64,000 nt of DNA. Source: an uncultured Chloroflexia bacterium (lineage in GTDB: Bacteria > Chloroflexota > Limnocylindria > Limnocylindrales > CSP1-4). The stretch is from the NCBI GenBank assembly GCA_963813535.1, contig CAWEZH010000001.1, positions 64,001 to 128,000 on the forward strand, written 5' to 3'. Position numbers and translations under genes: made by a program. The notes beneath the pieces were generated by a model. The model was not told where the DNA came from, ran no database searches, and worked only from the letters and a program-made list of their open reading frames with translations. Each line of letters opens with the position of its first letter. The stretch's first letter is position 1. Shown piece by piece: positions 1-64,000 of the stretch.

Positions 1-1603
1 CCGCCGCGCGATCGCGGAGCGGGTCTCGCGCGGCAACGGATCGACGACGTCGCGCTCCGCCACGGTGACGTGCGCGTCGCTGGGTGACGTTGCGTGGTGA
101 CGGAGGAGTTCGGTCGCCACCCCCTGCCGCCGGAACGCCGGCGCGACACCCACCGCGAGCAACTCGCGACCGCCGTCGCGTGGGTCGCTCGGTGTGGACA
201 GCGCAAGACCGACCACGGTCGAGCCGACCAGCACGGCAGACACGACCGCCGGGTCGCTCGCCCCGAGCGCGGCGGCGACCAGGGCGTAGGCGGAGACCGG
301 ATCCGCCGGCGCGATCACGCGGGGCGCCAGCGCGAGATTCGCCCACGTGGCGGCCTCGACCCGTTCGATGATGGTCGGGGTACCGGCGATCGCCTCGGGC
401 GCACCTGGCATCGAACCGGACGGTTCGGCCATCGGGTCCCACCACCCGTTCTCGATCGCCGCGACGAGCAGCCGGGGCGTCACCACGCTCTGCTGTATGG
501 CGCCCGTGGCATAGGCCTGCTGATCGGCCACCTCCTGGGCGGCGTCCACAGGAAGGCCGGCGTTCGGTTCGTCGGTGAACCGCTCTGGGAGCGGCGCCTG
601 ACCGTACCGAGCCGCCTCGGCCGACCAGCGGTCCCGCCACGCCTCCGGCGTGGCGTCCGGCACCTCAAGGTGCGCGCCGGCGAGCCAGGTGAGTGCCCAG
701 GTCCGGGGTACCACTCGATAGGCGTCGTAGCCGCCACCGCCCGTGGCGAGCCACCGTCCCCGCCCATGCCGATGGGCGATCGAAATCGACGAGGCGGGCG
801 GCCTCGCCATGCGCGGTCGTCGTCACGTTGAGGTGTGCCAGGGGATCCCACGCATGCGAATCGGCGCCATGCTGGGAGACGATGAGATCCGGCCCGAACG
901 CGGCGGCCAGCGCGGGCAGGTGCCAGCGGACGACCTGCGTCCAGGCCGCCTCCCCGGTGAACGGTGGCAGCGGGACGTTGACGGCCGTCCCGGCCGCGGC
1001 TCCCTCCCCGACCTCGGTGACATCGCCGGTCCCCGGGAACAGATAGCGTCCGCTCTCATGGATCGAGAACGTCAGGACGCCGGGATCGTCCCAGAAGAGC
1101 GCCTGCACGCCGTCGCCGTGGTGCACGTCGAGGTCGATGTACATCACCCGCAGTCCGTCTCGCCTGGCGCGGGCGATCGCGAGCGCGGGATCGTTGTAGA
1201 TGCAGAACCCCCAGGCGCGATCCCGCATGGCGTGATGGAGACCGCCACCCGGGTGGAAGGCGTGCTCGACGTCCCCCCGCAGGATCGCCTCCATCGCCCG
1301 GACCGAGCCACCGGCGACCGCCGCGGCCGCCTCGTGCATGTCCAGGAACGGCGGGTTGTCCTGGATCCCGATGCCTGATTCCGGGAGCCCGTAGGGATCG
1401 ATCGAGAAACGCTTCACGACATCGACGTACTCGGGCGAATGGCACATCAGGAGGTCCGCATCCGACGCCGGTTCGGGCGCGAGATCAGGCTCCGCCCCGA
1501 CCGCCCGGAGCAGGTCGAAGCCCGGCCCGAACCGGCGCGGCGTCAACGGATGGCCGGGCCCGAAGTCGTAGTCGGTCGATCGGGGGCCGAAGACGAGCAG
1601 CAT
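1..1603 (-). CDS. acuC: AcuC/histone-deacetylase-family protein with C-terminal GNAT-like domain; one frameshift at about 785; runs off the window edge
   Basis: Motifs GHPLTPRRF, HPGGGLHHA, GFCIYND, YIDLDVHHGDGVQ, SIHESGRYLFPGTG, QHGADSH..DPL. Removing one T at about 785 gives SIAHRHGRGRWLATGGGGYDAYRVVPRTW, and that frame stays open to base 1, including ELLAVGVAPAFRRQGVATELL. Confidence 0.85.
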
Positions 1604-1645
1604 GCTGCGCACGATACCGAGTGACGGCCGCGCTACCATCCGTCG

Positions 1646-1873
1646 ATGCAGGACATCGGGATCGTGCTCATCGTGATCCTCATCCTCGTGCTGCTGTGGC
1701 GCGGTCCGAAGACCCTGCCGCAGCTCGGCCGAGCGTTCGGACGAGGCGTGCGCGAGGCCAAGGAAGAGGCCGGCAAGGCCCAGGCCGAGATCCAGTCGCG
1801 GACGACGACTGACCCGCTCGACGACGATCCGGAGGCGCCCCGATCCGAGCGCACCCCGCCGGACGCGACCTGA
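1646..1873 (+). CDS. tatA: Twin-arginine translocase TatA/TatE subunit
   Basis: N-terminal TM, then GPKTLPQLGRAFGRGVREAK amphipathic helix; 75 aa. Confidence 0.9.
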   Translation: MQDIGIVLIVILILVLLWRGPKTLPQLGRAFGRGVREAKEEAGKAQAEIQSRTTTDPLDDDPEAPRSERTPPDAT

Positions 1874-1883
1874 CCGCGGCGGC

Positions 1884-2486
1884 GTGACCCCGGACGAGCT
1901 CGCCGCCCTTACCCGCCGACCGGGGCCCGGTCCGCATCGGACGTCGATCCACGTCGCCGGCGCGGAGACGACGACACTCGCCGATCTGCCACCGGCACGC
2001 GATGGGCTGCTGTTCGTCGGGCTGAACCCCTCCCCGGTCAGCGTCGACGCCGGTCACTACCACCAGGGCCGACTCGGACACCGTTTCTGGCAGCGCCTGA
2101 TGCTCGCCACGATCATCCCGCTGGGCACGGACCTCGCCGCGGCCGACGACGCCCTCGTCGCGGCAGGCCACGGCATCACGGATCTCATCAAGCGGCCATC
2201 TCCACGCGACGAGGCGTCGGATCAGGAGCTGCGCGAGGGCGTCGGTCCGCTATGGCAGAAGATCGCCCTGTGGCGGCCCGGTGCGGTCGTGTTCATCTAC
2301 AAGCGGGTCGCCGAGATCGCCGCGGGTCGGGTGCTGCTGGAGCCGTGGGGACAGCTCCAGGGCGTCGCCCTGGCCGGCCGGCCGTGCTTCCTGATGCCGG
2401 GCCCGTACGCGTCGACCGAGCAGGTCGACGAAGGACTCAACCTGCTCCGGAACCTGGCGGCGTCGCTTCCGGTCGATCGGCCGTAG
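1884..2486 (+). CDS. mug: Mismatch-specific uracil-DNA glycosylase (Mug/TDG family)
   Basis: LLFVGLNPS..S...GHY...GHRFW and GITDLIKRPS motifs. Confidence 0.8.
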   Translation: MTPDELAALTRRPGPGPHRTSIHVAGAETTTLADLPPARDGLLFVGLNPSPVSVDAGHYHQGRLGHRFWQRLMLATIIPLGTDLAAADDALVAAGHGITDLIKRPSPRDEASDQELREGVGPLWQKIALWRPGAVVFIYKRVAEIAAGRVLLEPWGQLQGVALAGRPCFLMPGPYASTEQVDEGLNLLRNLAASLPVDRP

Positions 2487-3411
2487 GAGCGCCGTCCTCG
2501 ACCGCGGACGACGGCGTCGGCAGACCGAGGACGAACGCGGCGGCGAGCAGGAGCCATCCCGCGTACGACACCAGCGGAGTGATCACGAACACCACCGGCT
2601 GCTGGTCGGCCTGCAGGGGCACGAGGCCCAGCACTGGGAAGATCAGGCGCAGTCCCAGGAGTGCCAAGGCGCCGAGCGCCGCCAGCACCCAGGCTCGCTG
2701 CGGGGTCTCAGCGGCCATCCACCCCCCGACGGTGACCGTGGCGACGTACGCCCAGCCGAGCGTCACCAGCCCGCTGAGGACCGTCCCAAGGATCAGCTGC
2801 ACGATGAGGATCGGCGTCGCCTGATCCGGAAGGCCGGTGAGCACCAGGAAGGACAGCACCGTCGACACGATCGCGAGCGCTCCGAGCCAGATGGCGAGCG
2901 GCCGCTCGGCGGACCGACGTTCCCGGGACCGTGCCGACGAGAGCCCTGCCCCGAGGTACAGCAGGCCGAAAACGGCCAGCAACGAGGTGAAGAGTCGGAA
3001 GGCGAACAGCGCGGGGGCTTGGGAGAGCGGATCCGTGTCGCTCGGGGGTGTGATCCCGCTGAGGAACCGGCCGATCGGTTCACTGAAGACGTCGAGCAGC
3101 TCGCCGAACGCGAGAAGGAGCAGACCGAAGACGAGCAGCGGCATGGTGCGTCGTGCGTCGGGGTGCCGCCAGAACAGCACGAGCCCCAGGACCGGCGCGG
3201 TGACGGACGCTGTCCAGGACAGCACGTAGCTGATCGCCGCCCCCGCATCAGCGCCGTTGACCGACGGATCGAAGAGCTGTGTCGCACGCCAGACCTGCAG
3301 GAGTGTCACCGCTGCGAAGAACAGCGCCCACGGCGATTGCCGGGTGACGACGTCGGGGAGGTGCGGCGGTCGCGCATCCGGGATCGGCCGCGGTGTCGTG
3401 GTCTCGCTCAC
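2437..3411 (-). CDS. Hypothetical multi-pass membrane protein
   Basis: About 8 hydrophobic segments. GTG start at 3411 is 7 nt after a TAGACT -10-like hexamer. Confidence 0.7.
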   Translation of the reverse strand: MSETTTPRPIPDARPPHLPDVVTRQSPWALFFAAVTLLQVWRATQLFDPSVNGADAGAAISYVLSWTASVTAPVLGLVLFWRHPDARRTMPLLVFGLLLLAFGELLDVFSEPIGRFLSGITPPSDTDPLSQAPALFAFRLFTSLLAVFGLLYLGAGLSSARSRERRSAERPLAIWLGALAIVSTVLSFLVLTGLPDQATPILIVQLILGTVLSGLVTLGWAYVATVTVGGWMAAETPQRAWVLAALGALALLGLRLIFPVLGLVPLQADQQPVVFVITPLVSYAGWLLLAAAFVLGLPTPSSAVEDGAPTADRPEATPPGSGAG

Positions 3412-3421
3412 GTCGCGGAGT

Positions 3422-4669
3422 CTATCGGGGGTGTCCACCAAGCCACAGAGCGTCGGGTGCCACGGCACGGAGCCGCTCGACGGATCGCCGCCACGAAGGC
3501 TCGTCGATGGGTCCGAAGACCGACCGCGCGCCACGTCGACCGTCGAGGTCGCCCGCAACGGCAAACTGCCCCTCCCCGACGACGAAGGCGAGGCTCTCCG
3601 GCTCAAGGCCAGGGGTCGCGACGACCCGCAACGGGACGTCCCCCGCATCGACCGTCAGCCCATCGCCGAGCTCGACGACCCGGTGCGGCAGGTGGCGGCC
3701 CCCACCGCGGCCGACGAGGACTTCGATGCCGAGCTGCTCTCGCACTGACTCCGCCCCGCCCGCGTGATCCGGCTCCGCGCACGTCAGGGCGATGGCCTCG
3801 ATCCGTCCTCCGCGCTTCGCCGCCTCGTCCATCGCTCGGTCGAGACCGGGGCCGGTCGGGTCACCCGGATCGATCAGGACGAACCGTTGCCGCCCGACGA
3901 GGTACGCCTCGACCGGCTGACCGGCCACCCCACCGCCCGCCGGCATCCCGATCCGGACGATCTCATCGGAGATGACCTCGACCTCGACCTGGCCGAGACG
4001 ACCCTGCGTCAGGTCCGAACGCACCTCATCGATCGAGGTCGCGTGGAGCAATTGGACAAGCGTCGTCGAGGTCGGCAGCCACATGGCCAGCTCCTCCCGC
4101 GCCATGGCCTCGAGCGCGGCGGCTGGCCGGTGCCAGGCGTGGGCGGCGACCTCCTCGCCGACCAGCGACGCCTCGACGCCCTCCGGTGCGAGCGCCGCGA
4201 AGAACCGTGCGTCGAACCGACGCTCGAGGATGGGTGGCGTGACCCATCGCGACAGAGGCACGAGGCGGTCGGTCCGTAGCCGCAGGTCGAGCTCCTCGGC
4301 GAGCGAGGGGAACGCGTCGGGTCCCGCCAGCAACCGGCGCCGGGCAGCGACGAGGTCGACATCGGCCCGGTGATCGGCCAACAGGATCCCGACCTCCTCG
4401 AACGCCTCGCGGATGGCGGCGATATACGCCGCGAGGGCCTGGGTCGGAGGCAGGTCGCCGCCGAGCGCCTCCGCCGCCGCCTCGGGCGAGACCACGCTCC
4501 GTGCCTGGACGGACGGTTCCGCGTCAGCGGCATCGACCCTCCCGCCCGGAAAGACCTGGACATCGGGCGCGAAGGACATCGATGCGGGCCGATGCGTGAG
4601 GAGGGCCTCAAGGCCGTTCGGCCCGGGTCGGAGCAGGACGACCGTCGCGGCGGGCAGCGGTGTCGACAC
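3422..4669 (-). CDS. NUDIX hydrolase fused to a degenerate metallo-beta-lactamase-fold domain
   Basis: VFPGGRVD...AAIREAFEEVG Nudix box and RWVTP...RRFDARFF; C-terminal LIDPG...DHAGG...TPG...GD...GH MBL-like pattern. Confidence 0.8.
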   Translation of the reverse strand: MSTPLPAATVVLLRPGPNGLEALLTHRPASMSFAPDVQVFPGGRVDAADAEPSVQARSVVSPEAAAEALGGDLPPTQALAAYIAAIREAFEEVGILLADHRADVDLVAARRRLLAGPDAFPSLAEELDLRLRTDRLVPLSRWVTPPILERRFDARFFAALAPEGVEASLVGEEVAAHAWHRPAAALEAMAREELAMWLPTSTTLVQLLHATSIDEVRSDLTQGRLGQVEVEVISDEIVRIGMPAGGGVAGQPVEAYLVGRQRFVLIDPGDPTGPGLDRAMDEAAKRGGRIEAIALTCAEPDHAGGAESVREQLGIEVLVGRGGGRHLPHRVVELGDGLTVDAGDVPLRVVATPGLEPESLAFVVGEGQFAVAGDLDGRRGARSVFGPIDEPSWRRSVERLRAVAPDALWLGGHPR

Positions 4670-4676
4670 GGGGTCG

Positions 4677-6741
4677 CTAGGACGCTGGAGGCGCGGCGAG
4701 CTGGTCGATCAGGCGTGCTGCGGTCGTGACCGGCAACGAGCACACGAAGTCGCGACAGACATACGCCGTGGGCATGTCGTCGACGAGCGGCCGATCGTGG
4801 AGCAGGTCGATGGCGGAGGTCGTCGCCGCCGCAGGCGGCGCCGCGGCCATGACCTGGAACGGGCGCCAGGTCGCCCAGATGGGCTCGAGCAATGCTCGGG
4901 TCGAAGCCTCGGACGGATCGCCGACGACGGCCACCTCGACCGAATCGCCCGCCGCGAACGACGCCGCGACCAGCCATTGAGCGAATGCCGTCGGGTACCG
5001 CGTCATGTGCGGTGCGACCGTGCCGATCGCCCGTTCCGCCGCGTCGCGGTAGCGCCCCTCACCCGTCAGCGCGCCCAGGCGCAGCAACACCGTGGCCGCC
5101 ATCGCGCCACCGGACGGGACCGCGTTGTCCTGTGGGTCCTTCGGCCGGGTGATGAGCGTTTCGTGATCGATCGCGGTGTCGAAGAAGCCGCCCTCCGGAT
5201 CGGCGAACCGCTCGAGGATCGCGTCGGCAAGGCCACGAGCGAGCGTGAACCAGCGCTCGTCGAAGGTCGCCTCGTACAGGGCGAGCAGACCCTCCGCCAG
5301 GTGGCTGTAGTCCTCGAGCACACCGGCGCCGACCGCCCGGCCGTCCTTCCACGACCGTCCCAGCACACCGTCCGCATCGAGGAGTCCACCCACGATCGAT
5401 TCCGCTGCCGCCACGGCGGCGGCCGTGTACCGCTCCTCCTCCAGCAATCGACCTGCTTCCGCGAAGGCCGCGATCGCAAGACCGTTCCAGGCGGCCAGCG
5501 CCTTGTCATCGCGCGCCGGCTGGGCACGATGCGATCGCGCCTCCAGCAACGCTTGTACGCGATGCGGCCAAGGCGGCCTCAAGACCCGCCTCACGCTCTG
5601 GTGGCTCCGAGATCGACGGCCATACCCGCGAGAGGATCGTCACGCCCTCCCAATTGCCGGCATCGGTCACGCCGTAGGCGGATGCAAAGCGCTCGTAGGC
5701 CTCGTCGTCGCCCAGGACGTCGCGGATCTCCCCCGCGGTCCAGGTGAACGTCTTGCCCTCGACGCCCTCGGTGTCGGCGTCCTGGCTCGAGGCGAACGCC
5801 CCGTCGTCGCGCCGAAGCTCGCGAAGCATGTAGTCGAGCACGCCGACGGCCACCGATCGATAGCGGTCCGCGGCCTCGCCACTGACGACGTGCGAGGCAT
5901 GGAGGTAGACGCGCGCCAACTGCGCGTTGTCGTAGAGCATCTGCTCGAAGTGCGGCACGAGCCATCGGGAATCCGTGGCATAGCGATGGAACCCGCCACC
6001 GAGCTGGTCGCGGATGCCACCGTCGGCCATCTTGTCGAGCGTGAACCGGACCATCGCGCCCGGGCTGCCGTCACCCGCGGCGAGACGGCGCAACAGGTAC
6101 TCGATCGTCATGGGCTGCGGGAACTTCGGAGCGCCGCCCCACGAACCGTTGCGGGTGTCGTAGTTGGCGTCGAGGGCGTCATTCACGACCCGGAAGAAGC
6201 CCGCATCGATCACCGCCTGCCCCCCCGGCACCGCGACGCGCGCCTGCTCTACGAGGGCCGTGACGAGTCGCTGACCCGCGGCGGTCACCTCGTCGCGTTG
6301 CGTCCCCCACGCCTCGGAGACGCCCTCCAGCACCTGACGGAACGACGGCATGCCGTGGCGAGGCTCGTCCGGGAAGTACGTCCCGCCATAGAAGGGCTGG
6401 CCGTCGGGCGTCAGGAAGACCGACATCGGCCAGCCGCCACTGCCGGTCATCGCCTGGACCGCGCCCATGTAGATCGAGTCGAGGTCGGGCCGCTCCTCGC
6501 GGTCGACTTTGATCGACACGAACCGTTCGTTCAGCAACCCGGCCGTCGCTTCGTCCTCGAACAATTCGCGCTCCATGACATGGCACCAGTGGCAGGCGGC
6601 GTAACCGATCGAGAGGAAGATGGGGCGATCGAGGAGCTTGGCTCGCGCCAGGGCGTCGGGGCCCCACGGCCTCCAATCGACCGGGTTGTTGGCGTGCTGG
6701 AGCAGGTAGGGGCTCGTCTCGCCCGCGAGGAGGTTGGGCAT
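4677..6741 (-). CDS. YyaL/SSP411-family thioredoxin-domain protein; frameshift at about 5553
   Basis: [51 protein letters not shown] in one frame; [25 protein letters not shown] in the adjacent frame. Confidence 0.9.
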
Positions 6742-6954
6742 CGACCCGATGGTACGCCGGGCTGGTGGAAGACCTCCCGGTGCCCGACAGCACCGCAACT
6801 CGCGGCGAATCCGCGGCCACGGTCTCGATGATCGCCCGGTATGGGCGTTTGGGTATGGTCTCGTGGCCGCCGCTAGACTAGGCTTCGGAGCCTGGCGTGC
6901 CGCGGAAGTGGACCGCCGGTCATAGGGGGTGCCTGTCGTGGAGTACAGGCCGTC

Positions 6955-8754
6955 GTGAGACGGATGATCGTCGGACTTCTTATCGCCATGCTCGGCGTCG
7001 GTATCGCCGGCCCGGTCGGGGCCGCTGCTGCGCCGGTCGCGACGGGTGTCCCCAAGGTCGTCCTCATCGTGGGACCCGCCGGCGCGGCGACCGATCGATA
7101 CCGTGCCGAAGCCCGCGATGCCGCGGCGCTGGCCCGCAAGTTCACGCCCGACGTCACCGAGATCTACTCACCTGACGCCACGTGGCCGGCGGTAAAAGAG
7201 GCCATCCAGGGCGCGAGCGTCGTCGTGTACATGGGACACGGCAACGGCTGGCCGAGCCGGTACCGCAACGAGCTCTATCCGCCGTCCCAGAACGGTTTCG
7301 GGTTGAACCCGTCGGCCGGTGGCGGCGACGGCACCCATCAGTACTTCGGGGAGGCTCGGATCGCGGAGAGCATCCGCCTCGCGCCGAACGCCGTCGTCCT
7401 GCTCAACCACCTGTGCTACGCGTCCGGCAACACCGAGCCCGGGCTGCCCGAAGGCACGCTCGCGATGGCCAGACAGCGGGTCGACAACTTCGCTGCCGGG
7501 TTCGTCGCCGCCGGAGCGGCAGCCGTGGTCGCGGAGGCGCACGACAGTCCCGACTACATGCTCAAGGCCGTGCTGGCAGGACGAAGCGGGATCGAGTCCG
7601 CCTGGCGACGCGCACCGAAGGCCAATGGCAACCGTTTCGCCTTCGAGAGCGCGCGAAGCCCCGGCTACGTCGCCCAGATGGACCCGGACAATGCCTCGTC
7701 CGGCTTCACTCGGTCGATCGTCCTCAAGAAGGGCCTCGCCTCCAAGGACGTCCTGCGGCATGCCCGCGGTCGCGCGCACGGCGCCGAGGCAGTGCCCGAT
7801 CCCGCGACCCTCGTGCCGAGCCTGGTCGGCACGGGTCTGTCGATGAAGACCCCCAGCCTTCGATCGACGCTTGCCGGGCAGCGGCTCTGGTACCGGATCC
7901 CGTATCGCGTGGCCGATCGCGATCGACTGCCGGATGGGCTGCAGGCGAGCGTCCGCTGGGACCCGCTCGACCCACCGGCGACCGATCCGTCGACACCGGC
8001 CGACCCCGAGACGCCACCCGACTTCGGGCTGATCACGCCGGAGCGGATCGGCGATGTCGTCGCTCCGACGGCCCTTAAGGTCGATACCAAGAACCTGTCG
8101 ATCCGGGTCTCGGCGCCCGCGGCACCCGGGCGCTACCGGTTGACCATCACGCTCCACGACAAGGACGGCGTGGCGTACGACCCGGCCTCGCAGGCCGAGA
8201 TCGCCTCGTTGATCGTCCGCCTCACCGGACCCCACGACGCAGCGGTGTCCGCGCCGACCGGCCTGACGCTGGAGCCCGGTGCATCGCACGCCGTGTCGCT
8301 GTGGGTGACCAACCTCGGCCACACCGCGTGGGGCCAGAAGGCGATCCCCGGCACGAAGGGCGTGGGCAACCGCAAGCCCGTCGGCTCGTCGCCCGCGACC
8401 CACGCGCGCATCGTCGGGACGTGGGTGGCGCTCGGCGTCGACGACCCGGCGCAGCTCGACGCCGCGGCGGCAGCGTCGATCACGCCGGCGGAGCTACCGG
8501 CCGCCTTCACACCACGGGCCGTCACGAAGACCGACCTCCTGCTGTTCGCACCGAGCACGGCCGGCGAGTACCTGCTGGTCATCGACATCGTGACGCCGGA
8601 GGTCGGCTCACTGGCGGCACATGACGTCGAGCCGACGATCGTCCGAGTCCATGTCGCCGAACCCGCGCCCGCCGCGACCGCGTCGCCTGCCGCGCCCGCC
8701 GCGACAACGGCGCCGGTCGCGACAGTGACGCCCGAGGCACCGGCAACCGAGTAG
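6955..8754 (+). CDS. Secreted protein with a predicted clan-CD (caspase/gingipain-like) peptidase domain and Ig-like C-terminal domains
   Basis: Signal peptide; VVVYMGHG and [12 protein letters not shown] His/Cys pattern; beta-rich C-terminus ([20 protein letters not shown]); Pro/Ala/Thr tail. Confidence 0.6.
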
Positions 8755-8843
8755 GCGGTCGGACGGACCGGACCATCCTCCCCGCTCCCGGAACGTCTTC
8801 GTCAGTCACGCGCAGGCCCTGCCGTCATACCATCGACGGCGAG

Positions 8844-9467
8844 ATGGTCGAAGCCAACGCCGTCACCGGCTTCCTGCCCTCGGTCCACGGGTTGCATTTC
8901 CAGAACCGGTACCCGTCCGGGCCGACGCTCCGCCTCGGGGTCATCGATCCCCGCTGGGTCGGCGTCGGCGACGCCGACGCGGGGCTGTGCGGTGGGATGA
9001 GCTGGTTCGTCCGTGAGTGGTTCGAGACCGGTCGGTCGGTGCCACCCGACACGGGCCCGCCGGAGAACGGCTCCCCGCTGTTCAAGGCCATCGTCCGCCG
9101 CCAGGTCCTGTCGCTCGACTGGATGCGCGGCCCGTTGCGCTTCTGGCTATCGGCCGGCTCATCGCCCGAGCGACTCCGCCAGCGGAGCCTGCAGGTCGAG
9201 TGGCCACGAATCCGCGCGGCGATCGATGACGGCCGACTGCCGATGGTCGGCCTGATCCGCCACCACGGCTGGAACCCGTTCGACCTGACCAGGGATCACC
9301 AGGTCCTGGCATTCGGGTACGAGACGTCCGGTCCGGCCGGCCCGACGACGATCCGCCTCTACGACCCGAACTGGCCGAACCGCGACGACGTGTCGATCAC
9401 GCTGCTCGGTGGCGGCTTCTTCCAGTCGACCGGTGAGCAGCTCTTCGGAGTGATCTCGCTGGCCTGA
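8844..9467 (+). CDS. Hypothetical protein with a papain-like Cys-His-Asp motif set
   Basis: GLCGGMS, HQVLAFGYE and IRLYDPN in papain-fold order. Confidence 0.6.
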   Translation: MVEANAVTGFLPSVHGLHFQNRYPSGPTLRLGVIDPRWVGVGDADAGLCGGMSWFVREWFETGRSVPPDTGPPENGSPLFKAIVRRQVLSLDWMRGPLRFWLSAGSSPERLRQRSLQVEWPRIRAAIDDGRLPMVGLIRHHGWNPFDLTRDHQVLAFGYETSGPAGPTTIRLYDPNWPNRDDVSITLLGGGFFQSTGEQLFGVISLA

Positions 9468-9518
9468 GGCTTGGGACGCACCCCCTCGATGGCCGCTGTC
9501 GCGCGCATCGCACCTTCG

Positions 9519-9569
9519 TTGACTTCAGCCTGCGACGCCGTATCCTAAAGTCATCAGACGACTGACGAC
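9519..9569 (+). promoter_or_regulatory. Sigma70-type promoter with a downstream palindromic operator (candidate GntR site)
   Basis: TTGACT(9519)-16 nt-TATCCT(9541); GTCATCAG-acga-CTGACGAC (9550-9569) inverted repeat with 1 mismatch. Confidence 0.6.
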
Positions 9570-9607
9570 CCGCTGACGCGCGGGTCCGGCGGAGGACTCG
9601 CGGATCG

Positions 9608-11098
9608 GTGTACGCCATCGGTTGTGATATCGGGTCGCAGAGCCTCAAGGGCACCCTGCTCGATCCTTCCGGCGCGGCGATCGCCCAGGCAGCGGCGTCC
9701 TACGACGTCGAGTACCCCCATCCCGGCTGGGCGCAGCAGGACGTGCGCGACTGGCGCGTGGCGCTGGCGAGCGTCGTCGGTGACCTCCTCAGCACGGCAC
9801 GCGTCGCGCCGGCAGACGTCGCCACCCTCGGGCTGGCCTCGCAGGTCGATGGTCTCGTCGCCGTCGACGCCGACGCCGAGGCGCTGCACCCGGCCATCAT
9901 CTGGCTCGATCGGCGTGCCACATCGCAAACCGATCGGATCGATGGCGTCCAGCCCGCCGACATCCGCCGCATCACCGGCCTGAACCTCGACGCCTCCCAC
10001 GTCGCACCAAAGATCCTGTGGCTCCGGGAACAGTGCCCGGATGTCTTCGAGCGCGCTGCCGGCCTCCTCCTCCCCGGCAGCGCGCTCGTCGCATGGCTGA
10101 CCGGCGAACGCGTGCTCGACCATGCGAATGCCTCGTCGACGCTCCTCTACGACGTGACGACGCAGGCCTGGTCGCCGCGGATGCTCGATGCGACGTCGCT
10201 CGATGCGGAGCGGCTCGGATCGATCGAGGCCGCCGCCACCGTGGTCGGGGCGATCCGACCGGGACAGGCGGCGGCCATCGGCCTGACGCCGTCGACGCGG
10301 GTCGTGGTCGGGACGGGCGACGAGCATGGCGCCAGCCTCGGGGCCGGCGGGATCCGGCCCGGCATCGTGATCGATATCACGGGCACGGCCGAACCCGTCG
10401 CGGTGGCGGCCACCACGCCGGTCATCGACGAGACCGGGCTGGTCGAGACGCACGGGCACGCCGACCCACGTGTGTGGCTGGTCGAGAACCCGGGGTTCGT
10501 GTCGGGCGGCAGCGTGCGCTGGTTCCAGGACCTGTACGGGCGCGGGACCACCGTCGCGGAGTTGGATGGCGAGGCGATCAGCGCGACCAAGCCCGGATCG
10601 GATGGCGTCACATTCCTGCCGACGCTCTCCGGCGCGACCGCCCCACGCTGGAACGACCGGGCGCGCGGCGTCTTCGCCGGCCTGTCCCTCAACCACGGTC
10701 GTGCCCACCTGTACCGGTCCGTGCTCGAAGGCTGCACGTTCGCCCTGCGCGACATCGTCGATCGGCTCGACGCGATGGGTCTCGGCGCCGACGAGATCCG
10801 CGTCGTCGGCGGCGGGGCGCGCAGCCGTCTCTGGCTCCAGATGAAGGCCGACGTCACCGGTCGAACCGTGCGCGTGCTCACGACCGACGAGTCGACGGCG
10901 CAGGGCGCCGCGATGCTGGCCGGCGTCGGCGCCGGGACGTTCAGGGACCTCGACGACGCGGTCGAGCGGCTGACGACACTGGCTCCGACCGCCTACGTGC
11001 CGGATCGCAGCACCACCGGGGCGTACGACGACGCGTACGGCCGGTATCGCGACCTGTTCGATGCGGTCGAGCCGGGCTTTTCGCGGTCGCCGGCATGA
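9608..11098 (+). CDS. FGGY-family carbohydrate kinase (xylulokinase-like)
   Basis: IGCDIGSQSLK, IIWLDRRA, PKILWL, GTGD, FLPTLSG..APRW, GGGARSRLWLQMKADV. Confidence 0.9.
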   Translation: MYAIGCDIGSQSLKGTLLDPSGAAIAQAAASYDVEYPHPGWAQQDVRDWRVALASVVGDLLSTARVAPADVATLGLASQVDGLVAVDADAEALHPAIIWLDRRATSQTDRIDGVQPADIRRITGLNLDASHVAPKILWLREQCPDVFERAAGLLLPGSALVAWLTGERVLDHANASSTLLYDVTTQAWSPRMLDATSLDAERLGSIEAAATVVGAIRPGQAAAIGLTPSTRVVVGTGDEHGASLGAGGIRPGIVIDITGTAEPVAVAATTPVIDETGLVETHGHADPRVWLVENPGFVSGGSVRWFQDLYGRGTTVAELDGEAISATKPGSDGVTFLPTLSGATAPRWNDRARGVFAGLSLNHGRAHLYRSVLEGCTFALRDIVDRLDAMGLGADEIRVVGGGARSRLWLQMKADVTGRTVRVLTTDESTAQGAAMLAGVGAGTFRDLDDAVERLTTLAPTAYVPDRSTTGAYDDAYGRYRDLFDAVEPGFSRSPA

Positions 11099-12519
11099 CG
11101 GATCGCGTCGTGCTGCCCGATCCCGCGGACCTCGATGACCTGCGTGGGCGCCTCGACGGCGACCGACACCGGCCGATCGGCATCCGCCGGATCCGCCTCG
11201 GTCGGGGCGCGCTCGATCGGCTTCCCGACGACGTCGCGGAGGTGTGCCGCGCCGGAGATGTCCTGCTGGTCATGGACCGCACGCCGATGCGTCGACGTGG
11301 CGAGGACCTCAAGGCGAGCGTCGTGGCCGCGCTCTCGGAGCGATTCCCGACCCGGATCGCCGTCCTGGGCAAACCGGGTGGGGAGCTCCACGCGGACGAA
11401 ACCGCAAGCGCCGAGCTCGACATGCACGTGCCGGGTGCCGGCTGCATCGTGGCGGTCGGCTCGGGGACGATCACCGACCTCGCGAAGGACGCCTCGATGC
11501 GGGCCGGCGACATCCCGTTCGTCGTCGTCCAGACCGCTGCGTCGGTCAACGCGTTCTCCGACGACATGGCCGTCCTCTTGCGGGACGGGGTCAAGCGGAC
11601 CGTCCCCTCCCGCTGGCCGGACATCGTCATCGCCGACGTCGATGTCCTCGCCTCGACCCCGCACGCGATGCACCTGGCGGGGTTCGGCGAGCTGTGCTCG
11701 ATGTTCACGGCACCGGCCGACTGGTATCTGGCGCATGCCACGGGCATGGACGACGCCTTCGATGCCGACGTCGTCGCCCTGTTCCGCGACGGCGCCGACG
11801 ACCTGCTCCGGGCAGCCCCCCGGATGCGCACGATCGACGACGATCCGGAGCTGCTCGAGGAGCTGGCCGGCCGGATGGCGCTGACCGGGATCGCGATGGG
11901 TGTGTCGGGTCGGACCGCGCCGTTGTCCGGCACCGAGCACCTCCTCAGCCACCTGATCGACATGGAGGCCGCGGCGGCGGGACGCGCGAGCGCGTTCCAC
12001 GGAGCGCAGGTCGGCGTGGCCAGTGTCCTCGCGGCGACGCTGTGGCACGACACGCTCGACCGGTTCGATCCCAAGCGCCTGGAACATGACGTCATCGCGT
12101 CTGACCGCGCCGACGTCGAACGGCGCGTCCGAGAGGCGTTCGATCCGATCGATCCGAGCGGCCGGATGGCGGACGAATGCTGGCGCGACGTCCAGCGCAA
12201 GCTCGATCGCTGGCAGTCGAGGCGCCACGACGTCGGACGGTTCATCGCCGATTGGGACCGACATCGCACCGCCCTCCGGGCGCTGGTCGCACCGCCGGAT
12301 CGGCTGCGCACGGCGTTGGTCGATGCGGGTGCGGCGGCCACGGTCGCCGAGCTCGATCCTCCGGCCACTGCGGCGATCGTGCGCTGGGCCCTTCGCGCGC
12401 TCCCGCTGATGCGCGATCGCTTCACGGTCGCCGACCTGCGCTTCCTCGCCGATGACTGGGACGCGGCGACGGTCGACTACCTGCTCGATCGATCGGGCAT
12501 CCTTGGGGGCGCCCGATGA
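11095..12519 (+). CDS. sn-glycerol-1-phosphate dehydrogenase-like protein (AraM/EgsA family)
   Basis: GSGTITDLAK, TAASVNAFS, SGTEHLLSHLID, FHGAQVG; ATGA overlap with the kinase stop. Confidence 0.8.
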   Translation: MTDRVVLPDPADLDDLRGRLDGDRHRPIGIRRIRLGRGALDRLPDDVAEVCRAGDVLLVMDRTPMRRRGEDLKASVVAALSERFPTRIAVLGKPGGELHADETASAELDMHVPGAGCIVAVGSGTITDLAKDASMRAGDIPFVVVQTAASVNAFSDDMAVLLRDGVKRTVPSRWPDIVIADVDVLASTPHAMHLAGFGELCSMFTAPADWYLAHATGMDDAFDADVVALFRDGADDLLRAAPRMRTIDDDPELLEELAGRMALTGIAMGVSGRTAPLSGTEHLLSHLIDMEAAAAGRASAFHGAQVGVASVLAATLWHDTLDRFDPKRLEHDVIASDRADVERRVREAFDPIDPSGRMADECWRDVQRKLDRWQSRRHDVGRFIADWDRHRTALRALVAPPDRLRTALVDAGAAATVAELDPPATAAIVRWALRALPLMRDRFTVADLRFLADDWDAATVDYLLDRSGILGGAR

Positions 12520-13337
12520 CCTCGCGGCGGCCCACGCGGATGTTCGGCGGCTACGTCTTCGACCTCGACGGGACGCTGTATCTCGGCGACGGCCTCCTCC
12601 CCGGAGCCGCCGAGACCCTCGCCGCGATCCGCGACCACGGTTCGCGCGTGGCGTTCCTGACGAACAAGCCGCTCGACGCGCCCGCGACGTACGCCGCGAA
12701 GCTGTCGGACCTCGGCATCCCGGCCGAGGCGAGCGAGGTCGTGACCTCGACCGACGCGCTGCTCCGGTACCTGGAGGCGCACGCCCCTGGGTCCACGGTC
12801 CTGCCGATCGCCGAGCCGCTGGTCGTCGAGCTGCTGCGCACGGCCGGGTTCACCATCTGCGACCCCGAGCGCCCCGAGGCTGCCGACGTGGTCGTCGTGT
12901 CGTGGGACCGCACCTTCGACTACGAGAAGCTCGTCGCGGCCTTCCGCGCGGTCCGGGCGGGCGCTCGGATCGTGGCCACCAACCCCGACCCGTTCTGCCC
13001 GACGCCCGACGGGGATCTGCCCGACTGCGCGGCGATGCTCGCCGCCATCGAGGCATCGACGGGCGCCACGGCCGAGGCCATCGTCGGCAAGCCGTCCCGG
13101 CACATGGCCGAGACCCTGCTCGCCCGGATCGCGCTGCCGCCGTCGGACACCGTCCTGGTCGGCGATCGTCTCAGCACCGACATCCGGATGGCGCACGAGG
13201 CCGGGATGGCGTCGGCGCTGGTGCTCAGCGGGGTGACCCAGCCGGCCGCCCTCGCGGAGGCGGCGTTCACGCCCGATTTCGTCCTGGCCGGCGTCGCCGA
13301 GATCCTGCCCCGCGACCGACTCGAGGAGGTGTCGTGA
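12516..13337 (+). CDS. HAD-IIA family phosphatase (NagD/AraL-like)
   Basis: FDLDGTLY, FLTN, ATNPD, VGKPS, VGDRLSTDI, VLSGVT. Confidence 0.9.
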   Translation: MTSRRPTRMFGGYVFDLDGTLYLGDGLLPGAAETLAAIRDHGSRVAFLTNKPLDAPATYAAKLSDLGIPAEASEVVTSTDALLRYLEAHAPGSTVLPIAEPLVVELLRTAGFTICDPERPEAADVVVVSWDRTFDYEKLVAAFRAVRAGARIVATNPDPFCPTPDGDLPDCAAMLAAIEASTGATAEAIVGKPSRHMAETLLARIALPPSDTVLVGDRLSTDIRMAHEAGMASALVLSGVTQPAALAEAAFTPDFVLAGVAEILPRDRLEEVS

Positions 13338-14056
13338 TCGAGTTCATCTTCATGCTGACCCGCGACGATCAGACCGTGCCCGACGCGCTCGAGGTGTACG
13401 GGACCCTGCGCGACACCGACCTGCGCTATGTCGGCTTCAAGGACATCGGTCTGCCGCCCGCCCAGCTGCGCGAGCTGGCACGAGCGATGCGCAGCGACGG
13501 CCGCGAGGTCTTCCTCGAGGTCGTGTCGGAACGCGCCGAGGATGAGCTCCGCTCGGTCCAGGCCGCTCTGGACATCGGCGTCGATTGGCTGATGGGCGGC
13601 ACGCACCCGGACGAAGCGCTCGCCATCCTCGACACGGTCGGGCCGCCGGGCACCCCCGGTCGACCGCGCTACTGCCCGTTCCCGGGGCGGGTCGTCGGCC
13701 ACCCGAGCATCCTCGAGGGGACGCTCGACGAGATCGCCGAGAGCGCCCGGGAGCTGACCGCACGACCGGGCGTCGACGGCCTCGATCTGCTGGCCTATCG
13801 CTGGAAGGGCGACGTCCCGGCACTCGTCCGCGCCGTCGTCGATGCGGCATCGGGTCCCGTCGTCGCCGCCGGCAGCGTCGACTCGGCCGAGCGGATCGAT
13901 GCGCTGGCAGGGGCTGGCGCCTGGGCCTTCACGATCGGCGGCGCCATCTTCGATCGCCGGCTGCCGGCCGGCGACAGCATCCGCGAACAAGTCGAGTGCG
14001 CCCTCGCCATGTCGGCGGCGGCCGCTGGAAGGGAGGTGGTCGCAGACGGTGCCTGA
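13334..14056 (+). CDS. Uncharacterised TIM-barrel protein
   Basis: GGAGG RBS and GTGA overlap; FIFMLTRDD, GFKDIGL, FLEVVS, LMGGT, PFPG...GHPS, DLLAYR, AGSVD...FTIGGA phosphate-binding-like end. Confidence 0.7.
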   Translation: MIEFIFMLTRDDQTVPDALEVYGTLRDTDLRYVGFKDIGLPPAQLRELARAMRSDGREVFLEVVSERAEDELRSVQAALDIGVDWLMGGTHPDEALAILDTVGPPGTPGRPRYCPFPGRVVGHPSILEGTLDEIAESARELTARPGVDGLDLLAYRWKGDVPALVRAVVDAASGPVVAAGSVDSAERIDALAGAGAWAFTIGGAIFDRRLPAGDSIREQVECALAMSAAAAGREVVADGA

Positions 14057-14102
14057 CCTACCGACCAGAGCGACCAGCGGCCATCATCACGGAGGAGGAG
14101 AG

Positions 14103-15311
14103 ATGTCGAAGAGACCAACGACCACCCGACCGCGCGACCCGGCCGAGATCTCCGCGCTCGCCATCGAGCGGCGAATGACCCGGCGACGGTTCCTCGTCGG
14201 TTCGGGCATGGGCATCGGTGCCATCGCCCTGGTCGGTTGCGCGCCACCGGCCGCGTCGGCCCCGCCGAGCGCAGCCGGCCCGAGCGCACCGGCCGCCAGC
14301 GGCGATGCAAGCCCGTCCGCGTCGGCTGCCCTGGGTGACACGCTGACGCTCGCCACGTGGCCGAACTACCACGACCAGGGCGTCCTGGACGAATTCACCG
14401 CCTCGACGGGCGTGGCCATCAACGTCCAGGTCTACGGCTCGACCGAGGAGATGGAGGCCAAGATCCGGGCCGGCAACTCGGGCATCGACGTCGTCGTGCC
14501 GTCGAACTACGCCATCGAGGGCTGGGTCGCGGACAGCCTCATCGAGCCACTCGATTACGCGAAGCTGCCCGACTTCGTGAAGGAGGACTGGAACCCACTC
14601 TTCATGGACCAGGCCTTCGACAAGGGCAACGCCGTCTCCATCCCGAAGAACTGGGGCACGACCGGCATCGCGTTCTGGAGCTCGAAGGTCAGCCCCGACG
14701 TGACGAGCTGGAAGCAGTTCTTCGATGTCGCCGGCACGACCTACAAGGGCAAGACGCTCATCGTCGACCACCAGATCAGCTCGTTCGGCTCGGCGGCGGT
14801 GGCGATGGGCTATTCCCTCAACACCATCGACCCGACCGAGATGGCCGCGGTCGAGGCGATGCTCATCGCGCTCAAGCCAAACCTGTTCGCGATCTCGTCG
14901 GACGTGCAGCCGCCGCTGCGCGCGCAGGACACGTGGCTATCGGTCGCGTGGACCGGCGACGGTGTCCAGGTCAGTCGCGACAACGCCGAGGCCAAGTACC
15001 TCGTCGCCACCGATGGCGGCGAGCTCTGGATCGACAGCTTTACGGTCGCCGCGGATGCCCCGCATCGCGACGCGGCCTACGCGTTCCTCAACTACATCAC
15101 CCAGCCAGAGCAGGCCGCGCGCGAGACGGAGTTCTGCCTCTTCCCGCACGCCAACGACAAGGCCACGGCGCTCGTCTCCGACGAGGTCAAGAACAACCCG
15201 GTGATCTATCCGTCCCCGGACTCGCTGGCGAAGCTCGAGTACGCGGTCAACGCCACGTACAACAGCCCCGAGCGGGCCGAGGCCTGGGCCCGCATCAAGG
15301 CGTCTGCCTGA
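14103..15311 (+). CDS. PotD/PotF-family ABC substrate-binding lipoprotein (Tat signal)
   Basis: GGAGGAG RBS; TRRRFL plus LVGC lipobox; TWPNY, DVVVPS, WGTTG, AWTGD, ELWID, AYAFLNY. Confidence 0.9.
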   Translation: MSKRPTTTRPRDPAEISALAIERRMTRRRFLVGSGMGIGAIALVGCAPPAASAPPSAAGPSAPAASGDASPSASAALGDTLTLATWPNYHDQGVLDEFTASTGVAINVQVYGSTEEMEAKIRAGNSGIDVVVPSNYAIEGWVADSLIEPLDYAKLPDFVKEDWNPLFMDQAFDKGNAVSIPKNWGTTGIAFWSSKVSPDVTSWKQFFDVAGTTYKGKTLIVDHQISSFGSAAVAMGYSLNTIDPTEMAAVEAMLIALKPNLFAISSDVQPPLRAQDTWLSVAWTGDGVQVSRDNAEAKYLVATDGGELWIDSFTVAADAPHRDAAYAFLNYITQPEQAARETEFCLFPHANDKATALVSDEVKNNPVIYPSPDSLAKLEYAVNATYNSPERAEAWARIKASA

Positions 15312-15322
15312 GGCGCTGACGG

Positions 15323-16207
15323 GTGGCAACGGTGAGCAGGAAGGTCGGGGGCCGTGCCGGGCGGCGCGGCCCCGCCGCCCTGCTCGCCCTGCCCGCCGCT
15401 CTCTGGTATCTGCTGTTCCTCATCGCCCCGCTCGTGGTGCTCGCCGTCATGTCGGTCGGCGAGCGCTCTCCGAACGGCGGGTACGCCCCGGGCTTCACGC
15501 TCGAGCAGTACGCCGCGCTGCCCACGCGGTTCACGCCGCTCGTCAACACGCTCGGTCTGGCGGCACTCAACACGGTCATCTGCGCGCTCGTCGCCTTCCC
15601 GGTGGCGTACACGCTCGCCCTGAAGGTCCGCGGGGCGTGGAAGCTCGTCCTCGTCGCGCTCGTCGTCGTCCCGTTCTGGACGAGCTTCCTCATCCGGACG
15701 TACGCCTGGATGACCCTGCTCGGCGGCAACGGCATCCCGCGCGTGCTCGGCTGGATCGGGTTCGACGACATCCAGTTGCTCAACACGCCCTTCGCGGTGT
15801 CGCTGGGCATCGTCTACAACTACCTGCCGCTCATGGTGCTGCCGATCTACGTCAGCCTCGAGCGGCTCGACCGTTCGTTCCTCGAGGCGTCGCGCGACCT
15901 CGGCGCCGGGCCGGTCGCGACGCTTCGCCAGATCGTGCTGCCCCTCGCGGCGCCGGGGATCCTGGCCGGCATCGTGCTGGTCTTCATCCCCGTCATGGGC
16001 GAGTACCTGATCCCGATCCTGCTCGGCGGCGGGAAGACCTACTTCCTCGGCAACGCCCTTGCCGACCTGTTCCTGCAGTCGAGGAACTGGCCATTCGGGT
16101 CGGCGCTCGCCGCCGTGTTCGTGATCGGGATGATCGTGCTGGTCGCGGGCTATCTCGCCGTGTCTCGCCGGCTCGTTCGATCCGGCCGTGAGTCCAGCCT
16201 CATATGA
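15323..16207 (+). CDS. ABC permease, PotB-like
   Basis: VPFWTSFLIRTYAW, YLPLMVLPIY, EASRDLGA EAA loop. Confidence 0.9.
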   Translation: MATVSRKVGGRAGRRGPAALLALPAALWYLLFLIAPLVVLAVMSVGERSPNGGYAPGFTLEQYAALPTRFTPLVNTLGLAALNTVICALVAFPVAYTLALKVRGAWKLVLVALVVVPFWTSFLIRTYAWMTLLGGNGIPRVLGWIGFDDIQLLNTPFAVSLGIVYNYLPLMVLPIYVSLERLDRSFLEASRDLGAGPVATLRQIVLPLAAPGILAGIVLVFIPVMGEYLIPILLGGGKTYFLGNALADLFLQSRNWPFGSALAAVFVIGMIVLVAGYLAVSRRLVRSGRESSLI

Positions 16208-17127
16208 GACTCGAGCGCTGGGGCGAGCGGCTCACCAGGCTGTACACGGCGCTGGTCTTCGCGTTCCTCTTCCTGCCGATCCTCATCGTGGTGATCTATT
16301 CGTTCAATGCCGGCCGCCACGTGACCGAGCTGCTCGGCTTCTCGACCAAGTGGTATTCCGAGGCGTGGTCGGACCGCTTCCTGATGGACGCCCTCGGCAA
16401 CAGCCTGATCATCGCCACCACGACGGCGATCCTCGCGACGATCCTCGGGACGGCGTCGGCGCTGGCGATGGACCGTCTGGGGCCACGCAAGCGCTGGCTG
16501 TTCGAGCTGCTCACCTACGTCGCGATCATCGTGCCCGGCATCGTGATCGGCATCGCCACGCTGATCTTCATCGTCACCGCGCTCGACTGGCTGAACCCGT
16601 GGGTCGCCTACTTCACCGCGGGACGCGGACCGGAGCTGGGGCTGGGCACGGCCAGCGTCGTTGCTGCCCACACGCTCTTCACGCTGGCGATCGTCAACGT
16701 GCTCGTCCGCACGCGGATGCGGGGCATGGACCGCACCCTCATCGAGGCGTCGGAGGACCTGTTCGCGACGCCGTGGCGGACGTTCTGGCAGGTGACGTTC
16801 CCGATGCTGCTCCCGGCCATCGTCGCGGGCGCGTTACTCGCGTTCACGTTCAGCTTCGACGATTTCATCATCGCGTTCTTCACCTCGGGCCAGGACCAGA
16901 CCGTGCCGATCTACCTGTTCGCCTCGATCCGGCGAGGGGTGAGCCCGGAGGTCAACGCGATCGCCACGGTCCTGTTGACGGTCACGATCGTGGCGATGAT
17001 CACGGCCGGGCTCGTGTACCGGCGCGGCCAACGGCGGGCAGGGGCCACGGTGGTCGGCGCGGGCGACGCGGCCGTGGCCGGGGTGCCGCTGGCGGCCAGC
17101 CCACAGCCGGCCGACGGGACGTCCTGA
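16204..17127 (+). CDS. ABC permease, PotC-like
   Basis: FLFLPI...YSFN, EASEDL, FTFSFDDF, GVSPEVNAIAT. Confidence 0.9.
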   Translation: MRLERWGERLTRLYTALVFAFLFLPILIVVIYSFNAGRHVTELLGFSTKWYSEAWSDRFLMDALGNSLIIATTTAILATILGTASALAMDRLGPRKRWLFELLTYVAIIVPGIVIGIATLIFIVTALDWLNPWVAYFTAGRGPELGLGTASVVAAHTLFTLAIVNVLVRTRMRGMDRTLIEASEDLFATPWRTFWQVTFPMLLPAIVAGALLAFTFSFDDFIIAFFTSGQDQTVPIYLFASIRRGVSPEVNAIATVLLTVTIVAMITAGLVYRRGQRRAGATVVGAGDAAVAGVPLAASPQPADGTS

Positions 17128-17867
17128 TGGCGCGGGCGCTCGCCCGACCGCTCCTCGCCGACGTCGTGCGCGACGGTCTGCGCCGGGCAGTGATCACGGG
17201 CGGCTACGAGCCCGGTTCCAAGCTGCCGAACGAGGACGCGCTTGCCGATCAGTTCGCGGTCAGTCGGGCAACGATCCGCGAAGCGGTGCGCGGCCTGGTC
17301 GAGGAGGGCTATCTCGTCCGCCGCCAGGGCTCCGGCACGTTCGTGACGGCGCGACCGCTGCTGCGAAACTCGCTCGACACGAACTTCTCGTACACCGCGT
17401 ACCTCGAGTCGACCGGCGTCCGGGCCGGCCGGCGGATCCTGGGTCTCCGCACCGTACCCGCCGACGAGGACGTCGCCGAGCACCTGCTGATCGAGGTCGG
17501 CGTCCCGGTCGTCGAGCTGACGCGCGTCGGACGGCCGACGACCGGCCGGCGGTCTACTCGGTCGACCGGATGCCGGCCGACGTGGTCGACGCCGAACGCG
17601 ACCGAGAGGCGTTGGGCGGCTCGATCTACGCGCTGCTCGCGTCGCGCGGCCATCCCGTGCGCCATGGCGAGGCGGCGGTCAGGCCGGCGGCGGCGGATGT
17701 GGACCTGGCCGCGGTCCTCGCGCATCCCGGAGGGGACGCTGCTCCAGCACCTCGAGCAGGTCGACATCGACGCCGCGGGCCGGCGGGTGCTGTATTCGCT
17801 GGAGTGGCACGTGCCGAGCGTCATCGAGCTGCGGGTGTATCGGCGAGGGCCTGGGATGGCCGACTGA
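17127..17867 (+). CDS. GntR-family (HutC/UTRA) regulator; two compensating frameshifts at about 17528 and 17720
   Basis: LPNEDALADQFAVSRATIREAV..L..EG...RRQGSGTFV HTH; the middle UTRA segment (DRPAVYSVDRMPAD...SIYALL) lies in an alternate frame. Confidence 0.85.
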   Translation: MARALARPLLADVVRDGLRRAVITGGYEPGSKLPNEDALADQFAVSRATIREAVRGLVEEGYLVRRQGSGTFVTARPLLRNSLDTNFSYTAYLESTGVRAGRRILGLRTVPADEDVAEHLLIEVGVPVVELTRVGRPTTGRRSTRSTGCRPTWSTPNATERRWAARSTRCSRRAAIPCAMARRRSGRRRRMWTWPRSSRIPEGTLLQHLEQVDIDAAGRRVLYSLEWHVPSVIELRVYRRGPGMAD

Positions 17868-17905
17868 CGGCCGAGCTGTCACACCCATCGGCCAGGGTTG
17901 ATCTC

Positions 17906-19387
17906 ATGACCAGGATCGGCTACACTCGACACGTCCCACCACCGCCTCCTCTCGAAGGACTCCGGATGACCGATACCGACCTCGACACCGGTGGTGAGAC
18001 CGGTCGCCGACCGACCGCCGCCGAGCTCTTCGCCGGGGTCGGGGGCTTCCATCTCGCACTCGATCGCGCCGGTTTCGACGTCGTGTGGAGCAACCAGTGG
18101 GAGCCCGCCACCAGGGCGCAGCACGCGTTCGACTGCTACGTCCGCCACGTTCGCAGCGGCGACTTCCAGACCTACGGCCGAGGCGAGCGCGGCATCGCTA
18201 CAACCCTGGACGTCCTCGGCCTGACGCCGCACGAAGCCGTGAACGAGGACATCGCGACCATCCTCGATCAGTTCGAGGCCGAGGTGAACGCCGTCGGTCG
18301 GCGAGCGACCTTCCCGACCATCCCCGATGTCGACCTCGTCGTCGGCGGCTTCCCATGCCAGGACTACTCGGTCGCTCGCACGTTGCGACAGGCCCACGGC
18401 CTGGTGGGGAAGAAGGGCGTCCTTTGGTGGGAGATTCACCGCCTGCTTCGGCTGAAACTTGCGACAGGGCGACCCGTGAACCACCTCTTCCTTGAGAACG
18501 TCGACCGGCTGATCAAGTCGCCGAGCGGCCAGCGAGGTCGTGACTTCGCTGTGATGCTCGCGTCACTCGCGGATCTCGGCTACGAGGTCGAGTGGCGCGT
18601 CGTCAATGCGGCCGACTACGGGTTCCCCCAGAAGCGGCGCCGAGTCTTCATCATCGGTCGGCGAGGCAGATCTGACGGGAGCCCGTACGACCAACTGTTC
18701 CGATCAGGCGTCCTGGCCCGGGCGTTGCCGCTCCGCGAGAAGGAGCCGTTCGATTGGGCGCCCATTCGGCTCGACCCTGACGTGAAGGTCGTCAGCGACA
18801 CATTCAATCTCGGGAGCAAGCGGACCCCGTTCGGGAACGCCGGCGTCATGCGCGTCAGTTCGTCAGGTCGTGGTGCTGCAGTCTGGACGGGCGACGTTCG
18901 GCCGGCCTTGGTCGGCGAGCGCACCGCCCTGGCCGACATCCTCGAGCCTGCTGACGACGTCCCGGCCCAGTTCTTCGTCGAAGGCGAGGAACTGGAGAAG
19001 TGGCGCTTCCTGAAGGGCAAGAAGAGCCTGACGCGGATCAGCCGGTCGACCGGTATGGAGTACACCTACGACGAGGGGGCGATCCCCTTCCCCGACCACA
19101 TCGATGGTCCCTCGCGGACGATCCTGACCGGCGAGGGCGGGGCGACGCCCTCACGCTTCAAGCACCTGATCCAGACCGAGGACGGTCGATACCGGCGACT
19201 CACCCCTCGAGAGCTGGAGCGACTCGACGGCTTTCCCGGTGACTGGACCACCGGCATGTCCGACGGCAAGCGTGCATTCATGATGGGGAACGCACTTGTC
19301 GTGGGGGTCGTCGAGCGGATCGCCGACGAGCTCGTCAAGGAGATGGCCGTTCCCGTGATCGAGTCGGAGCGGGCAGCCGCCTCGTAG
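17906..19387 (+). CDS. DNA (cytosine-5) methyltransferase, M.Sau3AI-like (start 17906 or 17966)
   Basis: ELFAGVGGF, SNQWEP, GGFPCQDYS, LENVDRL, PQKRRRVFI, SRTILTGEGG, RRLTPRELERL, MGNA. Confidence 0.92.
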   Translation: MTRIGYTRHVPPPPPLEGLRMTDTDLDTGGETGRRPTAAELFAGVGGFHLALDRAGFDVVWSNQWEPATRAQHAFDCYVRHVRSGDFQTYGRGERGIATTLDVLGLTPHEAVNEDIATILDQFEAEVNAVGRRATFPTIPDVDLVVGGFPCQDYSVARTLRQAHGLVGKKGVLWWEIHRLLRLKLATGRPVNHLFLENVDRLIKSPSGQRGRDFAVMLASLADLGYEVEWRVVNAADYGFPQKRRRVFIIGRRGRSDGSPYDQLFRSGVLARALPLREKEPFDWAPIRLDPDVKVVSDTFNLGSKRTPFGNAGVMRVSSSGRGAAVWTGDVRPALVGERTALADILEPADDVPAQFFVEGEELEKWRFLKGKKSLTRISRSTGMEYTYDEGAIPFPDHIDGPSRTILTGEGGATPSRFKHLIQTEDGRYRRLTPRELERLDGFPGDWTTGMSDGKRAFMMGNALVVGVVERIADELVKEMAVPVIESERAAAS

Positions 19388-19389
19388 CG

Positions 19390-19833
19390 TTGGCCGGGCT
19401 GCAACTCCCGAACCCTCCGCCATCCAGCCCGGCGGTCCGCCATGTCATGCGCGCCAACCGCGCGCGGAACACCGGGCCCGAACGACGCCTACGCGAGGCG
19501 CTCCGAGCCGCTGGCCTGGGCGGGTATCGGCTCAACTGGCGCAAAGCGCCCGGCCGACCCGACATCGCCTACCCCGGACGGAAGGTCGCGATCTTCGTCC
19601 ACGGCTGCTACTGGCATCACTGCCCGCGCTGCTACCCGAACCTCCCGAAATCGAACCCGGAGTTCTGGGCGCGCAAGTTCGAACTCAACCGCGAACGCGA
19701 TGCTCGGAAGCGAACTGGCCTCGAGGCGACCGGCTGGACTGTCATCGAAGCCTGGGAGTGCGACGTCCGTGACCGGCTGGAGACCTGCCTCGCAGTCGTC
19801 CAGAGTTCAATATCCGCGCCAAGCGGGATGTGA
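19390..19833 (+). CDS. vsr: Very short patch repair endonuclease
   Basis: MRANR..NTGPE, PGRPDIAY, IFVHGCYWH, N.EFW..K...N.ERD, WEC. Confidence 0.92.
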   Translation: MAGLQLPNPPPSSPAVRHVMRANRARNTGPERRLREALRAAGLGGYRLNWRKAPGRPDIAYPGRKVAIFVHGCYWHHCPRCYPNLPKSNPEFWARKFELNRERDARKRTGLEATGWTVIEAWECDVRDRLETCLAVVQSSISAPSGM

Positions 19834-21156
19834 CCCTGTGACGGCTTTGCTAACCACGTCGGGATGCAACCAGAAAGATCGGCGCATAACTAGACGGTCA
19901 CCAGGCGCCCTCACCTGATCAGCGCTGGTTTGCCCGTGAGAGTTGACCAAGATTGGCAAGCCGTCGCGCTTGCGCGGATAGTCGTCTGGGCGCCCCAATT
20001 CCACGTTGTGCCGATACGACTCCCAAGCATCACCAATCAGTGCCAGCAAACGAGCACTCGGTGACCAGAAGAAGGCACGTCCGATCAACGCCTCTGACCG
20101 AGGATGACTTCGACTCTCTCTCACCAGAGGTACGACAAGAAGACGGTTCAGAACGGTCCGTAACTCGGACGAAGCCCAGGACTCGGCAGCCAAATCGATC
20201 GGTCGAAACGAGGCAAACGACATGTATTCAAGCGGCGTACCCGCGGGAGAAATCGGAGCCGTCTTCACCTCCAAACCGAACTGTTCGAACTCTCTCGTAC
20301 GCCCGCGAGACGGTAGCCCAAGGAGCCGCCGAATCACGGTCGCCTCCGCATTCTTGCTTTGACTTTGGGGAACGCCCAATTCGCGACCAACCACGTCGAT
20401 GCGTCGACCCACGTATCGATGCAGCAGGTGGAGCACGGTTGACTCGAAGACCTCGGCTCCGCCGAAGGGGGCAAGCATTGAGGCGTCAGGTAGCTTGCCC
20501 AGACTATTCAGATATATGGAGTGGACAAAGCGCTCCTTCAAGGCGTATGCGCGTGTCCGACGTTCGCTTCGACCGGGTCCTTTGGTCGCGGAGCCAAGAA
20601 CGCGTGTAAAGCTCTCACTCAACGGAAGTCCCGAAGCCTGACGCTCGCGAATCAGCTCGAAGTCCTGATGCATCAGATCAATCTCATCAACCATCGGGGA
20701 CCAACGGACGACTCGAAGTGTCTTGAAGTCGCCAAGGGCACGACCGCGTTCGTATCCATAGAAAACGAGGAGGAGTCGGTCGAGTTTGGTTCTCAATCCG
20801 GACGCGTCCCATGCTTCATCGGGATTGAAGGCGCCCATCATCCGGAGCGATATCCGCTCCTTCTGTCCGACGCTGCCATCTCCTCGGACGATCAGACCCG
20901 TCGACTTGAGTTCGATGTTGGCGCCGACGAAATCCGGTCGCGGGTCAGAGTTCTGCGGAATGTTGAAGTAGCGCTCGTCGATGTGCCCCGGGATGTGCTT
21001 GGTTCGGTTCGAAGCTGGGCTTTCGAGGGTCGCGCTACTCGGATGCCCGATTTCCCGAAGAGTCTTGCCCACGAGCCACTCGGCGGCCGTCAGAATCGCA
21101 GACTCTGAGGCTGTCGCCGGATCGAACCCGCTCATATTTGGCCGCATGGCTGCCAT
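19807..21156 (-). CDS. MutH/Sau3AI-family restriction endonuclease (two MutH-like domains)
   Basis: NSDPRPDF...IELKST, KERISL, LSES.T..L..ATKG, RAYALK; second domain LEVKT...EYMSF...SFWL; visibly lower GC. Start is uncertain (21135-21156). Confidence 0.82.
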   Translation of the reverse strand: MAAMRPNMSGFDPATASESAILTAAEWLVGKTLREIGHPSSATLESPASNRTKHIPGHIDERYFNIPQNSDPRPDFVGANIELKSTGLIVRGDGSVGQKERISLRMMGAFNPDEAWDASGLRTKLDRLLLVFYGYERGRALGDFKTLRVVRWSPMVDEIDLMHQDFELIRERQASGLPLSESFTRVLGSATKGPGRSERRTRAYALKERFVHSIYLNSLGKLPDASMLAPFGGAEVFESTVLHLLHRYVGRRIDVVGRELGVPQSQSKNAEATVIRRLLGLPSRGRTREFEQFGLEVKTAPISPAGTPLEYMSFASFRPIDLAAESWASSELRTVLNRLLVVPLVRESRSHPRSEALIGRAFFWSPSARLLALIGDAWESYRHNVELGRPDDYPRKRDGLPILVNSHGQTSADQVRAPGDRLVMRRSFWLHPDVVSKAVTGSHPAWRGY

Positions 21157-21167
21157 AGAGAAGCGCC

Positions 21168-22403
21168 TCAGAATGGCGTCCCATTCCATGGGGAGCGCGG
21201 CGGCGTGAACAGCGCGTCCGCGCGTTCGAGAGCGCCGGGCTGGCAGCCGCGCACGCGACCCGCCGCGGCCAGGTCGACGAACCGGTACGCGCCGAGGTAG
21301 GCCGCCGCTAGCGCAGCCACGTCCAACTCGAGATCGGGCGCGGCCGTCGTCCTTGAGACGGTCGCCCGACCATCTGAGACACGCACCTCCCAGCGCGCCG
21401 CGTTCGCGTCGAACATGTCGTCGGCCACGTCGAGCACCAGCGAGCCCGACCCGACGTACGACCGCGCGCCGAGCGCCTCGGCCACATCGATGAGACGCAG
21501 CCACATCCCGTCGTTGACGACCAGCCCCAACCGGCGCGGCTCGATCAGCATGTGCTGGAGCGGATGGGGGACCGGCCCGCGGCGAGTGGCCACGGTCCGC
21601 ACGAGGTCCATCGAGAACAGCCACTCCCACAGCGCCTGCTCGGCGGCCGCGTCGACACCAAGCACCTCCTGGACGTTCATCGTCGACGCCGGCCCGCTCG
21701 TGCCCCAGCTGTTGTCGATCCGGTAGATCGCGTATCCGCGCGGCTCGCCGTCGATCTCGAGCAGCGCCCGGTACTTGATCCCCTGCCCGCGCTGCATCCA
21801 CTCCGCATCGCCGACCAGCCACAGCTTCCACTTGGGTTCGCTGCGATCGAGCGACCCAGGGAGGCCGGGCCGCACTCGGTCGTAGACCCTGGCGAAGATA
21901 TCCGTTGCCTCGTCGATGTCGACCATCCGGATCCGCGCCTCCGGCCCGAGATCGACCGGCTCACGGAACGCGACCGTCGCCGAGTCCACGCTGAATGACG
22001 ACACCGTCGTCCCCTGCCCGAACCCGAACCGCTGGTAGATCGCCGCCTCGGACGCCAGCAGGACGGCGACAGGCTCGCCGCGCCGGCGGGCGTCGTCGAG
22101 GAGCCAGTCCATCATCTGGCGCAGGATCCCTTGCCGCCGATAGTCGGGCCGCACGCCGACACCGGTGATGCCGCTCGCGCCGACCTCGCCGCCCGGGATG
22201 GTCAATCGGAGCGTGTACGCCCCGGCGGTGCCGACCTGTGTCTCGCCCTCGTATGCGCCGACGAAGCGCGAATAGTCGAGGAGCGGACGTTCGCGCTCGA
22301 TCTCGTCGTCATTGAGCGTCTCGGCGAAGGCATCGGACAGGGGCCGCCAGAACTCGCGGAGATCGTCCGGGCGTGGATTGCGAAGGGTGATCTGGTCGGG
22401 CAT
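21168..22403 (-). CDS. eis: Eis-like GNAT acetyltransferase with SCP2-like C-terminus
   Basis: VGVRPDYRRQGIL, LLASEAAIYQRFGFG, WLRLIDVAEAL.AR.Y, LAAAYLG. Confidence 0.88.
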   Translation of the reverse strand: MPDQITLRNPRPDDLREFWRPLSDAFAETLNDDEIERERPLLDYSRFVGAYEGETQVGTAGAYTLRLTIPGGEVGASGITGVGVRPDYRRQGILRQMMDWLLDDARRRGEPVAVLLASEAAIYQRFGFGQGTTVSSFSVDSATVAFREPVDLGPEARIRMVDIDEATDIFARVYDRVRPGLPGSLDRSEPKWKLWLVGDAEWMQRGQGIKYRALLEIDGEPRGYAIYRIDNSWGTSGPASTMNVQEVLGVDAAAEQALWEWLFSMDLVRTVATRRGPVPHPLQHMLIEPRRLGLVVNDGMWLRLIDVAEALGARSYVGSGSLVLDVADDMFDANAARWEVRVSDGRATVSRTTAAPDLELDVAALAAAYLGAYRFVDLAAAGRVRGCQPGALERADALFTPPRSPWNGTPF

Positions 22404-22463
22404 CACCGAATCGTGCCACGGCGTCACCGACTCGACGCGAAACGGGCGCAGACTTCGCATGTC

Positions 22464-23426
22464 ATGCGGCTCGCGACCCTCGATCGGGTCCTCGCGCTCC
22501 TCGTCCTGGCCATCGCAGGGACGGGGCTGCTCGCGCTCAAGGCCGGGGCCGCCGACGGCGGTTGGGTCTTCCTCGTCCACGGGCTGGTCGGCGGCGCGCT
22601 GTTGGCGGCCACGCTGCTGAAGGCCCGGCGGTCGGTGCCGCCGGCGATCCGTGCTGGTCGATGGCGCCCGCTGGTCGTCGCGCTTGCCGTCGCGGCGGCG
22701 ATCGCGGGCGCGCTGGTCGGCGGCTTCGCCTGGGTCGCCTCGGGTCGGCTGCTTGCGCTCGGGTCGTTGACCCTGCTCACGATCCATGCCTGGTTCGGGC
22801 TCGTGCTGGTGCCGCTGGTCGTCGTCCACCTGCTGCCGCGTCGCTGGCGCGTCCTGCGACCACCGGCGAACGGAGGTGTCTCGCGCCGCGCAGTGCTGAC
22901 CGCGGCCGGTCTCGCGGTCGCCGGCGTCGGCGCGTTCGTCGCGACGGCGTCACTCGATCGGCTGCTCGGCGGCGTCCGACGGTTCACGGGGTCACGCTGG
23001 CTGGCACCCGGCGGCGTGCCACCGGCGACGACGTTCTACGGCGAGCCACCGCCGACGATCGACATCGGCGCCTGGCGTCTGACTGCCGATGGACGGGCGA
23101 TGGCGCTCGACGACCTGCGGGCGCTCGGCGAGGTCGACCTGACGGCCGTACTCGATTGCACCTCTGGCTGGGCCGTCGAGACGACCTGGCGTGGCGTGCC
23201 GCTGAGCGCCGTGATCGACATCCCCGCCAGTGGCAGCGTCCGCGTCCGGTCGGTGACCGGCTGGTCGACGGTTCTCACCGCGGACGAGGCGCGGCACGCG
23301 CTCCTCGCGACCGGTGTCGCCGGCGGGCAACTCCCGAAAGAGAACGGCGCTCCGTGCCGGCTCGTCGTCCCGGGTCGGCGCGGCCTCGACTGGGTCAAGT
23401 GGGTCGACGAGGTCGACATGGCTTGA
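22464..23426 (+). CDS. Membrane-anchored molybdopterin oxidoreductase (sulfite oxidase/MsrP-like domain)
   Basis: Four TMs with His residues, VSRRAVL twin-Arg TM, LDCTSGW, W.GV.L, GAPCRLVVPGRRG..WVKWV. Confidence 0.82.
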   Translation: MRLATLDRVLALLVLAIAGTGLLALKAGAADGGWVFLVHGLVGGALLAATLLKARRSVPPAIRAGRWRPLVVALAVAAAIAGALVGGFAWVASGRLLALGSLTLLTIHAWFGLVLVPLVVVHLLPRRWRVLRPPANGGVSRRAVLTAAGLAVAGVGAFVATASLDRLLGGVRRFTGSRWLAPGGVPPATTFYGEPPPTIDIGAWRLTADGRAMALDDLRALGEVDLTAVLDCTSGWAVETTWRGVPLSAVIDIPASGSVRVRSVTGWSTVLTADEARHALLATGVAGGQLPKENGAPCRLVVPGRRGLDWVKWVDEVDMA

Positions 23427-23506
23427 CCGGACCTCGGTCGGGAGACTGATATGCGGGGCGTAGAATCGCCGCCGAAAAAGGGGGCGGATAGGTGGAGGTC
23501 AGGACG

Positions 23507-23968
23507 GTGCGTCGTCAATCCATATCCGGACCATGGTTGGTCGCCGCCGTGGTTCTCGTCGTCGGCACCATCGCAGCGGGATGCTCCTCGGGTGCGGCCT
23601 CGCCGACGGCTGCCCCGGCAACCTCGGCTGCCGCCGGCGGTTCGATCGCGGTCGAACTGAGTGAATGGAAGGTCGTGCCCGCGTCCGCGACCGCGGCGGC
23701 CGGCTCCGTGACCTTTGCTGTCACCAACGCCGGGACACAGGTGCACGAATTCGTCGTCGTCAAGACCGACCTGAAGGCCGATGCGCTGCCCGTCGTCGAC
23801 AACAAGATCGACGAGACGACACTGACGCCAGTCGACGAGATCGAGGACATCGCGGCCGGGGCGGCGCCGACGCTCGCCGTCGACCTCGACGCCGGCCACT
23901 ATGTGCTGCTCTGCAACATCGAGACACACTATGCGCAGGGCATGCACGCCGACTTCGACGTGAGCTGA
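23507..23968 (+). CDS. Type-1 blue-copper (cupredoxin) lipoprotein
   Basis: GGAGG RBS, IAAGC lipobox, HEFVV, YVLLCNIETHYAQGM (His/Cys/His/Met ligands). Confidence 0.85.
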   Translation: MRRQSISGPWLVAAVVLVVGTIAAGCSSGAASPTAAPATSAAAGGSIAVELSEWKVVPASATAAAGSVTFAVTNAGTQVHEFVVVKTDLKADALPVVDNKIDETTLTPVDEIEDIAAGAAPTLAVDLDAGHYVLLCNIETHYAQGMHADFDVS

Positions 23969-23982
23969 CGTCTCCCTCCCGC

Positions 23983-26780
23983 TCAGACCGGCGGTAGTTC
24001 CTGCGCGTCGGTCTGGGCGGCCGCGAACAGGTCACCGACCTTCGCGACCCGTTCGGGCAGCGTCCGGATCGTCCAGCGGTCCGGTCGAAGGTCGGGATCG
24101 TCGAGCTCGTCCCACGAGATCGGCGCGCTGACCGGCGCGCCCGGCGCAGGTCGCACCGAGTACGGCGCGACGAGCGTCTTGATCGACGCGTTCTGGGTGT
24201 AGTCGAGCCGCGCGCGGCCCTTCCGAGCGGCCTTGGCCCACTCCCACGAGATCAGGTCGGGCACGGTCGAGCCGACCGCCCTGGAGACCCGCTCGACCCA
24301 TTGGCTCGTCTCGGCGAAGTCGTACTTGCCGTGGACGATCGGGATCCAGACCTGGATGCCGCGCTTGCCCGTCGTCTTGGGATAGCCGCGCACGCCAAGG
24401 TGCTCGAGTGCGGCCCGGTACAGGCGGGCGAGCGTGAGTGTCTCGTCCCAGGTCGTCTTCTCGCCCGGGTCGATGTCGATGTAGGCGAACGCCGGCTGCC
24501 ACGGCTCGGGCAGCTTGCCGGTCCAGGCGTGGACCTCGAAGCTGGCCTGGTTGCCGAGCCAGGCGAGACTGGCGGCATCGACCGCCAGCAGGTGGTCGTT
24601 GGCGTCGCGATCCTCGCGCCCGTCGACGCCGGTCTCGTGCCACCGCTTCAGCCATTTCGGCGCGGTCTCCGGGATGTCCTTCTGCCAGAACCCGGGTGCG
24701 CCGGCGCCGTTCGGGAAGCGCTGCAGGTTGAGCGGCCTGTCGTAGAGGTGCGGCAGCATCGTGGGCGCGATCGTCGCGAAGTAGCGGATGAGCTCGCGCT
24801 TGGTGACCGGCGGTTCCTGTTCGCCGTCCGGCCCCGGCCGACCCTCGAACAGCGGCTTGTCGAGGTTGGTCAGCTTCAGCTCCCGACCCCCGATGTGCCA
24901 CACGCCTTCCTTGCCGAGGGCCTCGAGCTCGGCCAGCTCGGCGGGCGTCGGTCCGGCGAACTCGGGGGTCGACGACTTGGCGGCTCGACTCGGCTTGGCA
25001 GCTTTGGCGGGGCTCGCCGCCTTGCCGGACGTGCCGGACTTCGCGGACTCGGCTGGCTTCGCGGCCTTCACGGGTTTCGCGTTCTTCGAGGGCATCGGCT
25101 CCTCCTCGGGTGGCGCGGGTTCTGCGGCCTCTGCGGCCCGGACCGCGGTGGTCGTGGCGACCGGCATCTCCTTGGCGACCGCCGTCGGGTCGCGTCCCGC
25201 CTCGATGCCCTTGTACGCCGTCTGGCGGACCTGGCCGTCGCGCGTCCAACCGCCGATCTCGGCGCGGATCACGATCTCGGGGCGGACCCACGTGATGTCC
25301 CTGAGGTCGCCGCCCCATCGACCACGGTAGTCCTTGGGCGGTGCGGGGTCGAACGGCGGGTCATCCTGGACCAGCGGCTTCAGGCGCTTCAGGAGGTCGT
25401 TCCGGATCGCCCCCGTGAAGCCGCTGCCGACCTTGCCGGCGAACCGCAGCGCCCCGTCCTCGTAGACGCCGATCGCCAGCGCGCCCAGGTCACGCGCGTT
25501 GCCACTCCCCGGCGTCCAGCCACCGACCACGAAGTCCTGTTCCGGCCGGATCTTGATCTTGAGCCACGCCCCGGTGCGCTTGCCCGGCTCGTAGCGCGAT
25601 CGACGGAGCTTGGCGACCATGCCCTCGACACCGAGCGTCGACGCCGCTTCGAAGAAGGCCTTCCCCTCCCCGACCACGTGCGACGCGAAGCGGACCCGCG
25701 GGTGGTCCTTGAGGACGCTGCGCAACAGCCGTTTGCGGTCCTCGAGCGGGACGTCGAGGAGCGACCGACCGTCGAGGTACAGCAGGTCGAACGCCTGGTA
25801 CACGAGCCCGTTCGCCTCCTTGTCGCCGAGCTTCGTCTGGAGGAGGCTGAAATCGGTCGACCGTCGTCATCGAGCGCCACGACCTCACCATCGATGATGG
25901 CCTGCTGGGCCTCGATCCATCGGCCGGGTGAGCCAAGCAGCCGCGGGAAGTAGGTCGAGGCGTCGTTGAGGTTGCGGGTCAGGATGCGAACCTTGCCGTC
26001 ATCGACGACCGACTGCACGCGGAACCCGTCCCACTTGATCTCGAAGAGCCAGTCGTCGTCGTCGAATGGCTTGGTCGCCAGCGTGGCGAGCATCGGCTCG
26101 ATCTTCTGGGGCAGCGTCGCCGTCTTGGCGCCCGCGAGGTCGATCTCGGCGGTCGCCGCCGGCGCCTGGCTGATCCAGATCGCGTCGCGATTCTCCTTGA
26201 CCTCGTCGTTGGTCCGACCGGTCTTGACGCTCTGGGGGTGATCCTCGGCATCCCAGCCCGGGCTGGCGGCGTCGTCGTTCTTGTGGATGAGCAGCCATTG
26301 GTCGCCGTCGTCGCCCTCGAAGGGGCGGCTGCCGCCCCGTCCGCTCGTGCGGACGATCGTGAACCGGCCCTTGAGCTTCTCGCCGTTGAGCCGGAACTTC
26401 AGCTCGCCGTCCTGGACCGCCTTGCGTCCTTCGAGGGTGGGCGCCTCGGGCTCCCAGATGCCCCAATCCCAGACGATCACGTCACCCGCGCCGTACTGCT
26501 TCGCCGGGATCACGCCTTCGAAATCGAAGTATTCGATCGGGTGGTCTTCGACATGGACGGCCATGCGTCGGACCTTCGAGTCGAGGGTCGGCCCCTTGGG
26601 GACCGCCCACGAGACGAGCACGCCGTCGATCTCGAGCCGGAAGTCGTAATGGAGGCGGGTGGCGCGGTGGCGCTGGACGACGAACCGACCGCTCTTGCCG
26701 CTGGTCGCGGTGTCCAGGTCCGGCGGCGGTTCGGGCGTCTTCCCGAAGTCGCGTTTGCGACGGTATTCCTCGAGGGGCAT
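23983..26780 (-). CDS. ligD: NHEJ DNA ligase D (phosphoesterase-ligase-polymerase); frameshift at about 25855
   Basis: YRRKRDFGKTPEP, HYDFRLE, SWAVPKGP, EIKWDGFR, AFDLLYLDG, EGMVAK, WLKIK, LTNLDK, RFPNG, DIDP, DYTQN, APYSVR; adding one base restores PDFSLLQ. Confidence 0.93.
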
Positions 26781-26824
26781 CGCGCTCAGTGTGCCGCAGG
26801 ATCAGGGGTCGGGGTGGACCTCCG

Positions 26825-29404
26825 TCAACCAGGCTCGATCTCGACCTTGGCCTTCGGTTGTGCCCGCTGCCACAGCCATGCGCTCGCCAGCAGGACGATG
26901 CCGAGCACGACGAACGAGATGACGCGGTAGGCAACGTCGAGCGCCGCCAGGTCGAACAGGAAGACCTTCATCGTCGCCACCGCAAGCAGGGCCAGACCCG
27001 CGAGCCGGATGTCGCGAGCCTTCGACCGGATCCCGTACATGAAGGCCGCCACACCCAGGATCGCCCACAGGACGCTCAAGGCGACCTGTCCTTGCGTCCG
27101 CAGTTCCTCGAAGGCGATCGACCCGCCGGCCCGACGACCCACGATGTCGACCGCGACCACCGAGAGCAGGTACACGAAGAGCACCCCGGCGCCATACCGC
27201 GTCCAACGTCGAAGCGCTGGCTCCGGCCACGATCGCGCGAAGACCTCGGCGCCGATCACCACGACGCCGAGCGCGATCACCGCCTGGAGCGTCAGCAGGA
27301 CCGGGACGGGTGTCGCTCCCACGACAAGGCGAGTCGGCCTCGCGGCCTCATCCACGGCCACCATGGCCGCCGCCAGGATCACGATGCCGGCAGCAGCCGG
27401 CAACGCTCGACTCGGGTCGGACAGGCGCCGCGCGATCAGGATCGCCAGCATCGCGAGCCCGACCCAACCGACACTGATCGCCCACGGCTCGACCTCGAAC
27501 ACGACGGCGTAGGCCGCGACGCCACCCGCGACGAGGACCGAGGCTCGACGTTCCACCAGTCCGCCGAGAAGCCAGCCGGCGACGAGCACGCCGGCGATCA
27601 CGATCGCGGCGGCGGCCGCGCCCTCGTCGGTGAATGGGATCGCCGGTGGAGTGACGTCCCCGAGCTCGACGAGCGGCAGCTCGACCAGGATCAGGTGGGC
27701 GATCGCGATGACGCCGAACGACACCGCCGCGGCGGGCAGGGCGAGCGCCGTCGACGCGCGCCAGTCGACGGTGCGCAGCCGCACGGGGATGAGTCCGTCG
27801 GTCTGCCAGTCGATGGGCACGGTCGGAAGCAGGGGTAGCCATCTCGACGTCGCCGCGGCCGCGACCATCAGCAACGCCGCCGCCGCGACGAGCGCAAGTC
27901 CGGTGAACACGGACACGGCGCAGAACATCGCGACGCTGAACCCGAGGGTCGCGAGGGCCGACCGCAGGCTGCGATCGCCGACGATCCAGACCGCGATGGC
28001 CACGCCCGCGAGGAAGAAGGCGAGTGCGCCGCCGTTGGCATCGATGAACGGCAGACCCGCGGTCGATGGCCCCGTCCACGGATACAACGAGACGACCGCC
28101 AGGGCGGCGAGGACGAACAAGACGGCCGACGCCGCGGCGCTGTAGGGATGCCAGCGCCGCACAGCGACCCAGGCCAAAGCCACGGCCTCTGCCGTCCAGG
28201 CGATCGGCACGGCGGGTGCGTCGAACTGGATCGGCACCGCCATGGTCAGAGCCGCGACGCCGGTGCCCAGGGCAAGGAGCCCGAACAGGTTTCGTTCACC
28301 GTCGCGTGCGACCACGTACCCACCCAGGACGAAGTGGGCTGCCGCCACGATGACCATGAACAGTCCGCGATACATCTCGAGGTCATCGCTCAACACGACG
28401 AAACCGGCCCACACGACGAACGCCGCGTTTCCGAGAAGGACCGTCGCCGACGATGGGCTGAGGACGTCTCTGCGTCGCAGGCCCTCGCCTCCGGCCGCGA
28501 CGGCGTTCAAAGCCCACAGGACGGCGATGCCGGCCAGGCCGATCAGGGGGGCAGGATCTCCGAGGATCCAGGAAGCGGCCTGTGGCACGGTCAGGACGAA
28601 CGCGATCGGCGGCAACCATCGCCACGACTTCCAGAGGGCGACGCCGGTGGTACCGACGAGCGTGACAGCGATGAACGCGAGCGTCGTCGTGTCCGCACTG
28701 GCCTCCAGCAATGGCGGCGCGAGCAGGACGGAGATCAGGCCGAAGGCGGCGACGAGCTGCGAGTCGTTGCGCACGGCGATCACCGCGACGACCACCGCGC
28801 TGAGGAGGGCGCCGAGCAAGCCGACCTCGGTCGGGACGAGGTGGTAGAGCCTCGTCGCGCCGATCAGGCTGATCGAGATGATCGCCAGGCCTACCGGTGT
28901 CAGGACGTGTCCGAGCAGGCGGTTACCGCGATCCAGGAAGACGGCGCCGGAACCGACGGCGATCGCCCCTGCGGCCAGCCCGATCAAGACCCGGAGCTCG
29001 GGCCCGATCCAGCCGCGGCTGAACGCGAGACTCAGGAAGAAGATGGCGCCGAGGACCAGCGCGATGCCGCCGACCACGGCCAGCGCGCGGCCGGCAAGTC
29101 GCTCCTCGAGGTCTCCGAACGTCGCAGCCAAGGATCGGCTGGCCGCCGCTGAAGCCGGCACGGTCGGGGGAACGGGGGCCTGGATCAATGGCGACGGGCG
29201 CGGCTGGCCGGTTGCGGCCGGGTTGCGGTCGGCTGCCAATAGCTCGGCTGGCGCTCGACGAGTCGACGGCGTCGCGGATCCGACCGTCGCCGCCCGATCC
29301 TGGGTGCGCTCCAGGGCGGCGGCCTCGAGCGCGGCGATACGGGCTTCGAGGCGTGCGAGACGATCGTCCAGCGGAACCTGAGGCTCGTCCCCGTCCATGC
29401 CCAT
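26825..29404 (-). CDS. DUF2339-like large polytopic membrane protein
   Basis: RLARLEARIAALE coiled coil, LEERLAGR..A.VGG...LG..FF...AF..GWI.P..RV, C-terminal K.FLFDL..LD..YRVISF. Confidence 0.8.
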   Translation of the reverse strand: MGMDGDEPQVPLDDRLARLEARIAALEAAALERTQDRAATVGSATPSTRRAPAELLAADRNPAATGQPRPSPLIQAPVPPTVPASAAASRSLAATFGDLEERLAGRALAVVGGIALVLGAIFFLSLAFSRGWIGPELRVLIGLAAGAIAVGSGAVFLDRGNRLLGHVLTPVGLAIISISLIGATRLYHLVPTEVGLLGALLSAVVVAVIAVRNDSQLVAAFGLISVLLAPPLLEASADTTTLAFIAVTLVGTTGVALWKSWRWLPPIAFVLTVPQAASWILGDPAPLIGLAGIAVLWALNAVAAGGEGLRRRDVLSPSSATVLLGNAAFVVWAGFVVLSDDLEMYRGLFMVIVAAAHFVLGGYVVARDGERNLFGLLALGTGVAALTMAVPIQFDAPAVPIAWTAEAVALAWVAVRRWHPYSAAASAVLFVLAALAVVSLYPWTGPSTAGLPFIDANGGALAFFLAGVAIAVWIVGDRSLRSALATLGFSVAMFCAVSVFTGLALVAAAALLMVAAAATSRWLPLLPTVPIDWQTDGLIPVRLRTVDWRASTALALPAAAVSFGVIAIAHLILVELPLVELGDVTPPAIPFTDEGAAAAAIVIAGVLVAGWLLGGLVERRASVLVAGGVAAYAVVFEVEPWAISVGWVGLAMLAILIARRLSDPSRALPAAAGIVILAAAMVAVDEAARPTRLVVGATPVPVLLTLQAVIALGVVVIGAEVFARSWPEPALRRWTRYGAGVLFVYLLSVVAVDIVGRRAGGSIAFEELRTQGQVALSVLWAILGVAAFMYGIRSKARDIRLAGLALLAVATMKVFLFDLAALDVAYRVISFVVLGIVLLASAWLWQRAQPKAKVEIEPG

Positions 29405-29641
29405 GATCCAGCCCCCAAATCTGAGCCGACCGACCGTCGGCGCTCGGAACCCTACCGCGACGGCGTGGTGTTACGGGTCAACACGCCGGCGTTCGCGGCA
29501 TGACCGGTTGCGTGCCATGACGCTCTCGAGGCGCAACTGTTGCGACGGGTTCCGAGCACGGGCGCGTGCTGACAGCGGGGTTGGGCCGCGCCAAACGCCG
29601 CAGCCGGGACGAGGTGCGTCCCGCGACCCGCCCGAACGAGG

Positions 29642-30580
29642 CTAGGCGGACTTGCGCTTCCGGGCCGCCGGCTTGGCCTTTTCTTCGTCGTCCGATGCCT
29701 TCGCCCTGGCCCGGGAGGCGGCGGGCTTTCGTGCGGCCGCCGTCTTCTTCTCGCGGGCTTCGGCCACGGAGACAGGCTTCTCGGCACCGGCCTCGCGCGA
29801 CGCCTTGGCGGCCGAGACCGACGCCTCGAGGGCAGCCATCAGATCGATGAGCTTGCCGGTCTCCTCGGGCTCCTCGACCTCGACGGTCTCCTTGCCCTCG
29901 ACCTTGGCCTCGATGATCTTCTCGAGCGCCTCGCGATACTCGTCCTTGTACTGGCCGGGGTCGAACGCGCCGGTCATCGCCGACACGAGCTGCTTGGCCA
30001 TCGTCAGCTCGGCCGGCTTGAAGTCGAACTCCTCTTCCGGCAGGTCGAGCTCCTTCATCGAGCGGATCTCGTCGGGCCAGTGGAGCGTGGTCAGCAGCAA
30101 CGTCTCGGCGAACGGGTCGAGCGCGGCGAGCGCCTCGCGATCCTTGATCACGACCTTGCAGATCGCAGTGAGGCCCTCGTCCTCGAGCACGGACTTGAGG
30201 AGGTAGAAGGCCTTGCGGCCGATCTTGTCGGGCTCGACGTAATAGGCCGACTTGACGAAGCGGACGGCATTGTCGTCGCGCTCGGCCTTCGTGAACTGCT
30301 CGATCTCGATCGAGCGCACGGTCTTGAGCGGCACCCGCTCCAGATCTTCGTCCGTGATGACGACGTACTCGCCGGGCGAGTACTCGTAGCCCTTGACCGT
30401 CTCACTGCGGGAGATCGGCTCGTCCTCGACCGGACACCAGACCTTCATCTGGATGCGCGACAGGTCCTCCTTGTGGAGCATGTTGAAGCTGATGCCCTTG
30501 GACTCGGTCGCGAGATAGAGCTTGATCGGGATGGTGACCAAGCCGAACTGGATGGCCCCCTTCCACATCGCTCGTGCCAC
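29642..30580 (-). CDS. ku: NHEJ Ku protein
   Basis: MWKGAIQFGLVTIPIKLY, VKGYE, LHWPDEIR, YKDEYRE, IDLMAALEASV, basic tail. Confidence 0.96.
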   Translation of the reverse strand: MARAMWKGAIQFGLVTIPIKLYLATESKGISFNMLHKEDLSRIQMKVWCPVEDEPISRSETVKGYEYSPGEYVVITDEDLERVPLKTVRSIEIEQFTKAERDDNAVRFVKSAYYVEPDKIGRKAFYLLKSVLEDEGLTAICKVVIKDREALAALDPFAETLLLTTLHWPDEIRSMKELDLPEEEFDFKPAELTMAKQLVSAMTGAFDPGQYKDEYREALEKIIEAKVEGKETVEVEEPEETGKLIDLMAALEASVSAAKASREAGAEKPVSVAEAREKKTAAARKPAASRARAKASDDEEKAKPAARKRKSA

Positions 30581-30705
30581 GGCGTCGGAACCTCATGCGT
30601 GCGTGCACCGGTTTCTCCGGCCCGATGCATCGGGCGCCACCATAGCGCACACGGGCAACTGCGCCCGTCAACGGCGCGGGCTGCGACCGTGCGGAGACCT
30701 CGCGG

Positions 30706-33171
30706 TCAGCGCAGGACGATGAAGCCGTCGAGCGAGACCGAGGGCCGCCCGGACGTGCCGGCGACCCGCAGCTCGATCGTGTGCGTCCCCGAGCTGCTCC
30801 AGCTCCCGACGTAGACGACCTTGCGGTACACGCTCGACTGCGAGTAGAGGTCGACCGTGGACTTGTAGACGCCGTCGATGTACACGGAGAACTTGCCGCG
30901 CGTCGAGTTCGTCGGCGCGACGATGGCGATGCCCCGACCGGTGAACCGGTACCGGGCGGTCGCGCCCGCCTGTCGCGATGAGGTGATCCAGCCACCGGTC
31001 GACGGGCTGTTGGCGTAGCGCGACCATGCGCCGCGATACGTCACGAGCGTCGAACGATCGCTGATCGCCAGCGGCGTGACGGCTGCGGAGGCTTCACGCC
31101 AGACGCTCCAGGAGCCATCGCTGTCCTTGGCACGCACGCGGAAGCGGTACGTCGACCCGAACGACAGCCCCGTGTACGCGACCGCTCTCGATGACGCCGA
31201 CGTCGCGACCGTCCAGCCGTACGTGCCGCCGTTGACGCTCTTCTCGACCTCGTAGCCGACGATCGGGTCGGACGGGTCGGTGGCTGCTGCCCAGGAGGTC
31301 CGCAGGGTCAGGCTGTTCGAGCCGGTGGACGATCGACCCAGGGTCGTCGACTTGTAGACCGATGACGTCGGCGCCTTGGCGGTCGGCATGTCCGAGGCGA
31401 CGTTGACCGTCAGCGTCGCCGATTTCGTTCGACCCCAGTTCGTTCCACTCACCTGGACGTGGTAGGTGCCGGGCTTGGCGTTCGACGGGGCCGTCACCCG
31501 GACCGACCCGCTCCCGGCGGTCCAGCCGTACAGGCTCGGCGTCACGAGCGTCGCGCTCCAGCCCGACGGGACACTGTCCACGCGCAGCCGGACCCGCTCG
31601 AAGAAGGTCGAACTGCGGCTGACGCTGAACGGCACGATCGCCGTCCCGCCCTTCGACGGGATCGACATCGACGAGCCGGCCGCGAGCGAGAACGTGCCGA
31701 GCGTCCCGATGCGGGACACGCTGAGCAACGGCTCATGGTAGTTGTCGGGATCGGTGTGGCGGTACCAGTTCGTGCTGCCGAGATAGCGGAGCGATTCGCG
31801 GACCTCGGACGGCGTCGCGAGCGGGCGCGTGGCCTTGTACAGCGCCACGGCGCCGGTCACATGCGGTGCGGCCATCGACGTGCCCGAGGAATAGCCGTAC
31901 GTCGGCCCGGGCTTGGTCGACCAGATGCATTTGCCCGGCGCGATGAGGTCGACGTCGGAGCCATAGTTGCTGAAGTCGGCGAACGTGTCGTCCCGGTCGT
32001 AGCTCCCCCACGAGTAGCACCGATTGCCACCGCTGCCACCGGCCTTGCCGTCGGTGTCGGCGAGGGCCGAGACCGTGATGGCCTGGTTGTAGGCGGCGGG
32101 GACGTATCCGGCGGCGCTCCGGCGCTCGTTCGCGGCCGCCGCGACGACCGTGATGCGGGCCGTGTACAGCCGGCAGATGGCCGCGTGGAGGACATCCCTG
32201 TTGGATGCGCCGCAGTTCCCGTCATCGGAGCCGGCCTTGGCCACGCTCATGTTGACGGCCTCGATCATCGGTCGCGATGGGTCGTTCGGGTCGCGCTGGG
32301 ACAGGATCCAATCGAGTCCGCAGACGTACCAGGACAGCAGGCCGCTGCCGCTCGAGTTGAGGATGCGCACGGCCCACAGGCGGACGCCGGGCGCGACGCC
32401 CACGACGCCCCAGGTGTTGTCCTTCGCACCGACCGTGCCCGCGACGTGCGTACCGTGCCCGTTCTCGTCGTACCAGCGGGTCCGATCGGCGGTGCTGCAG
32501 TTGTAGCCACCAGCGATGTTCAAGTCGGAGTGCGGCCCGATCCCGGTATCGACGATGGCCACGTCGGCATCGACCCGCTCGTCGAGGCCGTTGATCTTGG
32601 CGAGCGCCGAGGTCGTCGCACCGACCCGCGGGACGCCGGTCGGCATCGACTGGGCGGTGATCTCGATGACTTCGTCCGGGACCACGGCGACGACCTTGGG
32701 ATCCGCGAGCAATGCAGCCCGTTGCGCCTTGTCGAGCTTGGCCGTGAACCCGCGGAACGCGTTCTTGAACGATCGATCCGCGCGGGTGCCCTCACGCTGG
32801 CGGTGCTTGGCCAGGACGGTCGCCGGATCCGTGCCGCCGGCCAGCATCACGATGTACCGACCCGTGGCGATCGGGCGGCCCGCGGAGTCGACGCTCGGCG
32901 GGGCCGGTTTGGAGGTCGACGCTGTCGGTGACGGATCAGCGACCGGTGCCGGGAGCGTCGCCTCGGGGGATGTGGTCGGCGTCGGGGTCGTGTCCGGTTC
33001 GGTGGTTGCCTGGGGCGTCGGCTCCGGGGACGGCGTCACCTCGACGCGCGGCGACGGCCCGACCTCGGGCGTCGGCTCGGCGACGGGCGGCGACGGATCG
33101 GCGGCAGCGACCGGCGAGACGATGGGGAGCGAGACCACTGCGGCCAGGGCAAAGGCTGCGAAGCGGCGCAT
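30706..33171 (-). CDS. Secreted S8 subtilisin-like peptidase with I9 propeptide, FN3-like domain and C-terminal beta module
   Basis: Signal peptide; IVDTG, HGTHVAG, GTSMAAPHVTG triad. Confidence 0.92.
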   Translation of the reverse strand: MRRFAAFALAAVVSLPIVSPVAAADPSPPVAEPTPEVGPSPRVEVTPSPEPTPQATTEPDTTPTPTTSPEATLPAPVADPSPTASTSKPAPPSVDSAGRPIATGRYIVMLAGGTDPATVLAKHRQREGTRADRSFKNAFRGFTAKLDKAQRAALLADPKVVAVVPDEVIEITAQSMPTGVPRVGATTSALAKINGLDERVDADVAIVDTGIGPHSDLNIAGGYNCSTADRTRWYDENGHGTHVAGTVGAKDNTWGVVGVAPGVRLWAVRILNSSGSGLLSWYVCGLDWILSQRDPNDPSRPMIEAVNMSVAKAGSDDGNCGASNRDVLHAAICRLYTARITVVAAAANERRSAAGYVPAAYNQAITVSALADTDGKAGGSGGNRCYSWGSYDRDDTFADFSNYGSDVDLIAPGKCIWSTKPGPTYGYSSGTSMAAPHVTGAVALYKATRPLATPSEVRESLRYLGSTNWYRHTDPDNYHEPLLSVSRIGTLGTFSLAAGSSMSIPSKGGTAIVPFSVSRSSTFFERVRLRVDSVPSGWSATLVTPSLYGWTAGSGSVRVTAPSNAKPGTYHVQVSGTNWGRTKSATLTVNVASDMPTAKAPTSSVYKSTTLGRSSTGSNSLTLRTSWAAATDPSDPIVGYEVEKSVNGGTYGWTVATSASSRAVAYTGLSFGSTYRFRVRAKDSDGSWSVWREASAAVTPLAISDRSTLVTYRGAWSRYANSPSTGGWITSSRQAGATARYRFTGRGIAIVAPTNSTRGKFSVYIDGVYKSTVDLYSQSSVYRKVVYVGSWSSSGTHTIELRVAGTSGRPSVSLDGFIVLR

Positions 33172-33340
33172 GGATTCTCCGGCTCGATGCGTCCTCGGAC
33201 GAGCCGACCGCCCGTTTCCGAACGCGCGCCTGACTCGCTTACATCATCCCGCACCTGCCAACCCACGCGTAGCGCCCGGTGGTCCGGGTCACCCCTAGGC
33301 ATCCCGTCCCAACCGCACCGCACCAGGCGAGCGCCTGGGA

Positions 33341-34591
33341 CTAGTTCGCCGCCGTCCGGATCTCGGCTTCCGCCTCGCCGACTCGAGCGAGGATCGTGGC
33401 CCGCATCTCATCGAGACCGACCGATACGGTCTTGGTCGCATTCGAGATCGACGTGAGCTGCGACTTCAGCTGCCGCACCGCCTCGAGCTGTTCCCGGATA
33501 GCGGTGAGCGCCGTCGCGATCGCCGCAGCATCGACCGTCATGTCGCGCTCGGCCAGCGACGCAAGGGCCAGCAGCCGAGCCAGGCGGATGGCGGCCTCGA
33601 GCGTCGCCGGCTCGGGCGCCTCCGGATCGATGACGCAGTACACGTCGCCACCGACCAATGTGAACGGCGCGACCCCACTCGGGGCATGCGCCGGCGTGAA
33701 GACGGCGACCGCCACGGCCGCACCGCGGTTCTCCCGGGCCTCGCGCAGCTCGTCGCGCATGGCGCGCATCGACATCGGCCGGTCTTTTGCCTCGATCACG
33801 ACCCGCAGGTCGCAGCCGCGCGCGACGTTCGCGTCGATCGTCAGGACGAAGTCGCCCTTCTTCGAGCGCATGACCGCGCCCGCCCCGAGCGTCGTGCGGT
33901 CGAGCAGGTCGCCCGAGCCGCGGGCGATGTCACCGAGCAGCTCGGCGAGCAGGTCCTCGAAGTCGATGCCCTTCGCCGCGGACCGGGCGCGCTCGGCTCC
34001 CCGGGCGGCGGCCGCGGCCTCGATCGCGATGAGCCGCTCCTCGATGCCCTTGAACCCGGCGGTGATCTCCTGCCGGAACTGGTGCATCGGCGAATTGAGT
34101 CGCGTGGGGTCGAGCAGCAAGGCGAGCTTCGATGCGTCGCCGTCGAAGTAGCGCTCGAGCATCGACCCGATGCGCCCGATCGCGCTGTCCCGCTTCTTCT
34201 CGTCGAACAGCTCGTCGACCATCGACCGCAGCGCGCCCCGATCGCCGAGGAACCGTTCGAGCGTCCGCGGCAGCCGGCCGTCGCCATCGGCGAAGTTGGC
34301 GCGCAGCGTCTGCTCGAGCGCGGTCGCGGCGCGCTCGTTGGCCTGCTCGGCCTGCCGCATCATCCGCTCGAACTCCGAACGGACCGCATCGACGTTGACG
34401 GTCACGCCGGCATCCTGGAGGGCGATGAGCCCGATGCGCAGCGCGCGCTCGGCGAGCGGGCCGCGATCCGGTGCCGGTCGTTCCCCGAGGAACGCGGCAA
34501 GCGTCGGGTCCGAGATCGACAGGCCTTCGATCACGATGCGGTCGCCCTCGAGCCTGACCATCGGGTGCAGTGGGATGACGTGTGCTTCCAT
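33341..34591 (-). CDS. Coiled-coil protein with a PD-(D/E)XK nuclease-like domain (RmuC/DUF2130-like)
   Basis: KGIDFE...KKGDFV...VVIEAKD motif set flanked by long helical regions. Confidence 0.65.
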   Translation of the reverse strand: MEAHVIPLHPMVRLEGDRIVIEGLSISDPTLAAFLGERPAPDRGPLAERALRIGLIALQDAGVTVNVDAVRSEFERMMRQAEQANERAATALEQTLRANFADGDGRLPRTLERFLGDRGALRSMVDELFDEKKRDSAIGRIGSMLERYFDGDASKLALLLDPTRLNSPMHQFRQEITAGFKGIEERLIAIEAAAAARGAERARSAAKGIDFEDLLAELLGDIARGSGDLLDRTTLGAGAVMRSKKGDFVLTIDANVARGCDLRVVIEAKDRPMSMRAMRDELREARENRGAAVAVAVFTPAHAPSGVAPFTLVGGDVYCVIDPEAPEPATLEAAIRLARLLALASLAERDMTVDAAAIATALTAIREQLEAVRQLKSQLTSISNATKTVSVGLDEMRATILARVGEAEAEIRTAAN

Positions 34592-34597
34592 GCACCG

Positions 34598-34634
34598 ACC
34601 GTAGGACCCACCCGTGACAACTAGGTTGTCACGG
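34598..34634. promoter_or_regulatory. Divergent promoter region: PafBC/RecA-NDp-like promoter (minus strand) overlapping a 9-bp inverted repeat
   Basis: Minus strand TTGTCAC-GGGTGGGTCC-TACGGT-6 nt-ATG; CCGTGACAA-ctagg-TTGTCACGG at 34612-34634. Confidence 0.55.
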
Positions 34635-34665
34635 CTTCGTCGCGGTCCGCGTACGATGGCGCCTG

Positions 34666-36654
34666 ATGCGTCGAACCCGTCACGCGTTCCTGCTCATGGT
34701 CGCGCTCGCGACGGGCCTCCTCGCTCCGACGGGGGCCCTTGCTGCTGACCCGCCCGTCCCCGTCGGTGCCCAGGACGAGATCCTCGTCCGGTACCGGCCG
34801 GATACGACGTCGGCCGAACGCCGCGCGGTCGCACGCGAGCACGACCTCAGCCAGGTCTCATCGAGCCGGACCGGTCGGACTGCGGTCGTTCGCGGCAAGG
34901 GCGTGTCCCCGGCGACCGTCCGCCGCTTGCTCGCCGCGGACCCGCGCGTCGTGGCCGTCGGCCGCAACTACCGGCGCGAGCTCCAGGCCGATCCGACCGA
35001 CCCGGGTTTCAGATATGAGTGGGGTCTCCACAACACGGGCCAGCGGATCGATGGCATCGAGGACGTCTCCGGCGTCTCCGATATCGACATCGATGGCCTC
35101 GAGGCGCTGCGCGTCGAGCACGGCAGCTCGGACATCGTGGTCGCCGTCATCGACGACGGTGTCGACTTCACCCATCCCGACCTCGCCGCCCGCGCGTGGG
35201 ACAACCCCGGTGAGACGCCTGGCGATAGCACGGACAACGACGGCAATGGCTTCGTCGACGACGTGCACGGCTGGGACTTCTGCCACGACGACGCCTCGCT
35301 CCACGACGCCAACAAGGACGGCCACGGGACGCATGTCGCCGGCACGATCGGCGCGACCATCAACGGCGATGGCGTCGTCGGCGTGGCGCCCGGCGTCACG
35401 ATCATGGGCATCAAGTTCATCGAGGAGGGCAACGACAACTGCGGCCTGGACAGCCAGGCCATCGACGCCATCGAGTACGCCGCTGACGAGGGAGCGACGC
35501 TCATCAATGCCTCGTGGGGTGGGACCGGCCTGAACCCGGTGCTCGACATGACGATCGCGGACTCCGGCCTCCTGTTCGTGGCAGCTTCCGGCAACGCCGG
35601 CCGCGACCTGGACGCCCCGCATGTCGACTTCTACCCCGCCGAGTCGAACGCACCGAACGTCCTAAGCGTCGGTGCGATCGACCAGAACGGCGAACTGGCG
35701 GAGTTCACCAACTACGGGGCGACCGCGGTCGACCTGATGGCCCCGGGCACGAACATCCTCTCGACGTATCCACCGATCGCCGGATGTCCGGCGCCGTGCT
35801 ACGTCTGGAGTGCCGGTACGTCGATGGCCGCTCCCCACGTGACCGGCATCGCGGCCCTTGTGCTGAGCAGGATGAGCACGCCTCCGACCGCGGCCGCGCT
35901 GCGATCCTTCGTCCTGACCCGTGCCCTCCCCCTCGCGCAGGCAGGTTGTTACAGCTCGACGGGCCGGCTCGCCAACGCGCTGCGGGCCGTGACCTCGGCC
36001 GGACCGACCGCCATCCCGCCCTGCACGTGGAAGTTCGACGTCGGCTCTGCGGTCGGCAGCAGCATCAGCGCGACGCTGTCGTGGCCGGCCGCGACCGGCA
36101 ACCTCAGCGGTGTGTCGTATTCGGTGCTGCGCCGGCGGGAAGGCGGGTCGTGGACCACGATCGCGACACAGACGTCGCGGTCGATCAGGCAGTCGCTCAG
36201 CCTCGGAACGGCATACCGGTACGCGCTCAGGACAAGGTCGTCGAACGGGTCGCTGGGGCCGACCGCCTACGCGCAATACGTGGAACCCGCCCTTTTCCAG
36301 GAAGCCACGAGCCTCGCTCGCTACTCGGGTCGCTGGACCACCACGACCTCGAGCTCGGCATCAGGCGGCAAGCTGCGCTGGTCGACCCAGGCCGGCGCGT
36401 GGGTCGAGTTCCGCCGCGCTGCGAGCGCGATCGCCATCGTCGGCCGCAAGAGTCCGACGAGCGGCAAGGCACGGATCTTCGTCGATGGCACGCTCGTCTC
36501 GACGATCGACCTCTACCGCTCCTCGGCGCAATCGAGGGTCGTGCTCTTCAGCCGGTCCTGGACGACCATCGCCGCGCACACGGTCCGCGTCGAGGTGGTC
36601 GGCACCTCCGGCCGTCCACGGGTCGACGTGGACGGGTTCGCCGTCTTCCGCTAG
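34666..36654 (+). CDS. Secreted S8 subtilisin-like peptidase
   Basis: VIDDGVD..HPDL, DNDGNGFVDD.HGWDF, HGTHVAG, GTSMAAPHVTG; C-terminal module like that of 30706-33171. Confidence 0.92.
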   Translation: MRRTRHAFLLMVALATGLLAPTGALAADPPVPVGAQDEILVRYRPDTTSAERRAVAREHDLSQVSSSRTGRTAVVRGKGVSPATVRRLLAADPRVVAVGRNYRRELQADPTDPGFRYEWGLHNTGQRIDGIEDVSGVSDIDIDGLEALRVEHGSSDIVVAVIDDGVDFTHPDLAARAWDNPGETPGDSTDNDGNGFVDDVHGWDFCHDDASLHDANKDGHGTHVAGTIGATINGDGVVGVAPGVTIMGIKFIEEGNDNCGLDSQAIDAIEYAADEGATLINASWGGTGLNPVLDMTIADSGLLFVAASGNAGRDLDAPHVDFYPAESNAPNVLSVGAIDQNGELAEFTNYGATAVDLMAPGTNILSTYPPIAGCPAPCYVWSAGTSMAAPHVTGIAALVLSRMSTPPTAAALRSFVLTRALPLAQAGCYSSTGRLANALRAVTSAGPTAIPPCTWKFDVGSAVGSSISATLSWPAATGNLSGVSYSVLRRREGGSWTTIATQTSRSIRQSLSLGTAYRYALRTRSSNGSLGPTAYAQYVEPALFQEATSLARYSGRWTTTTSSSASGGKLRWSTQAGAWVEFRRAASAIAIVGRKSPTSGKARIFVDGTLVSTIDLYRSSAQSRVVLFSRSWTTIAAHTVRVEVVGTSGRPRVDVDGFAVFR

Positions 36655-36661
36655 CCCGAGG

Positions 36662-37021
36662 TCAGGAACCCCGGTACGTCGTCATCGAGTACGACGCGAG
36701 CAGCAACGGGACGTGGTAGCTCCGCTCGATGTCGGTGATCCGCATGTCGACCGCCACCTTCGTGAAGAACGAGCCGTCCTCGTGCGCCACGTCGAATTCG
36801 ATCCGGTAGTCGCCGACCTGCAGCGGTCGCTCGAGGAGATCGCGGACTCGGCCGTCGGCGTCGGTCAGTGCCTGCGTCATCCGGATCGGTCCCTGGTCGC
36901 CGATGTCGGTTCGGTAGAGCGCGACGCGGACACCGGCCGCAGGCACCCCCCGTTCCGTGTCGAGGACATGCGTGCTGATCGTCGGGCGTTGCTCCTGCGG
37001 CGTTCCGGGCTCGGCGGTCAC
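36662..37021 (-). CDS. uraH: 5-hydroxyisourate hydrolase (transthyretin-like)
   Basis: ISTHVLDT..G.PAAG, TDADGR, YHVPLLL, C-terminal YRGS. Confidence 0.95.
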   Translation of the reverse strand: MTAEPGTPQEQRPTISTHVLDTERGVPAAGVRVALYRTDIGDQGPIRMTQALTDADGRVRDLLERPLQVGDYRIEFDVAHEDGSFFTKVAVDMRITDIERSYHVPLLLASYSMTTYRGS

Positions 37022-37035
37022 GCTATCCTCCCGGC

Positions 37036-37461
37036 ATGGGGACACTGCGGATCGAAGTCGGTGACCTGCACTTTAGCGCTCGCTGGGAGCCCGATGCTCC
37101 CCAGACGATCGAGGCGATCCGCCGGATGCTGCCGATCGATTCGCGACTGATCCACTGCCGTTGGTCCGGGGAATCGACCTGGATCCCGTACGGCGACTTC
37201 CGTCCGGGCATCGACTACGAGAACCACACCTCACACCCGTCCCCGGGCATGCTCGCCATGTACCCGGGCGGCATCAGCGAGTGCGAGATCTTCTTCCCGT
37301 ACGGCGCGTGCACGACGTCCTCGAAGGTCGGCCAGCTGGCGGCCAATCACTTCGCCACGATCATCCCTGACGACGACTGGCAGGATCGACTGCGGGAAGT
37401 CGGGCGCAGGGCACTCTGGGACGGCGCCCAACCGATCCGGATCAGCGAATCGGAGGCCTGA
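37036..37461 (+). CDS. DUF3830-family cyclophilin-like protein
   Basis: IHCRWSGES.WIP, ENHTSHP.PG...YPGGISECEI...YG...SKVGQLAANHF. Confidence 0.8.
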   Translation: MGTLRIEVGDLHFSARWEPDAPQTIEAIRRMLPIDSRLIHCRWSGESTWIPYGDFRPGIDYENHTSHPSPGMLAMYPGGISECEIFFPYGACTTSSKVGQLAANHFATIIPDDDWQDRLREVGRRALWDGAQPIRISESEA

Positions 37462-37555
37462 TGCAACTCGATGACAGGCCTGGGGATGCGCCGGCCGGGG
37501 ATGGCGGCTCAGGAGACGGCGGAGGCGGCGGCGGGGGTGACGGCGGCGGCGGCGG

Positions 37556-38959
37556 TTGACCGACCTCCTCATTCGCGGCGGTACGGTCGTGACCGCCGGC
37601 GGATCGCGAACAGCTGACCTGTCGGCCGACGGCGGTCGCATCACCGCCATCGAGCCATCCCTCGAGGGTCCGGCGGTGGAGGCCGACCGCGTGATCGATG
37701 CGACCGGGATGCTGGTGCTCCCCGGTGTCGTCGACGTCCACACGCATACCCGCGTCGCGAGCGACCAGGAGCCCGATCGCTTCTTCCAGGATTCAGTCGC
37801 TGCCGCGTACGGCGGGACGACGTCGTTCCTCTCGTTCAACAACCCCGGCACGGGATCATCGCCGGCGGCCGAACGCTCGCTCCTCACCGGCCTCACCGAA
37901 TGGCGCGCGGCGACGGATGCCGACAGCGCCATCGACTACGGTCTCTCGCTTGCCATCTCCGGCCATGCCGACGACCCGCTGGACGAGCTTCCGGCCACCA
38001 TCGACGCCGGTGTCGCCACCTCCAAGGCCTTCATGGTGTTCGACTTCCGCCTGCCCGACCAGCAGCTCTTCGATGCGATGCACGTGATGGCGGAGCGCGG
38101 CGGGATGCTGCAGGTGCACTGCGAGGATCCCATCCTCCTGGATGCCGCCGTCGCGTCGGCACTGCGGCGCGGAGACACGCTGCCACGTCACCACGCTACA
38201 TCGCGTCCGCCGTACGTCGAGGCTGTCGCGACGGCTCGGGCGCTCGCGTTCGCCCGTGCCACGGACTCGCCAGTACACGTCGTCCACCTGTCGTCGGCAG
38301 CGGCACTCGACGAGGTCAGGCGCGCCCGGGCCGCGGGCGTTCGGGTGACGGCGGAGACCTGTCCCCACTACCTCGTGCTGACCGAGGAGCGGTACGAGGA
38401 GCCCGACCCGGTGCGCTGTGCGTGCTACCTCATCTCGCCGCCGTTGCGCTCGGCGGCCGACCGCGACGCGCTGTGGGTGGGCCTGGCCGACGGTTCGCTC
38501 GATCTCGTGGCGACCGACCATGTCCCGGATCGCGTCGGCGTCGAGAAGGCCGAGGCTGGCGCCGGCGTCGCCTTCGACCGGATCAGCAACGGCGCACCCG
38601 GCATCGAGACGCTGCTGACACTCGTATACAGCGAGGGCGTCGCCCGCGGCCGGCTGACCGTGGAGCGGATGGTCGACCTGCTGTCGACCACGCCTGCCGC
38701 CCGCTTCGGCTTACCTCGCAAGGGTGCCCTGGAGGTCGGCCGCGACGCCGACATCGTGGTCTTCGACCCGTCAGCGCATCGCACGATCCGGGCCACCGAC
38801 CTCCACCACACCAGCGACTACACCCCCTACGAGGGGCTCGAGGTCACCGGTGCCGTCCGGGACGTGTTCGTCCGCGGGGACCCTGTCGTCACCGACGGCG
38901 CTTTCGTCGGTCGACGCGGGTTCGGGCGGTTCATCGAGCGAGGGCCGATCGGAGCCTAG
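37556..38959 (+). CDS. Cyclic amidohydrolase (dihydropyrimidinase/allantoinase family)
   Basis: PGVVDVHTH, GGTT, SKAFM, HCED, VHLSS, ETCPHYL, SPPLR, ATDH, DADIVVFDP. Confidence 0.88.
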   Translation: MTDLLIRGGTVVTAGGSRTADLSADGGRITAIEPSLEGPAVEADRVIDATGMLVLPGVVDVHTHTRVASDQEPDRFFQDSVAAAYGGTTSFLSFNNPGTGSSPAAERSLLTGLTEWRAATDADSAIDYGLSLAISGHADDPLDELPATIDAGVATSKAFMVFDFRLPDQQLFDAMHVMAERGGMLQVHCEDPILLDAAVASALRRGDTLPRHHATSRPPYVEAVATARALAFARATDSPVHVVHLSSAAALDEVRRARAAGVRVTAETCPHYLVLTEERYEEPDPVRCACYLISPPLRSAADRDALWVGLADGSLDLVATDHVPDRVGVEKAEAGAGVAFDRISNGAPGIETLLTLVYSEGVARGRLTVERMVDLLSTTPAARFGLPRKGALEVGRDADIVVFDPSAHRTIRATDLHHTSDYTPYEGLEVTGAVRDVFVRGDPVVTDGAFVGRRGFGRFIERGPIGA

Positions 38960-39509
38960 GGACGGCACTTCCACCGAGCATCACGTCGAGGCCCAACAGG
39001 ATCCAGCCGATCCCGTTGAGTGCGACCCCGATCAGCGAGATCGGGCCGAAGATCGTCGGGTTCGCGGGCGAGGTCAGCTCAAGATGGCTCATCCCGAGGA
39101 TCGCGAGCAGCGAGCCGACGCCGAGCGCGAGCGCTCCCCATCTGGTGACGGCCCCAAGTCGGAGGGTCACGAACCCGAACGCTGCGTCCGCGAGCCACAT
39201 CGCGAGCCCGGCGTAGAACATGACCAGCCGGAACTCGGGATCCGGGTCGGGTGCGACCGGCCGGCCGGTCGACAGCAGGATCATCACGAGGTACCAGCCG
39301 TTCGCGGCGATCGCCGCCGCGGCGACGAGAGACGACAGTCGCATCCCTGACGACGCCTGCCGTCGATGGACCGCGACAACCACGGCGATGGCACCGATGT
39401 TGAAGAGGACCAGGCGCAACGTGGAGACTCCGTCGGGGATGCCGATCACGAATGCGGACAGCAGGAACGTGCCACCGACGATGCCGGCTGCCCCAAGCAG
39501 GCGGCTCAT
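38931..39509 (-). CDS. Hypothetical membrane protein
   Basis: About 6 TMs; ATGA coupling to the upstream gene. Confidence 0.7.
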   Translation of the reverse strand: MSRLLGAAGIVGGTFLLSAFVIGIPDGVSTLRLVLFNIGAIAVVVAVHRRQASSGMRLSSLVAAAAIAANGWYLVMILLSTGRPVAPDPDPEFRLVMFYAGLAMWLADAAFGFVTLRLGAVTRWGALALGVGSLLAILGMSHLELTSPANPTIFGPISLIGVALNGIGWILLGLDVMLGGSAVPRLRSALAR

Positions 39510-40285
39510 GTCGGACTGGCCATGGCCGACGGACGGTCGAGCCGGACGGCCGCGATCCCGAGGACGATCCAGCCAGCGAGGAAGCAGGCGATGGCGCCAA
39601 GCATCAGGACCCCACCGACATCCCAGGCGACTGTGAACGTGGCCACCCAGGCGACTGCGCCCAACGCCGGACCGACGGCCAGCAGGACGGCTCCCGTCCG
39701 TGACAGAACGCCCGAGCGGAACGTGGCGAGGCCGAAGAGGGCGAACCCGATGATGGCGGCGACGCCGCCGAGCGCATAGGCCATGGCCGCGAAGGCCTGG
39801 CCCTCCACGGTCACGTCGCCCTCGTTCACGGCGATGAGCGCGATCATCCCGATCGTGTACGCGATCGCGCCGACGGCAGCAAAGGCGAATGCCGTCCAGA
39901 CGAGGCGCGGCAACGCTCGAGCCTGGAACGCGCTCAGGATGGTGAGAGCTATGAGGAGGGCTGCGAGCCCGACGAAGATCAAGGCGACGAGGGCACGGCC
40001 GTCCAGTGGTAGGGCCCCGAAGACGGTACTGAACCAGGAGACCCCGAGGATCACGGCCCCGAGGATGGCGGCGATGCCGCCGACACGAAGCGACATGGGA
40101 AGTCCCCTTCCTTTCGAGGGTGAGGCGCCGGGCCGGCGCGACCGGAGTCGCGCATCGAGCGCGCCGAGGAGGATGTCCGCCACGTCGTACGGTCCGAGCG
40201 GGCGCTCCTCGAGGATCGCCAGGAACTCGTCGCCGTAGCGCTCCCGCCAGCGGGCGGGATAGCAGCGGACCAGGATGGTTCTCAT
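39506..40285 (-). CDS. PadR-associated membrane protein
   Basis: N-terminal YPARWRERYGDEF motif typical of genes downstream of padR; about 6 TMs. Confidence 0.75.
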   Translation of the reverse strand: MRTILVRCYPARWRERYGDEFLAILEERPLGPYDVADILLGALDARLRSRRPGASPSKGRGLPMSLRVGGIAAILGAVILGVSWFSTVFGALPLDGRALVALIFVGLAALLIALTILSAFQARALPRLVWTAFAFAAVGAIAYTIGMIALIAVNEGDVTVEGQAFAAMAYALGGVAAIIGFALFGLATFRSGVLSRTGAVLLAVGPALGAVAWVATFTVAWDVGGVLMLGAIACFLAGWIVLGIAAVRLDRPSAMASPT

Positions 40286-40605
40286 GGCTCGGTGTTGCGG
40301 AGCTGTCGGAGCCCGCGCTGGGCGAACTCGGACAGGCCGTGGAGCTGTTCGGCGAGCATCGTCGCGCCGACCGCGGTCAGGCGGTACGGCCGGCGCCGGT
40401 CGATCGGCGGCAAGGGTTCGACGAAGCCCTGCTCCTCGAGTCGCGCGATGGCCGCGTACAGGGTGCCGGGACCCATCGGCCGGCCGGTCCCAGCCTCGAC
40501 GTCCTGCATGATCGCGTAGCCGTGCTTCGGCCCGTCGCTCAAGCTGACGAGGATGAGCAGTGACGGTTCGGTGAACCGTCCGAACTCAGGGGTCGTGGTA
40601 GACAT
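40282..40605 (-). CDS. PadR-family transcriptional regulator
   Basis: ILVSL.DGPKHGYAIM, GPGTLY..I.RL...G, RRPYRLT..G. Confidence 0.92.
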   Translation of the reverse strand: MSTTTPEFGRFTEPSLLILVSLSDGPKHGYAIMQDVEAGTGRPMGPGTLYAAIARLEEQGFVEPLPPIDRRRPYRLTAVGATMLAEQLHGLSEFAQRGLRQLRNTEP

Positions 40606-40629
40606 CGCTCTCCGCTCTTACGACTGTCG

Positions 40630-40674
40630 ATATATCGGTAGGCGATATATACGACTATCGCGGGGTACTGTCAA
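40630..40674 (-). promoter_or_regulatory. padR promoter with a palindromic operator
   Basis: Minus strand TTGACA-17 nt-TATATA; perfect inverted repeat ATATATCG-N5-CGATATAT (40630-40650) overlapping the -10. Confidence 0.75.
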
Positions 40675-40677
40675 CCC

Positions 40678-42231
40678 CTAGTCCAGCATCCCGTAAGCGC
40701 GAAGGGTCAGAAAGTCGGCGAAGGCGTCGTCGAGGACGAGGTGGTCGAGCAGGTCCCAGGCGTCCTTGAGTCTCCCCTCGCGAATGCCGCCGAGTCGCTC
40801 CAGCTCCTCGTCACGGACGGCCGCGTACCGTTCGATCGATAGCACACCGCGCACGCGCCAGAGCCACAGCTGCGAACGCGCGATCTCGGCGGTCGCGGCG
40901 TCCTCCATGAGATTGTCGATCGCGGCCGCACCCGTGCCGCGCAGCCACGAGTCGAGGTACGCGAGGGCCACGCGCACGTTCGCGCGGATCCCGGCGTCGG
41001 TGACCTCGCCGCCCGGGACCGTGAAGTCCACGAGGGCAGATGCCTCCACGGACACCTCCGGCCGGAGCCGATCCTTCTGGTTCGGCAATGACCCGAGCAC
41101 CTGGTCGAAGATCTCCGTCGCGACCGGAACGAGGTCCGGATGCGCGACCCACGTCCCGTCGAAGCCATCGCGGGACTCGCGTTCCTTGTCGTCGCGCACC
41201 TTGGCGAGCGCGTTCTCGGTCACCTCCGGGTCGCGCCGGTTCGGGATGAACGCGGCCATGCCGCCGATCGCGTGCGCGCCGCGTCGATGGCACGTGGCGA
41301 CCAACCGTTCCGTGTAGGCGCGCATGAACGGCACGGTCATCGTGAGCTGCGACCGATCCGGCGACGACAGCGACGGCGACGAGCGGAACCGCTTGATGAC
41401 GCTGAACAGGTAGTCCCAGCGACCCGCGTTCAAACCGGCGGCGTGCTCGCGCAGCTCGTACAGGATCTCGTCCATCTCGAAGGCGGCCGTGATCGTCTCG
41501 ATCAGCACGGTCGCGCGGATCGAGCCGCGCGGGACGCCGAGCCGCTCCTGCGCCCACACGAACACCTCATTCCACAGCCGCGCTTCGTGATGCGACTCGA
41601 GCTTGGGCAGGTACAGGTACGGCCCCGAGCCACGTGCCACCCGCTCGGCGGCGTTGTGGAACAGGTACAGGCCGGCATCGAACAGTGAGGCCGACACCGG
41701 CACGCCGTCGACGAGGACGTGCGACTCGACGAGATGCCACCCGCGCGGTCGGACAACGAGCTGGGCGATGGTGTCGGCCAGCCGGTAGGACTTGCCCTCG
41801 GGCAATTCGAACGTGAGGGTGCCCCGGACAGCATCGATCAGGGCGGCCTGGCCGCCAACCACGTTCGCCCAGGTCGGCGAGAGCGCGTCCTCGAGGTCGG
41901 CCATGAACACGCGAGCACCCGAATTGAGCGCGTTGATCAGCATCTTCGGCTCGGCAGGACCGGTGATCTCGACCCGCCGGTCGTCGAAGTCGGCCGGGGC
42001 AGGCGCGACCGTCCACTCCGACTCGCGGATCCCGCGCGTGGCGGTCGGGAAGTCGAGCGGCGTTCCGGCATCGAGCTCCGCCTGACGCTCCTGGCGCCGG
42101 TGAAGAAGGTCGATGCGCACCTGGCCGAACCGCCGCTGGAGGTCGGCGATGAAGGCAAGGGCATCGTCGGTCAGGACGCGTTCAGCGCCGTCGACCGGCG
42201 GACCCGTGACGACCAGGCCGTCCAGTGCCAT
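40678..42231 (-). CDS. aceB: Malate synthase A
   Basis: [60 protein letters not shown]. Confidence 0.95.
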
Positions 42232-43079
42232 CAGGTCATCCCGGATCGTCGGACGGTCGCCTCGATCAGGCCGTGCGGCTCGGTGGTCGCGATGTAGACG
42301 GTCTTGTCGTTCGCGATCTCCATCGGCGACAGGTCGGCGAGCCAGTGATGGAGGTTGGGCAGCACCATCCGGACCTCGTCGAGCTCCTCGTGCCGCTCGA
42401 GCATCGCCTTTGCCATGATCCAGATGCTCGTCTGGACGCTGGGACTGTCGTGGTCGGCGAAGACCTCGAGCAGCGTCGTGCGCACATCGAGGAACGCAGC
42501 ATCGAGGTCGAGATCGGGCGCGCCGTACCGCCAGATGGCGGTCAGCTTCGTCGCCATCAGCCGGTCGTCGGTCTCGGGGAGCGTGGTGTAGCGGTCGCGC
42601 GGGAAGCCCTCGAACGCCGAGCGCGTGGTCTTCATGACGACGAGGTCCTCGACCCCGGCCTCGATGGTCGTCTCGGCAGGGCTCGCGGCGATGGTCGCCA
42701 CCCGGGTGCCCTCGCCGCCCTTGACGAACGCATCCGTCGCCGGGCTGCCCGCGACGTCGATCGGCTGCCAGTGGTGGGCGCGGATATTGACGGTCGCGCG
42801 GTCCACCTGGTCGAACCCCAGGAAGTGCTCAGCGAGTGCCTTGCCGTACGACTCGATCGCCCCGTCGAGATGGTCCAGCGCGAAGGCATAGGCAGTGTTC
42901 TTCATCGTGTCTGTCGCGACGACCATCGAGTTGTCGCCATCCGTGTGGGCCGAGGTGAAATCGCCCTCGAGGGCGATGGCCACCGTCAGATCGTGCAGCC
43001 GATGCGGGCTCGTGTCACGGCCGACGCGGACGACTCGGATGGCGGCCTTGCCGTAGCGATTGGCGCCCAGCTCGATCAC
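42231..43079 (-). CDS. pucL: Factor-independent urate hydroxylase (uricase)
   Basis: YGK, GDN...[44 protein letters not shown]. Confidence 0.95.
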
Positions 43080-43555
43080 GTGGACAGCTTCGCATGGCGG
43101 TCGATGGCGATGTCGACGACGGCGTCGAGGGCACGGTGGAGCTCGTCGGTGCGGTCCTCTTCGAGCGCGGCGGCCATCCCGGGGAGCAGCGCCTCGCGCG
43201 GTCGACCGGCCACGAAAACGCAGTACCGGAAGCCGTGGCGAGCCTCGTACGCGTCGTTGAGTCGCTCCAGTTCGGCGGCGACATCGACGTCGGCGCCGTG
43301 CCGGCTCCCCGGTCGTACCCCTGCTCGACGTAGCTCAATCGCCGACACCGTCCCGGGCGGCGCCCCAAGTCGAGGATGCGCATCGACCAGCTCGATCTGT
43401 TCGTCCTCCGGCATCTCGTGGGCGATCGCGCGGGCGGCGGCGAACAGCGCCTCGTCGTCGGCGTAGGGCCCGGCTGCGTGAAGGCGTGCGAGGAACCGGG
43501 GCGCGCCCTCGAACAGCGGTGCCATCTCTGCCGGGTTGGCTGCCCGGACAGTCAC
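43076..43555 (-). CDS. uraD: OHCU decarboxylase; internal compensating frameshifts at about 43340-43295
   Basis: LFEG.P, AHPRLG, LN.AYE..HGF.Y..FVAGR; the conserved LSYVEQG is in an alternate frame. Confidence 0.85.
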   Translation of the reverse strand: MTVRAANPAEMAPLFEGAPRFLARLHAAGPYADDEALFAAARAIAHEMPEDEQIELVDAHPRLGAPPGTVSAIELRRAGVRPGSRHGADVDVAAELERLNDAYEARHGFRYCVFVAGRPREALLPGMAAALEEDRTDELHRALDAVVDIAIDRHAKLST

Positions 43556-44538
43556 GGCGCCGTTTCCGGTCGCCAGGCCGGGAACGAATCGTAGGCGCCT
43601 TCGGTGAGGTAGATCGGTTCCTCGGTCCCGAGGACGATCGCGATGCGCGACCCGGTTCTGCCACCGTCGTTCGTGTAGGCGAGCCAGTCGCCCGACGGCG
43701 ACCACGATGGCGGCCAGTGGTCGTTCTCGGGCGTGTTCGTGAGGAGCGTCGGGCCCCGAGCGCCGTCTGGTCCGACCGTGTAGATATCTTCGTTCCAGGT
43801 CGCCGGATCGCTGTTCGCGTAGTCATTCGCGCTTGACACGAACGCGATCGCACCGAGCGAGTTGACCGCACCCTCCGAGGCGTTCGGGACCTGGATCGGC
43901 AGGATGTCGGGTTCGCCGCCCTCGACGCTGACATACGCCAGCTCGGTATCCGTGAAGTCGGCCCCCACAGTGACCAACAGGCGCTTCCCGTCCGGTGTCC
44001 ACGAGGGCCAGTTCCCGTCGCTGACGCGCCGTGCGTCGTCGGCTCCGTCCGACGAGCGGATCCACACGCTCGGCGCTCCCTGCCAGTCGTCGACGTACGC
44101 GATCAAGCGACCGTCGGGCGACCACGCGGGAGCGCCTTCGATGCCGGGGCCATCGGTGAGCTGGGTCAGGTGTCGGTCGGCTGCGGCCGGATCTGCATCG
44201 ATGAGCCAGATATCACCGCTCGTCGCGCTCTCGATGCTGACGAACGCCAGCCGGGAGCCGTCAGGCGACCAGGCCGTGAACAGCTCGATCTCGGGCGTGT
44301 CGGTCAGGCGCTGCAGGTCCGATCCGTCGGTCGCGACGCTCCAGATGTCGCCACCGGTCGGCGTGTTCGCCGAGGGATCGAATACCGTGCGCGCGAAGGC
44401 GATCCGCCCGTCGGGCGGCCTGGCAGCACTCGGCTCCGGGCTCGCAGGAGGTGGCGTCGACGGAGATGTGGCGGCCTGGCCGGCGCAGCCCGTCAGGATG
44501 CCGAGACCGAGCAGCGCGACGAGCGATGGCCGGTTCAC
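43552..44538 (-). CDS. TolB-like (PD40-repeat) beta-propeller lipoprotein
   Basis: LTGC lipobox; repeats AWSPDG, PAWSPDG, PSWTPDG, PSWSPSG, PAWRP. Confidence 0.85.
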   Translation of the reverse strand: MNRPSLVALLGLGILTGCAGQAATSPSTPPPASPEPSAARPPDGRIAFARTVFDPSANTPTGGDIWSVATDGSDLQRLTDTPEIELFTAWSPDGSRLAFVSIESATSGDIWLIDADPAAADRHLTQLTDGPGIEGAPAWSPDGRLIAYVDDWQGAPSVWIRSSDGADDARRVSDGNWPSWTPDGKRLLVTVGADFTDTELAYVSVEGGEPDILPIQVPNASEGAVNSLGAIAFVSSANDYANSDPATWNEDIYTVGPDGARGPTLLTNTPENDHWPPSWSPSGDWLAYTNDGGRTGSRIAIVLGTEEPIYLTEGAYDSFPAWRPETAP

Positions 44539-45395
44539 CAGCCGCCGGCGTCGCGGATGATGCGATGGAGCACCCGCGCGGCCACGAGGCGGCGGTACTC
44601 GGCAGTCGACCGGACGTCATCGATGGGTGCCAGCTCACCGGCGAGCGTCTCCGCCGCCAGATCCGCACTCTCGGGGTTGGGTGCTCGACCGTCCAGGGCC
44701 GCCTCTGTCGCCGCGGCACGGATCGGCGTGGCCGCCACGGAGCCCAGTGCCACGCGCACCTCGCGCCACGCGCCATCACCCTGCCATGCGACGCTCATCA
44801 CGACCTTGCTGATCGACTGCGCGCGGCGCGTCCCGACCTTCCGGAAGCGCATCTCCCGGTCCGACGCCAACGGGATGCGGATCCGAAGGACCAGTTCGTC
44901 GTGGGCGAGGGAGGTCTGCCGGTAGCCCGTCCAGAACTGCGCGGCCGGTACCTCGCGCTCACCCCGTTCCGAGCCGACCACGATCACCGCGTCTCCGGCG
45001 AGCAGTACGGGCAGGGTGTCGCCGGCGGGCGACGCGTTGGCGATGTTGCCCCCGAGGGTGCCGCGATTCTGGATCTGGGCGGCGCCGATCGTCGCGGCCG
45101 CATCGACCAGGGCCGGGACGTGCTCGCGGCACATCGCCGAACGGCGGATGTCCGTGTAGGTCGTCAGCGATCCCAGGGTCAGCGCGTCGCCGTCGATGGC
45201 GGTGCCCCGCAGCTCGTCGATGGCCCACAGGTCGACGACGCTGTCCGGCGCCGAGCCGAGCTCTCCGGTCAGCGCGACCATCAAGTCGGTGCCGCCGGCG
45301 ATCGGGCGGACGGGCGTCTCGGCGGAGCCGCTCGCCAGCGCGGCGTAGGCATCCGCGAGGGTGCGCGGGCTGGTGACGGGTGGCTCGATCGGCAT
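44535..45395 (-). CDS. Xanthine dehydrogenase family FAD-binding subunit
   Basis: IAGGTDL, IGAAQIQNRGTLGGNIANASPAGD, FRKVGTRRAQSISK, PIDDVRSTAEYR. Confidence 0.92.
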   Translation of the reverse strand: MPIEPPVTSPRTLADAYAALASGSAETPVRPIAGGTDLMVALTGELGSAPDSVVDLWAIDELRGTAIDGDALTLGSLTTYTDIRRSAMCREHVPALVDAAATIGAAQIQNRGTLGGNIANASPAGDTLPVLLAGDAVIVVGSERGEREVPAAQFWTGYRQTSLAHDELVLRIRIPLASDREMRFRKVGTRRAQSISKVVMSVAWQGDGAWREVRVALGSVAATPIRAAATEAALDGRAPNPESADLAAETLAGELAPIDDVRSTAEYRRLVAARVLHRIIRDAGGW

Positions 45396-45432
45396 CGATG
45401 CTCGGTCGGCGCTTCGGTGGGACGCGGCCCGG

Positions 45433-45657
45433 TCAGCCGCCTCGACCGCGCCGGCGGCCGAGGACGAGCAGGACCAGCGCCGCCAGGATCCCGAATCCGG
45501 CGATGACCTGGCCCGGAGACACCGACGGGGCGGCGGCGGCAGGTGGGGCAGCGGTGTCGGCCGCGTCGTCGGCCGGCGACGCATCGACGGCGTCGTCGCT
45601 GAGTGCCGGGCGATGTCCGTTGGTCGGCACCGCCACGCGATCCGTGGATGGGTTCAC
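45433..45657 (-). CDS. Small single-TM protein (74 aa; acidic/Ala linker, C-terminal TM, RRRGR tail)
   Basis: GTG start overlaps the stop of the 2Fe-2S gene, after GGAGG; [25 protein letters not shown]. Confidence 0.6.
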   Translation of the reverse strand: MNPSTDRVAVPTNGHRPALSDDAVDASPADDAADTAAPPAAAAPSVSPGQVIAGFGILAALVLLVLGRRRGRGG

Positions 45658-46154
45658 GGTACGGGTCCTCCACTTGCGACGAGAGCGATCGCGTCGACGA
45701 TCTTCGTGTAGCCCGTGCAGCGGCACAGGTTGCCGGCGATCGACTCCCGGATCGCATCCTCGTCGGGTCCGCCGCCTGCGTCGAGATACGCGCGGGCGGC
45801 CATCAACATGCCGGGCGTGCAGATGCCGCATTGGGCACCACCGGTCACCAGGAACGCCCGCTGCAGCGCGTCGAGCTCCGGGGCGTTGGCGGCGACGCCG
45901 GTCGTCGCAGGCGCCGGCGCGAGCCCCTCGACGGTCCGGATCTCCATGCCGACGACCTGGCAGATGGGGACGAGGCATGAATCGACGGGCGCGCCGTCGA
46001 CCAGGACCGTGCAGGCGCCGCACTCCCCTTCCCCACAGCCTTCCTTCGTGCCGGTGAGAGCGAGATCCTCGCGGATCACGTCGAGGAGACGTCGCATGCC
46101 GGGGACATCGACCTCGACTGCTGTGCCGTTGACCGAGAGGCGGTAGGCCGTCAC
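45654..46154 (-). CDS. Xanthine dehydrogenase family (2Fe-2S) subunit
   Basis: GTKEGCGEGECGACTV...SC, QCGICTPG, GNLCRCTGY. Confidence 0.95.
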   Translation of the reverse strand: MTAYRLSVNGTAVEVDVPGMRRLLDVIREDLALTGTKEGCGEGECGACTVLVDGAPVDSCLVPICQVVGMEIRTVEGLAPAPATTGVAANAPELDALQRAFLVTGGAQCGICTPGMLMAARAYLDAGGGPDEDAIRESIAGNLCRCTGYTKIVDAIALVASGGPVP

Positions 46155-48488
46155 GAGGCCCGCTCACGGATCGGCTCCGACTCGGCGGGCCGACGACCGG
46201 CCACATCGGGCCGACGCGCCATGGCGGCGATGACCCGCTCCGGACTTGCCGGCAGGTCGGTGATCCAGACTCCGGTCGCGTCGGCGATCGCGGCCACGAC
46301 GGCCGGCGCCCCGACGTCCATCGGGAGCTCCCCGACGCCCTTGGCGCCGTGGGGCGCGCCCGCGAACGGTGCCTCGACGAGGATCGTCGAGATGCGGGGC
46401 GCATCGAGCGCGGTCGGGATGATGTAGGTCGCGAGGCGATCGTTCAGATAGCGCCCGTCGCGCAGCTTGATCTCCTCGATCGTGGCGTAGCCGACGGCCT
46501 GCAGCGTGCCACCCTCGACCTGGCCCTCTGCGAGAACGGGATGGATCACGTGACCGATGTCGTCGGCCGCGACGACGTCCCGCACGTGCACCTCGCCGGT
46601 GTCGAGGTCGACGTCGACATGGGCCACGCAGGCCGCCCAGCCGAATGCCGGATATGCGTCGCCCGTATACGTCGCGTCGTCGAATGGCGTGCCGCCGGGG
46701 TACGGCTCGAACTGCTGGTCGATCCGGGTGGTGCCGTGATCTCGGGCGTAGGTCGACGCCGTCTCGGCGAACGAACCGCCGCGTCTCGGACTCGACCTGC
46801 TCGCGCAGCCGTTGCGCCGCCTTGATCAGCAGGCCACCGACGACCATCGCGGTGCGCGATGCGACGGTCGGCCCGGAGTCGGGGACGTAGGCGGTGTCCT
46901 GTGGAGCGATCTCGACCTCGCTCTCGTCGAGCCCGAGTGCCTCCGCGACGAGCTGCGGGAAGATCGTCTTGGTGCCCTGACCCATCTCGGTCGACGCGGT
47001 CAAGATTCGCACCCGACCCTCGGCGGTCAGCTCGATCGAGGCGACCGACGCGAGCTTCACCTCGCCCGAGCCGGTGAACCCCGCGCCGTGCCAGGCCAGG
47101 GCAAGCCCGACGCCCGAGGCCAGCCGATCCGGCTGGGTCCGCAGCGCCGACGCGGGGACCGTTCCCGAGCCGGCGCGCCCACGCCGCGCGTCATCGGTCC
47201 GTGTCCGCATGTGGACGAACTCCGCGGCCTCGGCGGCCCGTTCGAGGACCTCCTCGCCGGCGACACTGTCACGCAGCACCTGCCCGGTCGGGGTCGTGTC
47301 TCCGGGGCGGTACACGTTGCGCCGCCGGATGTCGAGCGGCGAGATGTCGAGTCGCTCGGCGATCCGGTTGAGGTGGGTCTCGGCGGCGAACTCGGTCTGC
47401 GGGGCCCCGAAGCCGCGGAATGCGCCGTTCGGCGGCGTGTTCGTCCGGGTCGCCTTGGCGCGGATGCGCACGTTCGGACACCGATACGGCCCGCCGGCAT
47501 GGATCGCGCCGCGCGACAGGACGACCGGCGTCAGCGTGCAGTACGCCCCACCGTCCATCACGACGTCGATCTCCTGTGCGATCAGCACCCCATCGTGGGT
47601 CACCCCGGTCCGGTGACGGACGATGGCCGGGTGTCGCTTGGTGGTGGCCGCGATGTCCTCGTGGCGGTCGTAGATCATGCGGACCGGCTTCTGCGCCTTC
47701 CTGGCAAGCAGCGCCGCATGGAGCGCGATGACGGACGGGAACTCCTCCTTCCCACCGAAGCCACCACCGGTCTCCGCCTGGACGACCCGGGCGCCGTCAT
47801 CGTCGAGCCCGAGACCGCGCTTCAGCGCTGCGTGGACGTAGTACGGGCACTGGAGCGAGCCGGTGACGGTGACGCCGCTCTCCGTCGGCACGGCGATCAT
47901 CGCGTTGTTCTCGATGTAGAGCTGCTCCTGGTGGCCCACGCGGTACTCGCCCTCGAGGATGAGGTCCGCGGCGGCGAACGCGGCATCCGGATCACCGCGG
48001 TCGATGGCGTACGCGGCGAAGACGTGGTCCGAGGAGTCAGGCTCGAAGACGGCCGGGAGCTTGGTGGTCCGGGGTGTGACCCGGCGCCTCGCTTCGCGCA
48101 GCGTGGCTCGATCCGGCGCGGCGACCAGCGCCAGCGGTTCCGCGTGATGGAGGATCTCGCCGCCGATCGGGACGAGGATCGGCTGGTCGTTCTTGATGGA
48201 GCTGACGATGTTGTCGCCCGGGATGTCGTCGGCGGTGACGACCACGACCCCTGACCAGTCGAACGCCGGATCGAGGTCGAGCGCGTCGAAGGTGGCGTGC
48301 GCGTCGGTCGAGCGGATCGTGGCGCCGTACCACGCGCCGGGGACGACGATGTCATCCGTATACAGCGCGGTCCCGGTCAGCTTGGCCGGGCCTTCCCGAC
48401 GAAGCGGCGCCGGCGGGCGGGCACGACCAGGGAGCGTGGTCCCGGGCGTGATGACGAGCGCGTCGGGGGCGGACGTCCGAGTCGTCAT
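46151..48488 (-). CDS. Xanthine dehydrogenase family molybdopterin-binding subunit; frameshift at about 46780
   Basis: GGGFGGKE, KRHP, AFRGFGAPQ, EMGQG, SGPTVASR; C-terminal GQVEGG...AKGVGE in the adjacent frame. Confidence 0.92.
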
Positions 48489-48681
48489 GCGGAGGGACGA
48501 TACCATCGGTCCGAGTTACGAACGGGCTGCCACAGGAGGCCTCGGTTCGGTGCGAAGCCGCACCGAGAATTGGTCCCGGGGCCTTGTCCGATGGTCCCAA
48601 CGGCCTCATCTGCCCGTATCATCCCGGCGACTAGGGGCCTGGTTGCTGCCCGGGGCCTGGTCGAAGGGGGGTTAGCGATCC

Positions 48682-49941
48682 ATGAATCTTCCACCTGCCA
48701 CGGTCTTGCTCATCGTCTTCATCGCTGCCGTGGCGAACCTCCTGGTGCTTCTCGCGGTCTCCGCGAGAGCTCGAGCCGGGCGCGCCAAACACGTCGAGGT
48801 CGAGGGCTTCATGTCCTCGTCGTACGGCAAGGACGGCACTGACCTCGACCAGGTCCCTACGAGCACGGATGGGGGGACGTCGACCACGGATGTGTCGACG
48901 CCCACCCGTCGCTACCCATGGGCGAACGGCAATGCCTGGTCCTCGCCTGTCTACGTGTCCGCGGGATCCGGCGTGCCTCCGCCCGCCGGGCCGTTCGAAG
49001 ACCCCGCCCCCAGTGCGCTCGAACAGCGCTCGCTCAGCCTTGACGCGGCTGAGGCCGACGCGTCGGCCGAGGCGGCGGCGGCGATCGCCGAGATGGACGC
49101 CGACACGATCGTCGCTGACGGCACCGACGACACCGATGCCATCGATGACGTCATCGCCTCGGTGATGGACGTCGCCGATATGCCGATCGTTGCCGTCGGC
49201 GAGCCCGTCGACGCCGAGATGAACGACATGAACGAGGAGGAAGGATCGACGATGGATGCCCAAGCCGCGGACACCGCCGTGGACGTTCCCGATACCGCTG
49301 TGGACGCCCCGGACACCGCCATCGAACCCGCCGTCGACGAAGCCGTCGACGACATGCATGAGACCGCGACGACCGCGTCGATGATGACCGTGCGCGGCCG
49401 CGACCCGCTGACCGGACTGCTGGACGCCCTGGCCTTCGAGGAGGTCATGGCCCAGGAGGAGGCCCGCGAACAGCGCTATGGGCATCCGGCGACCTTCATC
49501 CTCTTCGAGCTCGACGGACTGCCGAAACTCGTCGATCGCCTCGGGGCCGAGACTGGGGACCGGATCGAGACCGCTCTGGGTGACACGATCAGGCGACTCG
49601 CCCGGCGCGCGGATCACGTGGCGCGGCTGGAGCGCGGCCGATACGCCTTTCTGCTCCCGGTGACCGATGAGGTGGCCGCCATCAACTACATCGAGCGCGT
49701 CCGGCGCGCGTGCGAGCTGTGGCTGGAGTCGGGCGCCATCGCGATGCGCCCGGCGATCGGCTGGGCGAGCACGAGCGGCGACGCCGGTCTGTCTGGTGCG
49801 GTCCGCATCGCGACGGATCGCATGCGCCAGGAGCTTCGACGGAACGCCCGACAGGCAGGCGACGGGACGCCCGGCGTGGAGTCACTCGAAGCCGAGTCCC
49901 CCGACGGCCCTGAGGCCGTCGATGCCGACGTCGCCGCGTAG
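48682..49941 (+). CDS. Membrane-anchored degenerate GGDEF-domain protein (paralog 1)
   Basis: N-terminal TM, acidic linker, RDPLTGL, RRAD..ARLERGRY in place of GGDEF, IGWA. Confidence 0.78.
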   Translation: MNLPPATVLLIVFIAAVANLLVLLAVSARARAGRAKHVEVEGFMSSSYGKDGTDLDQVPTSTDGGTSTTDVSTPTRRYPWANGNAWSSPVYVSAGSGVPPPAGPFEDPAPSALEQRSLSLDAAEADASAEAAAAIAEMDADTIVADGTDDTDAIDDVIASVMDVADMPIVAVGEPVDAEMNDMNEEEGSTMDAQAADTAVDVPDTAVDAPDTAIEPAVDEAVDDMHETATTASMMTVRGRDPLTGLLDALAFEEVMAQEEAREQRYGHPATFILFELDGLPKLVDRLGAETGDRIETALGDTIRRLARRADHVARLERGRYAFLLPVTDEVAAINYIERVRRACELWLESGAIAMRPAIGWASTSGDAGLSGAVRIATDRMRQELRRNARQAGDGTPGVESLEAESPDGPEAVDADVAA

Positions 49942-49974
49942 CACCCTTTCGGCGCCGAGGCGGATCTCGCGATC

Positions 49975-50109
49975 GGCGATGTTGCCCCCGCAGGGGATCT
50001 CGCGCTGGCGCAAACCACGGCGCATGGCCCTTGCGCCGGTCATCTCGTGGAGCGCGTGCGCCAGGGAGAGCAGCCGCGCATCGCGCACGACCTGGCCGAG
50101 GATGCGCAC
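49975..50109 (-). pseudogene. Decayed duplicate fragment of the D-aminoacylase 3' region
   Basis: Translates RILGQVVRDARLLSLAHALHEMTGARAMRRGLRQREIPCGGNIAD versus RILGQFVRDDRLLSMEQAVHKMTGAAAARLGFRQRGTIREGNIAD at about 51400-51530. Confidence 0.85.
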
Positions 50110-50330
50110 CTAGGGATCGTCCGTCCGCGGGCCTGAACCCCACCAGACCGACCCGCTCTCCACCAGACCGCACCAGACTGCCCGGCACGGTGACACGCTG
50201 CACCGTGAATCGGTCCCGCCCGGTATCCCGGATCGTCCTTTGGCAGGACCGGCGCGTATCATCCACGCCCGCCGGACACCGCGGTCCGCCGCGAGCGGTC
50301 CGGAGTGACAGCGTGGGGGTCACCCAGGAC

Positions 50331-51224
50331 ATGGACATCTCTCCGAGCACGTTGCTCGTCATCGCCGTCGCCACGACGACAGCCAGCTTGCTGATCGTCG
50401 TCGGGTCGGCAACCTGGAGCCGCACGGATCGCATGCGCCGCATGGCGACCGCGGATTCACTGCCGATGACGTCCCCGGTCGATTCGATGCGTGCGGGCGC
50501 GTGGTCGGGGCCGCGGTCGATGGCGTCGAGCGACGTCCGACAAGGGGCTGACGCGGGCCCGGAGCAACGGTCGTTCGATCTGACGGAGCCGGTCGATCGC
50601 GAGACCGTCGTCGGCGAACGCGGGCTACGCATCGCCGAAAACCCCGACGCCGGGGGCGCCGAGGGCATCGATGCCACGGATGCCGAGTCGCCGCCGGCTC
50701 GCAGCGCGGCGGCCGGGACTCGCGGTCGCGATGCCCTGACTGGTCTGCTGGATGCGGTCGCGTTCGAGGACGTGCTGGCCCACGAGGATGCCCGCGAGGG
50801 GCGCTACCGCCGACCCGCGACCGTCGTCATGCTCGAACTCGACGGCCTCGACCGCCTCGTCGAGCGCCTCGGGCCGGCCGCTGGTGATCGCGTCGAACCA
50901 GCCCTCGCGGATACGATCTCGCGCCTTGCTCGGCGCGCTGACTACGTCGCCCGTCTTGGCCCGGGACACTTCGCAGTCCTGATGCCCGAGACCGACGAGA
51001 TCGTGGCCATCAACTACATCGAACGGGTCCGTCGGGCGTGCGAGCTGTGGCTCGAATCGGGCGCGATCGCCATGCGCCTGGCGATCGGCTGGGCGAGCAC
51101 GAGCGGGGATGTGTCGCTGGCGGCGGTGATGCGCACCGCGGCGGACCGGATGCACATCGAGCGGCGGCGGAATGCCCGGCTCCTCGCGAGTGTCGTGGCG
51201 GGGGTCGATCCGCCTCGGTCCTGA
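50331..51224 (+). CDS. Membrane-anchored degenerate GGDEF-domain protein (paralog 2)
   Basis: N-terminal TM, RDALTGL, RRAD..ARLGPGHF; AINYIERVRRACELWLESGAIAMR is identical to paralog 1. Confidence 0.78.
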   Translation: MDISPSTLLVIAVATTTASLLIVVGSATWSRTDRMRRMATADSLPMTSPVDSMRAGAWSGPRSMASSDVRQGADAGPEQRSFDLTEPVDRETVVGERGLRIAENPDAGGAEGIDATDAESPPARSAAAGTRGRDALTGLLDAVAFEDVLAHEDAREGRYRRPATVVMLELDGLDRLVERLGPAAGDRVEPALADTISRLARRADYVARLGPGHFAVLMPETDEIVAINYIERVRRACELWLESGAIAMRLAIGWASTSGDVSLAAVMRTAADRMHIERRRNARLLASVVAGVDPPRS

Positions 51225-51227
51225 GCG

Positions 51228-52820
51228 TCAGTCGACGCCGCGACGGATCGCGCGACCCGGTGTCGCACCGGTGTGCTCGCCGTCGCGAACGACCGGGATT
51301 CCATTCACGATGACGTGGTCGATACCGGTCGGGAACCGGCGCGGCTCGTCGTAGGTGGCGTTGCTGCGTACGGTGGCTGGGTCGAACACGACGAGATCGG
51401 CGATGTTGCCCTCGCGGATGGTGCCGCGCTGACGGAAGCCCAGACGCGCGGCCGCGGCGCCGGTCATCTTGTGGACCGCCTGCTCCATGGAGAGCAGTCG
51501 GTCATCACGCACGAACTGGCCGAGGATGCGGGGGTAGGAACCGTATGTCCGCGGGCTTGGCTTGGCCCCGATGAACGTCGAGTCGGTGCCGACCATCCCG
51601 ACGGGGTGCTTCACGAACTCGGGGAGTGATTCGCTCCACGGACCGCTCGTCACCTGGTTGACGCCGAGATCCTCGGCGAGGAGCAAGTCACAGATCGCGT
51701 CGACCGGGTCCTGCCCCGTCTCCGCCATCACGTCGGCGAGCGTGCAAGCCTCCCAGCGCATGAGGTCCGATCTGGTGAAGTTGCCGAGTCGGAGGTCCGA
51801 CCAACCGGCCGCGCTGGTGTACGCCGGACCCATCTCGATCCTCAGACGCTCGCGCGTCGCCCGGTCCGCGAGGCGTTCCTTCAAGGCGACCGGTCCACCG
51901 GCCTGGACCCATTGCGGGAGCTGGATGAGCAGCCGGGTGCTCGCCCACTCGTAGGGATACGTGTCGAACGTGACGTCGAGACCCTCGGCGCGGGCATCAT
52001 CGACGAGGGCGAGCATCCGGTCGGGGCCGCCGGGGTGCGTCTGGCGGTGATAGAAGTGGGTGATGTGGGCGGGAGCGCCTGACCGGCGCCCGATCTCGAT
52101 CGCTTCCCTGAACGGATCGAGGTACCGGTCGCCCAGCGTGTAGCGGACGTGGCTGTGATAGAAGCCGCCCGACTGGCCGGCAGTGGCCGCCAGCGCGGCA
52201 AGCTCCTCGGTCGGCGCGAAGCTGCCGGGCGGATAGTCGAGGCCCGAGCTCAGGCCGACGGCGCCATCGGCCATCGCGTCACGGAGCGTGCCCGCCATCC
52301 GGTCCAGCGCGGCCGCGTCGGCCGGAACGTCGTCCCACCCGAGGGCGTCGATGCGCAGCTGGCTGTTCCCGACCAGCGTCCCGACGTTGACGCTGACAGT
52401 GCCGTCGTACTTCGCCAGGTAATCGGCGACCGTCCGCCAGTCATAAGCGATGTCCGGTCGGCCATCGAGCCCGGAGTCGAGGTGGACGAAGGCCTCGAGG
52501 TCCTCGCGGCGGCGGAACGGCGCGAAGCCATTGCCATCGACGCCGACGATCTCCGTCGTGACGCCCTGGCGGACCTTGGGTTCGTGGAGCGGTTCGGCCA
52601 GGATGACCAGACCGCCATGGCTGTGGAGATCGATAAAACCGGGGGCGACGACGCGGCCGGTCGCGTCGATGGTGGTCCGCGCGTTTGCAGGTGGCTCTGC
52701 GTCGGGGTCGAGGCGCCGGATGCGATCGCCCTCGACGATGACGGTTCCTGGCCGCCCGGGCGCACCGGTCCCGTCGACGATGGTGCCGCCCGTGATCAGG
52801 AGCTCGACGCTGTCGATCAC
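51228..52820 (-). CDS. N-acyl-D-amino-acid deacylase family amidohydrolase
   Basis: APGFIDLHSH, QGVTTE, GLSSGLDYPPG, DTYPY, PRTYGSYPRILG, ADLVVFDP. Confidence 0.88.
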   Translation of the reverse strand: MIDSVELLITGGTIVDGTGAPGRPGTVIVEGDRIRRLDPDAEPPANARTTIDATGRVVAPGFIDLHSHGGLVILAEPLHEPKVRQGVTTEIVGVDGNGFAPFRRREDLEAFVHLDSGLDGRPDIAYDWRTVADYLAKYDGTVSVNVGTLVGNSQLRIDALGWDDVPADAAALDRMAGTLRDAMADGAVGLSSGLDYPPGSFAPTEELAALAATAGQSGGFYHSHVRYTLGDRYLDPFREAIEIGRRSGAPAHITHFYHRQTHPGGPDRMLALVDDARAEGLDVTFDTYPYEWASTRLLIQLPQWVQAGGPVALKERLADRATRERLRIEMGPAYTSAAGWSDLRLGNFTRSDLMRWEACTLADVMAETGQDPVDAICDLLLAEDLGVNQVTSGPWSESLPEFVKHPVGMVGTDSTFIGAKPSPRTYGSYPRILGQFVRDDRLLSMEQAVHKMTGAAAARLGFRQRGTIREGNIADLVVFDPATVRSNATYDEPRRFPTGIDHVIVNGIPVVRDGEHTGATPGRAIRRGVD

Positions 52821-54175
52821 GCGGTGACCTTACCGGGTGAGAGCAGGCCCTCCAGTCGACGGCCGCGGACCCATGCCGCCCGGACCATGTCGGGATGCGC
52901 CCGGAAGATCATGCGGCTCGCCAGGTCCTCGGGGTCGTCGTCGACCACGCCCGGGATCGGCGCGATCATCGACGGATCGACCGCGATCACGTCCGCTTCC
53001 TTGCCCGTCTCGAGCGAGCCGATCGTGTCACCGAGCCCGAGCGCCTCGGCGCCGCCGAGCGACCCCAGCCGCAGCCAGTCGAGGGGCTTCAGCACATGCC
53101 CCTGTTCGAGGCCGGCCACGCGTCGCGCGTTCTGCGCATACGAGCCGACCCGCATCACGCTGAAGATCGAGAGGTCGGGCCCGCCCGCGACGTCCGACCC
53201 GAGGCCGAGCCGCAGCCCCGCCTCGACATAGCGGCCGAGGGGCATCACGCCGGATGCCAGGAACAGGTTCGAGATCGGACAGTGCGCCACCCGGGTCCCG
53301 CTCTCGACGAGCCGGCCGAGCTCGCGGTCCGATAGATGGACCGCATGCGCGAGCACGGTCCGCTCGCCGAGCCCGCCGGCGCGGTCGTAGACGTCGACGT
53401 AGTCGAGCGCTTCCGGGAACAGCCGTTCGACCTCCGCGATCTCACCGTGATCCTCGGACACATGCGTCTGCCAGTACGAACCGGTCGAGGCGGCGAGGGC
53501 CGCCGATTCGCGCAGCAGGTCGGCCGTGCACGAGATCGCAAACCGCGGGGTGACGGCGTATCGGAGTCGACCATCGTCGGCCCCATGCCACCGGTCGATC
53601 AGGCGAGCACTCTCGGCGAGCGACCGGTCGAGGATGGTCGAGGGGTCGATCGTCGGGTCGTAGGTGATGCGATCCATCATCACCTTGCCGACGATCGCAC
53701 GGATCCCGTGCGCCTCGGCCGCCCGGAACGTGGCATCGAGGCTGGCCTCGTACACGGCACCGTACACCAGCGCGGTGGTGGTCCCGGCGGCGGCGAAGGC
53801 GCGCCAGGCGGCCGGCGCGACGCGCTCGGCGGTCTCGACGTCGAACCCGCGCTCCAACGGGAAGATGTAGCGCTCGAGCCACGCCAGCAGGTCCATCCCG
53901 GCACCGAGCCCCGCGTTCGGGAGCTGGGGCAGATGGGCGTGGAGGTCGACCATGCCCGGCATCAGCACCCAGGGCCGCAGGTCGATCGCGTCCGCAACCG
54001 CGTCCTGTCGACCCGACGTCGCCCCGGCCGAGACGATCCGGCCGCCTCCGTCGACCTCCACGAGCGCATCGGGTTCGTGACGCATGCCACCGTCCCCGAG
54101 CGGTGTCAGCAGACGACCGCGCAGGACGAACGGGGGCGTGGTCGGCAGTTCCACGCGCGACAGGCTACCGGACAT
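52817..54175 (-). CDS. guaD: Guanine deaminase
   Basis: PGMVDLHAHLPQ, LLAWL..YIFP.E, VTPRFAISC, QTHVSE, AHAVHL, HCPISNLFL.SG, LGSDVAGG. Confidence 0.9.
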   Translation of the reverse strand: MSGSLSRVELPTTPPFVLRGRLLTPLGDGGMRHEPDALVEVDGGGRIVSAGATSGRQDAVADAIDLRPWVLMPGMVDLHAHLPQLPNAGLGAGMDLLAWLERYIFPLERGFDVETAERVAPAAWRAFAAAGTTTALVYGAVYEASLDATFRAAEAHGIRAIVGKVMMDRITYDPTIDPSTILDRSLAESARLIDRWHGADDGRLRYAVTPRFAISCTADLLRESAALAASTGSYWQTHVSEDHGEIAEVERLFPEALDYVDVYDRAGGLGERTVLAHAVHLSDRELGRLVESGTRVAHCPISNLFLASGVMPLGRYVEAGLRLGLGSDVAGGPDLSIFSVMRVGSYAQNARRVAGLEQGHVLKPLDWLRLGSLGGAEALGLGDTIGSLETGKEADVIAVDPSMIAPIPGVVDDDPEDLASRMIFRAHPDMVRAAWVRGRRLEGLLSPGKVTA

Positions 54176-54180
54176 GAAAC

Positions 54181-54345
54181 GACCCGGATCGTCCGATCCG
54201 GGTCAGGATCCCTGCGGCGGGTCCCCTCAGGCGTTCGCGCGCGGCGTGCCGGCCAAGGCGCCGGCGAGCAGCCGAGCGAGCGCACGTCAGTGTGCGTGAG
54301 CGAGGCGGCGGAGCCGGCAACGCCGGCCCGCGCGTCGCCCCGGAC
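54181..54345. repeat. Structured intergenic element: perfect hairpin plus a REP/MITE-like nested palindrome
   Basis: GACCCGGATCG-tc-CGATCCGGGTC at 54181-54204; GCCGGC...GAGCGAGCGCAC-gtca-GTGTGCGTGAGCGAG...GCCGGC at about 54245-54330. Confidence 0.5.
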
Positions 54346-54349
54346 GCCG

Positions 54350-54538
54350 CTATCGCTTTTTGCCGCGGACTTCGATGAGGTGGGCCGTCCACTCCGACCC
54401 GCCGCGGTCGATGGTCGCCGAGCTGCCATGCCAGCCGCACGTGCAGGTGATGGTCTGAGCCTGGTGCTTGTACTCGTCGATCACGTGCTTGAACGGCTCA
54501 TTCGCGACGGCGGGCTTGACGGGGGGACGGCTATTCAA
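54350..54538 (-). CDS. Small hypothetical protein with a possible Zn-binding motif
   Basis: KHVID...ITCTCGW...WTAHL; GAGG upstream and a TAGAAT -10-like hexamer. Confidence 0.6.
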   Translation of the reverse strand: MNSRPPVKPAVANEPFKHVIDEYKHQAQTITCTCGWHGSSATIDRGGSEWTAHLIEVRGKKR

Positions 54539-54630
54539 TGGGGACCTCTGTGCGTGGACGGACTCGGGTCCGCGGGTCGACGGGGGTCCCCCATTCTAGC
54601 CAATTCGGCCATCCCCCGCTGGGACCCGAG

Positions 54631-56163
54631 TCAGTCGGGTCCGAGGTGATACCCGAGGCGACGGGGTAGTCGACTGATCTCGCGCAGCACGCGACCAGGG
54701 TCCTCGCCACGCTCTTCCATCGATTCTCGACGGGCTGCGGCCTCCCTGATCAAGCGAGCACCGACGAACCGAGCGGGCTCCGGCGGGAACGCCCGAGGCG
54801 GCCGACCGTTAGCGAGCGGCAGCGCGAGCGCCGGGTCCCCGGCAGCCTCCACGGCCCGCGCCGCGAGGATCCGACCGCCGACCACGGACGGTCCGACGCC
54901 GTTGCCGCTATATCCCTGGCCGTAATGGATGGGCCGGTCTCGGACCGAGCCGAACCACGGCAGATGATCCGCCGTGATGTCGATCGGACCGCCCCATGCG
55001 TCCTCGATGCGGACGTCGGCGAGTGACGGGAAGAGCCGCCGCAAGCCGGCGGCCGCGCGGCGGGCGTCACCGAGATCGTCGGTGTAGACCGGTCCGATGC
55101 GACCGCCGAACCCGGCACGCCCGCCACCACCGCCGAGGGCGATCCGGCCGTCCGGGGTCGTCCGCAGGTAGTGGAGGGTGAAGCGCCCATCGGCGACGCC
55201 CTCGCCACCGGTCCAGCCGAGGTCGGCCAGGCGACCGGGGATCGGCTCGGTCAGGACGATGTACGACGACCACGTCACGAGCCGACGACCGAACCACGGC
55301 CACGCCGCAGCCCACGCATTCAGCGCGAGGATCGCCGACCCGGCGAGGACCTCGCCGTCACCCGTCGCCGATCGCGTGCGGATGCGCACCGGTCGCACGC
55401 CGATCCCGTTGCCTCGCCGCGCGGGCGCCCGGCGGGTGCGGGCACCGACCGCTCCGAGGGGCATAGGACGCTGACCCTCGACCTCGACCGCCTCCGTGCC
55501 TTCGAAGATCGTGACGCCGCGTTCCAGCAGGACGCGCCGGAGACCGCGCGCCAGCGTCGCCGGTTGCACGGTCGCCGCGCCGGGCATGAACGCGCCCTCG
55601 CGGAACACCGGGGAACGCACCCGCGCCGCGACCTCCGCCGTGGACATCGGCACGAGCCGATCTCCCAGCCCGTGGCCGCGGAGGGCTTCCATGGCCTCGT
55701 CCCACGATCCATCCTGGGCCGGCGCCGCACTGGCGGACAGCGACCCCGCCTTCGTGTACCAGGCGTCGATGTCATGCTCGGAGCAGAACGTGCCGACCGC
55801 ATCGACGGCCGCCTCCATGGCATCGCCCATCGCCCGTGCACCGACCGGTCCGTAGCGCTCGAGCAGCGTCGGGAACTCGTCCCACCAATTCGTGACGAAC
55901 CCGCCGTTCCGACCCGACGGGCCACTGCCGCAGATGTCGCTCTCGATCAGTACGACCCGGGCGCCCGGCTCCAGCTCGGTCACGCGCAGGGCGGCCCACA
56001 TCCCGGTGTAGCCGCCACCGACGACGGCTACGTCCGCCGTGGTCGTGCCGCGCAACGGTGGCGTGGCCGTGGCCAGGTGCGGCGCGGTCGCAGCTTCCGC
56101 GGCGAGGGCCTCGCGGAGCCACCACGACCGCCGGGCGCCGCTCGGCCGAACACCACCGAGCAT
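54631..56163 (-). CDS. FAD-dependent oxidoreductase (DadA/PuuB family)
   Basis: VVGGGYTG.W, GPSGRNGG, VQPA.L..GL, WGGPID, GYSGNGVGP. Confidence 0.88.
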   Translation of the reverse strand: MLGGVRPSGARRSWWLREALAAEAATAPHLATATPPLRGTTTADVAVVGGGYTGMWAALRVTELEPGARVVLIESDICGSGPSGRNGGFVTNWWDEFPTLLERYGPVGARAMGDAMEAAVDAVGTFCSEHDIDAWYTKAGSLSASAAPAQDGSWDEAMEALRGHGLGDRLVPMSTAEVAARVRSPVFREGAFMPGAATVQPATLARGLRRVLLERGVTIFEGTEAVEVEGQRPMPLGAVGARTRRAPARRGNGIGVRPVRIRTRSATGDGEVLAGSAILALNAWAAAWPWFGRRLVTWSSYIVLTEPIPGRLADLGWTGGEGVADGRFTLHYLRTTPDGRIALGGGGGRAGFGGRIGPVYTDDLGDARRAAAGLRRLFPSLADVRIEDAWGGPIDITADHLPWFGSVRDRPIHYGQGYSGNGVGPSVVGGRILAARAVEAAGDPALALPLANGRPPRAFPPEPARFVGARLIREAAARRESMEERGEDPGRVLREISRLPRRLGYHLGPD

Positions 56164-56169
56164 CCGTCG

Positions 56170-57246
56170 TCAGCCGGTCTGTGGGAGCAGGCTCGGGTCG
56201 ATCAGGTCGTCGACGGTGACCGGATTCGGCACGAGCCCGAGCTCGGTCATGTACGCCATCGATGCCTCCCAGTCGCTTGCCTCGATCGCACCGAGACCGC
56301 CCTGTTCCTGGACCGGTCCCCGCCACACCTCGATCGTCGCGTCGAGGATGGCGGCCTGCGTCTCGCGCGTCGAGGCGAGCTCGGGGACGGCCGTGATCGC
56401 CGCGTCGACCCCGACATCCGGGTCCTGGCTGATCTCCTCCATGGCCCGCAGCGTGGCGGCAACGAAGGCTGCGATGGCATCGCCCTTGGCCTCCAGCGCG
56501 GCCTGCCCGACGATCAGCCCGTTGCCAGGCAGCGGCGTGATCTCATCGACGCGGAGGACGTTCACGGCCTCGCCCGTCAGCTCCAACTGGACCGGCTCGT
56601 TGTTGGCGAACCCCGTCGCTGCGTTGACCGCTCCCTGGGCCACGGCCGCTCCCTGCCCGAAGTCGGGGTATTCGACGATCTCGAGGTCATCGGGCGTGAG
56701 CCCGGCCGACTTCAGTAGCGCCTGGAGCATGATCCACGACGATCCGAAGCGACCGGGGATGCCCAGCTTCTTGCCCTCGAGGTCCTTGGCGTCATCGATG
56801 CCGGACGACGCCTTCGCGAACACGACCGACGGGAAGCGACCGTAGATCGTCGCGACGTACTTGATCGGGATCCCGTTGCTGACCGCCGGGATGACACTGG
56901 TCCCGTCGGCCAGTCCGAGGTCGATGGATCCCTGGCCGACCAGGGTCACGAGGTCGGGATCGATCTTGTTCTGGAACGTGACGTCCAGGCCCGCCTCCTC
57001 GTAGTAGCCGGCCTGATCGGCCAGGTAGAACTGGGCGAACTGGACGCTCGGGATGAAGCCCAGTCCGACGGTCAGCGCGACCGGCTCCTGGCTCGGCTCC
57101 GGTTCCGAGCTCGGTCCACCGCTCGGCGATCCGGACGGAGCCGCGGTCGGGACACCGCTCGACGACGGACCGCCGGACCCCGCGCCGCACGCCGCGACGA
57201 GGAGGCTCGAGAGGGCCAGGAGGGAGATGAGCAGACGACGGGACAC
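56170..57246 (-). CDS. NMT1/THI5-type ABC substrate-binding lipoprotein (RibY-like)
   Basis: VAAC lipobox; LGFIPSVQFAQFYLA...GYY...GLDV, GIPG.FGSS, GFANNEP. Confidence 0.85.
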   Translation of the reverse strand: MSRRLLISLLALSSLLVAACGAGSGGPSSSGVPTAAPSGSPSGGPSSEPEPSQEPVALTVGLGFIPSVQFAQFYLADQAGYYEEAGLDVTFQNKIDPDLVTLVGQGSIDLGLADGTSVIPAVSNGIPIKYVATIYGRFPSVVFAKASSGIDDAKDLEGKKLGIPGRFGSSWIMLQALLKSAGLTPDDLEIVEYPDFGQGAAVAQGAVNAATGFANNEPVQLELTGEAVNVLRVDEITPLPGNGLIVGQAALEAKGDAIAAFVAATLRAMEEISQDPDVGVDAAITAVPELASTRETQAAILDATIEVWRGPVQEQGGLGAIEASDWEASMAYMTELGLVPNPVTVDDLIDPSLLPQTG

Positions 57247-57267
57247 GGGACCTCCAGGGCTGGCAGG

Positions 57268-58017
57268 TTAGCGGGCGCCGACGACTCGGCGCTCGATGAG
57301 CACGACGACGAGGTAGAGGACGATCCCGACCAGCGCGATCGTCAAAAGCGTGGCGAACATCAGCGGGATGTCGAAGAGCGAGCCGCGGGCGAGGTTGATG
57401 AGGACGCCGAGGCCCTTCTCCGCTCCGGCCCACTCGCCGACGATCGCCCCGACGACGGCCAGCGTCACGCCGACGCGCATGCCGCCGAGGATGCTCGGCA
57501 ATGCGGCCGGGATCTCGAGCGTGGTCAGCACCTGGCGCCGGGTGGCACGCAGCGAGCGACCGAGCTCGAGCAGCCGGGCATCGACGGAGTTGATGCCGAC
57601 CATCGTGGCCACCGCGACCGGGAAGAACACGATCAACGCACAGATGACGACCTTGCCGACCAGCCCGGGCCCGAACCACAGGGCGATGAGCGGGGCGAGC
57701 GCAAGGATCGGCGTCGCCTGGGCGGCGACGAGGTACGGGGACAGCACCCGCTCGACGAGGGCGCTGCGAGCGAGCGCATAGCCCACGATGAGCGCCGATC
57801 CGGCCCCGACGAGGAAGCCGAGCGCGACCTCGCCGAGGGTCGCGACCAGGTGCGGCTGGATGGTCCCGGCCGACCACGCTGAGACCCATCGGCTCGCGAC
57901 CGAGCCCGGCGGCGGCAGGATGAACGGGGGAAAGCCGCTGACGATCACGACCAGCTGCCACACGACGACGAACCCGATGAGGGCCGCCAGGACGGATCCC
58001 ACGGCGGTCCGGCTCAT
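57268..58017 (-). CDS. ABC permease (SsuC/TauC-type)
   Basis: ILPPP, QATPILALAPL..LWFG, IVFFP, VVGAIVGEW.GA..GLG. Confidence 0.9.
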   Translation of the reverse strand: MSRTAVGSVLAALIGFVVVWQLVVIVSGFPPFILPPPGSVASRWVSAWSAGTIQPHLVATLGEVALGFLVGAGSALIVGYALARSALVERVLSPYLVAAQATPILALAPLIALWFGPGLVGKVVICALIVFFPVAVATMVGINSVDARLLELGRSLRATRRQVLTTLEIPAALPSILGGMRVGVTLAVVGAIVGEWAGAEKGLGVLINLARGSLFDIPLMFATLLTIALVGIVLYLVVVLIERRVVGAR

Positions 58018-58793
58018 GCGGCCGCCTCCTCGCCAAGGTGCCGCCGGATCTCCCGCGCCGTGCTCGTCACCACGGCGGCGTCGAGATCGGCGATCGAGCG
58101 GGGCCGGGGCAGCTCCACGGGAAGCTCGGCCACGACTCGACCCGGTCGGGGCGACAGGACGACCACCCGATCGGCCACGAGGATCGCCTCGGCGATGCTG
58201 TGGGTCACGAGAACGATCGTCGGAGCGGCACGCTCCCAGAGCTTGAGCAGTTCGAGATCGAAACGTTCGCGGCTTAGGGCGTCGAGGGCGCTGAAGGGCT
58301 CGTCCAGCAACAGCACGCCAGGCTCGAGCGCGAGCGCCCGGGCGATCGCGACACGCTGCGCCTGGCCGCCCGACAGCTCGGCCGGTCGATTGCCAAGGAC
58401 CGTTGGATCGAGGCCGACGAGGTCCGTGAGCGCCGCGAGTCGCTCGCGCCGCTGGTCGGCTGGCCAACCGGCGAGATCGAGCGGGTAGGTCATGTTGTCG
58501 GCGGCCGACCGCCACGGCAGGAGACGCGGCTCCTGGAACACCAGCCCGATGCGCGGGTCCGGCCGCCTGATCGGGTCGTCGTCGAGCGTCACGGTCCCGC
58601 GCTCCGGTACCAGCAGCCCGGCCATGACGCGCAGCAGCGTCGACTTGCCCGACCCGTTCGGCCCGATGAGCGCGACGATCCCGCCGCCCGCGACCGCGAG
58701 GTCGAGGTCGTCGAGCACGGGCAGTCGCCCGCCACCGCGCATCGGGAATGAGAGCTCGACATGCTCGACCCTGATCGCGCCACGGCCGCTCAT
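58014..58793 (-). CDS. ABC ATP-binding protein (SsuB/TauB-type)
   Basis: GPNGSGKST, FQEPRLLPW, LSGGQAQR, LLLDEPFSALD, VTH. Confidence 0.95.
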   Translation of the reverse strand: MSGRGAIRVEHVELSFPMRGGGRLPVLDDLDLAVAGGGIVALIGPNGSGKSTLLRVMAGLLVPERGTVTLDDDPIRRPDPRIGLVFQEPRLLPWRSAADNMTYPLDLAGWPADQRRERLAALTDLVGLDPTVLGNRPAELSGGQAQRVAIARALALEPGVLLLDEPFSALDALSRERFDLELLKLWERAAPTIVLVTHSIAEAILVADRVVVLSPRPGRVVAELPVELPRPRSIADLDAAVVTSTAREIRRHLGEEAAA

Positions 58794-60232
58794 CGTTCCC
58801 CTCGCTGGAGCACGGATCGCAGCGCGGGATAGAGCCCCTTGTATATCTCGAACGCGCGGTAGTAGGTGGCTCGCTGCTCGGGGCGCGGCTCGAGCCGACG
58901 CTCGACGCGCGTCATCGATCGGACACCAGACGTGACGTCGGGGCAGGCACCGATGGCGACCGCGCCAAGGATCGCGGAGCCGAGGACCGCCGTCTCCAGG
59001 ACCGCGGGCACGAGGACGGAGAAACCCGTGACGTCCGCCTTGATCTGGTTCCAGGTCTCGCTGCGTGCCGGGCCGCCGCAGGCCCGCATCGCGGTGACCG
59101 TCACGCCCGCCGCCAGCATCGGCTCGGCGACGTGCCGGATCGCGAGAGCACTTGCTTCGAGGATGGCGCGCGCGAGGTGGCCACGACCGTGGGCGAGCGT
59201 CAAGCCCACGAACGCCCCCGTGGCGGTCGGATCCCAGATGGGCGAGCGCTCACCGGTGAGGTACGGCAGGAAGACCACACCGTCCGCGCCCGGCGGCGTG
59301 GTGGCCGCTTCCTCGAGGAGCGCCTCCGTCGTGGTCGACCCACCGGTGACACCGTCCCGGAACCAATCGAGGGCCCGGCCCGTCGCCGCCATGGCGGCGC
59401 CCACGCTGTACAGCCCGGGCAGGGGTGCGGACGTCACGAAGGCGCCGGGCACCTCGACCGGTTCGTGCCAGTAGACGCCGAAGCCGCCCGCGGACCCGCC
59501 CGGATCGTAGGCATCGCCGGCCTCGGTCAACCCGGCACCCAGGTAGCTCGCGAACGCGTCGTTCGTGCCTCCGGCGACGGGGATGTCGTGTCGCACGCCG
59601 AGGGCCTCGGCCGCACTGACGGTCAGCGTGCCCACGACGGCACCCAGCGGGACCGGCGGTGGTCGTCGCTCCGCGCGCAGCCCCGTCGAGCGCTGGATCG
59701 CGTCGGGATCGGGTGGTGTCTGACCCGGCACGAGTGGCGCGGCCGCCACCCCCGTGAGTCGGAACGCCAACCACTCCCAGGTCGTGAGGTACCAGCGCGC
59801 GCGAGCGGCTGTGTCCGGCTCATGCCGCTCCAGCCACAGGGCCGCCGGGAGCGGTCCCAGGGCCCAGCCGCGGATACCGGTCGCGTCGGCGAGCTCGGCG
59901 GCCTCGGCCGTCGCGCGCGTGTCGAGGAACGTGATGGCCGGTCGGACCGCCTCGCCATGCTCGTCCACGGCGACGAGTGTCGGACCATGCCCATCGACCC
60001 CGATGGCGACGACGTCGACTGTCTCCGGCGGCCGAAGCGCGCCCACGGCGACCACCACCGCCGACCACCACGCACCCGGGTCCTGCTCGGCCCTGCCCGG
60101 CTCCGGTCCGACATCGAGCGCGTACCCGGCACGGGCCATCGCCAGGAGACGGCCGTCCAGACCCACCAGGCCGACCTTCACTTCGGTCGTACCGAGGTCG
60201 ATGCCGAGGATCGCCGCGGTCGGCGTGGTCAT
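58790..60232 (-). CDS. FGGY-family carbohydrate kinase
   Basis: LGIDLGTTEVK, AEQDP..WW, FLPYLTGERSPIWD, GGPARS..WNQIKADV. Confidence 0.9.
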   Translation of the reverse strand: MTTPTAAILGIDLGTTEVKVGLVGLDGRLLAMARAGYALDVGPEPGRAEQDPGAWWSAVVVAVGALRPPETVDVVAIGVDGHGPTLVAVDEHGEAVRPAITFLDTRATAEAAELADATGIRGWALGPLPAALWLERHEPDTAARARWYLTTWEWLAFRLTGVAAAPLVPGQTPPDPDAIQRSTGLRAERRPPPVPLGAVVGTLTVSAAEALGVRHDIPVAGGTNDAFASYLGAGLTEAGDAYDPGGSAGGFGVYWHEPVEVPGAFVTSAPLPGLYSVGAAMAATGRALDWFRDGVTGGSTTTEALLEEAATTPPGADGVVFLPYLTGERSPIWDPTATGAFVGLTLAHGRGHLARAILEASALAIRHVAEPMLAAGVTVTAMRACGGPARSETWNQIKADVTGFSVLVPAVLETAVLGSAILGAVAIGACPDVTSGVRSMTRVERRLEPRPEQRATYYRAFEIYKGLYPALRSVLQRGER

Positions 60233-61161
60233 GGCGCGTCCAGGCCGGCGACGGCCTCGGCGGTCGCCACGTCGGTGACGAGCGTCTTCACCGCGCCGGA
60301 CCTGAGGGCACCGAGGATGGGCTGCACCTTCCCGCGCCCAGTCCCGATCCCGATCGAGATCGGGACGTCGCGCAGCGTGCGCGCGTCGAAGGCGATGACC
60401 CGCTCGCGCAGGGCGGGGCAGACGAACGAGCCCCCGATATCGAACGGGGCGATCAGGATCTCGCCGACGGCCTGTGCCTCGTCCAGGGAACGGACCACGT
60501 CCCAGCCAAGCGACGCGACGCCCCACGACGGGCCGCCGATGCCGAACAACGCCACGTCGAGTCGCTCCCACAGGTCGATGACGGCGCGAACACCGGCGTG
60601 CGCCTCGAGGGCGTGCTTGGTCTGGGCGTCCTCCAGCAGCCCGGGTGCCATGAGGCCGTGCGGCTGGGCGCTGAACGCACCGGCGATGCGGTGGAATGGA
60701 TCGCGGTCGGGGCCCGGCGACCAGTAGCCGCCGGCCAGCGGCACGATCGTCGCCCGGACCGGGGTCACGGCATCCTCGAGGGCATCGGCCACCGCCCCGA
60801 CGGACGCACCGTGCCCGATCCCGACGATCCCGCCGTCACGGATGCTCGCCCGGAGGACGTCGGCCGCGAGCCGCCCGACGATCCGTCGGGTCAGGTCCTC
60901 CGGCCCGGCGAGCGTGGGCGCAAGGTGGACCGCGTCGAGGGAGAAGCGCTGCCGCAGCTCGTCGGCGGCCGGCGACGCGGCCGTCGTCCCGTCGATGATG
61001 CGGATCTCGACGACGCCCTCGGCGCGCGCCCGCTTGAGCAGTCGGCTGACCTGGGGTCGGGTCAACCCGAGGCGTTCGGCGACTTCGCTCTGGGTCTCAC
61101 CCAACTCGTAGTAGAGCCGGCTGGCCTGCACGAGGAGATCGCGGTCGGCCGTCATCGGCAC
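60229..61161 (-). CDS. SorC/DeoR-type sugar-binding transcriptional regulator
   Basis: A.RLYY..G.TQSEVA..LG..R..VSRLL..AR..GVV.I.I, GIG, AVGEI, LVTD..TA. Confidence 0.9.
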   Translation of the reverse strand: MPMTADRDLLVQASRLYYELGETQSEVAERLGLTRPQVSRLLKRARAEGVVEIRIIDGTTAASPAADELRQRFSLDAVHLAPTLAGPEDLTRRIVGRLAADVLRASIRDGGIVGIGHGASVGAVADALEDAVTPVRATIVPLAGGYWSPGPDRDPFHRIAGAFSAQPHGLMAPGLLEDAQTKHALEAHAGVRAVIDLWERLDVALFGIGGPSWGVASLGWDVVRSLDEAQAVGEILIAPFDIGGSFVCPALRERVIAFDARTLRDVPISIGIGTGRGKVQPILGALRSGAVKTLVTDVATAEAVAGLDAP

Positions 61162-61176
61162 CGTCTCGACCGGGGT

Positions 61177-61203
61177 TGCACAGATGTTCCGAACAGATGT
61201 GCA
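61177..61203. promoter_or_regulatory. Candidate SorC-family operator
   Basis: TGCACAGATGTTC-C-GAACAGATGTGCA palindrome containing ACAGATGT twice, just upstream of the regulator. Confidence 0.7.
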
Positions 61204-61275
61204 CGCACGCCGAGAGCATACATGACGAAGCGCGGGCCCCGAGCGAGACCCGCGCTCCCCTCCCCCGCGGGGACA

Positions 61276-62640
61276 TCAGCCGGCGAGCAGGCTGGCGACC
61301 TCCATCCGTTCGATCGGGTCCAGCGCCGCGCCGAGCCCGGCGGCGTCACGCAGGAGTTGCTCTCCACGCGCACGATCGCCCAGGGCGATCCGGATGGCCC
61401 CGTCGTAGAACCGCAGCCGGGCATCGTCCGCGCCGAGCGCCCGAGCGGCATCGATGGCCTCGCCCGCCTCGGGATACAGCCCGAGGCGATACGCGGCCCA
61501 GGCGACGAGCTCGTGGCCCGCGGCATCGGGGCGATCGACGACCGAGGCCCGCGCCCGATCGAGCAACGCCTGATCAGCACCGCTGTGATCCAGCTCGAAA
61601 CGGAGGAGCTGCCGGTCGTAGGTGGCCGACTGCACGTCGCCGAGCTGTTCGATGAACCGGATCGTATCGAAGGCCTTGGCTGCCTCGGCATCAGCGGGAT
61701 CGGCGCTCCCGAGGAGGTCGCCGAGAAGTGCGAGCGCTTCGGGCTGGGGTGCGATGCGTGTCGCGCGCCGGAGACCGTCGATCGCGTCCGTGGTCCGCCC
61801 GTCGAACGCATCGATGCGGGCAAGGCCGATGAGCGCTCCGAGATCGTCATCGCGGACGCCGAGCGCGTCGGTGAACGCGGCCCGGGCCGTCGGGACGTCG
61901 CCTGCAAGTCGCGCATATTCGCCGACCGCGTAGTGATAGAAGCCGATGTCCTCGACCTCGTCCTCGACGGCTGCGGATCGAGCGGCGATCGCGAGCTCGA
62001 GCGCCTTCGCGGCATCGCCCGTGACGGAGGCGAGACGCGCCTGCCGGATGGCGACGGCCGACCCCCCGACGGCTTCGAGGGTGGTCAGGTCGGCCCGCGC
62101 GGCGTCGATGCGACCGAGCTCGAGCTCGGCGTCGAAGCGCACGGCCAGCGCGGCCGGCTCCGACGGCGTCTCCGTCAACAGGGCATCGACCGCCGCGACC
62201 GCGGCCCCGAAGTCGTGCAACGACACGAGGGTCGACGCTTCCACCAGGCGCGCCGGCACGTGTCCGGGCTCGATGGTGAGCGCCGTCCGTGCCGCCGAGA
62301 GTGCTCGCTCGTAGTCGGTCAGGTCGTAGCTCAATCGGCCACGACCCTGGTAGAGGACGGCGAGGTTGGTCGCCGCGAGGAAATCACGTGGATTCGTCTC
62401 GAGGTTCTTCGACCACGCGTCGATGGAGTGATCCACCTGGCCGAGTGACACGGGTGGTGCGCCCCCGCCATCGAGCGGCGCCGGGCTTGCGGCAGCTGCC
62501 GGCACCTGCTGCGTGGTGGTGGCCGGAGCGGGCCTGATGGCGGCAATGGCCCATGAGCCGGCAACGACGAGGATGGCGGCCAGCACGAGCCCGAGGGCTC
62601 GGGGCCGCCGATGGGAGATGGAACCGGCGAAAGCGATCAT
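61276..62640 (-). CDS. Tetratricopeptide-repeat protein with an N-terminal TM
   Basis: TM anchor plus Ala/Leu-rich helical repeats; directly downstream of DUF4331. Confidence 0.8.
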   Translation of the reverse strand: MIAFAGSISHRRPRALGLVLAAILVVAGSWAIAAIRPAPATTTQQVPAAAASPAPLDGGGAPPVSLGQVDHSIDAWSKNLETNPRDFLAATNLAVLYQGRGRLSYDLTDYERALSAARTALTIEPGHVPARLVEASTLVSLHDFGAAVAAVDALLTETPSEPAALAVRFDAELELGRIDAARADLTTLEAVGGSAVAIRQARLASVTGDAAKALELAIAARSAAVEDEVEDIGFYHYAVGEYARLAGDVPTARAAFTDALGVRDDDLGALIGLARIDAFDGRTTDAIDGLRRATRIAPQPEALALLGDLLGSADPADAEAAKAFDTIRFIEQLGDVQSATYDRQLLRFELDHSGADQALLDRARASVVDRPDAAGHELVAWAAYRLGLYPEAGEAIDAARALGADDARLRFYDGAIRIALGDRARGEQLLRDAAGLGAALDPIERMEVASLLAG

Positions 62641-62665
62641 GTCGATGCGTCCCTTGGTTGCGGTG

Positions 62666-62696
62666 TCGGAAGGCGACCCACTGGGCCGCCTTCCGA
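62666..62696 (-). terminator. Intergenic stem-loop (terminator or mRNA stabiliser)
   Basis: TCGGAAGGCG-accca-c-tgggc-CGCCTTCCGA; no U-tract. Confidence 0.45.
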
Positions 62697-62708
62697 GGGA
62701 CCTCCGAC

Positions 62709-63881
62709 CTAGTGCGGCTTTCCGAGATACGGGAAGCGCGACAGGTAGTCGGTGTGCGGGCCGACGCCGTCGCCGGGCACAGCGCCGGTGGCGTTGCGGT
62801 TGGCGAAGAGGCCGAGCGGGTCACCACCCGTGGTCACGTTGAGCTCGACGTCGATCACGTCGTCGGCGAGCGCGCGGCCGTTGAGCGGTGCAGGCAGCTT
62901 GCTCGAGCGGCTGTAGACGAGCACGTCGGGGATCAGGACGTCGGCCAAGGCCCCCGCCTGAGCGTTCGAGTACGCGCCTTCAGTGTCGAGGCTCGAGAAG
63001 AACTTCAAGCCGTTGATCACGTTCGTGCGGAACTTGCCGCCGAAGGCCGTGGCCTGTCGACTGGGCGCGGTCCGGTTGAACAGATCCTTGTCGGCGGCCG
63101 GGTTGAAGACCGTATTGATCGCCGGGCGACCCATCTGGTCTCCTGCCCGCCACTTGCCGTTCTTCCAGTACTGGGTGGTCGCCCAGACACCGATGGTGTT
63201 CGGCAGCTGCGAGTTCGGGACCGACAGGACGATCGCGTTCGTGTTGAGGTTGGCGAAGAAGTCGGTCGGGTTTTTCCCGAGCGCATCGCCACCGACGGCC
63301 GTGCCGGTCGTCAGGAACGTGGTCGTACCGATGAACCCGGTGAGATCGAAGAAGAAGGGATCGGAACGGACGCCGGCCCATGCCCTCAGGCTCTGCCGGG
63401 TCTTGGCACTCCCCTCGTTGCTCTCACCCCAGGCGACCGTCCGGCCGTCGTCGAGCGAGCGGGCATCGCTGCCGGTGTACTTCTTGATCCGGTAGTCCTG
63501 CTCGGGGTACTTGTCGTCATCGTCCTTGTCGACGCGGCCGAACCGCGCGACGTAGGCGAGGTCCGCCTTCTCGTCGCCGTTCTTGTCGATGTTGAAGACG
63601 TAGCGGACGTTCGTCCCGAAGTTGCCACCAAACAGGTTGATGGCCGGGTTGACCGTCATGGCGATGACCGTCCGCCGCGAGTTGTCGGGTGCCCGGAAGA
63701 CGTAGACATCGTTGATGTCGCGGTCGCCGTGCTCCGAATGCGGGGCGATCTGGCCGTTCGCGGTTGCCCCGCCGAGGGCGGGGGCATCAAGGTGGTCGGC
63801 CGCGCTGCTGAGGATCGGGGCGGCGCCGATGGTCAGCGCGACCACAGCGGTCCCGAAGGCGGCGAATTTTCTGCGAGACAT
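62709..63881 (-). CDS. DUF4331-family secreted protein
   Basis: Signal peptide; ADHLDAP, DINDVYVF, G.R.DPFFFDL, MGRPAINT, NGR.L.DDV.D, FPYLGKPH. Confidence 0.88.
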   Translation of the reverse strand: MSRRKFAAFGTAVVALTIGAAPILSSAADHLDAPALGGATANGQIAPHSEHGDRDINDVYVFRAPDNSRRTVIAMTVNPAINLFGGNFGTNVRYVFNIDKNGDEKADLAYVARFGRVDKDDDDKYPEQDYRIKKYTGSDARSLDDGRTVAWGESNEGSAKTRQSLRAWAGVRSDPFFFDLTGFIGTTTFLTTGTAVGGDALGKNPTDFFANLNTNAIVLSVPNSQLPNTIGVWATTQYWKNGKWRAGDQMGRPAINTVFNPAADKDLFNRTAPSRQATAFGGKFRTNVINGLKFFSSLDTEGAYSNAQAGALADVLIPDVLVYSRSSKLPAPLNGRALADDVIDVELNVTTGGDPLGLFANRNATGAVPGDGVGPHTDYLSRFPYLGKPH

Positions 63882-64000
63882 GGTGGGATTCGAACCCTCC
63901 TGTGGTGATACGTGGCGACCGGGCTCCTCCACGGCTCCCAGCCGATCGGTCACCTCGACGTCGTCGCGACCTATCCGTCGTGGCTCTCCCCGTCATGCGC

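Follow-up and report, generated by a model that had tools for sequence, protein, structure and literature searches.

The region 36662-54175 of the window (the whole stretch of 64,000 nucleotides that was analysed) is predicted to be an island of genes for purine catabolism down to glyoxylate, in a Chloroflexota genome of Limnocylindria type; the conversion of allantoin to glyoxylate may well be the work of three co-inherited, non-canonical proteins: a D-hydantoinase-type amidohydrolase, an Amidohydro_3 enzyme and a DUF3830 protein. The genome is that of a soil Chloroflexota (3.28 Mb in 3 contigs, 92.9% complete). The initial annotation, which had proposed non-orthologous enzymes for the ureide steps of this region, is partly supported as a whole; the assignment of proteins to steps is what we infer from sequence.

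Gene content of the purine island

The genes of the region were called from Pfam and NCBIfam profile matches:

36662-37021, minus strand: uraH, 5-hydroxyisourate hydrolase (PF00576, 91.4 bits; TIGR02962, 97.8 bits, cut-off 87.45)
37036-37461, plus strand: DUF3830 protein, 141 aa (PF12903, 86 bits, cut-off 26)
37556-38959, plus strand: cyclic amidohydrolase, D-hydantoinase/dihydropyrimidinase type (TIGR02033, 426 bits, cut-off 393.25)
38931-40285, minus strand: two membrane proteins (hydrophobic translations)
40282-40605, minus strand: PadR-family regulator (PF03551, 47.4 bits)
40678-42231, minus strand: malate synthase A (TIGR01344, 689.8 bits, cut-off 594.5)
42231-43079, minus strand: urate oxidase, uricase (PF01014, 178.3 bits)
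43076 to about 43525, minus strand: uraD, OHCU decarboxylase (PF09349, 96.7 bits; ATG 43525 the probable start)
44535-45584, minus strand: XDH FAD subunit (PF00941, PF03450)
45654-46154, minus strand: XDH 2Fe-2S subunit (PF01799, PF00111)
46164-48506, minus strand: XDH Mo subunit (PF02738, PF20256, PF01315)
51228-52820, minus strand: Amidohydro_3 enzyme, D-aminoacylase-like, 530 aa (PF07969, 95.1 bits)
52817-54175, minus strand: guanine-deaminase-like amidohydrolase, guaD (TIGR02967, 352.8 bits, slightly below the cut-off of 375.4)

The genes first recognised here (guaD, the three XDH subunits, uricase, uraH, uraD, the cyclic amidohydrolase and malate synthase) were thus all recovered in place. 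By family membership, the guaD-like enzyme and XDH are predicted to produce urate from guanine or xanthine, and uricase, UraH and UraD to turn this urate into (S)-allantoin. Malate synthase A, which makes malate from glyoxylate and is the presumed glyoxylate sink, is found at 45/80 related loci. The uraH frame is open as far as 37045, the GTG at 37021, with GGGAGGA ahead of it, being the probable start. PucD is the top NCBIfam match of the xanthine-dehydrogenase-type molybdoenzyme (354 bits, under its equivalog cut-off), and the guaD-like protein reaches 346.1 bits against NF006679 (cut-off 351). The regulator and the two membrane proteins are local context, present in just 2/80 related loci.

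The cyclic amidohydrolase is the top AllB-like match of the genome, with 292.7 bits against the AllB profile TIGR03178, below its cut-off of 357.85; its nearest solved structures are D-hydantoinases (320 bits, 1NFG), versus 200 bits for allantoinases. It was already noticed as a cyclic amidohydrolase, and can now be refined to an enzyme of the D-hydantoinase/dihydropyrimidinase type, not AllB, which would itself be a replacement: the slot after DUF3830 holds AllB in relatives and this dihydropyrimidinase-like (DHP-like) gene here. The Amidohydro_3 protein is nearest to the structures of D-aminoacylase and N-acyl-D-Glu deacylase (225-229 bits; 1M7J, 3GIP); it scores below the NF006560 cut-off (200.9 vs 340 bits), has about 100 extra residues outside the alignment to D-acylases, and has Asp in place of the Cys found in the NCG motif of 9G5M. 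Both amidohydrolases retain intact active-site motifs. The deacylase is coupled to guaD here by a GTGA overlap between the guaD-like gene and the Amidohydro_3 start; this coupling is however lineage-specific, since in a sister family (f4) the Amidohydro_3 gene heads the xdh-malate synthase operon.

Ureide enzymes in the genome and in the class

The canonical ureide route of bacteria and plants uses AllB, then AllC/AAH (M20), then the bicupin ureidoglycine aminohydrolase UGlyAH (AllE/YlbA), and finally the AllA lyase or UAH. The inputs and outputs are alike in the genome analysed, with (S)-allantoin formed from urate via uricase, UraH and UraD and glyoxylate as the end; but AllB-type, M20, cupin UGlyAH, AllA, allantoicase and AllD enzymes are missing, and the D-hydantoinase-type enzyme, Amidohydro_3 and DUF3830 appear to occupy those places. 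The absence of canonical allantoate and ureidoglycolate enzymes, first claimed for the window, holds and extends by profiles and tblastn to the whole genome, where neither allantoicase, AllC, UGlyAH, AllA nor PuuE was found. There, the profiles PF03561 (allantoicase), PF04115 (AllA), TIGR03176 (AllC) and PF02615 (AllD) have no match, the best match of TIGR03214 (ureidoglycine aminohydrolase) is one cupin at 27.6 bits (cut-off 200), that of TIGR03212 (PuuE) one deacetylase at 75.6 bits (cut-off 424.6), and tblastn with allantoicase, AllA and AllC from related genomes gave zero matches. Positive controls were recovered: allantoicase in genome G083, AllA in G041 and E. coli, AllC-type proteins in 41 genomes of the class, UGlyAH in E. 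coli and D. radiodurans.

Among 201 genomes of the class, UGlyAH is found in none, allantoicase in just one (G083) and AllA in just one (G041), while AllC-type proteins occur in 41; ureidoglycine aminohydrolase (0/201) and ureidoglycolate lyase (1/201) are thus the steps missing throughout the class. G041 belongs to the genus of our genome and carries both DUF3830 and AllA, which counts against the route favoured below.

The completeness of 92.9% is a caveat for the absences in the genome itself. Canonical genes might lie in the unassembled 7%, or the pathway might end at allantoin or allantoate, both amidohydrolases then using dihydropyrimidines, hydantoins or N-acyl-D-amino acids. The cyclic amidohydrolase does score above a dihydropyrimidinase equivalog cut-off, and the Amidohydro_3 family is broad, with paralogues at 35-45% common across the phylum. 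Nevertheless we hold such a truncated or incompletely assembled pathway to be quite improbable: the same absences recur in 13/13 genomes of the genus and in families f1 and f4, malate synthase A lies within the cluster, the DHP-like gene sits in the exact AllB slot, and the genome has no M20 carbamoylase to finish a pyrimidine route.

A precedent for non-orthologous replacement at the allantoate step comes from Rubrobacter xylanophilus, whose genome, in the part of Barba et al. 2013 (PMC4016543) considered here, also lacks the canonical allantoate-to-glyoxylate enzymes; an ATCase-like, non-orthologous ureidoglycine carbamoyltransferase, acting with carbamate kinase, is proposed there for this step. 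Our genome differs in that none of its three OTCase-family genes lies inside the purine cluster. Two were scanned, one scoring above an OTCase subfamily cut-off and one above the OTCase equivalog cut-off; the third is taken for pyrB, solely from an adjoining dihydroorotase-like gene.

Context, distribution and fold of DUF3830

DUF3830, present in one copy in the genome and in 151/201 genomes of the class, was followed in its gene context at 80 + 30 loci. Purine genes are found at 79/80 genome loci and uraH at 77/80. The arrangement first seen in the window, DUF3830 divergent from uraH and upstream of an amidohydrolase, recurs: uraH is divergent and less than 600 bp away at 64/80 loci, and at 65/80 the next 2.5 kb on the same strand hold a cyclic amidohydrolase (DHP-like or AllB). 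With the orders uraH-uraD-uricase-DUF3830, DUF3830-AllC-AllB, and uraH-uraD-puuD-DUF3830 (with a 4-nt overlap), there are at least four gene orders in total, and record titles place the loci in Chloroflexota, Gemmatimonadota and Actinomycetota. DUF3830 is firmly a core member of urate/allantoin clusters. The literature searched held no mention of DUF3830 or PF12903.

A role at the level of urate or allantoin would fit too, given that the DUF3830 gene of Actinomycetota and of some Chloroflexota is co-transcribed with that for urate oxidase and not with amidohydrolase genes. A place for DUF3830 in the urate-to-allantoin module, where it might act on 5-hydroxyisourate, on OHCU or on a by-product formed when urate is oxidised, is suggested by the several lineages in which it ends an operon of the type uraH-uraD-uricase or uraH-uraD-puuD, and by the closely divergent uraH; yet the genome already has genes for each of the three known steps, no additional step from urate to allantoin is known, and DUF3830-AllC-AllB operons occur without urate genes in their 1.5-kb flanks, which makes this role very unlikely. 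An allantoin racemase, non-homologous to those known, or a non-catalytic helper of the amidohydrolase would agree with the frequent amidohydrolase behind DUF3830, with the isomerases known to have a cyclophilin fold, and with the racemase that hydantoinase operons classically contain. UraH and UraD form (S)-allantoin stereospecifically, so that a racemase would be dispensable, which fits badly with the near-universal DUF3830 of these clusters. Besides, 15/80 loci have no amidohydrolase after DUF3830, the Actinomycetota genes are coupled to puuD instead, and the conserved Arg and Glu would suit a charged substrate, allantoin being neutral. We regard a racemase or helper as unlikely.

Two cluster types can be distinguished. 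Type A comprises uraH-uraD-uricase and DUF3830-AllB-AllC-guaD; there AllB and AllC of the canonical route are retained, DUF3830 is the sole uncharacterised core gene, and UGlyAH, the next known step past AllC, is missing. Type B, as in our genome, associates DUF3830, the D-hydantoinase-type enzyme and Amidohydro_3, without AllC. AllC-type proteins are found in 37/38 genomes of family f3, 2/72 of f1 and 1/79 of f4. Strong Amidohydro_3 matches (best E <= 1e-143; 52-95% identity among the matches listed) are found in 76/79 genomes of f4 and, in f1, in the same 38 genomes as DUF3830; f3 has only paralogues (39-42% among the matches listed). Of 181 genomes sampled from the phylum, 14 have matches at 63% identity or more, all DUF3830-positive. 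Amidohydro_3 orthologues are thus confined to genomes with DUF3830 and without AllC-type enzyme, but this complementarity is statistically weak, as it represents essentially one evolutionary event.

DUF3830 and the D-aminoacylase-like enzyme, both put forward initially for allantoate or ureidoglycolate steps, remain the best candidates by comparative genomics; for DUF3830, however, the allantoate step is unlikely, since in many relatives it shares one operon with true AllB and an AllC-type enzyme. In a tree with midpoint root only, the type B DUF3830s make up one 72-row clade (SH-aLRT 99) that lies inside the type A rows, hence the count of essentially one event. Type B sequences differ systematically from type A at a single position, so that a single function is likely.

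The AF2 model (pLDDT 96.9) has a cyclophilin-like fold, as had been predicted; its likeness to the carboxyltransferase domain of urea carboxylase is remote (Z 4.5), and structure comparison places it nearest to 3KOP and the Pictet-Spenglerases (Z 16-17). 3KOP, a cyclophilin-like protein of Arthrobacter sp. FB24 of unknown function, has the same fold (VIA Z 18.9, rmsd 2.0, 136 residues) and is distantly related in sequence (profile E 1.9e-7, common motifs EN.T and GN.F), but with just 20-21% identity and HGKYARNE where the purine-linked subfamily has (H/V)RWSGE. McbB (Z 16.2) and KslB (Z 16.8) are the closest characterised enzymes, cyclophilins scoring about 10; unlike DUF3830 they consist of two domains and about 290-310 residues, act on tryptophan and have no purine link, at 18-21% identity. 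Invariant polar residues of DUF3830 are W43, E46, E62, E82, E84, N104, H105 and R124. In McbB and KslB, according to the part of PMC12012969 consulted, Arg/Lys bind carboxylate substrates and Glu serves iminium chemistry; the residue at this Glu position is apparently Ser/Lys in DUF3830, judging from residue offsets only.

A possible route from allantoin to glyoxylate

In the route that we favour, the D-hydantoinase-type amidohydrolase would open the allantoin ring in place of AllB. Amidohydro_3 would then strip one carbamoyl from allantoate, an N-carbamoyl amino acid, to give ureidoglycine, NH3 and CO2 in place of the M20 AllC; and DUF3830, whose fold is nearest to amine/carbonyl (iminium) enzymes with carboxylate substrates, would convert the unstable ureidoglycine to ureidoglycolate or glyoxylate in place of the cupin aminohydrolase. 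The last ureido group could go as urea or as NH3 and CO2. The first two enzymes recall the "hydantoinase process" (D-hydantoinase plus D-specific deacylase), our pair being nearest to D-hydantoinases and D-aminoacylases, although the genes lie within a purine island, not a hydantoin island. Going by CIP rules, we reason that (S)-allantoin corresponds in geometry to a D-5-substituted hydantoin. The same reasoning predicts that the D-acylase-like enzyme should yield (R)-ureidoglycine and AllC the (S) form, which makes one DUF3830 specificity across both cluster types awkward. In type B, moreover, three steps (allantoate, ureidoglycine, ureidoglycolate) face only two new candidates.

DUF3830 might instead be a ureidoglycolate lyase that releases urea, analogous to AllA or to allantoicase in its second activity; ureidoglycine would then be deaminated spontaneously or by another protein. 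AllA is missing from 200/201 class genomes and from 5/5 other DUF3830 carriers, urease is present in our genome and in 7/13 genomes of its genus, the clustered malate synthase requires glyoxylate, and the fold relatives do carbinolamine/iminium chemistry (PMC12012969, in part). On the other hand, urease is found in 0/38 genomes of f3 and 2/79 of f4, despite DUF3830 in 35 and 76 of them, and no urea carboxylase scores above its cut-off in the 201 genomes, which favours NH3-releasing over urea-releasing steps; with such a lyase, half of the ureide nitrogen would be lost as urea. A lyase function seems improbable to us.

With DUF3830 as the ureidoglycine enzyme, the island would represent a known purine pathway in a new form, in which the enzymes of the middle steps are replaced and a family of unknown function, DUF3830, may have found its place.

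Purine island and absent canonical enzymes

The window (G+C about 70%) sits on a 209-kb contig, C1, of a 3.28-Mb genome in three contigs (completeness 92.9%, contamination 0.66%); related loci encoding proteins 86–97% identical are titled uncultured Chloroflexota or 'Candidatus Limnocylindrales'. A gene map based on codon-position G+C and on Pfam and NCBIfam scans agrees with the genes and coordinates of the initial annotation, which had described a purine-degradation region with pathway holes:

36662-37021/37045 (-), uraH
37036-37461 (+), DUF3830
37556-38959 (+), cyclic amidohydrolase (hydantoinase-type enzyme)
38931-40605 (-), two membrane proteins and a PadR regulator
40678-42231 (-), malate synthase A
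42231-43079 (-), uricase
43076-43525 (-), uraD
43552-44538 (-), PD40 beta-propeller lipoprotein
44535-45584 (-), xanthine dehydrogenase (XDH), FAD subunit
45654-46154 (-), XDH, 2Fe-2S subunit
46164-48506 (-), XDH, Mo subunit
48682-51224 (+), two GGDEF paralogues
51228-52820 (-), Amidohydro_3 enzyme (D-aminoacylase-like)
52817-54175 (-), guanine-deaminase-like enzyme, GTGA overlap with the start of the Amidohydro_3 gene

Malate synthase A passes its equivalog cut-off (TIGR01344, 689.8 bits against 594.5). The guanine-deaminase-like protein is so named because it narrowly misses two of them (TIGR02967, 352.8 bits against 375.4; NF006679, 346.1 against 351). XDH has the complete Mo/FeS/FAD set of Pfam domains on three subunits, its best equivalog being PucD (354 against 783.65), and we infer its substrate from gene context. 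The Rfam scan of the window found no RNA family.

Several features of the island may be mentioned for themselves. If uraH begins at the GTG at 37021, preceded by GGGAGGA, the divergent start codons of uraH and DUF3830 are 14 bp apart, so that either each promoter lies within the gene opposite or DUF3830 has a leaderless mRNA. The gene of the PD40/TolB-like lipoprotein, whose signal peptide ends in LTGC, intervenes between uraD and the XDH FAD gene; only one of the 80 related loci (L023) has a homologue there. The two GGDEF genes (48682-49941 and 50031-51224; 67% identical over about 163 residues) flank a stretch of 69 residues at 49972-50172(-) that is 52% identical to residues 407–475 of the Amidohydro_3 enzyme; from the sequence, the GGDEF/Amidohydro_3 junction seems to have been duplicated locally, with this stretch as a relic. 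Upstream of the guanine-deaminase-like gene and on the same strand, 54631-58793(-) encodes a DAO-family FAD oxidoreductase and an NMT1/THI5-type ABC transporter (binding protein, permease, ATPase). A 416-aa ORF at 33341-34591(-) was rejected as a pathway candidate: it has no Pfam match and travels with Ku and LigD in relatives. Its product is conserved, soluble and coiled-coil-like, with a D...EAK motif that reads by eye as nuclease-like; the ORF directly follows uraH in several relatives, but not in the window, where an S8 peptidase gene (34666-36654) intervenes.

The hole between allantoate and glyoxylate, described for the window in the initial annotation, extends to the whole genome. Family searches of all three contigs gave no match for allantoicase, AllA, AllC or AllD, and no member of the AllC family (TIGR03176/TIGR01879, M20); for ureidoglycine aminohydrolase (UGlyAH, encoded by allE; TIGR03214) and PuuE there was nothing better than a cupin at 27.6 bits (cut-off 200) and a deacetylase at 75.6 bits (cut-off 424.6), respectively. 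A tblastn search of the genome with allantoicase, AllA and AllC-type sequences, taken from class genomes G083 and G041 and from locus L060 in that order (E ≤ 1e-5 for the last), retrieved nothing, and the best AllB-like gene is that of the window hydantoinase-type enzyme, at about 292 bits, under the AllB cut-off. Among 201 genomes of the class (completeness at least 85%, the host included), allantoicase occurs once, in G083, itself devoid of DUF3830, AllA once, in G041, and UGlyAH never; the 13 other genomes of the genus have no match for allantoicase, AllC-type enzymes or UGlyAH. Since they are seen across the class, these absences are not due to one incomplete assembly. The class tallies take in genomes flagged as unpublished (G058, G079, G087, G096, G121, G175 and G163), on which no conclusion rests.

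A comparable gap has a precedent. The passages of Barba et al. 2013 (PMC4016543) on Rubrobacter xylanophilus describe all the canonical allantoate-to-glyoxylate enzymes as missing, and propose an ATCase-like ureidoglycine carbamoyltransferase and a carbamoyl-phosphate route for ureides. The host genome has three OTCase-family genes. One adjoins a dihydroorotase-like gene and is called pyrB by that neighbour alone; another passes the OTCase equivalog cut-off (TIGR00658); the third, of an OTCase subfamily (C1:171475-173400, locus L128; NF003286, 562 bits against 515), is followed by a carbamate kinase, with which it probably forms an arginine-deiminase-type module, about 70 kb from the cluster. 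A route of the Rubrobacter type is not favoured here, because none of the three lies in the purine island.

Gene context of DUF3830

The initial annotation had proposed DUF3830 and the D-aminoacylase-like enzyme for the ureide steps. The window DUF3830 matches PF12903 with 86 bits (cut-off 26) over model positions 3–142 of 143. Its sequence is strongly conserved, with 3593 matching database proteins at E ≤ 0.001 (the best 120 at 75–94% identity) and 822 matching clusters at 50% identity; the GTDB species-genome collection contains at least 596 stretches that encode it. Related loci were searched with a narrow DUF3830 alignment, and gene context was seen for the best 80 of these stretches; distribution was profiled across the 201 class genomes. 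All but one of the 80 loci (79) carry at least one purine gene: uraH in 77, divergent and within 600 bp of DUF3830 in 64, uraD in 66, uricase in 50 and a PuuD-type urate oxidase in 7. Malate synthase is present in 45, and a cyclic amidohydrolase lies downstream on the same strand within 2.5 kb in 65. The association is independent of a single gene order, as loci titled Actinomycetota read uraH-uraD-puuD-DUF3830 with a 4-nt overlap, other Chloroflexota uraH-uraD-uricase-DUF3830 or DUF3830-AllC-AllB, and Gemmatimonadales-titled loci DUF3830-AllB-AllC, then a Cupin_5 gene, XDH, malate synthase and isocitrate lyase. DUF3830 is thus a core gene of purine catabolism. No allantoicase or AllA homologue was found in any of 110 DUF3830 loci, and five carriers reached through other taxon titles have neither AllA (0/5) nor a UGlyAH above cut-off (0/5).

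In four Gemmatimonadales-titled loci (L060, L063, L068, L070) the Cupin_5/DUF985 gene adjoins AllC, and in an Actinomycetes-titled one an unclassified bicupin directly follows DUF3830 (L090:10402-11349); in these lineages, both are additional candidates for whichever ureidoglycine or ureidoglycolate step lacks an enzyme. The titles of these MAG records are a poor guide to taxonomy: L065, titled 'uncultured Steroidobacteraceae', has contig coordinates and a DUF3830 sequence identical to those of class genome G185/G205, genomes sampled around it proved to be Chloroflexota, and the 'Anaerolineaceae' and 'Saccharimonadales' titles probably reflect the same mislabelling.

Other approaches brought no functional lead. 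A search for fusions yielded ten long DUF3830 proteins with no informative second domain (nine with DUF3830 alone, one with a phage baseplate OB domain); these are likely to be ORFs that were miscalled or carry a frameshift. The ESM Atlas returned DUF3830 clusters only. Within the article texts searched, no literature names DUF3830 or PF12903; titles and abstract openings retrieved for cyclophilin-like proteins and allantoin concern unrelated work, and a 2026 review of urate catabolism (PMC13751858) mentions none of DUF, cyclophilin, hydantoinase, aminoacylase or Chloroflex.

Two cluster types and their amidohydrolases

DUF3830 clusters are of two types. Type A is that of class family f3, of the Gemmatimonadales-titled loci and of others: here a true AllB (TIGR03178, 532.6 bits in L060) comes next to DUF3830 and then an M20 member of the allantoate-amidohydrolase/hydantase family (TIGR01879, 393 bits; NF006771, 388–406 bits). 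In type B, to which the window and families f1 and f4 belong, the gene that comes after DUF3830 encodes a D-hydantoinase/dihydropyrimidinase-type enzyme, and type B genomes have no AllC-type enzyme.

Class profile of DUF3830 and AllC-type enzymes (genomes with a match/genomes searched, by class family)
Protein; all; f1; f2; f3; f4
DUF3830; 151/201; 38/72; 0/10; 35/38; 76/79
AllC-type; 41/201; 2/72 (both DUF3830-negative); 0/10; 37/38; 1/79

The Amidohydro_3 enzyme follows the opposite pattern to AllC. In f1, the genomes with a strong match to it (best E ≤ 1e-143; 52–95% identity among the matches listed) are precisely the 38 DUF3830 carriers; in f4 they are 76 of 79, and all 38 f3 genomes have weaker matches only (39–42% among those listed). 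Of 181 genomes sampled from the phylum, 14 have a match of at least 63% identity, all 14 being DUF3830-positive, and DUF3830 carriers outside the class have only paralogues at 35–45%. The coupling of this gene to guaD, put forward in the initial annotation, holds in the window, where the two overlap by GTGA, but not in f4, where the gene is not beside guaD and heads an Amidohydro_3-xdhMo-FeS-FAD-malate synthase operon. The tie is therefore with the purine island as such.

In a tree of 105 DUF3830 sequences (quick search, midpoint root), all type B rows fall into a single clade of 72 (SH-aLRT 99), which lies within the type A rows. For this reason the exchange of AllB and AllC for the hydantoinase-type and Amidohydro_3 enzymes looks, from the sequences, as if it had happened once. 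A joint replacement would agree with this; at the same time it reduces the complementarity of Amidohydro_3 and AllC to one observation, not many.

The hydantoinase-type enzyme passes the TIGR02033 equivalog (426 bits against 393.25) and fails AllB (TIGR03178, 292.7 bits against 357.85); it is 35% identical to the true AllB of L060, and its closest solved chains are D-hydantoinases. Its translation contains the motifs DVHTH, SKAFM, VHCED, HVVHLS and ATDHVP, which do not vary among 20 sequences; we take them to supply the binuclear-metal ligands, namely HxH, a carbamylated Lys, two His and an Asp. Our own derivation from CIP rules gives (S)-allantoin a D-hydantoin geometry, which suits a D-hydantoinase. 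The hydantoinase-type enzyme is probably the allantoinase. A second hydantoinase/dihydroorotase-like gene (contig C2:1425135-1426497), 38% identical to that of the window, matches in two reading frames, which may be a frameshift or an assembly error.

The Amidohydro_3 enzyme matches PF07969 (95.1 bits against 29.7), remains below NF006560 (200.9 against 340), and aligns to D-aminoacylases and an N-acyl-D-Glu deacylase with about 100 residues unaligned. Compared with 9G5M, its HxH, two His and Asp align, and the Cys of the NCG motif, presumably a metal ligand in 9G5M, is replaced by Asp. Deacylase chemistry suits allantoate, which can formally be regarded as an N-carbamoyl amino acid. What speaks against a straightforward exchange with AllC is that a D-specific deacylase would, again by our derivation from CIP rules, yield (R)-ureidoglycine instead of the (S) form made by AllC. 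We give the replacement of AllC by this enzyme an even chance.

Structure and possible step of DUF3830

The AlphaFold model of DUF3830 (pLDDT 96.9, pTM 0.90) is a cyclophilin-like beta-barrel, closest to 3KOP, a protein of unknown function (Foldseek E 4.6e-9, TM 0.82; structure-comparison score VIA Z 18.9). By sequence, 3KOP was reached only with a profile; a single-sequence search of the PDB gave nothing but chance TPR matches. Next in structural likeness come the Pictet-Spenglerases KslB (Z 16.8) and McbB (16.2), TM1367 (13.6), cyclophilins (about 10, identity 10–15%), PxpBC/KipI (3MML, 2ZP2, 5DUD; 5.5–6.4) and urea carboxylase (3VA7; 4.5). The cyclophilin-like fold foreseen in the initial annotation was thus right, but the likeness to urea carboxylase is remote, far under the top matches. 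With a non-cupin fold and no NCBIfam match at E ≤ 0.001, DUF3830 is at most an analogue of UGlyAH, a TIGR03214 bicupin, and not a member of that family. The sections of PMC12012969 on KslB describe a catalytic Glu, Arg/Lys anchors for carboxylates and iminium chemistry; by analogy, and as a lead only, such chemistry would be close to cleavage of the aminal carbon in ureidoglycine or ureidoglycolate.

Polar positions W43, E46, E62, T65, Y76, S81, E82, E84, Y89, S96, N104, H105, R124, W128 and Q132 are conserved (at least 95%) in DUF3830 of both cluster types, which differ systematically at position 17 only. This suggests one function in both. The predicted complex of DUF3830 with the hydantoinase-type enzyme scored 0.00, which counts neither for nor against binding.

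Type A clusters narrow the choice of step. Their core reads uraH-uraD-uricase/puuD, then DUF3830-AllB-AllC-guaD-like; the other neighbours, rejected as pathway candidates, are response regulators and pyrimidine-biosynthesis genes (DHODH, PyrK-like, CarB), so that DUF3830 is the sole uncharacterised core gene. The steps left without an enzyme all follow AllC: ureidoglycine to ureidoglycolate (UGlyAH 0/201) and ureidoglycolate to glyoxylate (AllA 1/201), although a second M20 copy in some f3 genomes could be a ureidoglycolate amidohydrolase. A urea-releasing role would waste nitrogen in most carriers, because urease is rare (none of 38 f3 genomes, 2 of 79 f4) and urea carboxylase above cut-off absent from all 201 class genomes—the usable figure, as the search at E ≤ 1e-150 matched biotin-carboxylase domains only. 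For DUF3830 we therefore rank an ammonia-releasing ureidoglycine step first and a lyase second. That DUF3830 belongs to the ureide pathway appears very probable; that it acts between allantoate and glyoxylate is slightly favoured, and its specific action on ureidoglycine is only a tentative proposal.

Taken jointly, these elements sketch a reading that we consider rather unlikely as a whole, of DUF3830 as a new ureide-pathway enzyme family replacing UGlyAH in a 'D-series' allantoin route. DUF3830 would then be a small enzyme of cyclophilin-like fold for which no cofactor is predicted, structurally akin to bacterial Pictet-Spenglerases and converting ureidoglycine, and possibly also ureidoglycolate, by aminal/iminium chemistry; it would stand in for the cupin UGlyAH in species with the purine-linked form. 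In Limnocylindria, it would form with the recruited D-hydantoinase and the D-acylase-like enzyme the 'D-series' route, which may pass through (R)-ureidoglycine.

The purine island is a variant of the known ureide pathway, made from enzyme families not tied to that pathway before. Purine and ureide breakdown is a main nitrogen-recycling route in soil, and Limnocylindria-type Chloroflexota are found in many soil metagenomes. If the joint reading is true, a domain of unknown function (at least 596 encoding stretches, 822 clusters) would gain a role and the cyclophilin-like fold a third enzyme chemistry; the automatic names 'dihydropyrimidinase' and 'D-aminoacylase-like' of the two amidohydrolases would be misdirected annotations, and metabolic reconstructions scoring these organisms as unable to use allantoin would be wrong.
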